A stretch of DNA of 63,890 nt, counting the filler, from Octopus bimaculoides (lineage: Eukaryota), in the NCBI RefSeq assembly GCF_001194135.2. It is 9 parts of 9 records of this genome, joined end to end, with 100 filler letters (N's around TTAATTAATTAA, not from the genome) between each part and the next. Parts side by side here need not be neighbours in the genome. Positions count along the whole stretch, not along the records: positions 1 to 9,570 come from NC_068994.1; positions 9,671 to 18,960 come from NC_068985.1; positions 19,061 to 44,723 come from NC_068990.1; positions 44,824 to 48,384 come from NC_068983.1; positions 48,485 to 50,521 come from NW_026329819.1; positions 50,622 to 55,749 come from NC_069003.1; positions 55,850 to 60,626 come from NC_068995.1; positions 60,727 to 62,702 come from NC_069004.1; 1 more part is not named here. One strand, given 5' to 3'. The notes under the pieces were generated by a model. It did no database searches and was not told the origin of the DNA. It saw only the letters and a list, made by a program, of their open reading frames with translations. The position numbers and the translations under genes were made by a program. Every line of letters starts with the position of its first letter. The stretch's first letter is position 1. Positions 1 through 63,890 of this stretch are shown one piece after another.

Positions 1-46
<46 letters not shown>

Positions 47-380
47 GTATATATACATATGTATATATATAAGCATATGTATATATACATACATACATAC
101 ATATATATATATATACACATATATACATGTATATGTATAAATGAATCACACACACACACACATACACGTATATTTGTATATCTATCTATATATATACACA
201 CACAAACATATATGTATGTATGTATATCTATAATGTATATATGTATATATAAAATAAAACTGTGCCTACGTGATAGTGTGGCATGTGTATGTATGTGTGT
301 TTTTGTTTGTTTGTTTGCTTGTGTGTGAGTGTGTATGTGCGCGCGCGCACACACACACATAGAGGATTATACGAAAGCGA
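1..380. repeat. (AT)n/(AC)n/(ATAC)n microsatellite mosaic
   Basis: Directly visible dinucleotide and tetranucleotide tracts running into an N gap. Confidence 0.95.
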
Positions 381-1577
381 NNNNNNNNNNNNNNNNNNNN
401 NNNNNNNNNNNNNNNNNNNNNNNNNNNNNNNNNNNNNNNNNNNNNNNNNNNNNNNNNNNNNNNNNNNNNNNNNNNNNNNNNNNNNNNNNNNNNNNNNNNN
501 NNNNNNNNNNNNNNNNNNNNNNNNNNNNNNNNNNNNNNNNNNNNNNNNNNNNNNNNNNNNNNNNNNNNNNNNNNNNNNNNNNNNNNNNNNNNNNNNNNNN
601 NNNNNNNNNNNNNNNNNNNNNNNNNNNNNNNNNNNNNNNNNNNNNNNNNNNNNNNNNNNNNNNNNNNNNNNNNNNNNNNNNNNNNNNNNNNNNNNNNNNN
701 NNNNNNNNNNNNNNNNNNNNNNNNNNNNNNNNNNNNNNNNNNNNNNNNNNNNNNNNNNNNNNNNNNNNNNNNNNNNNNNNNNNNNNNNNNNNNNNNNNNN
801 NNNNNNNNNNNNNNNNNNNNNNNNNNNNNNNNNNNNNNNNNNNNNNNNNNNNNNNNNNNNNNNNNNNNNNNNNNNNNNNNNNNNNNNNNNNNNNNNNNNN
901 NNNNNNNNNNNNNNNNNNNNNNNNNNNNNNNNNNNNNNNNNNNNNNNNNNNNNNNNNNNNNNNNNNNNNNNNNNNNNNNNNNNNNNNNNNNNNNNNNNNN
1001 NNNNNNNNNNNNNNNNNNNNNNNNNNNNNNNNNNNNNNNNAGTGTGTATGTGCGCGCGCGCACACACACACATAGAGGATTATACGAAAGCGATAAGAAA
1101 AGAACAGGAATGCCTCTGGGAAGGGGATCGAGGAAGAGAGCGGAATTGCCCAATTTAGCAATTCTCTCAGAATAAACATCTCCAAAAAGAAAATATATTG
1201 AAAACAATAACAAAAACGAAAATCATAGAATAAACAAAAAAAACAAAAAAACAACAACAAATATTTAAGGAGAGGCAAAGAATAGAAGAATAGAAGAATA
1301 GAAGAAACACACGCTAGTACGCACACATATATATATTCATATGTGTGTGTGTATGTGTACGTGGTCTGATCAATAAGTATCCGGACTGTTGCAATAGTAA
1401 CGAGCCAAAGCACGCAGAGTGAAGCCGTTTGGCAACAGTCCGGATACTTATTGATCATACCACGTACACATACACACACACATACAAACACATATACACA
1501 CTCACCCAATACGCAAGCACACACACACACATATATAAACGTATAATCACATATGTCTATGTATGTATGTATGTATG

Positions 1578-1962
1578 CCGTGGCGCTCCGTCGGTTACGA
1601 CGACGAGGGTTCCAGTTGATCCGATCAACGGAACAGCCTGCTCGTGAAATTAACGTGCAAGTGGCTGAGCACTCCACAGACACGTGTACCCTTAACGTAG
1701 TTCTCGGGTAGATTCAGTGTGACACAGAGTGTGACAAGGCTGGTCCCTTTGAATTACAGACACAACAGAAACAGGAAGAAAGAGTGAGAGAAATTTGTGG
1801 TGAAAGAGTACAGCAGGGTTCGCCACCATCCCCTGCCGGAACCTCGTAGAGCTGTAGGTGTTTTCGCTCAATAAACACACACACCGCTTGATCTGGGGAT
1901 CGAAACCGCGATCCTACGACCGCAAGTCCGCTGCCCTAACCACTGGGCTATTGCGCCTCCAC
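1578..1962 (-). mobile_element. tRNA-derived SINE, family C, full length
   Basis: Minus strand begins GTGGAGGCGCAATAGCCCAGTGGTTAGGGCAGCGGACTTGCGG...GGTTTCGATCCC (A- and B-box-like). A closely matching ~385-bp copy lies at 30668-31050 (+). Flanked by (GTAT)n on both sides. Confidence 0.9.
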
Positions 1963-2013
1963 TGTATGTATGTATGTATGTATGTAAGTATGTATATATT
2001 AGGATGAAAAAAG

Positions 2014-2063
2014 GCGCCGAGCTGGCAGAAACGTTAGCACGCTGGGCGAAAAGCTTAGCGGTA
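2014..2063 (+). mobile_element. SINE family B 5' end, truncated by gap
   Basis: GGCGCCGAGCTGGCAGAAACGTTAGCACGCTGGGCGAAA matches the head of the copy at 4294. Confidence 0.8.
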
Positions 2064-2849
2064 NNNNNNNNNNNNNNNNNNNNNNNNNNNNNNNNNNNNN
2101 NNNNNNNNNNNNNNNNNNNNNNNNNNNNNNNNNNNNNNNNNNNNNNNNNNNNNNNNNNNNNNNNNNNNNNNNNNNNNNNNNNNNNNNNNNNNNNNNNNNN
2201 NNNNNNNNNNNNNNNNNNNNNNNNNNNNNNNNNNNNNNNNNNNNNNNNNNNNNNNNNNNNNNNNNNNNNNNNNNNNNNNNNNNNNNNNNNNNNNNNNNNN
2301 NNNNNNNNNNNNNNNNNNNNNNNNNNNNNNNNNNNNNNNNNNNNNNNNNNNNNNNNNNNNNNNNNNNNNNNNNNNNNNNNNNNNNNNNNNNNNNNNNNNN
2401 NNNNNNNNNNNNNNNNNNNNNNNNNNNNNNNNNNNNNNNNNNNNNNNNNNNNNNNNNNNNNNNNNNNNNNNNNNNNNNNNNNNNNNNNNNNNNNNNNNNN
2501 NNNNNNNNNNNNNNNNNNNNNNNNNNNNNNNNNNNNNNNNNNNNNNNNNNNNNNNNNTATATATAGATAATGATACATGTATCCTTGTCTACTATATATA
2601 ATTATGGTTATCTTTAAGTTAAATACAGGTGATATTTGAAACTTTAGAGGCGGTCGTTTTCTTTTTAAAGTTTCAGTTTCTGGTATTTTTCTTTTATTAA
2701 TATGTAGAGAGATGAAAGATATTGCTGAAGGCGACTGATGCTGGTTTGTTTTAAGATATGTGAGATATCGGCTAGAAAAAAAAATGCATGGATATCAATG
2801 CTGGGAGGATGTGGGAGGAATCGCCTACATGTGTGTTAATGTTAGTTTA

Positions 2850-2850
2850 T

Positions 2851-2901
<51 letters not shown>

Positions 2902-3590
2902 CAGCAGTAGTAGTAGTAGTGGTGGTGGTGGTGGTTATCGTCGTCATCGTCGTCATCATCATCATCATCGTCATCGTCATCATCATCATCTTTGTCGACA
3001 TCGTAGTCGTCGTCAGCGGTGACGTCATCTTCAAGCTTCATCGTCGTCTTTATTTTCATCATCATCGTCATCATCATCGTCATCGTCGTCATCGTCGTCA
3101 TCATCATCATCATCATCGTCATCGTCATCATCATCATCATAAGCAGCAGCAGCAGCAGCAGCAATAGCAGAGGCATCATCATCATCGTCATCGCCATCGT
3201 CATGATCATCATCATCATCATCGTCATCGTCATCATCATCATCATCATCATCCTCNNNNNNNNNNGCAGCAGCAGCAATAGCAGAGGCATCATCATCATC
3301 GTCATCGCCATCGTCATGATCATCATCATCATCATCGTCATCGTCATCATCATCATCATCATCATCCTCGTCGTCATCATCATCATCATCGTCATCATCA
3401 TCATCGTCATCATCATCATCATCATCATCATCATAAGCAGCAGCAGTAGCAGAGGCATCATCATCATCATCATCATCGTCGTCGTCGTCATCGTCATCAT
3501 CATCATCACAAGCAGTAGTAGCAGCAGCAACAACATCATCATCATCATTGTCGTCGTCGTCGTCATTGTCGTCGTCGTCATCATCAGCAC
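2850..3590. repeat. (TAG)n, (CAT/CGT)n and (CAG)n trinucleotide arrays
   Basis: Directly visible. Source of the poly-M/T/I/H pseudo-ORFs. Confidence 0.95.
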
Positions 3591-3791
3591 AACCAAAGTA
3601 GAATACCCACGATTGCTATTCTATATTAGATTACGGCGGAGCTTTGCCATGATGTAATCTAAGAATGCGTTAATAAAATGCTACCGAAACAGCTGTTGTG
3701 AATTTGAACCTTACTTGTCTTATCTATCTATCTATCTATCTATCTTCACACACACACACACACACACAAACACACACATATACACACACAA

Positions 3792-3828
<37 letters not shown>

Positions 3829-4293
3829 CACACACTCACACATACCAAGATGCGCAGACACTCAAATATATCAACATCACAGTCTACTTTCAAGCTTCAT
3901 GGCTTGAAACGTCTTAACTATTTTATGTGTTGGTTGTCAAAGAGCTATTTAGACGTTGATGAGTTCTCGAACGAAATAAAATGTTTTTGTCGAACTCAAT
4001 CTTTTAATAAAACCTTCACACACACATACACACACACACATTCGCAGACGCGCGTATATATACGTACATATATATACATACATAGACACACATCCGCATA
4101 AAATTTGTACGTCTTCTACTTGAAACATCTTAACTTTGATATGCAGCTTGTCAAATCTACGCGTGTTTCTAAATAGAAATAACTTGTAATAACAGAGAAT
4201 GGTTCAGCGGATAACGATGGTGTTGGTAGTAGTTGTGGTGGTGGTGTTTGTACTGGTGTGTTGGTGTCATTGGTAATATCGGTGTCAGTGAAA

Positions 4294-4497
4294 GGCGGTG
4301 AGCTGGCAGAAGCATTAGCACGCCAGGCGAAATGCTTAGTGGTATTTCGTCTGTCTTTACGTTCTGAGTTCAAATTCCACCGAGGTCGACTTTGCCTTTC
4401 ATCTTTTCGGGGTCGATAAATTAAGTACCATTTGAGCATTGGGGGGTTGATGTAATCGACCAGCTTCATCCACCAAAATTTCAGGACTTGTGCCTAT
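4294..4497 (+). mobile_element. tRNA-derived SINE, family B
   Basis: Head GGCGGTGAGCTGGCAGAA...GAGTTCAAATTCC followed by TGCCTTTCATCTTTTCGGGGTCGATAAATTAAGTACC. The central block resembles the Nin/Deu-type SINE domain (from recall, unverified). Related pieces at about 28665-28830, 32295-32425, 37225-37375, 38040-38205, 47325-47420, 59935-60100 and 60262-60370. Confidence 0.85.
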
Positions 4498-4499
4498 AG

Positions 4500-4700
4500 A
4501 CATAACCGATGAAATCGCTAACAAGTTAGTGCTCTGGCAACGAATGGAAGGCAGAACCAGGAAAGGAAGGAGGAAGATGACCTATATCGACAACCTGCTG
4601 GAGGATACTCGTATGGAAGGGATACAGGAGCTGAGGACTATTATGGAAGATCGAGACGAATGGGGAAAACGTCTTGGGGCGTCCTGAGAAACGACATAGA
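4500..4700 (+). mobile_element. Non-LTR retrotransposon (RTE-like) ORF2 C-terminal fragment
   Basis: Peptide KLVLWQRMEGRTRKGRRKMTYIDNLLEDTRMEGIQELRTIMEDRDEW fits the G.R.RGR...T..D.L..D...M.DR..W terminus of RTE-type ORF2. Confidence 0.7.
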
Positions 4701-4933
4701 CAGAGCTAGATGGAATTCTACTTGGGACTGGAATAATAGAATGATTGCATTACAGAATATAATTCTCAACCGTCCTTAACCTCTGATCAAAAACCACCGG
4801 CGCATATAGTCATCATAGATGTATTGGGCCTGAAGCCCAGTTAGATCTCCGTCGGAGCTAGCTTTAAAGTCCGCACGAGTACTAACTTTTAAGCTAGTAT
4901 ATAATATGTGTGCGTGATTTTGTGTATATGTAC

Positions 4934-5105
4934 TCGACAGGCTTCCGCATAGTTTCCTCAAACAAATTCACTCACAAGGCACTAATTGGCCCGGAGCTAT
5001 AGTAGAAAAAGACGGCACTTGCCCAAGGTGCAGCGCAAAGAGACCGAACCGTAAACCACGTGGATGCAAAGAGAACTTCTTAACCACACAGCCATGCCTG
5101 CGCCT
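4934..5105 (-). mobile_element. SINE family A head plus CORE-like block
   Basis: Reverse complement AGGCGCAGGCATGGCTGTGTGGTTAAGAAG...CACCTTGGGCAAGTG, matching the many family A copies. Confidence 0.8.
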
Positions 5106-5399
5106 CTTCAAAAGGAAACGTTCACAGGGGTCGCCCCAACCCGTCTTCTGGATCCTGCAAAGGGGTCATGGCGCTGGCCAATGAAGGAACAATTCTCAAC
5201 ACACATTCATTAGTTGAAACAGATTTTTGATGGTTTAATCCGTTTTTAGACGGCTTCCTCCGTTTTAATAAGCGTTTTAATAAGCTTACCCGTTCAGTAT
5301 GTTGTCTTGTTTTGCAATCATTTACAGACGCTGTTTATCTTGGCCAGATTCCATTCTCCAAAGAATGTGTCCTCTCAAAAAAAAATTCGTAACTAGAAC

Positions 5400-6100
5400 G
5401 AAACCTTTTCTCTCTTTCTATTTTGATTCTTTCTTCCTCTTTTTTCTTTTTCTTTCCTCCTCCTCCTTCTTTCCTTCCTTCCCCACTTCCGCCATTCCTT
5501 CTTTCTTTTCCTTTCTTTCTTTACCTTTCTTCCTTCATCTTTCTCTTTTGTCTTTCTTTCTTTTTGCTTCCTTTCTTCTTTTTTCCTTTCTTCTTTCTTT
5601 CTCTTCCTTTCTCTTTCTTTCTTTCTTCCTTTCTTGCTTTTTGCTTCCTTCTTTCTTTCACGCCTTCATTTTCCTTCCTTCTTTCTTTCTCTTCCTTCCC
5701 TCTTTCCTTCCTGTCTTTCTTTCTTTCCTTTTTATCTTCTGTCTGTCCTTTTCCTTTCTTTTTATTATCTCTCTGTCTGTCCTCTGTCTTCTTTCTTTCT
5801 TTCTTTACTTCTCTCTCTCCCTCTTTCTTTCTTTCTTGACTTCTTTCTTTCATGCTTTTCTTCATTCTTCCCTCTCTGTCTTCCTTCTTTCCTTCTTTCC
5901 TTTCTTTTTTATTATCTCTCTCTCTGTCCCTTTCCTTTCTTTCTTTTTTCTTTCCTTCTCTCTCCCCGTTCTTTCTTTCTTTCTTTCATGCTTTTCTTCC
6001 TTCTTTCTCTCTGTCTTCCTTCTTTCCTTCCTTCCTTCTTTCTCCTTTCTTCTTTCTCTCTTACTCTTTCTTTTTCGCCTTCTTTCTTCTCCTTCATTTC
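5400..6100. repeat. Polypyrimidine (TTC/TCTT/TCCT) low-complexity tract
   Basis: About 700 bp almost entirely C/T on the plus strand. Explains the F/S/L-rich and K/E/R-rich pseudo-ORFs. Confidence 0.95.
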
Positions 6101-6489
6101 ATGTCTAAAAGAGATTCTGTCAAATATCTCGAAGACACTAAACGTTACAGGTAAACCTACCGCTTCTATTTATATCGTACAATTTGAGTTTTCTTTAGCA
6201 CAAATAACAAAAGATTTATTGCGAATATAATACGGGATTGCAGGAATGTTGTCTCTTTGAAATATAAATATTTAATATACACACACATGCATACATACAT
6301 ACATAAATGGAGACATATATACCGATCACCTTGGGAAACATAGATGTTTTGATCAACATCCTTAAACAAACCCTATTCAGAGACCTTTTGAGCAGGATGG
6401 GCTACTCGACCTGAAGAAAATTCTAACTGGGCCACACCTGCATGGCTGCTGCATGGCTCATGCACGGTTTGCGTGAAATGAGCATAATT

Positions 6490-6845
6490 TCATATATATA
6501 TATATCAAATGAAATTATTGTATACAGTGCCCAGGTGCACTACAACTTGTCAAAAGTGCGTATAAAGCATATACATATTGTACAAATGTCTGGAAAGTGA
6601 ACAGTGTATGAGTCAGATACATGCTTGTGTGTGTATGGAGGGGAGAAAATCAGGTGTAGTGTTGGCGAATCTCAGGAAGCATGGGAGTTTTGAAGGATGC
6701 AGTGCTCCGACAGCTAACAATTGATGCCGGCAGTTTGTTCCATACTTCAATAACTCTTAGCGTGAAAAAGTGTTTCCGAAAGTCATGGGAGCTGGGCTGT
6801 TTTCTGACTTTGTAAACATGTCCATGGGTGTTAGACAGGTAGGCG
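6490..6845 (-). mobile_element. CR1-clade LINE 3' end (ORF2 C-terminus plus 3' UTR)
   Basis: NTHGHVYKV...DFRKHFFTLRVIEVWNKLPASIVSCRSTASFK matches the CR1 TRGH..K...R..FF..RV...WN.LP..V...S...FK motif. Confidence 0.9.
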
Positions 6846-7040
6846 ATCCAAACATGAACAAGCAAGAAAAAAACAACAACGCGAGGACGGGGAATAAGTA
6901 CTGTGTTACTGGACGCCCAGGAAAGGAAAGAAAAGAAAGAGGATTTCACGTTTCGAGCGGAGCTCTTCATCAGAAATATAGAAAAAGTCCAAAGAAGGGA
7001 AGACAGAGAAAGAAAATCGCCAACGATACACATGCGGTCA
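6846..7040 (-). mobile_element. Penelope-like terminal-repeat fragment
   Basis: Carries CTGATGAAGAGC...GCTCGAAACG, the hammerhead-type signature typical of Penelope-like pLTRs. No ORF. Confidence 0.55.
6943..6977 (-). ncRNA. Minimal type I hammerhead ribozyme-like motif H1
   Basis: ATTT-CTGATGA-A-GAGC/TCC/GCTC-GAAA-C-GT-G-AAAT: 4-bp stem I, canonical core, 4-bp stem II. The cleavage triplet reads GUG (non-NUH), so this copy is probably dead. Confidence 0.6.
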
Positions 7041-8099
7041 TGTACGTACACCCTTCTGCTTACCTTATAGTAAGTATGTATCTAAATTTTATACGACCCT
7101 TACTCTGTCTTTTATTCCCCCTCTCATTTTTCTTGCTCCCCCTCTCTCACATTTCTCAGACTTAGGGTATCCAGCTTTACATTACCGAGCGTGTTCTTCC
7201 TACATTTTTAAAGACAACAACGCATGTCACATGAGGCAATTTGGATGCTATTTCTTGCAACAAAAGCGAACGTTGGCGTAGTTACTGTTATGGTTACGGT
7301 TCGACTCCTCTTTCTCCTCCCTCCTATACCGAAGCCCCCCCTCTCTCTCTCTTACCATATTTCTTATTCTTACCTGACAGTTACATATAAAGGTTCTTCC
7401 CCTCTTAATATGTTTAAAAAAAGAAAATCTTCATTATTCTATCTGTCAATCTTAATTGCAGAAGAGTGAGGTGACCTACGTCTATGTATCTGATAAGACC
7501 TACCACATAATGAAAGATATTGCAAAAAATAGTTAATCTTGATATCCAACAAAGTATTAAAGGATGGGGGTAATATTTACAAGCGCTTATCTCCTTAGTA
7601 TCCTCCCAAGACACTGTATGCCTGTGAGCAACTACAGAGGAATGTAAATAATTTCATTTGCCAAAATATCGACTTACGGCATTCTCTCCTTCTACCGTCC
7701 ATCATTGTCAAACGATCCTTCTCTAAGTTTCTAAATAGGTTTACTTAATATTTGTTAAATTTTAACACGTTTAACGAAGTGGATATTTAAAAGGCGTTTG
7801 GTATGTAGTTAGTGTGCTTAAAGCGTGGGACTCACGATCGTGAGAACGGGGGTTCGACTCAGGGACTGGGCGGCAGATGTGTTGTATCCCTGGGGAAGTT
7901 ATTTCATTTTATGTTGCTCAGCTGAAAATTTACCTGCGTCTATTGCGGGGTGGCACCGCACAAACCAATAACTCCAAATCCTGAAAATACAAAATGTTAA
8001 CGGTCCTTGATGGTTACGGCACACTGGATGATGAATGAATGTTCATAAAGATGGCTAGATAAGCTAAATCATAAAAAGTGTTGCCCTGCAACGAAACAT

Positions 8100-8235
8100 T
8101 AGTATCATCAAGCTCACAGGCCTCGGAGGGGTTGCGATCATTGTCTCTGAGGACTGTCCTTCATTGGACCGAATAGCGGAGGGTGCCAGATCTTGCCTGT
8201 ACAAGGTGTGGTGAAAAGAAAGAGTTCGCGATGTA
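8100..8235 (-). mobile_element. Mariner transposase remnant
   Basis: HTLYRQDLAPS resembles HPPYSPDLAPS, followed after a frameshift by GPMKDS. Confidence 0.55.
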
Positions 8236-8267
8236 CTCTGGTTCATCCTAGCCATGGATTCTTACTC

Positions 8268-8430
8268 GTATGTTGGTGTATTTACGTCCCCTTAACCTAG
8301 CGGTTCGGCATAAGAGACCGATAGGATAAGTACTAGGCTTACAAAGAATAAGTCCAGGGGTCGATTTGCTCGACTAAAGACGGTGCTCCAGCATGGCCAC
8401 AGTCAAATGACTGAAACAAGTAAAAATAAA
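8268..8430 (+). mobile_element. SINE family A 3' tail
   Basis: TTTACGTCCCC..AACCTAGCGGTTCGGC...GGGGTCGATTTGCTCGACTAAAGACGGTGCTCCAGCATGGCC...GACTGAAACAAGTAAAA. Confidence 0.9.
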
Positions 8431-8607
8431 AATATGTATATGTTTATAATACTCACGCACACACACACATACAATGCATATGGGGGCAGATATGCATCCA
8501 CTTACATCCGTGGGAAGGAATGCGTTTGAATGCATATTCGAGACTACGTACGTCTTTATGGTATATGTGATTAGGTCATTGTATATGAAATTCATATTAA
8601 ATGCTTA

Positions 8608-9184
8608 CTACAAATATGTTTAAAATGTATTTAGTCTTGCTGAGCAAAGAAACCTAATGCTGGATTGTTGCTCTACGGCTCACCAAATATAATATCTTAC
8701 GATATTACTAGTTTACAACACGGCGAGATATTTTAAACATATTGATGTCTTACGTAAACATTGTGTATGTTTTCCCATACAAATTAGCAAACACGGTTTG
8801 ATAAGTATACAATTTGTATGAATGTACGAATATATATATATATATTGTGTGTGTGTGTGTGTGTGCGTGTGTGTGTGTGTACACACACACGTGTATACTT
8901 GTGTGTATGTATCTTCCAGTTTAATTCTCAAATTTCTCATCTATAGAGGAAGTGCCGGTTTCTAACCCGGAAGCAAAGCTCTCTCTTGGAATTTATACAA
9001 TATCAACTAGGCACTAAATTATGTATGCGAACATTGATACTCTTAAAACATCTCGCCGTGTTGTAAAGTAATAATATTGTTAAGATACTACCTATCCAAA
9101 TACATTTGGTGAGCCATAGAGCAACAATCAAGCGTTAAGTTTCATGGCGCAGAAGATTAAATACATTTTAAACATATTTGTTAG
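8608..9184. mobile_element. Foldback/MITE-like element with ~150-bp imperfect inverted arms
   Basis: 8610-8760 is the reverse complement of about 9025-9181 (e.g. CAAATATGTTTAAAATGTATTTA, GGCTCACCAAAT, TTTACAACACGGCGAGAT). Confidence 0.75.
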
Positions 9185-9234
9185 AAATACTATTGATGCT
9201 CTCACAAAGATATTTAATCACATTTGTCACGAAC

Positions 9235-9570
9235 GTAGATGTGGCTGTGCGGTAAGTAGCTTGCTTACCAACCACATGGTTCCGGGTTCTGTTCCATTGC
9301 GTGGCACCTTGGTCAAGTGTCTTCTACTATAGCCTCGGGCCGACCAAAGCCTTGTGAGTGGATTTGGTAGACGGAAAACTGAAAGAAGCCCGTCGTATAT
9401 ATGTATATATGTATATGTGTGTGTTTGTCCCCCCAAAATCGCTTGACAACCGATGCTGGTGTGTTTACGTCCCCGTAACTTAGCGATTCGGCAAAAGAGA
9501 CCGATAGAATAAGTACTAGGCTTACAAAGAATAAGTCCTGGGGTCGATTTGCTCGACTAAAGGCGGTGCT
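9235..9570 (+). mobile_element. SINE family A, near full length (tRNA head, CORE-like block, internal microsatellite, tail)
   Basis: GTGGCTGTGCGGTAAG...GGTTCCGGGTTC...GGCACCTTGGTCAAGTGTCTT, then (TA/TG)n, then the tail. The CACCTTGGGCAAGT block resembles the CORE domain reported for octopus OR-type SINEs. Confidence 0.9.
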
Positions 9571-9947
9571 NNNNNNNNNNNNNNNNNNNNNNNNNNNNNN
9601 NNNNNNNNNNNNNNTTAATTAATTAANNNNNNNNNNNNNNNNNNNNNNNNNNNNNNNNNNNNNNNNNNNNATATATATATCTGTGTATGTATATATGCGT
9701 CTAAGCACGAACAAATCAAAACATTTCGTCTAAGTATTATTTTCCTTTGAACTTCTATTTTCTTTTCTTTCTCTGAACAGTTATAACGGGCAAAGCTCAT
9801 TACGTCATTTTTCTCTAGACTGGAATGTATACTTTCCACGTTCATATTTGAATTTCTTGGCGTTTCAATACTTTTTCTCTGAGTTTTACTAATTCTAGAA
9901 CTTGATGGACATATAGCGGTACGCTCTATGTCAAATTTTGTATTTAT

Positions 9948-9987
9948 GTACCTGAAGAGACCAAGAACGGATCGAAACGTGTTGTAT
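9948..9987 (+). ncRNA. Minimal type I hammerhead ribozyme-like motif H2
   Basis: GTAC-CTGAAGA-GACC/AAGAAC/GG(A)TC-GAAA-C-GT-G-TT-GTAT: intact core, bulged stem II, 2-bp stem III, GUU triplet, 4-bp stem I. Confidence 0.55.
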
Positions 9988-10085
9988 CCAATAACGTCTA
10001 TTACGCAATCCATCTTCCATCTTATTAATACTATATATATATATATATATATACATACTGTTGTGTCTGGGGAGATTCATTTTCT

Positions 10086-10299
10086 TTTCGTGCCTTATAT
10101 AATTTAAGACATTCACCGGTAAAATTTCCACTTAGTTCTTATTTTTATTTCCCTAAATTTTCGGTTGCGTTTTGCAAACTTTTCAATAATCTTGACTATT
10201 GAAACGGTATCAAGACGCAACGAAAATTAAAAAAAAATAAAAATGAGAAATAAGTGTAAATTTTACCGGTGAATGTCTTAAATTATATAAGGCACGAAA
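10086..10299. repeat. Long hairpin: perfect 42-bp outer arms within ~85-bp imperfect arms
   Basis: 10086-10127 is the exact reverse complement of 10258-10299. Pairing continues imperfectly inward. Confidence 0.95.
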
Positions 10300-10343
10300 C
10301 TCACATAAAGAATCTGGTAAGCCAAATCACAAAACGATATATA

Positions 10344-10374
<31 letters not shown>

Positions 10375-10746
10375 TTACATGTGGATTTGAGGTTAAGAAA
10401 GCAGCTAAGGGATAGTACCTACCCAATATACTGCTGGTAGTGTAGCCAGTTATTCATAGCCAAGTGCTAGTTATTGCATGGAAATCTCGCAATTGAGTAT
10501 TATATAATGGTGGAGGTAACGTGTGGTTTACACGTATTTTATACAGCAAATAAGAAAACGGAGAGGATATAAAATCAGCAGTCATAAGCCTGTAAACATT
10601 CCAGTATGTCTATTCAAATGTATTGTATTTATATACACATATGTATGAGTGAAGGATGTGACAACATATAAGCATATAGAAACAAATGTGTAGCTTAGCA
10701 AAAGAGAAAATTGACAATAAACTGAATGGGTGTGTTGGTGCTAGTT

Positions 10747-10869
10747 CCTTACGGCTGTTTCTGCCAAGAGGCAACCAAATCTACCAGGGTATCTCCATTT
10801 TTTCAGTGTTGTGCAGAGATGAGCAGACAATGTTTGGAAAATGGGTGTGCCCCTAGGCTTCTTCAGAGG
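10747..10869 (-). ncRNA. Type I hammerhead-like motif H3 with extended stem II
   Basis: CCT-CTGAAGA-A-GCCTAGGGGCA...TGCCTCTTGGC-A-GAAA-C-AGCC-G-TA-AGG: 10 of 11 stem II positions pair, GUA triplet, 3-bp stem I. Confidence 0.55.
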
Positions 10870-11514
10870 GTTTAAGTGATTGAGAGTGAGGGTTAACATA
10901 TAAAAGTTAGTTAAGAATAGCTAAAGTGTGTTTATCCTTTCAAATAGAGTAGAATCAGAATAAGAGTAAGAGCAAGCACAAGAATACAAGTGGAATACAT
11001 CATTGTACAATGATTTGGGCATAGTAAGGGGAAGTAAGATACAGACTTCCTGTAATATTATAAGATCCATGTTATTTCATCCAGCGGTGAGTAGGTGAAA
11101 TTAGTCGTTCTGAGGAGGAGTTCATCCAGGAGGGATAATTTTAAGCATTAGTTTACATTGTGTTTCCATAGAACTTTAGTGGTGGGTTTGATCGTATGGT
11201 CTGTGTTAAAGAGGTGAAAGTTAATATGTAGAGTGCCAGTTAGTAGGTGTAGCGTTGCAGAGGGTATGACATAAGCAACTTATAATGAATATAACTTGTG
11301 AAAATTTAGTGCATGAGTCTATCAATGATAGAATAAAACTAGGTGAGGCCAAAATGCGGCGTTAGTGTTCGTTACTTTTTTGCTGATCAACAAATCTCGA
11401 AACCCGTATTCATAGTAGGGTAGGGTCATAGTCAGTCCTACAACCTAGAGATAACCTGGGAGATTTCGTTGCCGCTTGACAGAAACGGACGTAAGAAACT
11501 AGCACCTGCATACA

Positions 11515-11713
11515 TGTTGTGTAGACGCCCTCTGGCGATAAGTAGGTTAGTCCAATACGTATAAATAGCTAGACGAAAAGCGTCGAGCAGAGCGCAAGAG
11601 TGGAATAGCGGAAACCAGGACGGAGCCGTCGGTAGACTAGACGTCGAGTTCGGTATAGTCGAGTTGTCGGAAGTGAGAGTTGCGTAGAGGTTATCCGCAC
11701 GTGCGGTATAACA
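11515..11713. mobile_element. Solo LTR, 199 bp
   Basis: TGTT...AACA termini, internal TATAAATA, flanks ATACA/ATACC (5-bp TSD with one mismatch). The partner inverted arm supplies the empty site. Confidence 0.75.
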
Positions 11714-11909
11714 ATACCCATTCACTTTAGGGCTAATTTGCTCTTTTGTTCAGTTGCTCATTTGTTTCTATATACTTATATGTTCTCATCCCCTCCACTG
11801 ATACATGTGTGCATATTCATCCAATACATTTGAATAAATATACATAGTGCAATGTTTACAGTCTGATGTCTGCCGATTTTATATCCTCTCCGTTTTCTTA
11901 TTTGCTATA

Positions 11910-11912
11910 TGG

Positions 11913-11996
<84 letters not shown>

Positions 11997-12067
11997 TAAA
12001 TAACTAGCTAGCTATCTGTATATCTATCTCTCTACCTATCTACCTATCTATGTAGATAGATAGATAA

Positions 12068-12102
<35 letters not shown>

Positions 12103-12142
12103 CATACATACATACATACATACATACATACATACATACATA
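11910..12142. repeat. (TA)n,(GA)n,(TAGA)n,(TACA)n compound microsatellite
   Basis: Directly visible. Confidence 0.95.
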
Positions 12143-12166
12143 AGTAGATTGATACGCGAACAGGGA

Positions 12167-13543
12167 TAATGAAAGATGTAACGAATATTGATAAAATTAG
12201 ATTAATAAATTAGGCACATTTATCAAAAGGCACAAATTATACCAACTGAGACAATCAAAGTGATAGGAACATCGCATTACATCCGGTCAAACTAAATAAT
12301 TTCATAAGAGACATGCATTTTGTTGTATTTATTGAGTAAGTTATATAATCTGATTTCGTGAATTCGGTCTAAAATATTTACGATGCACTAATCAGAGGAT
12401 AACGGCTTGCCCCATCTTACCAAAGTACACATTCCAGAGTATTCCATAATGAGAACATTTTTCCCATTGAATTCCATATAACGGAATGAGATGCTGCCAT
12501 GCGAAATATTAGTGAAACTTGAGCTTGAAAATATGCTCGAAAATAAAAATTTCCTAGATGTTCACAGGTTCAATAAGTATATATATATATATATATATAT
12601 ATGAGGAGGCTTGCACAAGGGAATAACAAAGAATGCAGTAATATCCATGAAGTATATATACTCTGCCTCACATCTTTCAGACAGTCGTCGTCATCATCAT
12701 CATCATCATCAGTGAAATTCTTTATTCGTGACTATATTATGTATATCTGTTTGAATGTGACGACAACCCTGTTTTTATGTAAAGCTGAATGTAGTAACGG
12801 TCTACACCTTAGGTTGTTTACGAGTACGATTGTTGTTACAACTAACAGTAGGTCCCTACTGTGAGTGCCAATACTTTAGTCTCAATCATTTCTGTCACCT
12901 AAAATACTGTAGGTAGGGTTTCTATAACATCATCTTTAATTGTTTTTTTTTTTCCAAATGCTGTAGCTCCTCACAATACAAGCCTAAAATATATACTTAT
13001 GGAAACCCAATTACTTCACGTTTTATTTTTATAAATCTTTAAACTATTCATCCTTTTCTACTTTCACAATAGCTTAATGGACTTGTTTTAGACATTCTAT
13101 AGTAAAAAAAACCTTGAAGGCGCGAATACATTTTGGTTGTACGCTAAAATTTTTCCTGTCGTTTCTCATAGTAGGGTTATCCTCCTAGATTCTTTCTATC
13201 TATGAGTTGTTTCATATTTCTTCCAAACCAAATTTATTTAAGGTATTTATTTAAGGTATAACACACGTAATGGCATGTGTAATTTTGTAAGATGGAGCAA
13301 GCCGTTATCTTCTGATTAGTGCATCGTAAATATTTTAAACCCAATTCACGAAATCAGATTATATAACTTACACAGTAAATTCAACAACAAAATGCATGTC
13401 TCTTATGAAATTATCTAGGTTGACTGGTTGCAATGCGATGATCGTATCACTTTGATTGTCTCAGTTGGTGTAATTTGTGCATTTTGATAAATATATCTAA
13501 GCTAATAATCTAATTTTATCAATATTCGTTACATCCTTCATTA
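12167..13543. mobile_element. Non-coding element with ~270-bp terminal inverted repeats
   Basis: 12167-12434 is the reverse complement of 13272-13543 (e.g. GATGTAACGAATATTGATAAAATTAGATT, CCAACTGAGACAATCAAAGTGATA, TAAGTTATATAATCTGATTTCGTGAATT). Both ends are TA. Confidence 0.85.
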
Positions 13544-14264
13544 CTTACATCTGCTCCCTTATCAATCTATTTATGTATGTATGTATGTATGTATGTATGT
13601 ATGTATGTATATATGTATGTATGTATGTATGTATGCATGAATGTATGTATTCATGTATGTATGTATGCATGTGTCTATCTATTTATCTATCTATTTATCT
13701 ATCCATTTAGTATGGATTTGGTTGCTTTTTCCCTTTGTTATGGTGCTTGCAATCTTAGTCCCTTGCCCCTTTCTATGTCTTCTTATCTAAGCCAGTTTGT
13801 TTCTTTATCTTGCTTCTTTGTTTATTGTTTTATTTGATGCAATGTTATTAATTTTCTATTGTTCTCTTCGCCTTCACAAGTATCTGTACTGATGTGTCTT
13901 TCAAACTAATTTTTTCACAATACGAAATTTTGCAGATGAAGAATATCTGGGACAAAAGGACTAGGTGTGTGAGCGCAGATACGTATATCTGAGTAAATGT
14001 GTTTAGTCAGATTGACTTCTAGCGGGACGATCTCCCACGTTATTATGATATTTGTCATACGTTTCTCCTGGGTGGTTGTGTTGGTGTCTGCTGCTGGTGA
14101 TTTTCAGTGCATTTCGTTGTTGATAGATTTGCTGCTGCTGCTGCTGCTGCCGCTACTGTTGCCACTACTGCTGCTGTTTGCCCTGCTACTCTTTTATAGA
14201 TGCTGATGCTGCGGTGAAGGCGTTGGACGGCAGATGTGTTCTTCCAACACCTTTCATTTACAGA

Positions 14265-14710
14265 AGACAGTAAGCTCTTGGATAGTTTGAGTCCCCAAAT
14301 ATATAGCACATCGGTACCCAAATGCTTTGGAAAGTCCTAAGCGATTTGGAAGGTTGAACAAGAGAGGGATGGTTTCTATCCTACCATGGTCTGTCTTTCT
14401 AACAAGTTAGCACATTATTAATCCGAAAAGCTCATGCTGCATGACCAATTCTCCTTTCCCGGTCCGTGGTCCCACAATTTTGTTTTTGTCTGGCATATAA
14501 CACGGCCGCCATTAGCAAGAAGGTATTTACTGCAGGTTGTTCTTTAATTTGCCAACTTTCTGACAGTTATGTTGAAATTATATGTTCAGCGCCCTTTAAT
14601 GTTTCTGCTGAATTGTCTTCTTTGGTTTGGAATCTCACCTCAACTGTGACAAAAGCTCTTCCCTTCCAAGAGCAACATAGACTTTTATGTCGGCTCAAGG
14701 TCAAAGCATA
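14265..14710 (-). mobile_element. Decayed LINE ORF1/gag-like fragment
   Basis: One minus frame with several stops ends in PMCYIFGDSNYPRAYCL, a degenerate CX2CX4HX4C zinc knuckle. Confidence 0.4.
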
Positions 14711-16576
14711 GGACACCAGCAAAAAATAAACCAATACTAGCGTAACTAGCTTTTTAGCAGTGATGGAATAATCTTTTACCTATGATGGACAATGAGAATG
14801 AGCATGGGAAAAATGATGGTCCACTTCTTGAAGCAGCAAGGAACTATCAGTCAGATATTTGCAGTAATACGGTAAAGCATTACAGAGAAGCAGGCGGTTG
14901 ACTGAAATTTAAAATTTAGATGGAAAATAGATCAAAGCAAGGGAATACAAATATAACAGAGCTAAGACAGACAAAAAGATAGTTTAAGAAATAAAGCTAA
15001 TTGGAAAGCATTTATATGTATGAATATATACAAACATACATATACTTAGGTGTGCAAGTGTATGTGTGCTTCTGTGTATGTATGTGTGTATGTATGTAAG
15101 TATGTATGTATGTATGTATGTATGTTTGTATTATGTATGCATGCATGTGCATATGTATACGTCTTTGATAGCATAGTAGCGGGGTAAAATGATCAGAAAT
15201 ACATTAGTCGACATCAAATGCAACAAATATATTATTTAGATACTTGAATGTTCTAACTTCGTTAGTCTAATAATAAAAGTAACGAGTCCTAGAATAAGCA
15301 TATGATCACAAAATTTATAGATGGACAATAATCGATTAGATCTACTCATTAAATCTTTGCCATTTATTTTATAAGCATTGAAAAAGTTAACCAAAATAGG
15401 ATTTGATTATAGAAGCTAAATGGATGTAATTTATTGCTACTCATTGTTATTCCACTCTTTAGGAATTCGTCACTACATCATACATCTCCCAGTAATAAAT
15501 ATTTCTTAGGCAGATATCCAAACAATTCAATTGAATCTAGGTTCACTGATACTTAAGCATTCCACTACAATTATTAATAGTTATTGTACGTACAAGCGTA
15601 TCATTCTGAAGAACGTTGACAACTTCTTTCCGTGAATGCTTATATTTTATGGCTAGCAGAAATTGTCTAAAGCCTACATCAAATTCTCGTTTATATATAA
15701 TTTCGAAATTATGATAAATAATTGATTTTTAAATTATGAATAGTGTTTGCATACTCTAAAAATATTATTTTTCATGCAATTTGATTTTTTTTCTTTCAAT
15801 TTATATGTTGTGCTTTTGCGAGATACATTTCGATATGAAAACATAATTAGTCTGCAACGAGATTAAGTTACTTTCAGATCAAGGTTATTCGCTCTCCTAT
15901 TTTTCGATATGTTTTATATATTCTCAAATTGCGACTTTGTAAATCGACGGAAAAGATCAAAGCCATCCCATCTCTAACTAGAAAGAACTTATAATAGATG
16001 AGGTTATTTTAATTATATTTACGAAATATAAAGGCTAGGTTTGAACAATTATTTCTCGCTTGTCACCCAATCTTATCTTAAAGATAATGCATGCATACAT
16101 TCTGAAGTATAATGATGCAAGTGATCCATACACTGTAAATTATGCCAAAATTTTAAAACAGTAACAGAAAAGATGTGATATAAACATGCAAAAGAAAGCA
16201 TTCCAGATAAAAACAAGGCAAGGCTGCAACGGAATATGCCAACCCTCACATACAGGAAGTCAGGATAAATTGAACGGAATAACTATTAAGTCAGGTTGCA
16301 ATTCTTCTTAAATGCATCAGTCAGAGGAGGGATGAACATTCGCCAATGAAATCGGAAAATGATTTGAAATTAAACACCTGTAAAAATGAGATTATGTGAC
16401 TGAAGGTGCTAGCAAAAGAAACAGAGCATGGCAAGTGAAAAAGGAAAGATAAAGACAAATGCATAGGCACAAACGCGCACGCACACATGCACACAGTCTC
16501 ACATATATATATATATATATACTTATATATATATATATACATATATATATACTTACACAAACATGTAAATATACTT

Positions 16577-16639
<63 letters not shown>

Positions 16640-16649
16640 NNNNNNNNNN

Positions 16650-16691
<42 letters not shown>

Positions 16692-18908
16692 ATATGAAGA
16701 TAGATAGTTACATACATACACACGAATATTCATACATGCATACATACATACATGCAAATTATATTGCTGCAATGAAGAAAATAACAATATTGTGAAGATG
16801 TTGGTAGATAGTTCCAGTTCATTGTTCCATTGTTCTATTGCTTCGCACGTGCCCACACCTTTATTGTAAACAGAACACATGTATAATATCAAAGATGTCC
16901 ATAACAAATATACGTTGGAATTACAAGATGCAAAATCAAGAAACGCAGTTTATATTTGTAACCGTTTGGCTCCAGTTGTTAATGTAATTCATTCGTATTA
17001 GGAAAGATTTTATAACGTTGCCGATAGTATAGACAGGATTCAATCTTAAAATAGTACAGCGATTCTGACCGTTTAAAAGCGTTCCTTTTTTTTTTGACCG
17101 TGCGAATCATTCAGTTCACGTTGTCCCAGAAGCGCAAAGCAAGTGTATGTGACAATCTGACGAACAAATACAGTCGGTATGAATCACTGCGTCGGACAAA
17201 TGATCTATTACGTTAACCACGCTGTTGAAGTTAGCACTAATTGACGATGCTGTGAAAGGGTGATAGCTCCAAGTTTAAGAACTGAGATTTATTGATTATG
17301 AACACGTCTTTGTCTGTTTTCTCTTTAACATATCGCTTAATTTCTTATTTCGATTTCAATACCCACTCCCTTCCCTATAAATCCTTCTGTCATATTCAGC
17401 CTCATATTCACTTCTGATATCTCTGTGAAAATGACAACTGATGGAGATCGCATACATTGACGACTCGAAAATATGTAAAAAGGCTAATAGGCATGATCAT
17501 ATGATGGCACTTAATTTTTAAATCATTCATTTCTCTTTACAAATATATATATATATATATATATANNNNNNNNNNNNNNNNNNNNNNNNNNNNNNNNNNN
17601 NNNNNNNNNNNNNNNNNNNNNNNNNNNNNNNNNNNNNNNNNNNNNNNNNNNNNNNNNNNNNNNNNNNNNNNNNNNNNNNNNNNNNNNNNNNNNNNNNNNN
17701 NNNNNNNNNNNNNNNNNNNNNNNNNNNNNNNNNNNNNNNNNNNNNNNNNNNNNNNNNNNNNNNNNNNNNNNNNNNNNNNNNNNNNNNNNNNNNNNNNNNN
17801 NNNNNNNNNNNNNNNNNNNNNNNNNNNNNNNNNNNNNNNNNNNNNNNNNNNNNNNNNNNNNNNNNNNNNNNNNNNNNNNNNNNNNNNNNNNNNNNNNNNN
17901 NNNNNNNNNNNNNNNNNNNNNNNNNNNNNNNNNNNNNNNNNNNNNNNNNNNNNNNNNNNNNNNNNNNNNNNNNNNNNNNNNNNNNNNNNNNNNNNNNNNN
18001 NNNNNNNNNNNNNNNNNNNNNNNNNNNNNNNNNNNNNNNNNNNNNNNNNNNNNNNNNNNNNNNNNNNNNNNNNNNNNNNNNNNNNNNNNNNNNNNNNNNN
18101 NNNNNNNNNNNNNNNNNNNNNNNNNNNNNNNNNNNNNNNNNNNNNNNNNNNNNNNNNNNNNNNNNNNNNNNNNNNNNNNNNNNNNNNNNNNNNNNNNNNN
18201 NNNNNNNNNNNNNNNNNNNNNNNNNNNNNNNNNNNNNNNNNNNNNNNNNNNNNNNNNNNNNNNNNNNNNNNNNNNNNNNNNNNNNNNNNNNNNNNNNNNN
18301 NNNNNNNNNNNNNNNNNNNNNNNNNNNNNNNNNNNNNNNNNNNNNNNNNNNNNNNNNNNNNNNNNNNNNNNNNNNNNNNNNNNNNNNNNNNNNNNNNNNN
18401 NNNNNNNNNNNNNNNNNNNNNNNNNNNNNNNNNNNNNNNNNNNNNNNNNNNNNNNNNNNNNNNNNNNNNNNNNNNNNNNNNNNNNNNNNNNNNNNNNNNN
18501 NNNNNNNNNNNNNNNNNNNNNNNNNATATATGATAGAGGAAAATGCATTAAGTCCTAAAAACGTACACGTGGAACAGACATAAGAACCCTAATTCTTCCT
18601 CAGTTATCGACCAAAACTACTAATATGGTGCCTTTAACGATAAGAATGGGAAATTTGTATATCGGCGGCTTCCGCAAAATTTGTGGAAGGATTCCTCAAA
18701 TGGGTATGAGTATATATATGTGGTGTGAAGGAAAGAAAGTTGTGAATCTAGTCGACTTAACGGTTTCTCATGAAGATAACATGGACGTCATTCGGGCTCG
18801 AATGTAAAAACGTAGGCTGGAAAGCGGAGCATTTTCCAATCGCAGTCGGATGTACAGGGTTTGTTGGACACGGTGTGAAACGAATGTTTGTTATCATTAG
18901 GCCTAAAT

Positions 18909-18960
<52 letters not shown>

Positions 18961-19059
18961 NNNNNNNNNNNNNNNNNNNNNNNNNNNNNNNNNNNNNNNN
19001 NNNNTTAATTAATTAANNNNNNNNNNNNNNNNNNNNNNNNNNNNNNNNNNNNNNNNNNN

Positions 19060-19122
19060 NGCGATGATAATGATAATGCAGATGAGGTGGAGAGTGATGG
19101 ATAGTTATCGAAGAATATGAAA

Positions 19123-19158
<36 letters not shown>

Positions 19159-19450
19159 GTGACGATGACAATGACAAGGATGATGATGACGTTGACAACA
19201 ACGATGATGATGGTGATTGTGATGATGACAAAGACAATGATGATTATGATGATGATGATGATGATGATGATGATGGTGATGATGGTGAGGAGGAGGAAGA
19301 GGAAGGGAAAAAGAAGAGGTTGCCGGTGACAATAATGATGATGAGGATGATGATGACAATAACAATGATGACAGCAAAGACAACATCGGCGATGATGATG
19401 ATGATAATGATGACGACGACGATGACAATGATGATGATGACGTTCATGAT
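19060..19450. repeat. (GAT)n/(GAC)n trinucleotide array
   Basis: Directly visible. Confidence 0.95.
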
Positions 19451-19640
19451 AGTAGTGGGGTGGGAGTGGTGAGGATTTTGTGTATGTGTGTGTGGGAGGG
19501 GGTGAGGAATATTGTCGAAAACGACATACAGTGATTGTAATACATCAAATTCTAACATTGTTCCCTTTAAATACATCATAAATATTCATTTCTAAGAAAT
19601 TACCAAAAAGTTACATTGTTCATATCTCTTTTATTCACAG

Positions 19641-19771
19641 GACAGAATATTCTTTGCCGAAAAGAAAAAATTTGGAAAATTTATTTCATGTATTATGTTC
19701 TTCTATAGAAATATTTATTCCACATTTGACGAAAACGATTTTTCTTTTGTCTGAATTCCCATTAAATAACT
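19641..19771 (+). CDS. Internal coding exon of an unidentified gene (phase 2 to phase 1)
   Basis: Strong acceptor TCTCTTTTATTCACAG and donor ACT|GTAAGTAT. 131 nt, open in one frame only: TEYSLPKRKNLENLFHVLCSSIEIFIPHLTKTIFLLSEFPLNN. Confidence 0.65.
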
Positions 19772-20629
19772 GTAAGTATTCATTTTCAATCAAAGTTTTA
19801 TTTTTTCTTCTGTTCTTGTTATTTTTGGTGATAGGTGGCTACAAGCAAGCTTGCTGTTGATGTTCGTGATATCATAACTTCATTGATATCATAATAACCA
19901 GGCTTGATAATACATACATAAACTCACACACACACATCAACATTATATATATATGTATGTATAAGCTAATGTCAAACTGTGAGAATGAGTGCTCGACAAC
20001 ACACTGGGGGATGAATATTTTTGATTTGTGGGTTAACAAGGCTGCCATTGGTTTCATGCTGTGAGAAAATTTCTTGCCACATGGGTCATCGGTACTGATT
20101 TCCATCTTCAATGAGAATATATGTGTGTGCGTGTATGCATATATATATATATATATATATATATANNNNNNNNNNNNNNNNNNNNNNNNNNNNNNNNNNN
20201 NNNNNNNNNNNNNNNNNNNNNNNNNNNNNNNNNNNNNNNNNNNNNNNNNNNNNNNNNNNNNNNNNNNNNNNNNNNNNNNNNNNNNNNNNNNNNNNNNNNN
20301 NNNNNNNNNNNNNNNNNNNNNNNNNNNNNNNNNNNNNNNNNNNNNNNNNNNNNNNNNNNNNNNNNNNNNNNNNNNNNNNNNNNNNNNNNNNNNNNNNNNN
20401 NNNNNNNNNNNNNNNNNNNNNNNNNNNNNNNNNNNNNNNNNNNNNNNNNNNNNNNNNNNNNNNNNNNNNNNNNNNNNNNNNNNNNNNNNNNNNNNNNNNN
20501 NNNNNNNNNNNNNNNNNNNNNNNNNNNNNNNNNNNNNNNNNNNNNNNNNNNNNNNNNNNNNNNNNNNNNNNNNNNNNNNNNNNNNNNATATATATATATA
20601 TATACATACACATATACATAATATATATG

Positions 20630-20810
20630 TATATATATTTGGAATTTATGAAAAAACAAAACAAAAGATGAAGACAGGTGTGTAAACAACAAACAGATGT
20701 ATTAGTTTAACACTCAGGAAGTGAGAAAGTCTTTTACATTTCGAGCCTATGCTCTTCCACAGAAAGAAACACAGAAATAAACAGTGCGAGAAAATGAAAA
20801 AAGGTTTAGG
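20630..20810 (-). mobile_element. Penelope-like terminal repeat (family with copies at 40420-40570 and 45520-45690)
   Basis: Reverse complement aligns with 45520-45690 (GAAGAGC.TAGGCTCGAAA.GTAAAAGAC...AAACTAATACA...ACACCTGTCTTC.TCTTTTGTTTTG). Confidence 0.65.
20730..20767 (-). ncRNA. Hammerhead-like motif H4 (CUGU core variant)
   Basis: TCTTT-CTGTGGA-A-GAGC/ATAG/GCTC-GAAA-T-GT-A-AAAGA: 5-bp stem I, 4-bp stem II, GUA triplet, U at core position 6. Confidence 0.5.
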
Positions 20811-21109
20811 GACTACCCACAATCATTGCTTTTTTGTTCTTTTGTCTTTGTTGTTGTACCCATTCGCTTGCTTTCTCCCAAAATATTTAATGCTCTTAGC
20901 TTAGAATCTTGGGGCCAGCTAGATTTGAACAGTCTCAAGAGTAACTGGCTGAAATTGTAAGAATGATCGAGAAACTCAACTGATGAGAAAAGGCCATGAA
21001 TGGCCCTTCCTTGTTTTTTCCTGTCTGTCTTTGTATCGTGTATCTGTCCAGATGTTTTATTGTTGTTTGTTGCACTCTTGTTCCATTTTTTTTATTTATA
21101 TATAGATAC

Positions 21110-21720
21110 ATCATCATCATCATCATCATCGTTTAACGTCCGCTTTCCATGCTAGCATGGGTTGGACGATTTGACTGAGGACTGGTGAAACCGGATGGCA
21201 ACACCAGGCTCCAGTCTGATTTGGCAGAGTTTCTACAGCTGGATGCCCTTCCTAACGCCAACCACTCAGAGAGTGTAGTGGGTGCTTTTACGTGTCACCC
21301 GCACGAAAACGGCCACGCTCGAAATNNNNNNNNNNNNNNNNNNNNNNNNNNNNNNNNNNNNNNNNAGTCATCGCCTCGGTGAGGCCCAATGTATGAAGGT
21401 CTTGCCTCACCACCTCAGCCCAGGTCTTCCTGGGCCTACCTCTTCCACGGGTTCCCTCAACTGTTAGGGTGTGGCACTTTTTCACGCAGCTATCCTCCTC
21501 CATTCTCACCACATGTCCATACCAGCGCAATCGTCTCTCTTGCACGCCACAACTGATGCTTCTAATGTTCAGCTTTTCTCTCAAGATACTTACACTCTGA
21601 CGGGTATTCACATTGACATTACACATCCAACGGAGCATACTGGCTTCATTCCTTGCGAGCTTACGTATGTCCTCAGCAGTTACAGCCCATGTTTCACTGC
21701 CATGTAGCATGGTTGTTCTA
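21110..21720 (-). mobile_element. RTE-clade LINE 3' end with 3' UTR ending in (GAT)n
   Basis: [10 protein letters not shown]...ASMLRWMC...[22 protein letters not shown]...[13 protein letters not shown] (21366-21718), then the tail GGTTGGCGTTAGGAAGGGCATCCAGCTGTAGAAAC...GGACGTTAAACGATGATG. Confidence 0.92.
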
Positions 21721-21809
21721 CATACATATATATATGTATATGTGTGTGTGTGCGTGTGTGTGTGTGTATACATATAAATATATACATATATATACATACA
21801 TTCATACAT

Positions 21810-21895
<86 letters not shown>

Positions 21896-21920
21896 ATGTA
21901 TGTATATGTATATATATATA

Positions 21921-22126
21921 TATGAGGGGTTACTTTATAGGTATTGTGAAAGGCCTGGTTGGAGGCACAACCTTCCGAGACCTTTTACTGGGCTTAGAAA
22001 AACTGAAGGATCACTGCAATATGTGTGTGAATCTGAGAGGGGAATATGTTGAATAAAATCATAATTAACTGATCTTCCTGTATATTCTTTTATCCAAAGA
22101 CAAGAACTTTTCAGCACCCTCTCGTA
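21921..22126 (+). mobile_element. Internally deleted mariner derivative
   Basis: Ends TA(T/C)GAG(G/A)GG as an inverted pair. The interior encodes a mariner-type terminus ([10 protein letters not shown]). Confidence 0.6.
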
Positions 22127-22146
22127 TCGTATGTATATAAACAGAT

Positions 22147-22182
<36 letters not shown>

Positions 22183-22194
22183 ATATGTCATCAA

Positions 22195-22400
22195 CATCAT
22201 CATTACCATCTTTGATTAACATTTGTTTTCCCATGTTGGCATGAGTTGGATGGTTTGACAGGATCCACTGAGGCGTAAGGCTGTGTTGTGCTCTGTACTA
22301 GCTTTGGCATAGGTTCAATGGTTGAATGCCTCTCCTAATGTCAACCACTTTACAGTGTACTTTTCATGCCATCAGCACTTGAGGGGCTGCCAAGTAACTT
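22195..22400 (-). mobile_element. RTE-type 3' tail repeat, CpG-decayed
   Basis: Homologous to the tail at 21110-21325. Confidence 0.7.
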
Positions 22401-23268
22401 GTAGGATGTATCTATCTATCTATATATTTGTTTGTATATATGCATGTGTGTGTGTTTATGTGTGTGTACATGTACATATAGATACATATGTATGATACCT
22501 ACACACACACACACACACACATATGTATATATATTTGTATATATATGTGTGTGTGTATATATATATATATATNNNNNNNNNNNNNNNNNNNNNNNNNNNN
22601 NNNNNNNNNNNNNNNNNNNNNNNNNNNNNNNNNNNNNNNNNNNNNNNNNNNNNNNNNNNNNNNNNNNNNNNNNNNNNNNNNNNNNNNNNNNNNNNNNNNN
22701 NNNNNNNNNNNNNNNNNNNNNNNNNNNNNNNNNNNNNNNNNNNNNNNNNNNNNNNNNNNNNNNNNNNNNNNNNNNNNNNNNNNNNNNNNNNNNNNNNNNN
22801 NNNNNNNNNNNNNNNNNNNNNNNNNNNNNNNNNNNNNNNNNNNNNNNNNNNNNNNNNNNNNNNNNNNNNNNNNNNNNNNNNNNNNNNNNNNNNNNNNNNN
22901 NNNNNNNNNNNNNNNNNNNNNNNNNNNNNNNNNNNNNNNNNNNNNNNNNNNNNNNNNNNNNNNNNNNNNNNNNNNNNNNNNNNNNNNNNNNNNNNNNNNN
23001 NNNNNNNNNNNNNNNNNNNNNNNNNNNNNNNNNNNNNNNNNNNNNNNNNNNNNNNNNNNNNNNNNNNNNNNNNNNNNNNNNNNNNNNNNNNNNNNNNNNN
23101 NNNNNNNNNNNNNNNNNNNNNNNNNNNNNNNNNNNNNNNNNNNNNNNNNNNNNNNNNNNNNNNNNNNNNNNNNNNNNNNNNNNNNNNNNNNNNNNNNNNN
23201 NNNNNNNNNNNNNNNNNNNNNNNNNNNNNNNNNNNNNNNNNNNNNNNNNNNNNNNNNNNNNNNNNNNN

Positions 23269-23318
<50 letters not shown>

Positions 23319-23492
23319 GTACATACATACATATATGTTTACGTATAGTAGCCCATAACTATAATTATATTTTTATTATTATATACGTAAAAGAATTAAT
23401 GTTACCTAAACAGTAATTTTTAAGTGCTAGGCCAGTGATATAATCATTTTTATGATTATATCCTTATCTAATAAATATATATATATAATCTT

Positions 23493-23762
23493 TTATCTTT
23501 TACTTCTTTCAGTCATTTGACTGAGGCCATGCTGGGGCACCATCTTGAACGGTTTTTTGTTAAACAAATTGACTCCAGGACTTATTTGTTAAGCCTAGTA
23601 CTAATTCTATCAGCCACTTTTGCCAAACCTCTAAGTTACAGGCAAGTAAACATGTCAACACTGGTTGTCAAGTGGTGGTGGTGGGACAAACACAGACTCA
23701 AAGAGCCCCCCCCACCATATATNNNNNNNNNNGACAAACACAGACTCAAAGAGCCCCCCCCA

Positions 23763-23803
<41 letters not shown>

Positions 23804-23980
23804 CCACACACACACACACACACACATACATACATGACGGTCTTCTTTCAGCTTCCATCTACCAAATCCACTAACAAGGCTTTGATTGGCCTTAGGCTGT
23901 AGCAGAAGACACTTGCCATGCAGTAGGACTGAACCTAGAACCATGTGGTTGGGAAGCTTGCATTTTACCACACAGCTATG
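23493..23980 (-). mobile_element. SINE family A, degenerate, with internal microsatellite
   Basis: Tail at 23493-23700, (TA)/(CA) tract, head at 23835-23980. Confidence 0.85.
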
Positions 23981-23995
23981 TGTTTCTGTGTGAAG

Positions 23996-24058
<63 letters not shown>

Positions 24059-24179
24059 AGTCTGTCTGTCTGTCTGTCTGCATATCTATCTATCTACCAA
24101 TTTGTATTTGTCCCCTCTGTGTTTCAGCCCGGTGTGGCCAATAAATAAAGTTATATACCTATATATCTATATATACTAT

Positions 24180-24545
24180 CTGAACATGATTGATACCAGG
24201 ACTGCCCGACTGGCAGTGCCACCATGCTGTTGGCACAGAAAAAGCACCATCCGAATGTGACTGATGCCAGTACCCTCTGACTGGCTCCCATGCTGGTGGC
24301 ACATAAAAAGCACCATCTGAACGTGATTGATGCCAGGCCTGCTTGACTGGCTCCTGTGTTGGTGGCACATAAAAAGCACCCACTACACTCTTGGGGTGGT
24401 TGGCGTTAGGAAGGGCATCCAGCTGTAGAAACTCTGCCAGATCAGATTGGATTCTGGTGCAGCTGCTGGCTCTCCAGATCTCAGTCAAACCGTCCAACCC
24501 ATGACAGCATGGAAAACGGACATTAATCAATGATGATGATGATAT
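24180..24545 (+). mobile_element. RTE-type 3' tail preceded by a three-copy ~65-bp tandem repeat
   Basis: Repeated GGCAC(A/T)(G/T)AAAAAGCACC blocks, then GGTTGGCGTTAGGAAGGGCATCC...GGACATTAATCAATGATGATG. Confidence 0.8.
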
Positions 24546-24553
24546 ATATATAT

Positions 24554-24585
<32 letters not shown>

Positions 24586-24587
24586 GT

Positions 24588-24646
<59 letters not shown>

Positions 24647-25008
24647 GTATATGTCTTTCTTAAAATGGAAAATATGATTTTAATCTTAACTGTAATCCTT
24701 TTGATACTGCCACGTATGAGACTGCTTATATTTCTATCATACAAAAACAACTTACTGTAAATTCCTCTTCGCTCTCTAATACACATTTCAATTTTGCTAC
24801 TTAAATTATCTTAGAAACCTATAATACTATAATGCTACGCCTAGCACACAGTGTTACAGAATTGTTACAAGAGTAGATATTCTACTATTATCCAATACAT
24901 TAGATTTTTAAAATGTCATTTTATATAGAATATATTGATCTCCACTACCTCCTCTGTATCATGGCTTATGAACAGAAGAAGTCTTGTGGTGGATCATGGA
25001 TGGTTCAG

Positions 25009-25150
25009 TCATAGCTGTGTGGTTAAGAAACTTGCTTTGCAACCATGTGGTTTTGTGTTCAGTTTCTCTCTGTGGCACTTTGGGCAAATTTCTTCTACTA
25101 TAGTCCCAGGTCAACCGATGCCTTGTGAGTAAACACATTACACAGAAACT
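25009..25150 (+). mobile_element. SINE family A head
   Basis: GCTGTGTGGTTAAGAAACTTGC...GGCACTTTGGGCAAAT. Confidence 0.8.
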
Positions 25151-25579
25151 GTGTGGAAGCCTGCCACAGATACATAAATATATACATATATAATATTATA
25201 AATAATATATAAATATATATGCATATGTACATACACATATATATGTACACACATATATTTGTATATACGTGCACATATGGGCACAGGATACCACGGAACA
25301 TAAACAACATAAAATAAGCATAAAATACGAAAACAACATGAAACACGAAATATAACATGGAATATGAACCGTTTTTGTGAACAATGAAATAAACAAACGG
25401 AAAACAAGACAAGCAACATGAAAAAACGACCCTTCATCAGTTGTTGGCTGTTTTTGTACTCTGTATTTTGAGCATTTCACAAGATATGTTTTCGACATAA
25501 CAGTTGCTCCTGTAAATCAAATTAAATAAAATTTGGGATTTTTGTAGAGGGTTAAAGTTGGTGTATATATATATATATA

Positions 25580-25937
25580 CTCTTTATTCTTTTCCTTGTT
25601 TCAGTCTTTTGACTGTGGCCATGCTGGAGCACCGCCTTTAGTCGAGCANNNNNNNNNNNNNNNNNNNNNNNNNNNNNNNNNNNNNNNNNNNNNNNNNNNN
25701 NNNNNNNNNNNNNNNNNNNNNNNNNNNNNNNNNNNNNNNNNACAAACACATACACACATACATATATATATACATATATATGACGGGCTTCTTTCAGTTT
25801 CCGTCTACCAAATCCACTCACAAGGCTTTGGTCGGCCCGAGGCTATAGTAGAAGAGTCTTGCCCAAGATGCCATGTAGTGGGACTGAACTCGGGACCATG
25901 TGGTTGGTAAGCAAGCTACTTACCACACAGCCACTCC

Positions 25938-25938
<1 letters not shown>
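25580..25938 (-). mobile_element. SINE family A, gapped
   Basis: Tail end at 25580-25650 and head at 25778-25938. Confidence 0.85.
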
Positions 25939-25972
<34 letters not shown>

Positions 25973-25974
25973 AT

Positions 25975-26345
25975 GTTGAAGAGATTGGTATGAGTTGCCT
26001 TGTCTAGGTTTGCCTTCAGCACCTCCTTCACCAAGTTGAACGTTCCCCATCTTGCTCTTACCCTTCATGGGATCTCATTCTCCATCTCTCATCTCATAGT
26101 CACTTCATGACTGACATACACATAGCTGCTCATCTCTTCTATTTCATTGCCTCCGACTCTTAGGTGACCATTTGGTACGCCCTCACACCATACGTACTTG
26201 GTTTTTATATGGTTGATCTTCAGGCCAGTCACCAAACTCCTGAAATCCAGTTAGTCCAACATTGTTTGCAGCTGATGGGTGCTTTCCAGCATTAGTGCTA
26301 TGTCATCAGTAAATCTTAGATGGGTGAGCAGCTCGCTGTTTATCC
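25975..26345 (-). mobile_element. RTE LINE reverse-transcriptase fragment (inverted 5' segment)
   Basis: INSELLTHLRFTDDIALMLES...LQTMLD*L...TGLKINHIKTKY...RVRARWGTFNLVKEVLKANLDKATHTNLFN; HLRFTDD corresponds to the RTE HLRFADD motif. Confidence 0.85.
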
Positions 26346-26740
26346 TTATGCCTTGCTTGTAATGCTATATGCATGTGAGACTTGGGCCTTGATGAAGAGA
26401 GAAGAACAACATCTGCTTATGACACAGAGACACAGAAGCAGGGAATCGCGCTTAAAGATCACATCCGGAATGAGTAGATCAGGGATAGATAGAACAGGAG
26501 ATGAACACCATGATGATGTGGTATTCATCACAGAATACATGACATCATCGTGACATGAACTAGTTATGTTGCAAGGTTCACAGACAATTGGTGGACCTGT
26601 GCAGTTGCTGAGTGTTACCCGAGTGAACGGAAGAGACCACTCAGAAGTGCTCCAATCAGGTGGGTAGATGATCTAAGGAAGATGTTTAGAACAATGTAGA
26701 GGAGCTGACTTGGCACCAGATAGCCTGGCTGATTCAGGTG
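26346..26740 (+). mobile_element. RTE LINE 3' segment
   Basis: LVMLYACETWALMKREEQHLLMTQR...VARFTDNWWTCAVAECYPSERKRPLRSAPIRWVDDLRKMF. Confidence 0.85.
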
Positions 26741-26774
26741 ATATGTGTATGTATGTGTGTATGTACATATGTAT

Positions 26775-26985
26775 GTATATACAAATGTAGGTGTCTTTGT
26801 CTTCGTCTGCCTATCATTCGATAACCAATGACAGCTTGTTTATATTTGCATAGTCTAGTGTCTTGGCTAAGAAGACTGAAGTACCAAACTCAGAAAATAC
26901 ACACTGTAGCCGATTGCTTGACTGAACCCTTCAAGGCAGTACCCCAAGATGATCACAGTTCTAAGACTGAAACAAGTAAAAGATA
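26775..26985 (+). mobile_element. SINE family A tail, degenerate
   Basis: Ends CCCCAAGATGATCACAGTTCTAAGACTGAAACAAGTAAAAGATAAAA. Confidence 0.7.
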
Positions 26986-27344
26986 AAACATAAAAGAGAA
27001 AATGTAGGAAAACCTGCAGCCTTATAGCATCCATTATATGTACAGTGAATTTCAACTCTTGATTTTTGCGAACAGCAAAGAATGTATTATACATGGAGTT
27101 TTATGGTATTTTAAGTTGCAAATATTTAAATTAAAAGTGTCCATCATAATTTTATGTCAAAATGAGTTTTTGAAGTTATGTTCTAAATTTTAATAACGAC
27201 AACATTATTTCTTTCAAATGACTTAACTATTTTGAAATGGTTGCTTCAATAGATGAGAAATTATTAATTCATATTCTGTTGCTGATATTGCTCGAAGTTC
27301 ATAATCAAGATACTTAACCCTTACAACTGAATCCACAGGTGCAG

Positions 27345-27508
27345 GTATGACTGTGGTTAAGAAGTTTGCAACTGTGTGATTTCAAGTTCAGTCCTTCTGT
27401 ATGGCACCTTGGGCAAGTGTCTTCTGTTGTAGCTTCAGGCTGACCAATTCTTGTGAGTGATTTTGATAGACTGAAGCTGTGAAGAAGTCTGTTATACATA
27501 TGTGCATG

Positions 27509-27580
<72 letters not shown>

Positions 27581-27977
27581 GTTNNNNNNNNNNNNNNNNN
27601 NNNNNNNNNNNNNNNNNNNNNNNNNNNNNNNNNNNNNNNNNNNNNNNNNNNNNNNNNNNNNNNNNNNNNNNNNNNNNNNNNNNNNNNNNNNNNNNNNNNN
27701 NNNNNNNNNNNNNNNNNNNNNNNNNNNNNNNNNNNNNNNNNNNNNNNNNNNNNNNNNNNNNNNNNNNNNNNNNNNNNNNNNNNNNNNNNNNNNNNNNNNN
27801 NNNNNNNNNNNNNNNNNNNNNNNNNNNNNNNNNNNNNNNNNNNNNNNNNNNNNNNNNNNNNNNNNNNNNNNNNNNNNNNNNNNNNNNNNNNNNNNNNNNN
27901 NNNNNNNNNNNATATATATACACATATATATATATTTACACACACACACATATATATATATACACACACACATATAT

Positions 27978-28008
<31 letters not shown>

Positions 28009-28330
28009 TAAAATCAACCTACACACATTCACACACACCTTTCACCTTTAACCGCTCCTCCTATATATATGTATATATGTATATATATATATATATGAAT
28101 TTGGTGTGTATGTGTGCATGTGTGTGTATCTTAGTGTTTGTTCCTCCACCACTGCTTGAGAACTGATGTTGGTTTGTTTATGTCCTCTTAACATACTGGT
28201 TCTGCAAAAGAGACTGATAGAATAGGTTAGCAGACTTAACAAATAATTTCTGGGATCAACTTGCTAAAGCCTTCAAAGCAGTGCCCCAGCATGACCGCAG
28301 TCCAATGACTGAAAGAAGCAAAATATAAAC
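27345..28330 (+). mobile_element. SINE family A with a greatly expanded internal microsatellite (gap inside)
   Basis: Head at 27345-27500, (TA)(CAT)n and gap, tail at 28120-28330. Confidence 0.75.
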
Positions 28331-29649
28331 GACAAAAGACAACCTGCAACTTTGTTATAAAATTAACGAGTGAGTCAGGTCATAAACCATCAAAGCTAAA
28401 TACTACTGCATCATTTGTCCAGCATTTTAGCAAATTTGTCCTTTTAGGGATTTTCTCGGACTTAGAAGAAAAAATGTTGTTGGGATTTACTAGAGGCTAT
28501 ATTTATTCACCTTTTTGGATCTAATAAACTTCATTGCAAGACTAAGGATGGTTACATACACAAGATGTGTTATTTTCTGAATTTAATTCTGAAAAAACTT
28601 TCACCAGATCTTTGACTAAGATCATTATATACGGCTTCTTATTTGTTTCAAATTTTGGCATAAAACTAGAAATATTGGAAAGGAAAGTGTAATGATTACA
28701 TTGACCCCAGTGCTCAACTGGTATTCATTTTATCGGCTCTGAAAGGAATTTGAACTCAGAATGTAAAAATGGACAAAATGCCGCTAAGTGTTTTGCCCAG
28801 CATGTTAATAATTCTTTCATCTTGTCACCTTCATACACTATTTGATATTAGTAAAACCATTAAGAAGAGAAGGAAATGAGATTGTTTGAAGATATTTTTC
28901 ATCTTTCATAAGATCACGCAAACAGAGTAACTTAAGTAAATTGATTGCAGCTGAGAATCAAAACCACCCCATGAAACCTATTTTAGTGCAGAGGACTAAT
29001 ATTCATGAATTAAAATTTCTGGTGTTGCTACATTATTGTCTCAGGACTGGCAATGGTGGTAAGACTAGGTTTCAATGAGGAAAGTGGGGTAGGGATGGGG
29101 GTCTTATAAAGATGAAGCATAACTGAAGATGTCATTATATTATCAAAGATCAGACTCACACCTAAGTATTCGTTAAGCTCATGTTTTTTTCCCCTCCTTT
29201 TATTATAATTAATGAAAATTTCTTGGGTCGCTGCATTAAGTTTGTTAGTACTGACTTTACTATTTGCTTTTTATGCAGACAGTGTCCCCAGGTATTTTCT
29301 TCCTCAGTCATTGTTTCAAGTTATCACATCTCTCAGTGTTCATCCACCAACACATTACATATATTTCCAGTCATCGTAGGTCTGGCGACTGTGATAAAAC
29401 TAAGCTTCAGTGAGCTGGCAGTGACATATCTGGAGATGTCACATTATGGACAAAGAACAGACTCTTTTCTTAACGATTCATTAAGCTCATGATTTTTCTT
29501 TTTCTTCTCTACGGGTATAATTATTAATTAATTAAAAATTACTCAGCTAACTACTGTAAGTACATTAGCACTGACTTTACTAGACACTTATGGCTGAGAC
29601 TGTTCAATAATCAATATCAATATGTAGATGTTAGTCTCCTATTGTCTAG

Positions 29650-29670
29650 CTTGTAACATACCTGAATCAG
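29650..29670 (+). CDS. Candidate 21-nt microexon (phase 1 to phase 1)
   Basis: CTCCTATTGTCTAG|CTTGTAACATACCTGAATCAG|GTAATA; encodes ACNIPES and is phase-compatible with exon 31372. Confidence 0.3.
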
Positions 29671-30164
29671 GTAATACAATCAATTGAAAATCTATGAAGA
29701 GTGTCTCACATACTTTTATTATGCTGATTAGAGAAGAAAAGACAATGGCACTAATGGTTGCAGGAAATAAAGCAGAGCTGAGAATAAAAGAAAAATGTCT
29801 TTTTTTCTTCCTTTTTTCACCCATTGATAATAATTGATCTAATTGACTATATTATTGGTACTTATTGTATTGATTCTCACAAGGTAGAGTAGATCCAGTA
29901 GGAGTTTGAAATCAGAACTATAAAGTATTAGATTGTCTAATTTTAAACTTTTTACATCATTTCAAGTTTTAAATATTTGAGTTTGTGATTGGCCTAAAGT
30001 TCCAGATATTTAGCATAAAGATTTTAAGTTGGTTCTTTTGTGAATAGCATTTTGCATTGTCTATTGGAAAAGTATTTCATTTTCGTTTTCCTTGTGAATG
30101 ACATACTTTTTTTGAATAAAACTGAGGCTTTTCGTTGTTAATTAACCAAAGGTCACCTTGACAA

Positions 30165-30575
30165 CATGTCTGTATTTCTGTGTAGTTAATACGTGGTCTT
30201 TGGTTCGGTCCCATTGCATGGAACTTTGGGCCAGTGCGTTTTATTTAAACCCACACTGACCAAAGCCTTATGAGTGGATCTGGTAGACAGAAACTAAAGG
30301 AAGCCAGTTGTGTGTGTGTGTGTGTGTGTGCATGTGTGTTTCACTGTGTATTTATATGTATATGTGTGTGTTGTGTGTGTGTTCGTGCTTATGTTAGTCC
30401 CCCATCGCTGCTTGATAATTAGCACTGGTTTGTTTAAATCCCTGTGACTTAGCAGTTTGGCAAAACTGACTGATAAAATAAGCTTAAAAATAATTATTAG
30501 AGTTGATTTGTTTGACTAAATCTGTCAAGATTATAGCCCAGCATGGTTGCAGTCAATGATTGAAACAATTAAAAA
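30165..30575 (+). mobile_element. SINE family A, full length, CpG-decayed
   Basis: Head, (TG)n and tail all recognisable, with CG replaced by TG/CA. Confidence 0.8.
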
Positions 30576-30619
30576 AAAAAAGGACAAGAGATATTGGTTA
30601 GTCTACATTACTCCATAAG

Positions 30620-31238
30620 GATCAAAGGGCCAGCTTCTTGGTTTCTCTGGCATATATATTCCTCCCTGTGGAGGCGCAATGGCCCAGTGGTTAGGGCAGC
30701 GGATTTGTGGTCATAGGATCACGGTTTCGATTCCCAGACCAGGCGTTGTGAGTGTTTATTGAGCGAAAACACCTAAAGCTCCACGAGGCTCTGGCAGGGG
30801 ATGGTGGCGAACCCTGCTGTACCCTTTCACCACAACTTTCTCTCACTCTTACTTCCTGTTTCTGTTGTGCCTGTAATTCAAAGGGTCAGCCTTGTCACAC
30901 TGTGTCACGCTGAATATCCCCGAGAACTACGTTAAGGGTACATGTGTCTGTGGAGTGCTCAGCCACTTGCACGTTAATTTCACGAGCAGGCTGTTCCATT
31001 GATCGGATCAACTGGAACCCTCGACGTCGTAAGCGACGGAGTGCCAACACACATATTCCTCCCTGGATGGGATGCTGGTTCATTGCAAGATTAATCCTTT
31101 TTACCAGATGAGTAGGCTGAAGCAGTATGAGATGAAGTGTTTTGTTCAAGGACACAACACATCACCTGATCCAGGAACTGAAACCACAGTCTTACAATCA
31201 TGAGTCTGACACCTTAACCACTACACTATGCACCTATG
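30620..31238 (-). mobile_element. Old tRNA-derived SINE interrupted by a family C SINE
   Basis: Minus strand AGGTGCATAGTGTAGTGGTTAAGGTGTCAGACTCATG...GTTGTGTCCTTGAACAAAACACTT...CAGCATCCCATCCAGGGAGGAATAT continues across the insertion. Confidence 0.7.
30668..31052 (+). mobile_element. tRNA-derived SINE, family C, with 13-bp TSD
   Basis: Matches 1578-1962. ATATTCCTCCCTG is duplicated at 30656-30668 and 31053-31065. Confidence 0.92.
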
Positions 31239-31371
31239 TAGAAAATATTATATTTTGTGTAGGTATCTTTGTACATGCTAAATATTACTATGTGAAAATG
31301 ATATTTTTTGTGTAGATATCTGTGTAAATATCATGTATTACTATGTATCAAAATCATATATTTTTGTACAG

Positions 31372-31612
31372 ATATCTTTGTAAACAGAACATATTGCTAT
31401 GCAGACAATATAGCAATCACAGTTTTAAATTTGGTTAAATACATACTAAACTGTCTTCTTGTGAAAAATATTCCAGCTTCATGTGATATTGTGCTGATCA
31501 ATACTGGGATAACTGACCCTCTGGTAATGAAGAAGAACTCCTCATCAGTTATTCAAGATATATCTACAGATGTAGAGGTTTCTCCTCAACAGGAACTTGT
31601 ATTACTTAAAAG
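31372..31612 (+). CDS. Coding exon of an unidentified gene (phase 1 to phase 2)
   Basis: TTTTTGTACAG acceptor, AAAG|GTAAGC donor, 241-nt open frame IFVNRTYCYADNIAITVLNLVKYILNCLLVKNIPASCDIVLINTGITDPLVMKKNSSSVIQDISTDVEVSPQQELVLLK. Joins in frame to 34199. Confidence 0.75.
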
Positions 31613-33199
31613 GTAAGCTGGCTGGGGTATAGTAAATATCCAATTGTATATATTTTTATGTATTTGAAATAGAAGTTTATAGTATCTGAATATATATCTG
31701 AATATAGATTGCAAATTATATCTAAAAATGAAGACCACCTGAATAGCCTCGGGCTAAACAGAAATGGTGGTAACCTTAAAAAAGAATTTTTTTTCTTTTC
31801 CTCTTATTATGTTATTATGAAGAAAACTCTTTTACTGAATGGTCAAATAAGAAGAAGACATTGCTTTTCTTTCTTTCTTTTCTTTTAATAACCAGGTACA
31901 AGCAATTTTTTTATTGAGCAGAGATATAAACAATGGTTTTAAGTTTTGGTAGAAGGCCAGCTATTTTAGCAGAGGCGTTAGTCAATTTTATTAACCCCAG
32001 TGTTCAACTGGTACTTATAATGTTGATTCTGAGAGATAATATTTATTCCCACTTTAACATGGATGTTTTCTTAGAACAATATTTACTGTGGTATTTACCA
32101 TGAGAGAAACACTCATATGGGCTTTTGGTGCAGAATGCACGCCTATTTGTTTATATCACCTGTGGTGAGATATAGATTTATCTCCTCACAGGTGATATAA
32201 ACAAACAGTCAAGATTTTTCTAACAGAACACCCACATTTAAATGAGGAATAAATATTAGCTCTCAGTATCTGTACTGCCTCTGTTGCTAATATATATCAT
32301 TGATTCTGAAAAGACAAAAGGCAAATTTGATCTCAATGAGATTTGAACTCAGAACATAAAGAGCTGGAAGAAATGCCACCAAGCAATTTGTCTGATGTGT
32401 TAATGATTCTGCCATCTTGCCATCTTTCGCCTTCTCTCATTTTTTGGAAACATTGAAATGCAAAGTAAACTGCTGTGGAATTTAAACTTTGAATGTATTG
32501 CATTGAGATTCAATTCTGAAAGATATTTAGTCTGTTGCTCTAACATTTTTCTAATTTTCCACCATAAGAAGAGATCCATCCATCCATCTGTCCTTCCTTC
32601 CTTCCTTCCTTCCCTCCATCCATCCATTGTTACTTCTCACTATTCCTGAAAGGGTCATGGTGGGTAAGAATCCCCAGGCACCTTATCCATCAGGTCTTAT
32701 CATAAATAACCTTATTACACATACTGTTTGATTCTGATGGAGTGTCAGTTATAATAGACCACTGACAGGCATGTTGCTGCAGCTTTTATCTGAGATAAAA
32801 TCTGTTATTAGTATGCTGGGCTAAAATACACAATGTGTGTGTATATATATATATATCAGAGGAAGAAAATCATCCTAACAGAGGCAATCAAAAACATCAG
32901 AAATATTCCAGTTTGATTGGGCCTTGTCAACAATGTGCACTTTCAGCTTTATACATAGAAGAAATTTGTCTCCCTCTGATATAGGAAATAGTGGATAACA
33001 CTTTCACTGATATTAGAAGTAGCTGCTGAGCTGAATAAAAATACAGGGTACCCAATTAAAGCAACATTAAATTAAAATAGCCATCTATGTATTGTACTTA
33101 ATGTATATACACCATTGAAAGGCAAGATACTGCAGTTTTTGTCTGAGATAAAAATCTCTTATAAGCATGCTAGGTTAAAAAACACAATATACATATAGG

Positions 33200-33510
33200 G
33201 TAAGGACCCCTTTCAGTCACAAATGGCTATGGGATTACACCTAGAATGTTCACTCTGAGGCATATTTGGAAGACCAGCAGTCGCCCATGTATACCATGCC
33301 TCCCCTCTCCACGCCACTGATGTTATCCAAGGGAAAGGCAAAGGCCGATACAGCTTGGCACCTGTGACGTCGCAACTCATTTCTACAGCTGGAGTATCTT
33401 GAAATAAAGTGTCTTGCTCAAGAACACAACATACAGCCTGGTCCAGAAATCGAACCCACAACCTCATGATTGTAAGCCCGATGCTCTAACCATTGAGTCA
33501 TGGGTCTTCA
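33200..33510 (-). mobile_element. tRNA-derived SINE, family D (Ceph-SINE-like)
   Basis: Head GACTCAATGGTTAGAGCATCGGGCTTACAATCATGAGGTTGTGGGTTCGAT, GTTGTGTTCTTGAGCAAGACAC, body GCCTTTCCCTTGGATAACATCAGTGGCGTGGAGAGGGGAGG. Second copy at 36465-36800. Confidence 0.85.
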
Positions 33511-33511
33511 C

Positions 33512-33542
<31 letters not shown>

Positions 33543-34107
33543 NNNNNNNNNNNNNNNNNNNNNNNNNNNNNNNNNNNNNNNNNNNNNNNNNNNNNNNNNN
33601 NNNNNNNNNNNNNNNNNNNNNNNNNNNNNNNNNNNNNNNNNNNNNNNNNNNNNNNNNNNNNNNNNNNNNNNNNNNNNNNNNNNNNNNNNNNNNNNNNNNN
33701 NNNNNNNNNNNNNNNNNNNNNNNNNNNNNNNNNNNNNNNNNNNNNNNNNNNNNNNNNNNNNNNNNNNNNNNNNNNNNNNNNNNNNNNNNNNNNNNNNNNN
33801 NNNNNNNNNNNNNNNNNNNNNNNNNNNNNNNNNNNNNNNNNNNNNNNNNNNNNNNNNNNNNNNNNNNNNNNNNNNNNNNNNNNNNNNNNNNNNNNNNNNN
33901 NNNNNNNNNNNNNNNNNNNNNNNNNNNNNNNNNNNNNNNNNNNNNNNNNNNNNNNNNNNNNNNNNNNNNNNNNNNNNNNNNNNNNNNNNNNNNNNNNNNN
34001 NNNNNNNNNNNNNNNNNNNNNNNNNNNNNNNNNNNNNNNNNNNNNNNNNNNNNNNNNNNNNNNNNNNNNNNNNNNNNNNNNNNNNNNNNNNNNNNNNNNN
34101 NNNNNNN

Positions 34108-34151
<44 letters not shown>

Positions 34152-34198
34152 CAAGAATGATATATACAGATGTCTTACCTTTTAAATGTGTTTTTCAG

Positions 34199-34353
34199 AC
34201 AAATAAAAGAGTTTCAATTAATAGAGTATGAAATAAACCAAAAGATTCATTTTAATCCATGGGAAGAAAAAATTCAGGATATAAGTTGCAGTGAAAACAA
34301 GAAGATGAGCCAAACAACCAACAATATGAATTGTATTAACAACAATCCACAAG
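34199..34353 (+). CDS. Coding exon of the same gene (phase 2 to phase 1)
   Basis: GTGTTTTTCAG acceptor, CAAG|GTATG donor; (R)QIKEFQLIEYEINQKIHFNPWEEKIQDISCSENKKMSQTTNNMNCINNNPQ. Confidence 0.75.
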
Positions 34354-34587
34354 GTATGCCATGATTTTATTTTATTTTATAAAACCCCTTATAAAATCCC
34401 TTATTAAAAACATATCGGAGGAAGACAAAATATCATCCAAGCAACAGTTAATGAAAAACCCAGGTGCATTTCACCATTTGCTACCAGGATAATTTTCTTC
34501 TCTCTCTTATATATATTGTTCTTTTTTAACAAATCATGCTTATAAGAGAAATTACTGGCTTTGTGCCAAAATTCGAAGCCATTATTA

Positions 34588-34900
34588 CAGTGGTTCTTAA
34601 CCTTTTTGGAGGTACTGAACCCTACAAGCTTCATCAGTGCATTCCCTGAAGCCTTTGTAATTGAAAAAAAAAAATGATTTCTGCAAAACATATATTTTAT
34701 TAGTGCACAAAATGAACCATGATCAGTTGCCCTGATAATAATTATGTTCAAAGAACAAAACCAACAAAATAATTGAATTTCACACGAAAACGTAACTCAA
34801 TGAATATTTACTGCAAATAAATAAGACTTTTGCTGTTGCCTTTCAGATTCAAGTTCAGAAATGCATATAAATGCAATTGAAACACGTGTTGGACAATTGT
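34588..34900 (+). mobile_element. hAT (Charlie-like) non-autonomous remnant
   Basis: Starts CAGTGGTTCTTAACCTTTTTGGAGGTACTGAACC, a Charlie-type terminus. The partner end was not located. Confidence 0.5.
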
Positions 34901-35424
34901 TACGAATAAACTAACTGGAAATAAACAAATTTTGAATGTTCAAGTTCTTCATTCTCCTTATCAATATATAAACTTCTTACCATACAGCCACACCTGCACC
35001 ATGCATATATTTTCAAAATGAAATGAGATAATTTGAAAAATGTGTGTGTGTGTGTGTGTGAGTGACTATATTAGATAATACATCCTTCTATTTTTGAGAC
35101 CGTAAAGTGTAATTTAATTCTTAAACAGTAGAAAAAGGATGCCTAAATGTGTGTGCCAAATGGGCAAAAAACAAAACGATCTCTTTTGCTTAGGATAATT
35201 TTTATGCTTATTTTCTCTTTAAATAAGTACAAAATCTATGAAAATGGTATTTTAACTCTCTTGGAGAATAAAAATAAAGACAAAGGGCAAAAAACTCATT
35301 TGAGCATAAATTCATTTGAGATTCTCACATTCTTGTTATCAAACGAACGCATAAATGGAGAAAAATTGGTGCAATTTTTCCATCTAGAGCTAGTTGAAGC
35401 ATCACTTTCTTCTGTGCTATCTCA

Positions 35425-35630
35425 ATCAACATCATCATCATCATCATCATCTTCATCATCTTCATCATCATCATCATCATCTTCGTCATCATAATCATTA
35501 CCATCACCATCATTATTGTCATCCTCATCATTGTTGTTATCATCATCATCATCATCATCATGATCCATCATTATCATCATCAACATTGTAACTGTCATCG
35601 CCATCATCATCATCATCATCATCATCTACT
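35425..35630. repeat. (CAT)n array
   Basis: Directly visible. Confidence 0.95.
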
Positions 35631-36239
35631 TCTCCTCATCTGACAACGATGGAAAGTAAGAAAAAAACGTCACCATTGCTGTATTAATCATCTGTTTGCA
35701 ACTTGGTTTCTTCCATCGATAAAGGACCACTTCTGCTTGTGTGCCTTCAACAAAATACATGCTTGAACGCCAACTGATGACAGCTATATCCATACGAAAA
35801 TTTGAAACATCAATTCATGATGTCCACTACTTAAGGATTAAAGGAGATTTGGCTACTATTTCTTGCAACTTAAGCAACCACACAGAAACTGTCACATTGT
35901 CTCATCCCTGGGGAGGTCGTTATTCCTTTTGAAAGCAACAAGATTTAATGTATGACTGTAGAATATTTTGTCAATTTGCAGTTTATTTATCATTTTTTTA
36001 TATCTGAGATCAGAGATACTGATATAGTAACAGTTAATAGGATTTATTGATCTCTTTCCAGTGAAATCTAACATCTCCTCTATCACAATAATATTCTATT
36101 ATCAGTGAATATTATCTCAATTTAGCATCTATTCTCAAAAGTTAAGTGAACAGAGCTGATGTACACTAAAGTATCTTGCACAGAAACATAAAATAATTGC
36201 AACAGATCTGAACTCAGATTTAGGCATAGCTCTTAAGGG

Positions 36240-36400
36240 TAGGCATAACTATGTGCTTAAGAAGTTTGGTTCTTGACCATGTGGTTTTGGATTGCATGGA
36301 ATCTTGCACAGGCGTCTTCTGCTGCAGTCTCAGGCTGACCAAAACCTTGTGAGTTGATCAGGTAGATAAAAACTGAAAGAAGCGCAATATGTGTGTACGC
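36240..36400 (+). mobile_element. SINE family A head, degenerate
   Basis: AGGCATAACTATGTGCTTAAGAAG...GACCAAAACCTTGTGAG...AAAACTGAAAGAAGC. Confidence 0.7.
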
Positions 36401-36464
36401 GTGTGTGTATATGGCTTTGTTAGTTTATATATGTGTGTATGTGTGTATATGTGTGTATATGTGT

Positions 36465-36800
36465 TGGAGACCCCCTTCAGTCACGAATGACCATGGGATT
36501 GCACCTAGAAAGTTACCCTCTGAGGCACAAGTCTGGGAAAGGTTGTTTATGGAAGACCAGCAGTTGCCCATGCATACCAGCCTCCCCTCTCCACACCACT
36601 GATGTTATCCAAGGGAAAGGCAAAGGGGCCGATACAGTTTGGCACCAGTGGTGTCACAACTCATTTCTACAGCTGAGTGAACAGGAGCAACGTGAAATAA
36701 AGTGTCTTGTTCAAGAATACAACATGCAGCCTGGTCTGGGATTCCAACTCACAACCTCATGGCCATAAGCTCTACACTCTAACTACTGAGCCATGTGCCT
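36465..36800 (-). mobile_element. SINE family D
   Basis: Homologous to 33200-33510. Confidence 0.85.
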
Positions 36801-37394
36801 TCACATATGTGTATATGTGTGTATATGAATATATGTGTATATATGTGTATATATGTATGTGTAGGTATGTGTGTATATGTATGTATATGTGTGAATATAT
36901 GTGTGTATATGTGTATATATGTGTGTACATATGGCTTTGTGTCTTCCAAGAAATATGGAATAAGAAATCTTTTTCTTGAAAAACAGGTTAGTGTTAGTGA
37001 CAGGAAATGCATCCAGCTGTAAAACAATACTTCAATAATATATCCATCTAACCCATGCTAGCATGGAAAAATGGATCTAAAATGAACTAATTCCATGAAC
37101 AGATAGTTTTGAATACTGATTTGTAGTGCTGTGTACTGTTTTAATTCTCCTGTAAATTATCAAAGACATGAAGAGTCCTACAAGAAACTTTAATTTCATA
37201 GACTCAAGGTTGGGATTTGATAGAATGAGCAGAGTACTGTGTAAAATGCTTTGCAGTATTTGGTTGTGTCTTTTTACATTCTGAGTTCAACTCCGACCAA
37301 AATCAACTTTGCCTTTTCATCTTCCAGAATCATTAAAGTAAGAATCAATCAAATCCTGAGATCAATATTCTTTTATTCTTTTATTTGAAGTTAC

Positions 37395-37639
37395 AGAGGA
37401 TGTAAATACACCAACACCTGTTGTGTTGATGGGGGGACAAACACAGACACACAAACAAATGCAGACACACACACACACATATATATACATATATATATAT
37501 GGGCAAAACTACGTGGACATTCCGGATTTCAACTGAATGATCCATATATCTTGATTTGTCCTGTTTGCCATTGTTGTGCTTTCGTTCTTTTCCTGCATGT
37601 TGTGTTTTGACAGTTTCCACTTGTGTTTTTTTCTGTTCT

Positions 37640-37680
<41 letters not shown>

Positions 37681-37975
37681 NNNNNNNNNNNNNNNNNNNN
37701 NNNNNNNNNNNNNNNNNNNNNNNNNNNNNNNNNNNNNNNNNNNNNNNNNNNNNNNNNNNNNNNNNNNNNNNNNNNNNNNNNNNNNNNNNNNNNNNNNTAT
37801 ATATATATATATTGACAGGTTTCTTTCAGTTTCCATCTACCAAATCCACTTACAAGGCTTTTGGTCGGCCCAAGGCTATAGTAGAAGACACTTATCAAAG
37901 ATGCCATACAGTGTGACTGAACCCGGAGCCATGTGGTTAGTAAGGAAGCTACTTACCACATAGCCACTCCTACAC
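37395..37975 (-). mobile_element. SINE family A pieces separated by (CT)n and a gap
   Basis: Partial tail at 37395-37470 and head at 37810-37975. Confidence 0.7.
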
Positions 37976-38469
37976 CTATCTTGTGAATATAATCAATCAC
38001 ATTCACAAAATTGATGGCCTTGAAACTAAAGTACAAACGATTATGTTCTGAGTTCAAATCCTGCCGAGGTCAACTTTGCCATTCATCCTTTTCAAGTCAA
38101 TGAAATAAAAAATCAGTCAATTACTGGGGTGTGGTGAGATGCGATGCAATCGACTTGCTCTTCCCCACTCAAAATTGCTGGCTTTGTGCCAAAATTAGAA
38201 AGTATTATTATTAAAGACATGTCTGAAATAGCATGGCAATTATTCCCACAGTGATTTATGCTGACAGTTAATCAATCAATCAATCAATCAATCAATGATA
38301 CATCTTCGGTTAACAGTTAAGTCACTCATGGCTATGCTTAGCATTTCTACATTTGAAGAATACTTGTTAGCTCTTGCTTTGAATATATGCACATATTACA
38401 GAACTATATATCTGAGGTCTTTATTTTCCTTTATGTTTTTCATAAAGATTAGGATGTATAAAATAAAGA

Positions 38470-39140
38470 TTATTTGCTAACATAATGTGGCAGTCCCAGT
38501 TGGGGCAAATATTACTGTTATCTAGCTCCAGGAAACATTGTCTCCAGCTGACTATATGACACACTATCTGTGTCCTTATATTTTCAAGCAGGGGAGTTTA
38601 GCATCCTCACACAGCACAAAGCAATATCTGCAGACCACGGTTTCTGGGTTATTTCATTTCCTCGGCACAGAAAAACTGCCCAGCTAGAGGAGGCGTTGCT
38701 AAATCCTTGTTCGAAAATATATATAATTTTCAAAGTGACACATAACCACTGATCCAATAAATAGAAACATGATTATTTCTAAATCCTTCAATGAGAGACA
38801 TTCAGTAACAGTAATTTAAAGTAAAGAGTATTTGCCAACATAATTTGGCAGTCCCAGTTGGGGCAAATATTACTGTTATCTAGCCCCAGGAAACATTGTC
38901 TTCAGGTGGCTATATGACACACTATCTGTGTCCTTATATTTTCGAGCAGCACAAAGCAATATCTGTGGACCATGGTTTCTGCGTTATTTCTCTTCCGTGG
39001 CACAGAACCAGCTGGAGATGATGTTTTTTGGGGCTAAATAACAGTAACATTCTTCCTAACCAGGATTGCCATGTTATGTTGGCAAATAGTCTTTACTCTA
39101 GAGTACTGTCACTGAATGTCTCTCATTGAGAGATTTTGAA
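38470..39140. mobile_element. Repeat with ~200-bp direct duplication plus ~60-bp inverted arms (Penelope-like arrangement)
   Basis: 38475-38680 matches 38833-39020; 38787-38842 is the reverse complement of about 39074-39131. Confidence 0.55.
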
Positions 39141-39599
39141 CTAATAATGTTTCTATTTCTTAGAATGTATACTTAGAAAGAAAATCTATTGCGCATAAAC
39201 AAAACTTTATATAAGACACTTGTGCTTGCCCCTCTCATATCTTTTACTCTCTCAATACCTGGCATAAAGTCACCCCCTATTCTCAAATACCCTCCCCCCA
39301 TTTCTCACACTTAGTCAAGGTGGTGGAGTTTCTGTTCTTTTCCTGTCTTGCAAATTACTTGGTGATATCACTGTTGTCATCTTTGTCGTCGTTGTCGTCA
39401 TCGCCGTCGTCGTCGCTGCCGTCGCCGTCATTGTCGTCGTCGTCATCAACATCTCTTAATTGATGCAGACAGTTTCTGGAGTGCAGCTCTTGATGTTTTA
39501 TTAGTTAGCTGTTGCCACTGATCTCTGTTTTCTGCACTGTGACCTGTCCAAGGGAGTTGTGGTACGACAAATGACCATACCAGACAAGTTTTTGTCTTT

Positions 39600-39900
39600 T
39601 TTACCTGCGCCAGGAGTGGTTCCTGTCTGCCAGTATATTTGTTGACTTGCTGCCAGACAAAAGCTGTTTGTTTTGTGCTCTGTGTATGGGATGTGAAGTA
39701 GCCTCATGAAGCACTTGTTCTCAAATGCACAGTAAAATGTTTGGTATTAGAAAGGGCATCCAGCCATAGAAACTATGCCAAAGCTGACAATGGAGCTCGA
39801 TGCAGTTCTGCAGCTCATTGTATCTTGTCAAACTGTCCAACCCATGCCAGCATGAAAAACGGACATTAAATGAGGAAGATGATGATGATGATGATGATGG
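39600..39900 (+). mobile_element. RTE-type 3' tail repeat ending in (GAT)n
   Basis: GTATTAGAAAGGGCATCCAGCCATAGAAAC...CCCATGCCAGCATGAAAAACGGACATTAAATGAGGAAGATGATG. Another copy at about 40105-40370. Confidence 0.75.
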
Positions 39901-40509
39901 TGGTGGTTGTGGTGGTGGTGGTGGTGGTATAGCAGATGTCAGAGATTGATTCATTATTCTGTTATTATATCATCTTGTTTCGGGATGAGGGTAGCTTAGT
40001 TGGCTAAGACAAATGACTGACAGGAGTAACATTCATATCTGGTTACCAACATTTCATTGTCCATAAGCAAGAGATGCCTGTATGTGTATATGTGTGTGTG
40101 TGTGTGTGTATCCTTGACTTGATATCACGTGATGGTTGTAAATGAGCGTAACCATTATACAAGCAATGTTATTTGTTTCCATTCTTCTGAGAAAAACATG
40201 TCTGTTTCAAGGGAATTATACCTTGCTTGGAAACAGGTGAGGATTGGTGACAGGAAGGGCATCCATCCATAGAAGTCTGCCTCAACAAATTCTATCTGAC
40301 ATAAGCAAGTATGGAAAAATATGATAATGATGATGATGAAAATGATGATGATGATGATGATGAGGAAGTATGGATAGCATGTCTGTTTATTTATCTGGCA
40401 TAAAATTGTAGAGAAAAAAAACAAAACAAAACAAAAAAGACAAAAGACAGGCAGCTGAGGGAATGACAAACAAGGCGTATTAGCTTGATGCTCGAGAGAA
40501 ATGGAAGAG

Positions 40510-40547
40510 TCTTTGATGTTTTGAGCGTATGCTCTCCTACAGAAAGG
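40510..40547 (-). ncRNA. Degenerate hammerhead-like motif H5 (CUGU family)
   Basis: CCTTT-CTGTAGG-A-GAGC/ATAC/GCTC-AAAA-C-AT-C-AAAG. Stems are retained but core positions 9, 12 and 16.2 are mutated. Confidence 0.35.
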
Positions 40548-40870
40548 AACGAGGAAAGAAAACAGATGGAGGAAGGAAAAAAGGAATGAAATATGGTACT
40601 TTATCATATTTACAAATGCTTTCTGGTCAAGACAACATGCCTTCTTTCATCTACCTTTCAGGAAATTTTTAACTAAGCTTTTGTAGGAAAGATATGTACA
40701 AATGTTAGTCATCGTATACCGAGGTAGATTTATCCTTCATGTACTTATGATTATAGAAGCTAAAGTTTTAAGCATTGACATAACTGAGTTTCTTTATAAT
40801 TCATGAATGTATTGATTTATAAATGTCATTTTATATGACAAAATAACTTATTGAGTTTTATTTATCATAG

Positions 40871-40932
40871 TTTCAGATCTTTCAAGTAGTAAACCTGCAT
40901 GTTTAGAGGAGAGCAGCAACAGAAGGCTTCAA
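40871..40932 (+). CDS. Coding exon of the same gene (phase 1 to phase 0)
   Basis: TTTTATTTATCATAG acceptor (alternative in-frame TTTCAG at 40876), CAA|GTAAAT donor; (V)SDLSSSKPACLEESSNRRLQ. Confidence 0.6.
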
Positions 40933-41676
40933 GTAAATATGATTCTTCAGTATTTTAACTGCTATTGTTGTTGTTTAACCCCGGGTTAGTCCTGGTCAAG
41001 CAGACTTTCTGATCAAAAACATTCTACCCATGACTATCTCTTATCTTCGGTATAGAAATCTCAAAAGACTGAAACAAAAATTTAGAAATGTAGTTCTTTT
41101 TCTCTTATATATGGATAAATGAAGGTGCGTGGCTTAGTGGTTAGGGCATTCGGCTCACGATCATAAAGCACTTCCCTTCCACTATAGCCTTGAGCCAAAC
41201 AAAACCTTATGACAATAAATTTTCAGTTATTCAATCAATAAAACACCCTACTTAATGAATTCATGTGTAAATGGCTGAATACTCCATTGATACATCTACT
41301 TCTTATATAATTTTCAATCAGTATCACCGTGACACAGTATAAGAAAGATGGAACCATAAATTAAATTGAAAGTGTAATACATTCAGGGGGCTTCTACACA
41401 GTTTCCTCCCAACTTAAATTTCCTCATGAAGCTTGGATCAACCTGAGATTGTGCCAAAAGATGTATGCATAAGATGCCGCACAGTGGGGTCAAACCAAAG
41501 ACTTTATGATTGTAAATTAGACTTTATAAGCATTTGGTTACTGTAGAAAACACTCAATGTATTGTGGGTTCAGTTTCCACTGTGTGACATGTCTTTTATT
41601 CTTGCTCTGGGCCAACCAAAGCCAGGTGAGTGGGTTTGGTAGACATTAAATGAAAGATGTCCATTGTGTATATTAT

Positions 41677-41714
<38 letters not shown>

Positions 41715-41724
<10 letters not shown>

Positions 41725-43254
41725 CCATGCAAATAGCTTTGGAGTGAAATTTAAGATTTCTTGGTTTCTGTGAATCAATTTTGATGAAACATTTCCCAGC
41801 TGGTTTGCAACACTATGGCAGCACCATGGCAACACTATGGCAACACCATTGTTATGGTTTCATTATTCTGTGTAATGCCCTTTCCTTTTTATTTCAGATT
41901 CTTCAGTTTTTGGGTGAACCACGCTAACAGAGTCTCTCCTCTCTAAGAACAATGGGACATGGAAAAGGTCTTAATGATGAAGAAAAGTCTGTCATCATCA
42001 AGGAAAGTGGTAAAGGCATCTCTCTTCATGTCATTGCAGAGGAATTAGGTTGTCATGTGGATACGGTTAGATGATTCCTGAAGGAACTTTTGCCAAGGAA
42101 GAAACGATCCGATTGTAGGACCTCCGAGATGGTGACAGCTAGGGATTTAAGGAATATTGGCTGCAAGGTACTTGGGAAACCTGGACAAATAAGCAAAGCT
42201 ATTTTCACCACCTCTGAACTTCCTCATGTATTGAAAACAACCAGAAATCACAGCCTTGGGATCATGGCTTCCATGCGAGAACCCCTAAAACTGTCTCCTC
42301 ACAAGAGTTCATGGCTTCATTGGACCCAAAAGTACAGGATGTTAGACATGAGTTGTGTTCTATTCACTGATGAAACCAGGGTGACTCTTGATGAACCTGA
42401 CAGTTTGGAAAATGGTTGCGTCTATTTTGGAGACGATCATCACCAACGTTTACGATGTCAACAACAGGGTAGAGGTGTCATGTTGGAGGCTGATATCATT
42501 GGGGACAGACTTGTTGGCCCAGTCAGGGTTTCTGAAGGGGTTAAAGTAACCACAGCTGCTTACTGCAATCCCCTGAAGGAGGTCTTAGATCCCTGGCTAG
42601 ATGACATACCACTGTCACTTTTAAGAGATTTTGTATTCATACATGACAATGCTCCCTCCCACTCTGTTAGGACCACCCAAACACAACTAGGGTCTTACAG
42701 CATACATGGTGAAAGGTTGATGGTGTAGCCACCAGCATTTCTGGTCCATCATTAAACAAAATGTTTATGCTGATGGACGCCAATTTATGTTGAAAGGTGT
42801 CTTATGGGTGACCATCAAAGCTGCAGCAGAAGCAATCCAACCTGCTACTAGTTAGAAATTGACAGATTCCATGACTAATCGAGTTTTTGAAGTTATCCAT
42901 CGAAATGGTGCTCGTGTGGTAAAATAATTCATTATGTCAATAAGTGTTATAACATTATTATGGACTTCTGCTAAGTATATACTCAATGTATGCTTAATAT
43001 GTATCATTAGCCTTCATTTTCTGAAAAACAAATGTCTAGATGGGCTATTTTCATTTGAAAGCTTTTAGCATGGTTCACCCAAAAACTGAAGAGTCTGAAA
43101 TGAAAAAGAAAGGATGTTACACAGAATAATAAAAACATAACAATGGTGTTGCCATCGTGTGCAAACCAGCTGGGAAATGTTTTATCAAAGTTTATTCACA
43201 GAAAACCAAGAAATCCTAAATCTTACTCCTAAGCTATTAGTATGGTTCTGGGTG
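41715..43254 (+). mobile_element. Tc1-like DNA transposon with ~200-bp TIRs, decayed (probably DD37E/TRT group)
   Basis: 41723-41927 is the reverse complement of 43066-43247. The right end abuts TA at 43255-43256; the left end is obscured by (CA)n. Confidence 0.9.
41952..42927 (+). pseudogene. Tc1 transposase pseudogene
   Basis: N-terminal HTH (ISLHVIAEELGCHVDTVR), VLFTDETRVTLD, RCQQQGRGVM, FIHDNAPSH. Contains stops, a frameshift, and a deletion of the SPDLNPIE block after *PPA. Confidence 0.9.
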
Positions 43255-43588
43255 TATATTATATATATATATGTATATATATATATTATATAAAGGATGA
43301 AATCATTCATGATTTCATCAGGTGGTCAGCACGAAAATAAAAACCATATAAGTAAATTTTCTAAATATATTAATGATTATATACATAATTATAACAGGGG
43401 ATCAGCAATATGCCTCACCATGCACTGAAAATACATGCCAAATGATGCTAAAATCACCTTATAAAACTCCGCAAACACAGGTTGTAGTCAAGCAAAAGAA
43501 AGATAATAAATTAAACTCTCGGCAAATCGTGTATAAGATCTCATTTCAGGCTTAAAGTAAAAAATACTTACTGCCATCTTCAGCATAG

Positions 43589-43632
43589 ATACTCCATAGT
43601 ATAAATACAGAAAATCTGTGCAAAAGAGGGCA
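43589..43632 (+). CDS. Candidate further exon (phase 0 to phase 2)
   Basis: CATCTTCAGCATAG acceptor and strong CA|GTAAGTAT donor; ILHSINTENLCKRG. Phase-compatible with 40932. Confidence 0.35.
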
Positions 43633-43650
43633 GTAAGTATCTTTTACTTT

Positions 43651-44333
43651 TGTGGTGCGATGGAGGAAGAAGACAACAAGAAGCAAAAGGACAGAATGAA
43701 GCGTTGGACCTTACCTTGCCGACCGCAGCGGGGTACACGATCGCTCCTAATCAGAACACGTCTTTCTCATAACGTCGCTGTTTTCTCACTGGCCCCACGT
43801 GCTAGCCTTCGGCCGCGTGTCACCGACTTCCGATCTGACCCTTCCGGTTTGGCCCTTCCANNNNNNNNNNNNNNNNNNNNNNNNNNNNNNNNNNNNNNNN
43901 NNNNNNNNNNNNNNNNNNNNNNNNNNNNNNNNNNNNNNNNNNNNNNNNNNNNTAATCAGCCAACCAGGGAGGAGGGTACCGCTCCCTCTGTGGTCGCTGT
44001 GCGACCCCGGGACTGGCCTGAGTTCCTGGCGCGCTACCTTCATCATCTTGCCTACTGCTGCTGTCTTCATCATCCTGCCCACTGCAGCTGGTTCCATCCT
44101 CTGAAGCACTGACAATCTTCCGCACATCCAAAACATGGCGTGGCATACCATCGACTGAGACGTTGTTTTTTGAATTGATGGAGGTTATAGTTCCTTTCCC
44201 CCATTGTGATGTGCACCGTGCATTTGGGGGTTTTACCCAAACTTCTTTCCGGATCTGCACGAAGGTGTGCTCTTCTTCTCCCTGGAATCGCATTGATGCA
44301 ATACACGGGTGCCTCCACTCGTACCTGAATATT
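43651..44333 (-). mobile_element. Ty3/Gypsy retrotransposon: integrase C-terminus plus 3' LTR, gapped
   Basis: EVWVKPPNARCTSQWGKGTITSINSKNNVSVDGMPRHVLDVR...RPQRERYPPPWLAD is a typical integrase tail. The downstream GC-richer block ends in CACCACA at 43651. Confidence 0.75.
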
Positions 44334-44433
44334 NNNNNNNNNNNNNNNNNNNNNNNNNNNNNNNNNNNNNNNNNNNNNNNNNNNNNNNNNNNNNNNNNNN
44401 NNNNNNNNNNNNNNNNNNNNNNNNNNNNNNNNN

Positions 44434-44723
44434 CCTCTGTTTGCGTCCTTGTGCCTTTGTTTGCGTCCTTGTGTCTCTGTTTGTGTCCTTCTGCCTCTGT
44501 TTGCGTCCTTCTGCCCCTGTTTGCATCCTTCTGTCTATGTTGGCCTCCTTCTGCCTCTGTTTTTGTCCTTGTGCCTCTGTTTGCGTCCTTGTGCCTCTCT
44601 TTGCGTCCTTCTGCCTCTGTTTTTGTCCTTGTGCCTCTGTTTCCGTCCTTCTGCCTCTATTTCCGTCCTTGTGTATCTGTTTGCGTCCTTGTGCCTCTGT
44701 TTGCTTCCTTGTGCTTCTGTTTG
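44434..44723. repeat. Minisatellite, 20-bp unit (TTGCGTCCTT(G/C)TGCCTCTGT), about 14 copies
   Basis: Directly visible periodicity between two gaps. Confidence 0.95.
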
Positions 44724-44823
44724 NNNNNNNNNNNNNNNNNNNNNNNNNNNNNNNNNNNNNNNNNNNNTTAATTAATTAANNNNNNNNNNNNNNNNNNNNN
44801 NNNNNNNNNNNNNNNNNNNNNNN

Positions 44824-44865
<42 letters not shown>

Positions 44866-45291
44866 GAAGCATAATATATGGATTCATATAATCGTGTAGT
44901 GATACAAAAAAGCTCCTTTAATGGACCCGACTACACACCACATAGTAAACCGTAGGAGTATAATGTAGAGTCCTAAGCAGTTGAAATCTAGTGAATCCAA
45001 TCTGTAAAAATTATTTCATAAGGGGTATATAGAACATAAAGAAATTCAGGAGGTGCTATTCAGAAGGTGTGAGATGAATACATTTATTTCACCAGTTGAT
45101 ATCCATAAGATGACGGCCACTGTGCACCAAATATCGCGCAAAGATAATTTACTTTTAGAGGATAATAAATTATTTTACATGTCAGCGCTTGTATGCGTGA
45201 TATAGATTGCATAGTATTATTTTACACTTTACAAAACAATGCAGATATAGAAGGCTAGCCTTTCCGATCGACAGAATCTTGTATTACATCA

Positions 45292-45322
<31 letters not shown>

Positions 45323-45332
45323 NNNNNNNNNN

Positions 45333-45688
45333 CTCACACCCGACCCGCCGTTTCCCATCACCTACCACCCCTCCACCCTTCCCCTGCCCCTCCAACTCAC
45401 CATTCTCCGTGTCTTCGGCGAATCCAGTCCGACTCCTTCACCTCGCACATCTTCCTCAACCTACCCCTTCTCCTTTCTAATTTTTTTCTAATCATTTGCC
45501 ATGCTTGACCGCTAACCTACAAAATTTTTTCTTCATTCTCTCTTTGTTTATTTTCTCTTGTTCCTTTCTGTTGAAGAGCGTAGGCTCGAAAGGTAAAAGA
45601 CATTTTCATTTTCCTGAGCGTCAAACTAATACACTTGTTTGTTGTTCATACACCTGTCTTCGTCTTTTGTTTTGCTATAAATTTCAAC

Positions 45689-45690
<2 letters not shown>
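45333..45690 (+). mobile_element. Penelope-like 3' region/terminal repeat
   Basis: C-rich segment followed by the repeat shared with 20630-20810 and 40420-40570. Confidence 0.6.
45564..45599 (+). ncRNA. Hammerhead-like motif H6 (CUGU core variant)
   Basis: CTTT-CTGTTGA-A-GAGC/GTAG/GCTC-GAAA-G-GT-A-AAAG: 4-bp stems I and II, GUA triplet; position 15.2 mismatched. Confidence 0.5.
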
Positions 45691-45721
<31 letters not shown>

Positions 45722-45786
45722 GTGTTACGATATTACGATCGCTGCCATAAACAGTCTTCTACATATCTAATTACTCTTCACACATA

Positions 45787-45831
<45 letters not shown>

Positions 45832-48134
45832 CATACATATATGCTGATATACATAATATGCATACGTATGTGTAGTTATATGTGTATGCGTGCAAGGATT
45901 TTGAGTTAAAGCAATTGTTTCTGTGAGTGATATAATGCATCTTGATACATGTATGCATTTAATAATGAATGCATGTCCTGATGTTTGTATACATACATTT
46001 ATGTATGTGCGTTTGTACGTTTGCATAACATTAAAGAAAAGAGAGACAATAAGAAGGTAGGCCAAGATAGAGAAAAGTGCTTTGAGATATGTATTCTTAA
46101 CTCATACGTTTACCAACGAAGACTTCATTGCACTAAAGCAATATTTCTTCACATTTCTTACTCGTTTCAACGCAAATACTATTTGTCGACCAATCACGTT
46201 TATCATTATTCAACCAATCTTTTGCTTTGAGGCTTATTTGGAGAAGAAAAAAAATGCATTATTAATTTACCTTTCATTCTAAGCGCATTACTTTCCTATG
46301 AAACAATTAAAGGGATTATTATTGTTATTATTATTATTATTTTCATTTTTGTATGTGTTTGTGCATTTTCTTTTTTTCCTTTTTTTTTTTGTTGTATGAT
46401 TCATTTGATTACTTCGATTTTCTTTCGAGCAATCTTCTAGAATTATTGCGTGCAAGTAAGACGTTTGTTCCGTAAAAAAATATTTTATATCATCCACTGG
46501 TTTACAACGAAATTACTTGCTTAAATGAATCATCCGATTCAACTATCTTTCTGTCTTCAACAGAAGATTCCTTTAAAACTTCAACAGTAGTTGTTTGATG
46601 TTGTTGTTGCAGTTGCTGTTTAATGCTGTTGTTGTTTATTGTTTTATCATCTAGTTCTACCTACTTTATTGTGTCCAGGTAAAAAGAAAAAAATACTTTT
46701 ACTTACAAGCTATTAAAGCGATATAAATATAAACATAGTGTACTCTATTATGTACTTATTCTTATCTTTAATTTAGAATATTTTTTTTACTATTGCTTTT
46801 AATATTTAGTACCTATGACAATCTTCATTGCGAAGACACATAATCAAAGATGTATTGGCAATAACCATCCCATCTTTTTGATATGTATAGGACTACATAA
46901 TCCGCTGATTATTTTTAAGGATACCTTGGTTGAGGTGTGAGCGATTGTGGTTGCTAATTCTAGCAAGCCTAATGACCGTAGATTATCCTCTGCTTGGAAT
47001 GTTTTGATTATGACTATAATATACTGGGCAATATAACCTCGAATCTTTTTCGGTTTAGCATATTTCAGAGTTCAAACTTGGTGGCATTTTGTTCAGCTTT
47101 ATCAGGTCACCGAACTTCCACTCTTTGCATCATTCCCGAATGCTATTGTACTGAATATGTCAAGGAATTTTCAGCAGTAAATTCGAAAGTTGTTCCCCTT
47201 CCCTTTCTTTCATGTAATAAATTCAGCCAGCAAGGTTTTCTGCAAAGAATCAAAAATAAAATCATGAAGCATATACACTAAACGCTCTAACACATACATC
47301 CATCGAACACTCTGACTAATACTTTATTTTATTGACCTCGGAAAGATAAAAAGTAAAATTGACCAGAGGAAAACTTGAACTCAGAACGTAAACAACCGGA
47401 AAACACCGCAAGCGATTTTTGTCAAAATCTCCATTGATACTAGCAGTTCTCTGTGAGATATAAAGAGAACCAATAATATTACTACTGTTTCTTAAATATT
47501 CGAATCAAAGAGAAATTGATTTCTTACGAAAGTTGTATAGCAACTAAAGAGAGAATTTTTTTAACTTAGATCATACTACACTACTTAAAAAATGTTTTAT
47601 TGATAATGTATTATGGAATTATGCTTTATTACATCATTTAATCTAAATAAACGAAGTCTGAGTCAAAATATGGTTATTATGAATCAGATGTGTACTTAAT
47701 GCAAGACGAGCAAATGAGGGAGTCACATTGCGGATACTCATAGTGATGACCTGGCTGTCTGGTCTCTCTAAAATCAAGTACTATCGTCTTTAAAAAAGGC
47801 ACACGTTCTGAAATATGAATTGAATTGGAAGTTGAAATAGTCATGGGTGGAATGTCTAAGATCATAAGTCTGCTGAAGTTTTTACCTTAAATAGGATTTT
47901 TCTCTTTAAGTGAAGTGGTGAAGTGTCATCGGAAAATTCTTTAAGTGCAGATGGAATTAAGAATTAATTCATTTATATAGAATTATTGATTCCATACTTG
48001 CTCTGGTTAAAGTTTTAACTTGTATTTCCGTAGGACAAAAGAAAATTAGTTTAATGAGATAAAGGATCTTGTTTGGATATTTGTATTCTCATGATTTCAA
48101 CATACATTCCCTTACATACATATATATAAACATG

Positions 48135-48180
<46 letters not shown>

Positions 48181-48484
48181 GTTTCAGCTTAGATCTGCGG
48201 CCATGCTGATGCACCACCATGTTGCTACACTGTTATTACAGGGAGCCTCTTACAATATGTGGCACTTGGTGAAGAATGGAGTTTGATTTAGCAACCCTCA
48301 TTTACACCTCCTGCCGCGAGGTAGGTTCATCTGGGACTCTCGATAGGAAGAGGTCCAGCTTTGATTTTAAAACTCCTACATCTANNNNNNNNNNNNNNNN
48401 NNNNNNNNNNNNNNNNNNNNNNNNNNNNTTAATTAATTAANNNNNNNNNNNNNNNNNNNNNNNNNNNNNNNNNNNNNNNNNNNN

Positions 48485-48848
48485 CACACTTTCGAGGGTG
48501 GCACATCATTGGCGGTACATATGGGGAGTCCAATGGCACACTTTCGAGGGTGGCACATCCTGAGCGGCACATATCGGGAGCCCAATGACACTTTCGGGGG
48601 TGGCACATCATTGGTGGCACACTCTGGGCGGCACGTATGGGGAGCCCATTGACACACTTTCGAGGGTGGCACATCATTGGCGGCACACCCTGGGCGGCAC
48701 ATATGGGGAGCCTAATGGCACACTTACGAGGGTGGCACATCATTGCCGGCACACACTGGGAGGCACATATGGGGAGCCCAATGGCACATTTTCGAGTGTG
48801 GCACATCTTTAGCGGCACATCATGGGTGGTATTTGTTTTCCTAACATT
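48485..48848. repeat. GC-rich minisatellite with 52-bp and 66-bp unit variants
   Basis: Recurring ACACTTTCGAGGGTGGCACATCATTGGCGGCAC...ATGGGGAGCCCAATGGC. Confidence 0.95.
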
Positions 48849-48850
48849 CA

Positions 48851-48904
48851 CCCTAACCCTAGGCCTAATCCTAACCCTAGCCCCAACCCTAATCCTAACC
48901 CTAG
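48851..48904 (-). repeat. Interstitial telomere-like array, 9 degenerate CCCTAA hexamers
   Basis: CCCTAA CCCTAG GCCTAA TCCTAA CCCTAG CCCCAA CCCTAA TCCTAA CCCTAG. Confidence 0.85.
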
Positions 48905-48906
48905 CC

Positions 48907-49620
48907 GGAGAGCAAGGAGATAGCAGCTTGGGAGAGCAAGGCGGTAACAGGTGGAGAGCAAGGAGTTAGCAGCGGGTGGAGAGCAAGGAGATACCAGCGG
49001 TTGGAAAGCAAGGAGGTAGCAGGAGGAGAGCAAGGAGTTAGCACCGGATGGAGTGCAAGGAGATAGCAGCGGGTGGAGAGCAAGGCGGTAGCAGGTGGAG
49101 AGCAAGGAGTTAGCAGCGGGTGGAGAGCAAGGAGATAGCAGCGGGTGGAGAGCAAGGGTGTAGCAGGTGGAGGGCAAGGAGTTAGCAGCGCGTGGAGAGC
49201 AAGGAGATAGCAGCGGTTGGAGAGCAAGCAGATAGCAGCGGGTGGAGAGCAAGGAGGTAGCAGGTAAGGAGCAAGGAGTTAGCAGCGGGTGGAGAGCAAG
49301 NNNNNNNNNNAGGTAGCAGGTAAGGAGCAAGGAGTTAGCAGCGGGTGGAGAGCAAGGAGATAGCAGCGGGTGGAGAGCAAGGCGGTAGCAGGTGGAGAGC
49401 AAGGAGTTAGCAGCGGGTGGAGTGCATGGAGATAGCAGAGGGTGGAGAGCAAGGATATAGCAGGTGGAGAGCAAGTAGTTAGCAGCGGGTGGAGAACAAG
49501 GAGGTAGCAGGTGAAGAGCAAGGAGTTAGCACCGGGTGGAGAGCAAGGAGATAGCAGCGGGTGGAGAGCAAAGAGTTAGCAGCGGGTGGAGAGCAAAGAG
49601 TTCGCAGCGTGTGGAGAGCA
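48907..49620. repeat. Purine-rich minisatellite with 25-bp and 22-bp units
   Basis: GGAGAGCAAGGAGTTAGCAGCGGGT alternating with GGAGAGCAAGGCGGTAGCAGGT. Confidence 0.95.
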
Positions 49621-50265
49621 TCAAACATTCCAGAGTATCGTTTTCCTTTNNNNNNNNNNNNNNNNNNNNNNNNNNNNNNNNNNNNNNNNNNNNNNNNNNN
49701 NNNNNNNNNNNNNNNNNNNNNNNNNNNNNNNNNNNNNNNNNNNNNNNNNNNNNNNNNNNNNNNNNNNNNNNNNNNNNNNNNNNNNNNNNNNNNNNNNNNN
49801 NNNNNNNNNNNNNNNNNNNNNNNNNNNNNNNNNNNNNNNNNNNNNNNNNNNNNNNNNNNNNNNNNNNNNNNNNNNNNNNNNNNNNNNNNNNNNNNNNNNN
49901 NNNNNNNNNNNNNNNNNNNNNNNNNNNNNNNNNNNNNNNNNNNNNNNNNNNNNNNNNNNNNNNNNNNNNNNNNNNNNNNNNNNNNNNNNNNNNNNNNNNN
50001 NNNNNNNNNNNNNNNNNNNNNNNNNNNNNNNNNNNNNNNNNNNNNNNNNNNNNNNNNNNNNNNNNNNNNNNNNNNNNNNNNNNNNNNNNNNNNNNNNNNN
50101 NNNNNNNNNNNNNNNNNNNNNNNNNNNNNNNNNNNNNNNNNNNNNNNNNNNNNNNNNNNNNNNNNNNNNNNNNNNNNNNNNNNNNNNNNNNNNNNNNNNN
50201 NNNNNNNNNNNNNNNNNNNNNNNNNNNNNNNNNNNNNNNNNNNNNNNNNNNNNNNNNNNNNNNNN

Positions 50266-50521
50266 TTCGGGGGTGGCACATCATTGGTGGCACACTCTGG
50301 GCGGCACGTATGGGGAGCCCATTGACACACTTTCGAGGGTGGCACATCATTGGCGGCACAGCCTGGGCGGCACATATGGGGAGCCTAATGGCACACTTAC
50401 GAGGGTCGCACATCATTGTCGGCACACACTAGGAGGCACATATGGGGAGCCCAATGGCACATTTTCGAAGTTGGCACATCTTTAGCGGCACATCCTGGGT
50501 GGTATTTGTTTTCCTAACATT
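50266..50521. repeat. Second, slightly diverged copy of 48593-48848
   Basis: Colinear over 256 nt, with about 6-8 substitutions by eye. Confidence 0.9.
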
Positions 50522-50621
50522 NNNNNNNNNNNNNNNNNNNNNNNNNNNNNNNNNNNNNNNNNNNNTTAATTAATTAANNNNNNNNNNNNNNNNNNNNNNN
50601 NNNNNNNNNNNNNNNNNNNNN

Positions 50622-50664
<43 letters not shown>

Positions 50665-51631
50665 CGTATGTGTGTGTGTGTATATGTGTGTGTGTGTTTG
50701 TGTGTGTGTGTGTGCGCGCGCGCGCGCGTGTGTGCATAAAAACATACAATAATGTTTTTTTTACAATAAAACTGATCTACGAAAACATGTCATGTGAAAA
50801 CATGTTTATGTTTACTTTCATATTCATAAATATATAATGGAAATAATTACCTCCAAAGAAGAAAATAAAACTTGTTTTATTCAACCGAATATATATATGT
50901 GTGTATAGACATTTAGCGCGTTTCCCACTGTTTCTTTTTATTTTTCATGCATATAATGTCGCTTACAGCATAAGTAGTTAGAAACGTCGAGAAAACATAA
51001 AATAATTTGTTTTTAACGGTTGACCTTGAAGTAGATATAGCTATAGTTTATAACCTGTAAACATTGGATCTATAAAATCCTTTTCATAGAAAAAGGCGAA
51101 GATTAAATGAAAGCTTGCTTGGAATGATGGTTCAAAGTTCTTTCAAATTTCTTACGATAACGTGGTACATGTCTTAAAGTAATTAATTTATCCGATAGTA
51201 TCTCCCATTGAGAGGTCTCGAAGATTTGAAATAAACTAATAGCTAGTCGTTTCGGAAATTCATTTCTTAACTTTGAGACAAATGTTCTTATCTAATTCTA
51301 CGATGTTTTTCCTGATCCTAATGGTGTTTTCTTGCAGAAGGTCCATCCATGTTTGGGTGTAGGTTATAATTTCCATAGCATTCTGTTCCTCTCATTCATT
51401 GGGGAATGGTAATTGCAACATAATACAGTAGGACTTCCCGTGTACAGAAGCTGGGAACTTCCAATGGTTTTAGGTATTATTTAGTAATTTCATCTATCTC
51501 AGATTAGCCGTTAGGTTTTCAATCTTATTGCGTCAATATGCACAGACAAACGTAAGTATGTATACATGCTTACACAAATATGTATATGCACATGAGCGCG
51601 AGTATAAGTACATGCCACACAAATGTACATT

Positions 51632-51663
<32 letters not shown>

Positions 51664-51894
51664 TGTATGTACGTATATATGTTTGTGTGTATGTATGTGG
51701 TCTTTGAGTTTAATTTAAGTTCTTTCTCAATACTTTTTGAGTTAAGAGAGTTCCCGGAGTTTTAAAATTTATGGTTGAGTTGGCGTGTTGGTTGAACTGT
51801 CGATGTCATCCATGTGTATGTATGTATGTAAGCATTTGTGTGAATACGTACATACATCAATATCTAGGCATGTATGTATACATGCATGTACATA

Positions 51895-52400
51895 TAAGTT
51901 TTGAGACATTATCAGGAGAGACATTAACTTGAAAGAAGTACAAAACTCTAATTTCTTTGAAAGTAGGATCCTCTGACTTGAATGCCCTTCTTGTAATGTT
52001 CCAGCCACTTCGTGAAGGCCCTATGGATGTCCTCCAAAGTGAAAGTGTCCAGAATCCTTGCCACAGTAACTTTCATCTTCTCCTTCAGCCTGGGGACAAC
52101 AAAATGTGTAGGGAGAGTGGACATTTTTGATATCCATCTCGAATAAGTATTTATTTACCAGGATGGAATTGTGGACTGGTGATTTGTCCTGGTGCAGGTG
52201 CATCCGATCCCAGTGGAAGAGCTCTGGCCTTTTGCGACGAAACCCCTTACCGAACTCCCTCAAAAACTCCACACTCCTGTTGACCGTCTGGTCTGAGGGA
52301 ACCCAGTAGATGTAGATAATACCCTTGCTGTTGAAAAAGAGAATCATCATGAGTTTCCTGATGGACTTGCACTGCCTAACCTCGAGTGCCAGCAAAAGTC
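51895..52400 (-). mobile_element. Mariner transposase C-terminal pseudogene fragment
   Basis: KLMMILFFNSKGIIYIYWVPSDQTVN..EFLREFGKGFRRKRPELF...HLHQDKSPVHNSILV (HQDNAPVH-like). Confidence 0.9.
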
Positions 52401-52442
52401 GAGGCTCAGCTCATACAAGTTAATTCATAAGCAGTCTGCAGC

Positions 52443-52475
<33 letters not shown>

Positions 52476-52784
52476 TGTATGTATGTATGTATGTATGTAT
52501 GTAGAATGTATATGTACGCATGTATGTATGTACGTTAGCATATGTGCCTGTATCACACACACACACACATATACACACATAAACACGCACACACCACATG
52601 CTCGTCTGTGTATGCGTCTCTTCCCATGTGCTTCCGCCTATAAACTGACAACCTATCAGGTTCCAGTTGGTGGCGTGAGAAAAAATTTTGAAAACAAAAG
52701 CAAAAACAACAAATGCATTTGATTACTAACTGGTATGTCTTGTGTGTGTCTGTACGTGTGTCTATATAAGCAGCTTCTTTATCT

Positions 52785-53134
52785 TACATCTTTCTTACTG
52801 CTTTCAGTCATTTGAGTGCGGCCATGCTGGGGCACTGTCATGAAGGGTTGTATACGAACAACTCGATCACACTAATTATTATGGCTTTTTTAAAGTGCGG
52901 TACTTATTTTATCGACCTCTCTTATCGAACCGCCAAGTTAAGTCGACGTAAACAAATCAATGAGAGTTACCAAGCGGTGGTGGTAGTGGTGGGTGAGAAG
53001 TTCAGACACAAAGGTGCGCGCTGACACACAAACACACACACATTCGCACACACATTCACACGCACACACTCACACACACACTCACACACAAACTCACACA
53101 CACACGCACACACAAAAGCACGCACACACACACG

Positions 53135-53213
<79 letters not shown>

Positions 53214-53364
53214 CGGCCTTCCTCATAGTTTCCATTTATCAAATCCACTCACAAGACAGCTCCGTACGGACAACTTGCACAAAGTGCTACGCATTGAGAT
53301 TGAACCCCGAACCGCGTGGTTGCAAAGAGAACGAGTTTCTAAACCACACAGTCATGCCTGCGCC
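52785..53364 (-). mobile_element. SINE family A with a ~220-bp expanded (CA)/(TA) internal tract
   Basis: Tail at 52785-53010 and head at 53210-53364. Confidence 0.8.
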
Positions 53365-53462
53365 TATTCGTATGAAATTTTATGTACTTGTATGTGTATG
53401 TATGTATATCCTCGAACGCTTTCATCAGAGATGTCTGAGACACCAGGAAAGCTGATATCTTG

Positions 53463-53930
53463 AGTATTGAGGCGATGGTGCACAAGCACCGGTTACGTTT
53501 GAAGGATAGCAGGATCCCTAAGCAGATGTTTATGGGGAACTTGTTAGTGGAAAGAGACCCCAACAGAAACCAAGGTTGTGATTTAAGGACTGTGTCAAGT
53601 CCTCATTAAAGGCTTGTGATATGCAGGAGACTGACTGGGAGAGCAATGCCAGTCATCACCACAGATGGAAGAAGCAGGTTAAGGAGGGGGTCAACACCTT
53701 TGAGAGAGCATGTATTCTGCATGAAGAACTTAAGCGTGCTGCTCGAAAGTGCACTGTTAGTGTAGTGAATGGGGAAAGCTTGGTCTGCAATGTTTGCAGT
53801 TGTGTATGCTTGTCAAGAGCAGGGCTCATTAGCCACCAATGAAGCAAAGTATAAATTAATCCTAGAGCACACAATGTTCCTAAAGGTCATCAGTGGTCTT
53901 CTTCGGTCACGTGTGGACAGACATCATCAT
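53463..53930 (+). mobile_element. RTE (BovB-like) LINE 3' end with zinc finger and (CAT)n terminus
   Basis: SIEAMVHKHRLR..DSRIPKQMF; KDCVKSSLKACDMQETDWESNA...WKKQVKEGVNTFE...VCNVCSCVCLSRAGLISHQ*. Confidence 0.88.
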
Positions 53931-53989
53931 GTATGTATCTATCGGTGGAGATAGAAGGGTGTGCGTATGTCTGCCTCTTAGTGTGTGTC

Positions 53990-54058
<69 letters not shown>

Positions 54059-54166
54059 GTCAGAGGTTTGAACATCAGTTATAAGCAAACCAGACAAATC
54101 ACTCTAAAAATACCAATATGATCATAGAAATGATATGCTGAGTGTAACTGTACTAAGATTCACATA

Positions 54167-54207
<41 letters not shown>

Positions 54208-54330
54208 ACGTGTGTGTATGTTTCTTATGTATGTGTCTACGTGTTTATATTTCGATAATTTCGATATACCTCTATGTACTGGCATATTTGTATGCGTATG
54301 TGTGTGGGGTATATCTGCACGTATATGCAT

Positions 54331-54362
<32 letters not shown>

Positions 54363-54550
54363 CGTGTGTGTGTGTGTGTATGTATTACGTGTATATATGT
54401 GTATATATGTGTGTATATATATGTATGTATATATATATATGTGTGCGTGTGTGTGTGTGCATGCGTGTGTATATATCAATGGAAAGATGAATGTTTTGAC
54501 ATTTATCAAGCATCGGTTGATGCCCTTTAATTCATATAAAGGACATATAG

Positions 54551-54586
<36 letters not shown>

Positions 54587-55392
54587 TTATGCATTCTTGT
54601 GCGTAGGAGTGCACACACACGTGTGTATTCACTCAACACACACACACTCAGAATATGTTCTGTGCACACACACAAACACACACATACACACACTCGCACG
54701 CACACACATAACCCCAAACAGACTCGCATACATACACACATTAATATTGTATGGTAGTACTGTGTATGCATGTATTATTTACTAATGTAGCATGTGTGTG
54801 TGTTTGTGTGATATTGAGTCAGCGTGTGCGTGCTTGTGTGTCTATGTGCCTGAGTTTGTGTGTGTGTGTGTGTGTTTTATTTAAAAAACAGAATTTAAAT
54901 GCAAGCTGGTATACGTTTCCTGCTCCAGTACCACAACAATCAAACGAGCTTGTATAGTGTGCCTGTATCATCCAGCAATCTTGTCGGCGTTTGTTTACAT
55001 TCTCTTGTAATAAAGATAATTTAGTAAATTAAGACTTTATCTTTTATGGTATTTGGTATACATTTATTGGTCTTTCTTATCTAAACTTTTGTATGAGCTA
55101 CTCTGAGTTATTGCATTTTATATGTGTGTGTATGCCTTTGTGTGTGTGCGTGTGTGTGTGTGTGTGTATGTGTGTTTGTGTAAACATGTATATGTATCTA
55201 TCTTCATATTTATTCATATTTCTGAGTGAAGTCAAGAGGGTTTCGGAGGCACGACCATAACGTTCGATTAGTAGCCCGGAGAGCGTGTCATCATCCTTGA
55301 CCAATTCATATAATACCCCCAGTATTATATGCATTACTCCAGTCTAGCGAAAAGGTGTACAGGCATAAGTTCAATATTTCGCTGAATATATG

Positions 55393-55426
<34 letters not shown>

Positions 55427-57235
55427 TATCAATCAGTTTCATTTCTGTATTTCTTGTCCATAGAGAAAGAGCCGGACTCTAACATAGATTCAAGGCTCCT
55501 TCATTGGAACTTTTATCAACATCATCTAGGTATTTGTGCATGTGTGTGTGTGTGCAGTATTTGGTGTTAGTGTATGCGCAGATTTGTATGTTTGTTTTAT
55601 GGATGCGTTTTTATGTCTAGATGCATGCATATGTATTTATGTGCTAAATGTTTGGAAAGTTTTACATATCTTTACATTTCCATTGATGGCTTGAATCTGT
55701 AGTATTCTAATCAGCCTTTTTCTTTCAGGTTTTGAGAACCCCAATTTTTNNNNNNNNNNNNNNNNNNNNNNNNNNNNNNNNNNNNNNNNNNNNTTAATTA
55801 ATTAANNNNNNNNNNNNNNNNNNNNNNNNNNNNNNNNNNNNNNNNNNNNTATCTATCTATCTATCTAACTAACTAACTATCTATCCATTTGTCTGTCTGT
55901 CTGTCTATCGCTCTCCTTCTCTTTCTCTTTCTATATATATATATGTATGTATGTATAGAGAGCGAGAGAGAGTGAGAGAAACACAGACTGATACAAAGAG
56001 TGGGGGAGACGTGTTGTTTTGCGAACGACTGTGTTTTTCTGTTTATATGTGCGTAGGAGAATTTATATATCTGTGTACAACAATAAATATGCATTTTTAT
56101 GTTCACTGATATTATATATAACATTGTATTTATATAAGATATCTGCGTTTACTGTTACGCAAATACAATCACGTACACCACATTCCTATACACGCAGGCA
56201 TACGCGTACACATATACACAAGCACACATATACACACAGACACACACACATGCAATGGTGACCAGCCTGATTATATTACATTTCATTCTTCGATTATTTG
56301 ATATCCTCTACGTCATCACCACTACCATCACTCCTCTTCCATCTTGTTCATTTGGTTATGTAATTGTCTCCCCCTTCGACAACGTCCTCCATATTGTCAA
56401 CGTTGCCATCTTTGACTTTTCATCAGATTTGCTCAGTGGAACTTGGGTAACTTGGGTGAATATCCTGGACTGATGTCAAGGGTTGACGTCGCTCTGATAG
56501 TCTTTGTTCACGACTACATGGAAGTATATAAATAAATAAATATTTAACTACATCATATATATATATATATATANNNNNNNNNNNNNNNNNNNNNNNNNNN
56601 NNNNNNNNNNNNNNNNNNNNNNNNNNNNNNNNNNNNNNNNNNNNNNNNNNNNNNNNNNNNNNNNNNNNNNNNNNNNNNNNNNNNNNNNNNNNNNNNNNNN
56701 NNNNNNNNNNNNNNNNNNNNNNNNNNNNNNNNNNNNNNNNNNNNNNNNNNNNNNNNNNNNNNNNNNNNNNNNNNNNNNNNNNNNNNNNNNNNNNNNNNNN
56801 NNNNNNNNNNNNNNNNNNNNNNNNNNNNNNNNNNNNNNNNNNNNNNNNNNNNNNNNNNNNNNNNNNNNNNNNNNNNNNNNNNNNNNNNNNNNNNNNNNNN
56901 NNNNNNNNNNNNNNNNNNNNNNNNNNNNNNNNNNNNNNNNNNNNNNNNNNNNNNNNNNNNNNNNNNNNNNNNNNNNNNNNNNNNNNNNNNNNNNNNNNNN
57001 NNNNNNNNNNNNNNNNNNNNNNNNNNNNNNNNNNNNNNNNNNGGTATATAAATGCATACACGCACACACACACATACGCCTACACGAATATACACATATA
57101 TTTATGTAAATAGACAGGTATAGGTGTATGTGTGTATATAGTATAAATATACATAAGTAGGTATATATATATATATATATATATGTGTGTATGTAAGGAT
57201 CGAAACGTTGTATGGAACTTTGTAACTATATAAAT

Positions 57236-57273
<38 letters not shown>

Positions 57274-57963
57274 AAGTGTGTGCGTACGTAGGTGTGTGTG
57301 TGCTGCCTCTCTATGTATGTGTGTGTGTATATGTGTAGTTGCGAGTGTGTGCGTGTGTAACTCATGTTTTTTTGTCTTTCTTTTTTCTTTCCGTGAATTT
57401 AGTGATGTGAATGTGGCCATGCGATCACAAAGACCCTTGAATATATTCTAAGCCAACTGAAAGGACCAGCAACTGGGACAGTCGCAGGGGGCGCCACATA
57501 CCACTTAGGGGAGCATTGTTATATATAAGGAAAAATTATGAAAGTAATTGCTTAAGCAAAATCTTTACCGCCAATATTTGATAAATTGCAAATTATATCT
57601 TCTCTTTAAGAGTTTCTTTAATTGGTGTTGTAATTAACTATTTATTTCGATATTCAAAGATTTATTCTTCAATGTAAAACATTTTTGAAACTTGTAAGGT
57701 TGGTAGCACCCTTAGAGCCGTACCTGATACACTATATAACATGCATATATACACTCATATATATACATACATAAATACATGCACACATGCACATTTGCAA
57801 ACATACATACGTTTAAATACATAAATACATATATACATTTAGAGATATTCCTTCATATATTCGTATGCATACAAACAGACAAGTATATACGCATACAGTG
57901 CATACATTCGCACACATGCATATGCATACATGCATATATATGTGTATATATATATACATATAT

Positions 57964-57998
<35 letters not shown>

Positions 57999-58133
57999 CA
58001 CACACACACATCTCGTATATATGTTTGTATGACAGGAGCAAAACTTTGTATCGAACTTTGAAAGTATATAAATGTGCATGTCCTGTGTGTGTGTCTATGT
58101 ATGCCCACGTGTGAGTGCGTGTCTATATAAAGG

Positions 58134-58172
<39 letters not shown>

Positions 58173-58814
58173 NNNNNNNNNNNNNNNNNNNNNNNNNNNN
58201 NNNNNNNNNNNNNNNNNNNNNNNNNNNNNNNNNNNNNNNNNNNNNNNNNNNNNNNNNNNNNNNNNNNNNNNNNNNNNNNNNNNNNNNNNNNNNNNNNNNN
58301 NNNNNNNNNNNNNNNNNNNNNNNNNNNNNNNNNNNNNNNNNNNNNNNNNNNNNNNNNNNNNNNNNNNNNNNNNNNNNNNNNNNNNNNNNNNNNNNNNNNN
58401 NNNNNNNNNNNNNNNNNNNNNNNNNNNNNNNNNNNNNNNNNNNNNNNNNNNNNNNNNNNNNNNNNNNNNNNNNNNNNNNNNNNNNNNNNNNNNNNNNNNN
58501 NNNNNNNNNNNNNNNNNNNNNNNNNNNNNNNNNNNNNNNNNNNNNNNNNNNNNNNNNNNNNNNNNNNNNNNNNNNNNNNNNNNNNNNNNNNNNNNNNNNN
58601 NNNNNNNNNNNNNNNNNNNNNNNNNNNNNNNNNNNNNNNNNNNNNNNNNNNNNNNNNNNNNNNNNNNNNNNNNNNNNNNNNNNNNNNNNNNNNNNNNNNN
58701 NNNNNNNNNNNNNNNNNNNNNNNNNNNNNNNNNNNNNNNNNNNNNNNNNNNNNNNNNNNNNNNNNNNNNNNNNNNNNNNNATATATATATACAGATATAT
58801 ATGCAGAGAGGGAG

Positions 58815-59226
58815 AGGAGTGAGAGAAGGATACAAAAAGAAAGAAAAAAAAGGAAAGAAAAAGAAAGAAAGAAAGAAAGAAAGAACGAAAGAAAGAAAGG
58901 AAGGCAGAAAGAAAGGACGAATGAAAGAGGATAATTAAATAAATTGAAGAGTTGTAGCGAGAGAATTATGGGAATGATTGAAATAAAGAAACGAATGAAG
59001 GAAGGAATAACGTAAAGAAGGAAAATATGAAAGAGAAATCAAGGAAGGGCAGCAGAAAGGAAATAAGTAAAGGAATGTAGATGGAAATCGGTGAGAATGA
59101 AAGTTAGGAATGATCTATAGACGATATTGGAGGAGGAGGAAGAAGAAGAAGAAGAAGAAGAAGAAGAAGAAGAAGAAGAAGAAGAAGAAGAAGAAGAAGA
59201 AGAAGAAGAAGAAGAAGAAGAAGAAG
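58815..59226. repeat. Purine-rich (GAAA)n/(GAA)n tract
   Basis: Directly visible; includes a long pure (GAA)n run at about 59140-59226. Confidence 0.95.
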
Positions 59227-59228
59227 GA

Positions 59229-59540
59229 CTATAACCTCGGGCCAACCAAAGCCTTGTGAGTGGATTTGGTAGACGGAAACTGAAAGAAGCCCGTCGTATA
59301 TATGTGTATATATGTATGTATGTTTGTATATATGTTTGTGTGTCTGTGTTTGTCCCCCAAGCATTGCTTGACAACCGATGGTGGTGTGGTTACGTCCCCG
59401 TAACGTAGCGGTTCGGCAAAAGAGACCGATAGAATAAGAACTAGGCTTCCAAAGAATAAGTCCTGGGGTCGATTTGCTCGACTAAAAAGGTGGTGCTCCA
59501 GCATGGCCGCAGTCAAATGACTGAAACAAGTAAAAGAGAG
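59229..59540 (+). mobile_element. SINE family A, 5'-truncated, CpGs intact
   Basis: CTATAACCTCGGGCCAACCAAAGCC...AAGCCCGTCGTATA, microsatellite, full tail. Confidence 0.9.
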
Positions 59541-60494
59541 AAAAGAGAGAAAAGTGAAAAAGTGAAAAGGAAGAAGTGATTAATGGAGTGAAGGAGTTAA
59601 CAAATGAGTGAGCGAAAGAAAGAAAAGTTATGATTGTGTACTAAACAGGAAGAAGAAAAAGACAAAGGAAATAACAAGACTTTATCAGAGTAAGTGTAAA
59701 AAGGTAGGAAATTAGGAATGAATTCCATGTTGAATGAATCAATGAATGAAGTTACAAAATGAGAGAAAAGAAAGACAGAAAAATAAAGAACGAATAAGGT
59801 ACAAAAGAAAGAACGAATAAAGTACAAAAAAAAGAAAGAACGAACGAGTAATGTACGAAAGGCAGAAATATGAAAGGAGACTGAAATAAACGCCATCATT
59901 TTTAACCGGCACTATGCTAGTATTAATACGGCTTCTGATTTGGGTACAAAGAGAACAATTTTGATAGGAGCTAGTTTATAGCATCAGCCGAAGAACTTTA
60001 CTGGTACTTTATTTAATAGACCCTGAAATCACGAAGTGCATAGTTGTCCTCGGTGGTGCATAGTTGAACTCGGTACGTAAAGAGCCGGAATAAATACTGC
60101 ATGATATCAAGACTAAATATCTCTGGTAACAATGAATTTTATAAAAAGTAGTACAATTTTTAGTGAATAAAGGAAATAAATTATGCCACCGCTATACATT
60201 TTCCGGTCTGGTTTTATATGAGTCAGGTTTAAAAATATTTTTCATAAAACACTCAAGTGCCTTTCATCCTATCGGTGTCGATAAAATAAGTACCAGTTGA
60301 GCAGTGGAGTCGATGTAATCGACTTACCCATCCCCTGAAATTGTTGGCCTTTTGCCAAAAATGAAACCGTTGTTATCATTTCGGTTATACTGCAGCAAAG
60401 ATTCTGACAAGGAAAATAAAATACGTAAATTTGTTTATTAAATACGTAGCGATGTGCTTATGTGTAAGTGAGTATTCTCTGAAGATAATCGTCG

Positions 60495-60626
60495 ATCACA
60501 TGGTTCCGGGTTCAGTCCCACTGCGTGGCACCTTGGGCAAGTGTCTTCTACTATAGCCTCGAGCCGATCAAAGCCTTGTGAGTGGATTTGGTAGACGGAA
60601 AGTGAAAGAAGCCCGTCGTATATATA
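60495..60626 (+). mobile_element. SINE family A head
   Basis: CACATGGTTCCGGGTTCAGTCCCACTGCGTGGCACCTTGGGCAAGTGTCTTC. Confidence 0.9.
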
Positions 60627-60726
60627 NNNNNNNNNNNNNNNNNNNNNNNNNNNNNNNNNNNNNNNNNNNNTTAATTAATTAANNNNNNNNNNNNNNNNNN
60701 NNNNNNNNNNNNNNNNNNNNNNNNNN

Positions 60727-61013
60727 ACGTAAACACGCCAGCGTCGGTTGTCAAGCGATGTTGGGGGGACAAACACAGACACACAAACACACACATACAT
60801 ATCTATACATATACATATCCGACGGGCTTCTTTCAGTTTCCGTCTACCAACTCTACTCACAAGGCTTTGGTCGGCCCGAGGCTAAAGTAGAAGACACTTG
60901 CCCAAGGTGCCACGCAGTGGGAGTGAACCCGGAACCATGTGGTTGGTAATCAAGCTACTTACCACACAGCCACTCCTGCGCCTAGCTACTTACCACATAG
61001 CCACTCCTGCGCC
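60727..61013 (-). mobile_element. SINE family A with a tandemly duplicated 31-nt 5' end
   Basis: AGCTACTTACCACA(C/T)AGCCACTCCTGCGCC occurs twice, at 60953-60983 and 60984-61013. Confidence 0.9.
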
Positions 61014-61054
61014 AATATATATATATATATATATATATGCGCACACATACATAT

Positions 61055-61221
61055 ATGATGGGCTTCCACGCAGTTTCTATCTACCATACTCGCTCACAGG
61101 ACATTGGTGATCCTGGAGCAATAGTGGAAGACACTTATCCAAGGTACCGCGAAGTGGGTCTGAACCCAAAACTCCATGGTCAGGCTGCGTACTTCTTAAC
61201 CACATAGCCATGTCTGCGCCT
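61055..61221 (-). mobile_element. SINE family A-related head
   Basis: GAAGACACTTATCCAAGGTACC...CTTCTTAACCACATAGCCATGTCTGCGCCT. Confidence 0.75.
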
Positions 61222-62347
61222 AGAGCCAAAACTTCTAACTAGATAGAAAGAGCAAAGAGCAAGCTCTGTCCCTATCTCCTATTCGTGGAATATCTATATT
61301 TGAACGGGTTTGGACGAGTTAACTCAATCACCAGTGCTTGATCAGTATTTATTTCTCCAGCCCTTGCTAGGATTTGAACTCAGAGATAGTAAATTAAGAG
61401 TAACCGTAACAACTGCAAGTCAGTTTATCCCAAAACCTTAGCAGTTCTACCACAATAACGCTAGGCTCGTGTTGGGTAACCCATTAATGCCGGTGTGGTA
61501 TTTAAGAGCTTCCTGAAGCAAAAATGGTCCACCCCAGCCTTGTTATATATATATGTGTGTGTGTGTGTATTCCTGTTTATATAGATTTGTGAATGTCAAC
61601 ATAATTATCTTGAAATTACACATGAAAACCGTACATTTCACAACATCCTAAAACAATAGAATTGTTTGTCTTTCGGTAAAAAGAATTCCTGTAGACACTT
61701 TCGAGAAGCGCCATTACGTTAAAACAACAACAGCACCAATAAAAAAAAACAACTACTACAACAACAACAACAACAACAGCAACAACAACAACGAAACTCC
61801 TTTCTGCAAACATTAAGGCTTATTTACAATTTACTTTGGTGTTTTTGAAATGCCTTCTTCATTGGCCAGGAATGTAACCTTTTAGCAGAGTTTTGGGTAG
61901 GGGATTGATACGCATACACACATATATACATACATACAAACATACATATATACATATATATATATATACATATATATTTGTGCGTGTGTGTCTGTGTGTG
62001 TCTGTGTGTGTATGAATATATGTATATATGTATACACACAGACACACACGCAGACGTGTGTATATGTGTTATTCTTTCATTTTTGTTTGTCTATGATGAC
62101 CTTTAGCCCTTTAAATGATTCATCCCCAGCAGAAATTGTTTGGGTTCTTATAAAGGATCCGTGTTGTTGTTGTTGTTGTCGCTTTGTATTTCCATTAAAA
62201 AAATATAAAACAAAAATGTTTTGTGTCGTCAATAAAACAACAACGAAAGCAACAGTTTAGTGCTTATAGTGAGTATTATACAAGGAGTATTAATGAATAC
62301 CGTGCAGTGCTTATACTGAGTACTCTGCAGTATTTATAGTGAGTATG

Positions 62348-62570
62348 TTGGTGTGTTTACGTCTCCGTAACTTAGCGGTTCGGTAAAAGATATCGATAGA
62401 ATAAATACTCGGCTTGGCTTACAAAGAATAAGTCCTGGGGTCGATTTGTTTGACTAAAGGCGGTGCACCAGCATGGCCGCAGTCAAATGACTGAAACAAG
62501 TAAAAGAATCAAAAGAATATATATTGCTCCAGCATGGCCGCAGTCATATGATTGAAGCAAATAAAAGAAT
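62348..62570 (+). mobile_element. SINE family A tail with a duplicated 3' end
   Basis: CCAGCATGGCCGCAGTCA..TGA.TGAA.CAA.TAAAAGAAT is present twice. Confidence 0.88.
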
Positions 62571-62573
62571 ATT

Positions 62574-62608
<35 letters not shown>

Positions 62609-62624
62609 TTTATTTAAAAGCAGC

Positions 62625-62702
62625 AGAAATATAACAAAAGACTGTTGTCCGACGAACGGGAACGTGAAACTCCGAGTAACAGTTTTTTGTTATTATATTT
62701 CT
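62625..62702 (+). ncRNA. Type I hammerhead-like motif H7 within a long hairpin
   Basis: AGAAATATAACAAAAGACTGTTGT-CCGACGA-ACG/GGAA/CGT-GAAA-CTC-C-GAG-TA-ACAGTTTTTTGTTATTATATTTCT: ~20-bp extended stem I, palindromic stem III, GUA triplet, C at core position 4. Confidence 0.55.
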
Positions 62703-63249
62703 NNNNNNNNNNNNNNNNNNNNNNNNNNNNNNNNNNNNNNNNNNNNTTAATTAATTAANNNNNNNNNNNNNNNNNNNNNNNNNNNNNNNNNNNNNNNNNN
62801 NNGGAGAGTTATAGTATGAAGTGAGAGTGAGTGTGATGCACTGAAAAAAGAATGAAAGAAAGAACAGTACTAGGAGTGTAGTTTCATTCCAGTAGTAAGT
62901 ATCTGTGTAAAGTAATCCTTGTAGGAATTTTCCGGAGATAGTTGCTGCAACAAAGGCTGAAATAGCAGAGGTGGATATATGCCATATTGTGTCCGAGGTA
63001 TATTGCTTGTGTTTACTTGAAGGATATCCCAAATCAAGTGAGAGATGTGTGTAGGGTAAATAGGTCAAGTCTTAAAGACAGAATGGGAAGGGGATAGAGG
63101 AATGATTCCGGTGGGGGGTGGTAGTGGTATTTAAAAAATTTTTTTTTTGTGGTCAGTTAATCTGACTGGACAGAGAGGATGAGTATTGTGAGGGAAGGAG
63201 GAAGGGGGGATGAGGTTAAATGGTTTAGTGAAAAAAAATAATAATAAAG

Positions 63250-63785
63250 TATACCTGCAAGCCTTCAAGCAGGCTATCCACATGCTAGAAATAACAGTCA
63301 AATCTCACAAAACTGCGATAACATAATGAAAGAAATATGTAATCAATCTCCTCACCTTTCTGCAAAGATTTCTTTCAGAGTAATTTCCTGCAGTAATATG
63401 ACAAAGTAATTCATGTGAAATTAAAGAGGGTTTCTTTTTTTAAACTTTTTTTAAAACTTTTTTCGACCTTTTTTTTTTCAATCTACGTTGGAAAATACGG
63501 AGATAAAGAATATGGAAAAAAACACAAATTCAAATTTTAATTTCAAATTTTTTATGAAAATCTCTGATCCAAAATCCCCCCCTCCCCTCCGTGTCATCCC
63601 GCTGCCTAAAAATGAATGGTTGTTTTGTCTATTTCACATGAATTACTTTGTCATATTAATGCGGGAAATTACTCTGAAAGAAATCGTTGCAGAAAGGTGA
63701 TTGATTACATTAGATTATCAGAGTTTTATGAGATTTGGCTGTTATTTCTAGCGTGTGGTTAGCCTGCTTAAAGGCCTGAGGTATA
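63250..63785. mobile_element. MITE-like element with ~170-bp TIRs and TA ends
   Basis: 63250-63421 is the reverse complement of 63631-63785 (TATACCT termini; GCTAGAAATAACAG; TTCTTTCAGAGTAATTTCC; ATATGACAAAGTAATTCATGTGAAAT). Confidence 0.85.
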
Positions 63786-63794
63786 TATATATAT

Positions 63795-63890
63795 TACTCT
63801 TTTACGTGTTTCAGTCATCTGACTGTGGCCATGATGGAGCACAGCGTTTAGTCGAGCAAATCGACCCCAGGACTTATTCTTTGGAAGCCT
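63795..63890 (-). mobile_element. SINE family A tail, cut by the window edge
   Basis: TTTCAGTCATCTGACTGTGGCCATG...GTCGAGCAAATCGACCCCAGGACTTATTCTT. Confidence 0.9.

What the first reader, a model, noticed from the sequence alone, without database searches (positions are those of the whole stretch)
6943..62702. A repertoire of seven hammerhead-ribozyme-like folds from at least four different repeat families
Seen: seven loci (6943-6977 -, 9948-9987 +, 10747-10869 -, 20730-20767 -, 40510-40547 -, 45564-45599 +, 62625-62702 +) follow the same order: stem I, C(U/C)G(A/U)NGA, paired stem II, GAAA, short or palindromic stem III, GU-H, then a complementary stem I. Known: Penelope-like elements carry minimal type I hammerheads with a very short stem III that work as dimers, and non-autonomous retrozymes produce ribozyme-processed RNAs. 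Inference: this genome holds several distinct hammerhead-bearing repeat families, some with unusual cores, that could generate self-cleaved or circular RNAs. I cannot verify whether these particular families have been described.
Basis: partly seen in the sequence, partly recalled or inferred. Interest (0 to 1): 0.82.

Follow-up and report, generated by a model that had tools for sequence, protein, structure and literature searches.

The report
Penelope remnants carrying altered hammerhead ribozymes
The seven hammerhead-ribozyme folds are really in the DNA, most carry damaging changes, and they are likely scattered tail-end remnants of Penelope-like jumping genes (a known arrangement); the one twist is a very abundant repeat family that likely spread despite a changed letter in its ribozyme core.

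Summary
The seven motifs are present; a relaxed descriptor finds 4 against 0.29 in shuffles. They fit the minimal type I hammerheads known from Penelope-like elements (PLEs; Cervera and de la Peña 2014). Loci 4-6 are one dispersed family and locus 1 a distant relative. That family lays 8,855 and 15,098 contigs in two organisms, with depth peaking on the core. Copy 6 has a PLE ORF remnant 211 nt upstream, without the endonuclease part. Five of seven loci break the core consensus, none has a same-strand partner nearby, and two RNA-seq runs show no read-end pile-up or circle joint. So these copies are most likely inert remnants, not working retrozymes. The twist: the abundant family carries U instead of the invariant A6 in 3 of 3 copies, probably family-wide; I did not find this in print, but one key paper was unreadable. 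The host is octopus-like. This scan has noted PLE hammerheads in other genomes, but no look-alike of these sequences. Cleavage is untested.

The parts
6943..6977 (-). Locus 1: minimal hammerhead, A6 core, unpaired A after position 9, 4-bp stems I and II, but G at position 17; distant relative of family A
   Evidence: 20-22 of 28 core letters shared with loci 4-6, flanks 41-48%
9948..9987 (+). Locus 2: hammerhead with intact core, bulged stem II, GUU site; 44 nt before a (TA)n run
   Evidence: only strict-descriptor hit; Rfam Hammerhead_1 21.6 bits, below gathering
10747..10869 (-). Locus 3: hammerhead with intact core, extra A on both sides of a long (about 95 nt) stem II, 3-bp stem I, GUA site
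   Evidence: 10 of 11 proximal stem II pairs, 38 of 200,000 shuffles as good
11448..11910 (+). Inverted partner copy of the locus 3 element; starts in the 3' half of stem II, holds an extra stretch of about 200 bp
20653..20808 (-). Family A copy with locus 4 (20730-20767): U6 core, C15.2>U
40432..40588 (-). Family A copy with locus 5 (40510-40547): U6, G9, A12, broken 15.2-16.2 pair; most decayed
45348..45472 (+). Frameshifted remnant (about 40 codons) of the PLE ORF region between reverse transcriptase and endonuclease (TYHP motif)
   Evidence: score 50-51 against window-wide null maxima 27.5-37.8 (0 of 40) and local null 0 of 2000; missed by tblastn and hmmsearch
45523..45676 (+). Family A copy with locus 6 (45564-45599): U6 core, C15.2>G; T-rich tail, then (TA)n
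62625..62702 (+). Locus 7: AT-rich imperfect hairpin whose centre has hammerhead order with C4, 3-bp stem II, near-palindromic stem III, GUA site; abuts an assembly gap
   Evidence: no Rfam hammerhead match

Best explanation
The seven folds are hammerhead motifs of the minimal type I layout, five of them with core changes, and they are likely dispersed 3'-end remnants of several Penelope-like retroelement families that would no longer cut RNA where they now lie. In the parent elements two such motifs in a tandem transcript would pair through the palindromic stem III and cut after GUH (established for PLEs; inferred here). Target-primed reverse transcription by the parent's protein would have left short 5'-truncated copies in AT-rich DNA, which then decayed, often at CpG (inferred). 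Family A (loci 4-6) was copied from a master that already had U at position 6 (shown by three divergent copies; family-wide majority inferred) and, in at least one copy, lacked the endonuclease region (shown), so it probably spread non-autonomously with a weakened or dead ribozyme (inferred).
For: Layout matches the published min-HHR: unpaired base after position 9, G10.1-C11.1, palindromic 15.2-16.2, U-rich 5' flank (PMC4209133). Family A is high-copy in two organisms; majority C at 45592 (92, 84, 77, 78 in 100) restores the ACGU palindrome; depth peaks on the core. PLE ORF remnant in the same orientation 211 nt upstream of locus 6, against 676 and 690 nt in two loci with the endonuclease region. 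71 metagenome loci with the same core and stem II but a different, still paired stem I; two carry a PLE ORF just upstream, and the closely matching Acropora motif is listed as Neptune in Cervera's supplement. Locus 3 has an inverted truncated partner, a PLE hallmark (PMC8557442). No end pile-up or circle joint in two RNA runs. Hammerhead mutants of an Anolis PLE still insert in vitro (PMC11167929).
Against: PLE coding evidence exists for one locus only; none upstream of loci 1-5, and the one hit for the locus 3 upstream frame was an unrelated tandem-repeat ORF. The linker motif was chosen from recall before it was scored, and standard tblastn and hmmsearch missed it. Loci 2, 3 and 7 have no genome-wide family data. 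Only 2 of 71 metagenome loci show a PLE ORF. The position-6 share was not printed (40 rows shown, 112 hidden). No cleavage assay; the Anolis ribozyme cuts only with its protein, so inactivity cannot be read from sequence alone.
Confidence: 0.75

Rival explanations
1. Family A is a functional core variant: its U6 hammerhead still cuts as a dimer, helped by the PLE protein or by Mn2+, and cleavage was part of how the family spread.
For: Stems, C3-G8, GAAA and the palindrome are kept in the family majority in two organisms; natural A6C hammerheads keep low activity and prefer Mn2+ (PMC7151607, PMC3088659); the Anolis PLE ribozyme is protein-assisted.
Against: Copies inherit a master's sequence without selection, so conservation among copies shows no function; all 71 related metagenome loci (where the pattern allowed A or U) have A6; no read-end pile-up.
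Confidence: 0.15
2. The loci are monomers of active non-LTR retrozymes that make self-cleaved linear and circular RNAs.
For: Retrozymes derive from PLE pLTRs and leave dispersed monomers (bioRxiv 10.64898/2026.07.22.740005); locus 7 has an extended stem I and a longer stem III, closer to canonical motifs; family A is present in RNA (2,233 and 2,349 reads).
Against: No tandem array at any locus in the self-comparison; family A has the minimal, not the canonical, layout that PMC7229834 ties to retrozymes; RNA reads lie in both orientations about equally, 91 in 100 run on into unlike sequence, and no back-joint is listed.
Confidence: 0.07
3. Loci 2, 3 and 7, which lack family data, are chance folds in AT-rich repeat DNA; only family A and locus 1 are real hammerhead derivatives.
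For: Locus 2 is reached by 5 of 100 shuffles and is below Rfam's gathering score; the hammerhead fold is not the predicted minimum for loci 2, 3 and 7; locus 7 lies in a plain hairpin next to a gap and has no look-alike.
Against: Locus 3 stem II pairing (38 of 200,000) and a partner copy that keeps the 3' core half; a 17-nt near-copy of the 3' half of locus 2 at 57197-57213; locus 7 passes descriptor D, null mean 0.06. Minimal hammerheads are not expected to be stable as monomers.
Confidence: 0.15

Closest known systems
Minimal type I hammerheads of metazoan Penelope-like elements (Cervera and de la Peña 2014, PMC4209133; Neptune motif of Acropora digitifera in its Table S1 and Fig. S3)
   Same: Type I order, unpaired base after position 9, G10.1-C11.1, no real stem III but a palindrome, U-rich 5' flank, many families per genome, mostly solo copies, inverted pairs nearby, an extra A before GAAA in one listed motif (as in locus 3).
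   Different: Family A has U6 (all 56 listed motifs have A6, but the descriptor required it); locus 7 has C4; locus 3 has a stem II of about 95 nt; no cephalopod is among the 40 species listed; no full PLE is in the window.
Neptune-clade PLEs (RT, linker, C-terminal GIY-YIG; Craig et al. 2021, PMC8557442)
   Same: ORF remnant upstream of locus 6 matches the post-RT linker of RT + GIY-YIG proteins; hammerhead near the 3' end; two of three family A copies end at (TA)n.
   Different: The endonuclease region (about 470 nt) is missing between linker and hammerhead in copy 6; clade placement rests on 40 codons and the ribozyme likeness, not on an RT tree.
Non-LTR retrozymes of animals (Cervera and de la Peña 2020, PMC7229834; Li, Clavereau and Pollet 2026 preprint)
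   Same: Short, non-coding, AT-rich, hammerhead-bearing, PLE-related repeats.
   Different: No tandem arrays, no canonical loop-loop hammerhead shown, no circular RNA evidence.
Natural hammerhead core variants A6C (phage Bcep176) and U4C (viroid) (PMC3088659, PMC7151607)
   Same: Change at the same core positions as family A (6) and locus 7 (4).
   Different: Those are single tested ribozymes with A6C; here A6U sits in a high-copy animal repeat and is untested.

Membership tests
PLE minimal hammerhead | Core C3 U4 G5 A6 N7 G8 A9 | tested here: not met
   Met at loci 1, 2, 3; not at 4, 5, 6 (U6; locus 5 also G9) or 7 (C4)
PLE minimal hammerhead | G12 A13 A14 A15.1, U16.1, H17 | tested here: inconclusive
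   Met at 5 of 7 loci; locus 1 has G17, locus 5 A12. Family A majority is GAAAC-GU with A or U at 17
PLE minimal hammerhead | Unpaired base after position 9 and G10.1-C11.1 | tested here: met
   Loci 1, 3, 4, 5, 6; locus 2 has G-C without the extra base; locus 7 has neither
PLE minimal hammerhead | Palindromic 15.1-16.1 segment for dimer pairing | tested here: met
   Locus 1 and the family A majority give ACGU; broken in copies 4, 5, 6; imperfect at 2, 3, 7
PLE minimal hammerhead | Self-cleavage as a dimer | not testable with these tools
   No assay; no read-end pile-up for family A in two RNA runs
Penelope-like element (Neptune type) | ORF with telomerase-like RT | tested here: not met
   No RT block above controls anywhere in the window; only truncated remnants are present
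Penelope-like element (Neptune type) | Post-RT linker upstream of the hammerhead, same strand | tested here: met
   45348-45472, locus 6 only
Penelope-like element (Neptune type) | C-terminal GIY-YIG endonuclease | tested here: not met
   No match near any locus; missing between linker and hammerhead in copy 6
Penelope-like element (Neptune type) | Partial tandem or inverted truncated copies | tested here: inconclusive
   Inverted partner at locus 3 only; none for family A in the window
Non-LTR retrozyme | Head-to-tail tandem units each with a hammerhead | tested here: not met
   None in the window; rest of the genome not held
Non-LTR retrozyme | Abundant unit-length circular RNA | tested here: inconclusive
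   No back-joint in two RNA runs for family A; library selection unknown

The most novel reading that the evidence does not exclude
An octopus lineage holds a very high-copy, endonuclease-deleted Neptune derivative whose hammerhead has A6U fixed family-wide in at least two organisms, and the fold was kept not as a free ribozyme but as a protein-assisted or metal-shifted catalyst, or as the handle by which the PLE protein recognises the RNA. It would be a natural experiment, with thousands of copies and an A6 sister lineage, on what the PLE hammerhead is for.
Probability: 0.2. Interest if true: 0.6.

Novelty: new variant of a known kind. Interest (0 to 1): 0.33.

Why it matters
Solo minimal hammerheads in animal genomes are known and number in the thousands per genome, so the repertoire itself is ordinary. 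Why PLEs keep a hammerhead is still open: Naiads lack it and Anolis mutants insert in vitro without it. A family that amplified massively with a changed invariant base, next to an A6 relative in the same genome, makes that question testable with two short RNAs, and shows that strict descriptors and Rfam undercount these motifs in cephalopods.

Tried and rejected
Whole genome: none held. First descriptor left out the unpaired base after position 9 and found only locus 7; replaced. Pfam on six frames around the loci (48 frames; the stretch upstream of locus 7 not included): no PLE family. Idea that the frame upstream of locus 3 is a GIY-YIG end: one phmmer hit, a 65-residue tandem-repeat ORF with summed score; frameshift-aware score 30.6, reached by 3 of 60 shuffles: not supported. 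Word search with one frame upstream of locus 6: 29 candidates, none scored. tblastn and hmmsearch with 122 PLE proteins: nothing above the reversed control. Extension of the ORF remnant from 45473 to 45545: 16 of 500 shuffles as good, not accepted. Family A pattern in viral contigs: 0. Locus 7 pattern in viral contigs: 11 matches without stem I or GUH context, taken as chance. Model R1 ranks loci 1, 4, 6, 5 first, but its training loci were fetched with a pattern drawn from these copies, so it is not independent; it finds no further locus. No RNA holder listed for the family A stretch in the index. Folding z-scores were uninformative except loci 6 and 7. Alternative register for locus 6 with U3 was rejected by eye because both stems break. 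Covariation could not be tested: four window copies, and metagenome loci fixed by the pattern. Lunse et al. (RNA Biol 14:1499) was not held.
Full report
The window. It is 63,890 bases of AT-rich, microsatellite-dense draft assembly with 7,014 N and many dispersed repeats. No whole genome is held. A LINE fragment at 21366-21719 has one named close match, an Octopus vulgaris protein at 82% identity over 47% of the query, so the host is octopus-like; this is one hit, not an identification.

Observation. All seven stretches are present in the stated order. A strict descriptor finds locus 2 alone (mean 0.06 in shuffles, 5 of 100 reach 1). Allowing any base at 17 adds locus 1 (1 of 100 reach 2). A relaxed one finds loci 1, 3, 4, 7 (mean 0.29, 0 of 100 reach 4), though it was loosened with the loci in view. 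Loci 5 and 6 pass none of the four. Five of seven break the core consensus: locus 1 has G17; loci 4-6 have U6; locus 5 also G9 and A12; locus 7 has C4. Copies 4, 5 and 6 have also lost the 15.2-16.2 Watson-Crick pair, two of them by changes typical of CpG decay (my reading). Rfam Hammerhead_1 scores locus 2 at 21.6 bits against a cut-off of 34 and nothing at loci 3, 6, 7.

Family A. Loci 4, 5 and 6 are copies of one repeat of about 155 bp. Locus 1 shares 20-22 of 28 core letters with them but only 41-48% of the flanks, with one recognisable block downstream: a distant relative. I laid four runs on 45340-45690 at 80% likeness (4 of 24 runs listed). 8,855 contigs of organism A and 15,098 of organism C were laid; this is not a copy number, but it shows a high-copy family in two organisms. 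Depth peaks on the core: in RNA run X21, 865 and 818 at 45568-45579 against 408 and 424 at 45616-45627 and 264 and 250 at 45544-45555; X22 and both DNA runs show the same shape. At 45592 the majority is C (92, 84, 77 and 78 in 100), which restores the ACGU palindrome; at 45595 (position 17) U replaces A in 22-46 in 100, both allowed. No row for position 6 (45571) is among the 40 shown; 112 are hidden, and every shown row reaches about 28 in 100 in some run, so I infer that U6 is the majority among sequences like copy 6. That is an inference from the ordering, not a printed number. Independently, three copies that differ at 15-40% of their flanks all have U6, so it was inherited from a master.

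Link to Penelope-like elements. A pattern with the family A core and stem II, allowing A or U at 6, found 71 loci in metagenome contigs. All 71 have A6, and most pair stem I as GCU/AGC where family A has UUU/AAA. Two of 71 carry a PLE ORF just upstream: one scores GIY-YIG at E 0.0018, below Pfam's cut-off, the other has homologues with RT, PF26215 and GIY-YIG domains. 17 of 71 have an inverted partial copy within 300 nt. Cervera's supplement lists a closely matching Acropora motif as Neptune. With 122 such proteins, tblastn and hmmsearch found nothing in the window above a reversed control. A frameshift-aware profile scan of the post-RT linker, a block I picked from recall of PLE proteins, gave 50.0 ending at 45472 on the strand of locus 6; the next best in the window was 29.1 and in reversed controls 33.3. 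0 of 40 shuffled windows (maxima 27.5-37.8) and 0 of 2000 local shuffles reached it; of 16 tiles over the protein only this region stood clear of controls. The alignment covers 45348-45472 with one frameshift. The TYHP motif lies 211 nt before the core, against 676 and 690 nt in the two metagenome loci, so about 470 nt, the endonuclease region, are missing. One search shows the remnant is multi-copy (up to about 50 contigs) and lists diverged contigs spanning 45473-45649, but none of the listed pieces bridges the whole join, so a deleted lineage and a private deletion both remain open. No PLE coding signal was found upstream of loci 1-5.

Loci 2, 3 and 7. Locus 2 has an intact core and ends 44 nt before (TA)n; a near-copy of its 3' half lies at 57197-57213. 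Locus 3 has an intact core and 10 of 11 pairs at the base of a long stem II (38 of 200,000 shuffles). An inverted partner at 11448-11910 keeps the 3' core half; the two stem III loops differ in a way that points to a palindromic ancestor (inference). Inverted truncated copies are typical of PLE insertions (PMC8557442). Its upstream DNA did not prove to be coding. Locus 7 is a strong hairpin (z -5.3) whose hammerhead fold is far from the minimum; it abuts a gap and has no known relatives. It is the weakest case. None of the three could be tested genome-wide.

Expression. 2,233 of 12.9 million and 2,349 of 12.0 million reads lie on the family A stretch, in both orientations about equally; 91 in 100 run on into unlike sequence; no place with many ends and no back-joint is listed. 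This fits passive transcription inside host RNAs. It is a weak negative: strandedness and selection of the libraries are unknown, and the Anolis PLE also shows no ends in RNA-seq although it cleaves in vitro with its protein.

Mechanism. Shown: motifs, lesions, family structure, ORF remnant, lack of tandem partners in the window. From the literature: PLE minimal hammerheads cut weakly and only as dimers (PMC4209133); the Anolis one needs protein and is dispensable for insertion in vitro (PMC11167929); changes at position 6 lower activity (PMC3088659, PMC7151607; tested for C, not U). Inferred: these are truncated insertions made by PLE proteins, now decaying; family A spread from a U6 master, probably with little or no cleavage. 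I put this at 0.75, an active U6 variant at 0.15 and active retrozymes at 0.07; that loci 2, 3, 7 are chance folds, a partly separate question, at 0.15.

Novelty. Families of solo minimal hammerheads are described across metazoans, with thousands per genome; the giant squid annotation lists 235 Hammerhead_1 hits and Octopus repeat surveys report PLE expansions without mentioning ribozymes. All 56 motifs in Cervera's Fig. S3 have A6, as its descriptor required, and none is from a cephalopod. Searches for hammerhead + Penelope + octopus, hammerhead + cephalopod + ribozyme, A6U, the U6 core string and octopus + Neptune gave no description of this family or of A6U. Lunse et al., the largest survey of PLE hammerhead variants, was not held and may cover it; Repbase and Dfam could not be searched; preprint supplements are closed. 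I file it as a new variant of a known kind with interest 0.33.

What I saw of each paper: PMC4209133, main text parts 1-3 of 4 and supplement parts 1-2 of 3; PMC11167929, parts 1-2 of 4; PMC7151607, part 1 of 4; bioRxiv 10.64898/2026.07.22.740005, part 1 of 5 and passages; PMC8557442, PMC6765202, PMC3088659, PMC7229834, PMC6962438, PMC13282606 and PMC8967140, passages; Lunse et al., only its citation in PMC6765202. Hammerhead numbering and the CpG reading are from my own knowledge. Earlier notes of this scan: none for this genome, no relevant look-alike, 358 notes with both words in other genomes, 8 shown; they did not change my reading.

Noticed in passing
window 10083-10300: Long imperfect inverted repeat of about 215 bp, MITE-like; it draws plant miRNA-hairpin matches below gathering scores.
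   Followed up: no
window 11507-11715: GC-rich stretch of about 200 bp present in the inverted partner of locus 3 but not in locus 3 itself; an insertion or a deletion, origin unknown.
   Followed up: no
window 57197-57213: Near-copy of the 3' half of the locus 2 hammerhead, embedded in microsatellite; the 5' half is absent.
   Followed up: partly
window 21366-21719 (-): Open fragment resembling the end of a LINE protein (family label recalled); 82 relatives, one named from Octopus vulgaris.
   Followed up: partly
window 42075-42728 (+): 217-codon frame that looks by eye like a decayed Tc1/mariner transposase (label recalled, not tested).
   Followed up: no
window 9571-9670, 18961-19060, 44724-44823, 48385-48484, 50522-50621, 55750-55849, 60627-60726, 62703-62802: Eight identical scaffolding spacers (44 N, 12 fixed bases, 44 N); locus 7 ends flush against one, so its 3' context is lost.
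   Followed up: no
window 8270-9570, 23470-23980, 25560-25940, 59228-59546, 60497-60987, 62343-62594: Several very abundant short dispersed repeats, probably SINEs, with many copies in the window.
   Followed up: no
L007, L010, L011, L012 and others: 17 of 71 metagenome loci have an inverted partial copy of the hammerhead directly upstream, often nested.
   Followed up: partly

Follow-up and report, generated by a model that had tools for sequence, protein, structure and literature searches.

We found that three hammerhead motifs in a stretch of 63,890 nucleotides from Octopus bimaculoides (the whole of the DNA analysed, hereafter the window) are carried by diverged copies of one repeat of ~165-200 nt, and that all three have U at core position 6. 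The repeat probably forms the 3' end of a Penelope-like retroelement of Neptune type, as its terminal repeat, a parentage suggested by protein motifs matched by eye. On balance we favour an explanation in which a Neptune-type terminal hammerhead with a fixed U6 would cut weakly, in dimers or with protein assistance, its fold being maintained by selection where the element still replicates; the window copies are decayed members of a single, highly amplified family. The features are as follows:

6943..6977, minus strand: separate minimal hammerhead motif with a canonical A6 core, CUGAUGA (6973)
20604..20802, minus strand: H4 repeat body, with a (TA)n end adjoining an N gap
20731..20766, minus strand: H4 hammerhead motif, core CUGUGGA, with U6 at 20759, N7 = G and H17 = A at 20735
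40423..40584, minus strand: H5 repeat body, from self-BLAST
40511..40546, minus strand: H5 hammerhead motif, core CUGUAGG, with U6 at 40539
45333..45530, plus strand: frameshifted ORF remnant, post-RT and Neptune-like, with TYHP, HIF..PL and NL.NF motifs in three frames
45525..45690, plus strand: H6 repeat body, comprising a U-rich 5' flank, the hammerhead, a conserved 3' tail and a terminal (TA)n
45564..45599, plus strand: H6 minimal type I hammerhead motif, core CUGUUGA

The three copies and their common CUGU core had been reported in a preliminary description and are found at the same places, together with the shared stem I (CUUU/AAAG) and stem II (GAGC/GCUC, with loops AUAG, AUAC and GUAG in H4, H5 and H6, respectively) and with GAAA and GUA in H4 and H6. 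Each copy also has a single additional A past position 9, and stem pairing is present in all of them, over 4-5 bp in stem I and 4 bp in stem II. In H6, stem I occupies 45564-67/45596-99, C3 is 45568, U6 45571, N7 45572, the extra A 45575, stem II 45576-87, G12 45588 and H17 45595, after which cleavage is predicted. C3, U4, G5, G8, A9, G12, A13, A14, A15.1-U16.1 and H17 are all present in H4 and H6; H5 is predicted to be dead because of A9>G, G12>A and G16.2>A. The canonical A6 core CUGANGA occurs in none of the three copies, and when the window was searched with a strict hammerhead descriptor leaving position 6 free, the only two matches were H4 and H6, both with U6. At 15.1-16.1 the copies read AUGU (H4, a CpG-type decay), ACAU (H5) and AGGU (H6, with G at 15.2 where the family majority has C); the palindromic ACGU is missing from all three, so each copy has individually decayed. 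Hammerhead-like folds (-5.5 to -7.5 kcal/mol) are less stable than the MFE folds (-9.1 to -14). Rfam returned three matches at E<=10 for 45480-45690, a hammerhead not among them, and for the whole window no hammerhead among the best 150 of 309 matches; the matches listed in both searches were microsatellite-driven and of miRNA type only. An alternative register with a UUGAAGA core was rejected, as stem II is unpaired in it and it is absent from H4. The motif at 6943..6977 served as an internal canonical comparison: it has the extra A, the stem II GAGC/GCUC of H4-H6 and ACGU, but G at position 17, and BLAST detected no similarity between its flanks and H4-H6.

Upon comparing the repeat bodies, we observe 82% identity between H4 and H6 over 204 nt and 71% between H4 and H5 over ~160 nt. 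Within the motif, H6 matches H4 at 33/36 positions (33/40 and 40/45 in the 3' flank) and H5 at 28/36 (33/41 in the 3' flank), so that among the three window copies motif conservation exceeds that of the 3' flank only modestly. H6 has (TA)n on both sides and a 10-N gap at its 5' end, and the family's 3' loose ends, from reads and contigs aligned on H6, continue into TA repeats. Self-BLAST over 900 nt found no tandem or inverted partner beside H4, H5 or H6, with N gaps abutting H4 and H6; within the window, no tandem array with two or more complete hammerheads is present, the copies being dispersed singles. Two copies had been placed antisense within introns; what stands of this is that H4 and H5 lie on the minus strand and that frames bordered by splice-like sequences are seen on the plus strand near 14.5-14.9, 29.0, 31.5, 34.2 and 47.1 kb, for which no exon or host gene identity was found. 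Should the inferred gene exist and extend to 47 kb, H6 would also be intronic, in sense orientation.

We compared H6, at a likeness of at least 80%, with one RNA run and three genomic runs carrying three species labels, and found 2,227 matching reads in the former and 8,759, 16,272 and 14,917 matching contigs in the latter. Across the four runs, no other letter at position 6 (45571) appears in the best 40 of 203 variant rows. The lowest share listed was 0.238, four listed rows lay at 0.238-0.240 and none of 20 recomputed rows was lower, which suggests that the variants are ranked by share. As 45571 does not occur among these best 40 of 203 rows, we infer that the A6 form makes up less than ~24% of the family, and U at position 6 appears to be the family norm, judging from the same rows; a minor A6 subfamily, under ~24% or more than 20% diverged from H6, may exist. 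By a rough estimate, A>T changes would strike a single core position independently in all three copies with a probability of 2e-4 to 4e-3. The earlier proposal that U6 is ancestral to the repeat family and not coincidental is thus supported, both by the three window copies and by the best 40 of 203 rows.

Among the 40 listed rows, in-motif variation at the family level is limited to N7 (U>G at 14-24%, U>A at 1-26%) and H17 (A>U at 22-46%, no G listed). N7 and H17 are positions that hammerheads leave free. Additionally, C is the majority letter at 15.2 (77-92% across runs), giving ACGU, and the family majority therefore has a palindromic 15.2-16.2 without loop III. Two variable sites would both land on free positions, of which the motif has 7 among 36, with a probability of 0.033, and core plus stem contain 0/29 variable sites vs 16/124 in the flanks (Fisher p=0.043), whereas the whole motif with 2/36 vs 16/124 gives p=0.37, all of these being weak statistics given a borderline flank site at 45531, non-independent sites and skewed contig depth shares. 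Depth in the DNA runs peaks on the motif, at 3-6x the best 3' flank bin and 12-30x the neighbouring bins, which in part reflects mutations that H6 itself carries immediately 3' of the motif. Furthermore, the loose-end consensus lines have differing flank variants attached to an identical motif. A tolerated variant ribozyme and a family amplified after loss of cleavage, the two possibilities raised in the preliminary description, are the right pair of alternatives; the data give modest preference to a fold that is still constrained, a reading that covers weak cleavage and none alike.

The link to Penelope elements is supported by the putative ORF remnant of ~200 nt upstream of H6, which is preceded by the 10-N gap and (TA)n and directly abuts the H6 hammerhead flank with no endonuclease part in between. 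In the six frames of the window, TY[HN]P occurs once, ~200 nt upstream of H6, and further motifs follow in the same order as in the Neptune1_Ap row (PMC8557442 supplement), a match made by eye only. The junction between remnant and hammerhead recurs in each of the three DNA runs, in other contigs that differ by 22-37 letters. Single frames of the remnant gave no match in Pfam or the ESM Atlas and nothing at E<=10 in word-index protein searches; a phmmer match, P0001 (E=6e-4), was to a repetitive protein and was judged spurious. The combination of microsatellite insertion and a hammerhead in the 3' terminal repeat that marks Neptune is present here, with (TA)n at H6, at H4 and at the family ends. 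H6 thus resembles Neptune-clade elements (PMC8557442) in post-RT motifs (by eye), (TA)n context and a hammerhead near the 3' end, but no RT core, Zn-finger-like linker or GIY-YIG endonuclease was found. Of the full-length RT/GIY-YIG ORFs sought near the repeat, what emerged is the Neptune-like remnant, with no significant database match.

When comparing the repeat with minimal hammerheads (min-HHR) as presented in the accessible part of Cervera and De la Peña 2014 (PMC4209133), we find a U-rich 5' flank, a short stem I, G10.1-C11.1, an extra nucleotide between 9 and 10.1, a UH cleavage site, a palindromic 15.2-16.2 without loop III and mostly dispersed single copies in both. The consensus core CUGANGAH of that class is not matched (CUGUNGAA); the repeat has CUGUNGA instead of CUGANGA, with position 6 as the sole mismatch to the min-HHR consensus in that text, and its stem II of 4 bp is smaller than the Schistosoma stems described there. 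The sole core change named in the same portion is U3-A8, and the three 'CUGU' matches in the supplement all lie outside the core. Animal non-LTR retrozymes, as far as the available parts of PMC7229834 and bioRxiv 10.64898/2026.07.22.740005 describe them, are likewise short, non-autonomous, hammerhead-bearing and Penelope-linked, but are defined by a tandem arrangement with two or more complete motifs, whereas H4-H6 are dispersed singles, 5-20 kb apart and on both strands. We found no natural U6 hammerhead core in the published literature searched, Lünse et al. 2017 lying outside that search, and no description of a U6 motif in the accessible portions of the octopus hammerhead or Penelope literature. 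The listed papers on A6U hammerheads concern, by title, other RNAs. The nearest natural change at position 6 is A6C in a single motif of bacteriophage Bcep176, where cleavage is low but detectable (<0.1/min; Perreault et al. 2011, PMC3088659), whereas U6 belongs to a repeat whose copies number in the many thousands, from runs under three animal species labels.

Family patterns with positions 6-7 free had no matches in the viral, metagenome and prokaryote genome collections. Looser U6 patterns matched 118 metagenome loci (22/64 parts scanned) and 120 viral loci (45/64 parts), which we took to be chance matches. None of the 120 viral loci combined both stems of at least 3 bp with a cleavable H17, GU directly past GAAAC occurred in 2/118 metagenome loci with a stem I of merely 1-2 bp, and four others of the 118 had a stem I of 4-6 bp and a longer stem III region. 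In the RNA run, reads did not pile up with ends at the cleavage site and no strand bias was seen, an insensitive test, as RNA ends may escape notice in a standard cDNA library and when the copies are dispersed.

These observations bear on several competing explanations. That U6 is a minority or coincidental state of a family whose real consensus is A6 seems very unlikely. In its favour, the share at position 6 is bounded indirectly, from the best 40 of 203 rows, and the canonical motif at 6973 shares stem II. Against it, the flanks of the 6973 motif are unrelated to H4-H6, U in 3/3 copies would have the small chance estimated above, and an A majority would rank among the highest-share rows in the deepest alignment region. 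Somewhat less improbable, though still doubtful, is a fully active variant in which a dimer context or unrecognised tertiary contacts compensate U6, with a speed equal to that of A6 minimal hammerheads. The apparent fixation of U6 beside an N7 that switches among three letters is in its favour, as is the proposal that distal contacts may offset variant cores (PMC3088659). A double-mutant scan of a type III hammerhead argues against it, revealing no positive epistasis in the CUGA turn except C3-G8 (PMC9901934); moreover, no compensating core change is seen in H4, H5 or H6, and canonical minimal hammerheads are themselves already slow (PMC4209133).

A more serious contender, which we regard as possible yet less probable than the favoured explanation, is that A6U abolished cleavage in the master element and that, cleavage being dispensable, amplification continued, the motif being merely inherited or retained as a protein-binding structure. 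Changes at A6 strongly reduce activity in other hammerheads (PMC3088659, PMC9901934), every single CUGA-turn mutant in the latter's mutational scan being of low activity apart from the C3-G8 swap. For the Poseidon element of Anolis carolinensis (PAc), whose hammerhead cleaves only with the element protein, catalytic mutants were without effect on insertion in vitro (PMC11167929), and Naiad elements spread without canonical hammerheads. The absence of RNA ends at the site in the one cDNA run and the non-significant whole-motif comparison point the same way. Against such a relic, N7 and H17 are the only motif positions with common variants among the listed rows, H17 being A or U with no G listed, as constraint by cleavage predicts, and G8, G12 and the other core positions have no common variant among the 40 listed rows under three species labels.

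Under the favoured explanation of a weak, selected cutter, the motif likely cleaves RNA weakly, judging from A6 mutational data on other hammerheads, and dimers would fold via the palindromic ACGU. The element protein would copy uncleaved RNA, because every genomic copy spans the cleavage site; a slow core would then be of little cost to the element and may leave a larger part of the template intact. Single copies would decay neutrally after insertion, mainly at CpG sites. The need of the PAc hammerhead for its element protein also speaks for this explanation. PAc is similar in that genomic copies span the cleavage site and RNA-seq ends are absent there, but its protein-assisted cleavage has been demonstrated and tested with C3/G8 mutants (PMC11167929), whereas cleavage of the U6 motif is a prediction.

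A6 counts as invariant in the hammerhead core, and the published descriptors demand CUGANGA, so that ribozyme censuses would overlook a U6 family. In Penelope-like elements, hammerheads may act in processing or regulation, or be passengers, and a very abundant family with an apparently fixed core change and variation at N7 and H17 only offers a natural test case. More tentatively, the repeat may be a functional U6 hammerhead of Neptune type, selected across related species and deliberately slow or switched by protein; if so, few ribozyme motifs in these genomes would outnumber it, yet every CUGANGA-based search would miss it.

All three hammerhead-like motifs of the preliminary description, which carry U (U6) in place of the canonical A at core position 6, were found in the window as described:

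20766-20731, minus strand: H4 hammerhead motif
40546-40511, minus strand: H5 hammerhead motif
45564-45599, plus strand: H6 hammerhead motif

In each motif, stem I CUUU is followed by the core CUGU-N-G-(A/G), an extra A and stem II GAGC-loop-GCUC, after which the 3' half reads (G/A)AAA-NN-U-H and then AAAG. Their assignment to one repeat family was confirmed, with H4 and H6 sharing 82% identity over 204 nt and H4 and H5 71% over ~160 nt. When both strands of the window, which is animal DNA with many microsatellites and N gaps, were scanned with a strict hammerhead descriptor leaving position 6 free, two matches were returned, H4 and H6. Furthermore, damage is present in each of the three copies: H5 has lost G12 and A9, and the letters at 15.1-16.1 are AUGU, ACAU and AGGU across the copies, a palindrome in none. 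CpG-type transitions account for two of the three 15.1-16.1 changes and for changes in the loop and at G12.

We aligned four public runs to 45400-45689 at 80% likeness, namely X21 (raw RNA, organism A, ~6% of the run sampled, 2,227 reads aligned) and the DNA contig runs X1 (organism A, 8,759 aligned), X10 (organism B, 16,272 aligned) and X11 (organism C, 14,917 aligned). Among the best 40 of 203 variant rows of the four runs, no other letter was observed at position 6 (45571). Upon recomputing the shares of 20 of these 40 rows, selected to take in low ones, the smallest best-run share was 0.238 and four rows lay at 0.238-0.240, which suggests that the 40 rows are ordered by share with a floor near 24%. 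From this floor we infer that, in every run, any alternative to U at position 6, including A, stays below ~24%. The position-6 frequency proposed for checking was thus obtained as a bound rather than a direct count, and an A6 subfamily may still exist, either as a minority or at more than 20% divergence from H6. U6 is a real core variant that appears to be family-wide; that the shared U is coincidental is very improbable, a rough calculation giving odds of 2e-4 to 4e-3 for A>T arising independently three times at a single core position.

The repeat family has a very large number of members. Motif depth exceeds edge-bin depth by a factor of 6e4 to 3e5, although depth in run alignments does not equal copy number and the size claim is therefore limited to distinct contigs, of which each run has many thousands. 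In the DNA runs, motif depth was 3-6 times that of the 45640-49 bin and 12-30 times that of the 45540-49 and 45610-19 bins, and in the X21 RNA it was 1,686 versus 826; the peak arises in part because H6 has private mutations at 45602-45615. The same motif is also joined to differing flanks in the loose-end consensus lines.

H6 is flanked on both sides by (TA)n, with a 10-N gap on the 5' side, H4 terminates in (TA)n, and the 3' loose ends of the family continue into TA repeats in the run alignments. Upstream of H6, three plus-strand frames at 45333-45530 hold the ordered motifs PF..TYHP, IL..F, D..T.HIF...PL..S and NL.NF, and this remnant contains the one TY[HN]P returned by a six-frame search of the whole window, a search built on motifs that we take to be typical of Penelope-like elements (PLEs). 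The ordered motifs are also present, by eye, in the Neptune1_Ap row of the supplement alignment of Craig et al. 2021 (PMC8557442), whereas Pfam, word-index searches, a full phmmer scan and the ESM Atlas returned nothing significant for the remnant. In a full element of the Neptune clade, a Zn-finger-like linker and a GIY-YIG endonuclease would be expected next (PMC8557442), but here the remnant runs straight into the U-rich flank with neither. The linkage to a Penelope ORF proposed for checking gains support from this putative Neptune-like remnant, with no endonuclease region found. The junction is also not confined to H6: seven of the 24 listed contigs, spread over all three DNA runs and differing in 22-37 letters, begin between 45473 and 45494 and read across the motif. 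The junction at 45473-45530 (+), where the remnant meets the hammerhead flank under all three species labels, is possibly that of an internally deleted non-autonomous subfamily. Depth upstream of 45530 is about one thousandth of motif depth and H4 and H5 start near the matching point, indicating that most copies are short 3' pieces.

Elsewhere in the window, a separate minimal hammerhead at 6943-6977 (-) combines a canonical A6 core with the GAGC/GCUC stem II seen in H4-H6 and with ACGU, position 17 being G. A KLDTL motif ~200 nt upstream, at 7130-7180, resembles what we take to be the C-terminus of Penelope-like ORFs, and together they probably represent a second, canonical PLE family. Exon-like plus-strand frames at 14445-14898, 28890-29075, 31302-31613, 34161-34361 and 46982-47278, some with splice-like borders, suggest a plus-strand gene, with no assignment from Pfam or the Atlas. 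Decayed frames at 21369-21730 (-), 26320-26696 (+) and 53439-53839 (+) presumably resemble C-terminal LINE (RTE/CR1-type) reverse transcriptases, those scanned giving no Pfam match, and frames at 42075-42728 (+; no Pfam match) and 52021-52410 (-) presumably Tc1/mariner transposase remnants. A tandem array (family D15) of alternating 25/22/25-nt units, broken by N gaps, occupies 48429-50485. The inverted repeat pairs 1581-1962/30668-31046 (92-94% similar) and 12167-12326/13384-13543 (90%) are probably SINE-like or other dispersed elements.

Rfam gave no hammerhead match for the U6 motif among the matches listed. A natural U6 core was not found in the literature searched, Repbase and Dfam lying outside its scope; Lünse et al. 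2017, which, judging by its title, reportedly covers many small PLE hammerhead variants, could contain one. Term searches of the PMC8557442 supplement gave no match for CUGU, and the portions covered of PMC6765202, PMC11014351, PMC8967140, PMC6155905, PMC6962438 and bioRxiv 10.64898/2026.07.22.740005 contain no natural U6 core. Penelope-like elements make up 6.83% of the O. vulgaris genome, ribozymes being unmentioned in the part of that report covered (PMC13282606). Prokaryotic, viral and metagenomic collections yielded nothing convincing for the family and U6 motif patterns. In a looser search, an AT-rich metagenome contig (L103:301-338, +) showed CUGUGGA, an extra A, a GAGA/UCUC stem and GAAACGUC, with stem I only 2 bp; it may be a chance match or a U6-type motif of a different organism.

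Next, we consider whether the fold is constrained. Among the best 40 of 203 rows, variants inside the 36-nt motif occur at three positions only (N7, H17 and 15.2). N7 shows U>G in 381/1,667 RNA reads (14-24% in DNA runs) and U>A in 24/1,667 (2.5% in X1, 23-26% in X10 and X11); these three states are impossible by CpG decay, which makes subfamily masters their likely origin. H17 shows A>U in 548/1,584 RNA reads (22-46% in DNA runs), with no G among those 40 rows. The majority letter at 15.2 is C (1,235/1,595 RNA reads; 84-92% in DNA runs), so the palindrome ACGU is restored at the family level. The published min-HHR consensus leaves N7 and H17 free (PMC4209133), and two variable sites would both land on the 7 free positions of the 36 with a probability of 0.033. 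Core and stems hold 0/29 variable sites versus 16/124 in the flanks (p = 0.043), a flank count that leaves out three or four H6-private differences and retains one borderline site, whereas the whole motif (2/36) does not differ significantly from the flanks (p = 0.37) and, in the window copies alone, is only slightly better conserved than the 3' flank. An excess of conservation over the flanks is seen for core and stems and not for the motif as a whole; with the depth peak on the motif, this suggests, short of conclusively, that the fold is constrained. The X21 RNA has neither strand bias nor a site where many molecules start or stop, and hence points neither to cleavage nor to a discrete transcript of the family. 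At 45594-45608, ~7-12% of X21 reads have an A inserted behind 45594 or 45599, or else differ in sequence behind 45598; these variants are rare in the DNA contig tables and probably reflect strong expression of one or a few copies, or a subfamily whose stem I is altered.

Regarding activity, min-HHRs of metazoan PLEs showed none as monomers and little as dimers (PMC4209133). Altering A6 reduces cleavage: a natural A6C hammerhead cleaves at <0.1 per minute (PMC3088659), and in a type III hammerhead scan every single or double mutant within the CUGA turn had low activity, the C3-G8 swap excepted (PMC9901934). The hammerhead of a lizard Poseidon element cleaves only with the element protein, its catalytic mutants are without effect on insertion in vitro, and no RNA-seq ends were reported at its cleavage site (PMC11167929). 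Genomic copies of the present family span the cleavage site, so their templates were uncleaved RNA. On these grounds a fully active variant is improbable and a dead relic is a tentative possibility; we favour, above both and above a coincidental U, an activity that we infer to be slow or protein-assisted. The family agrees with the min-HHR of metazoan PLEs in every listed feature except position 6 (PMC4209133), and would act alike, although its core does not read CUGANGA. Judged from its sequence, the U6 family is a core variant of a known ribozyme kind in a known retroelement kind, and we lean towards the motif being a slow or protein-assisted ribozyme whose hammerhead fold would still be maintained in the master lineage.
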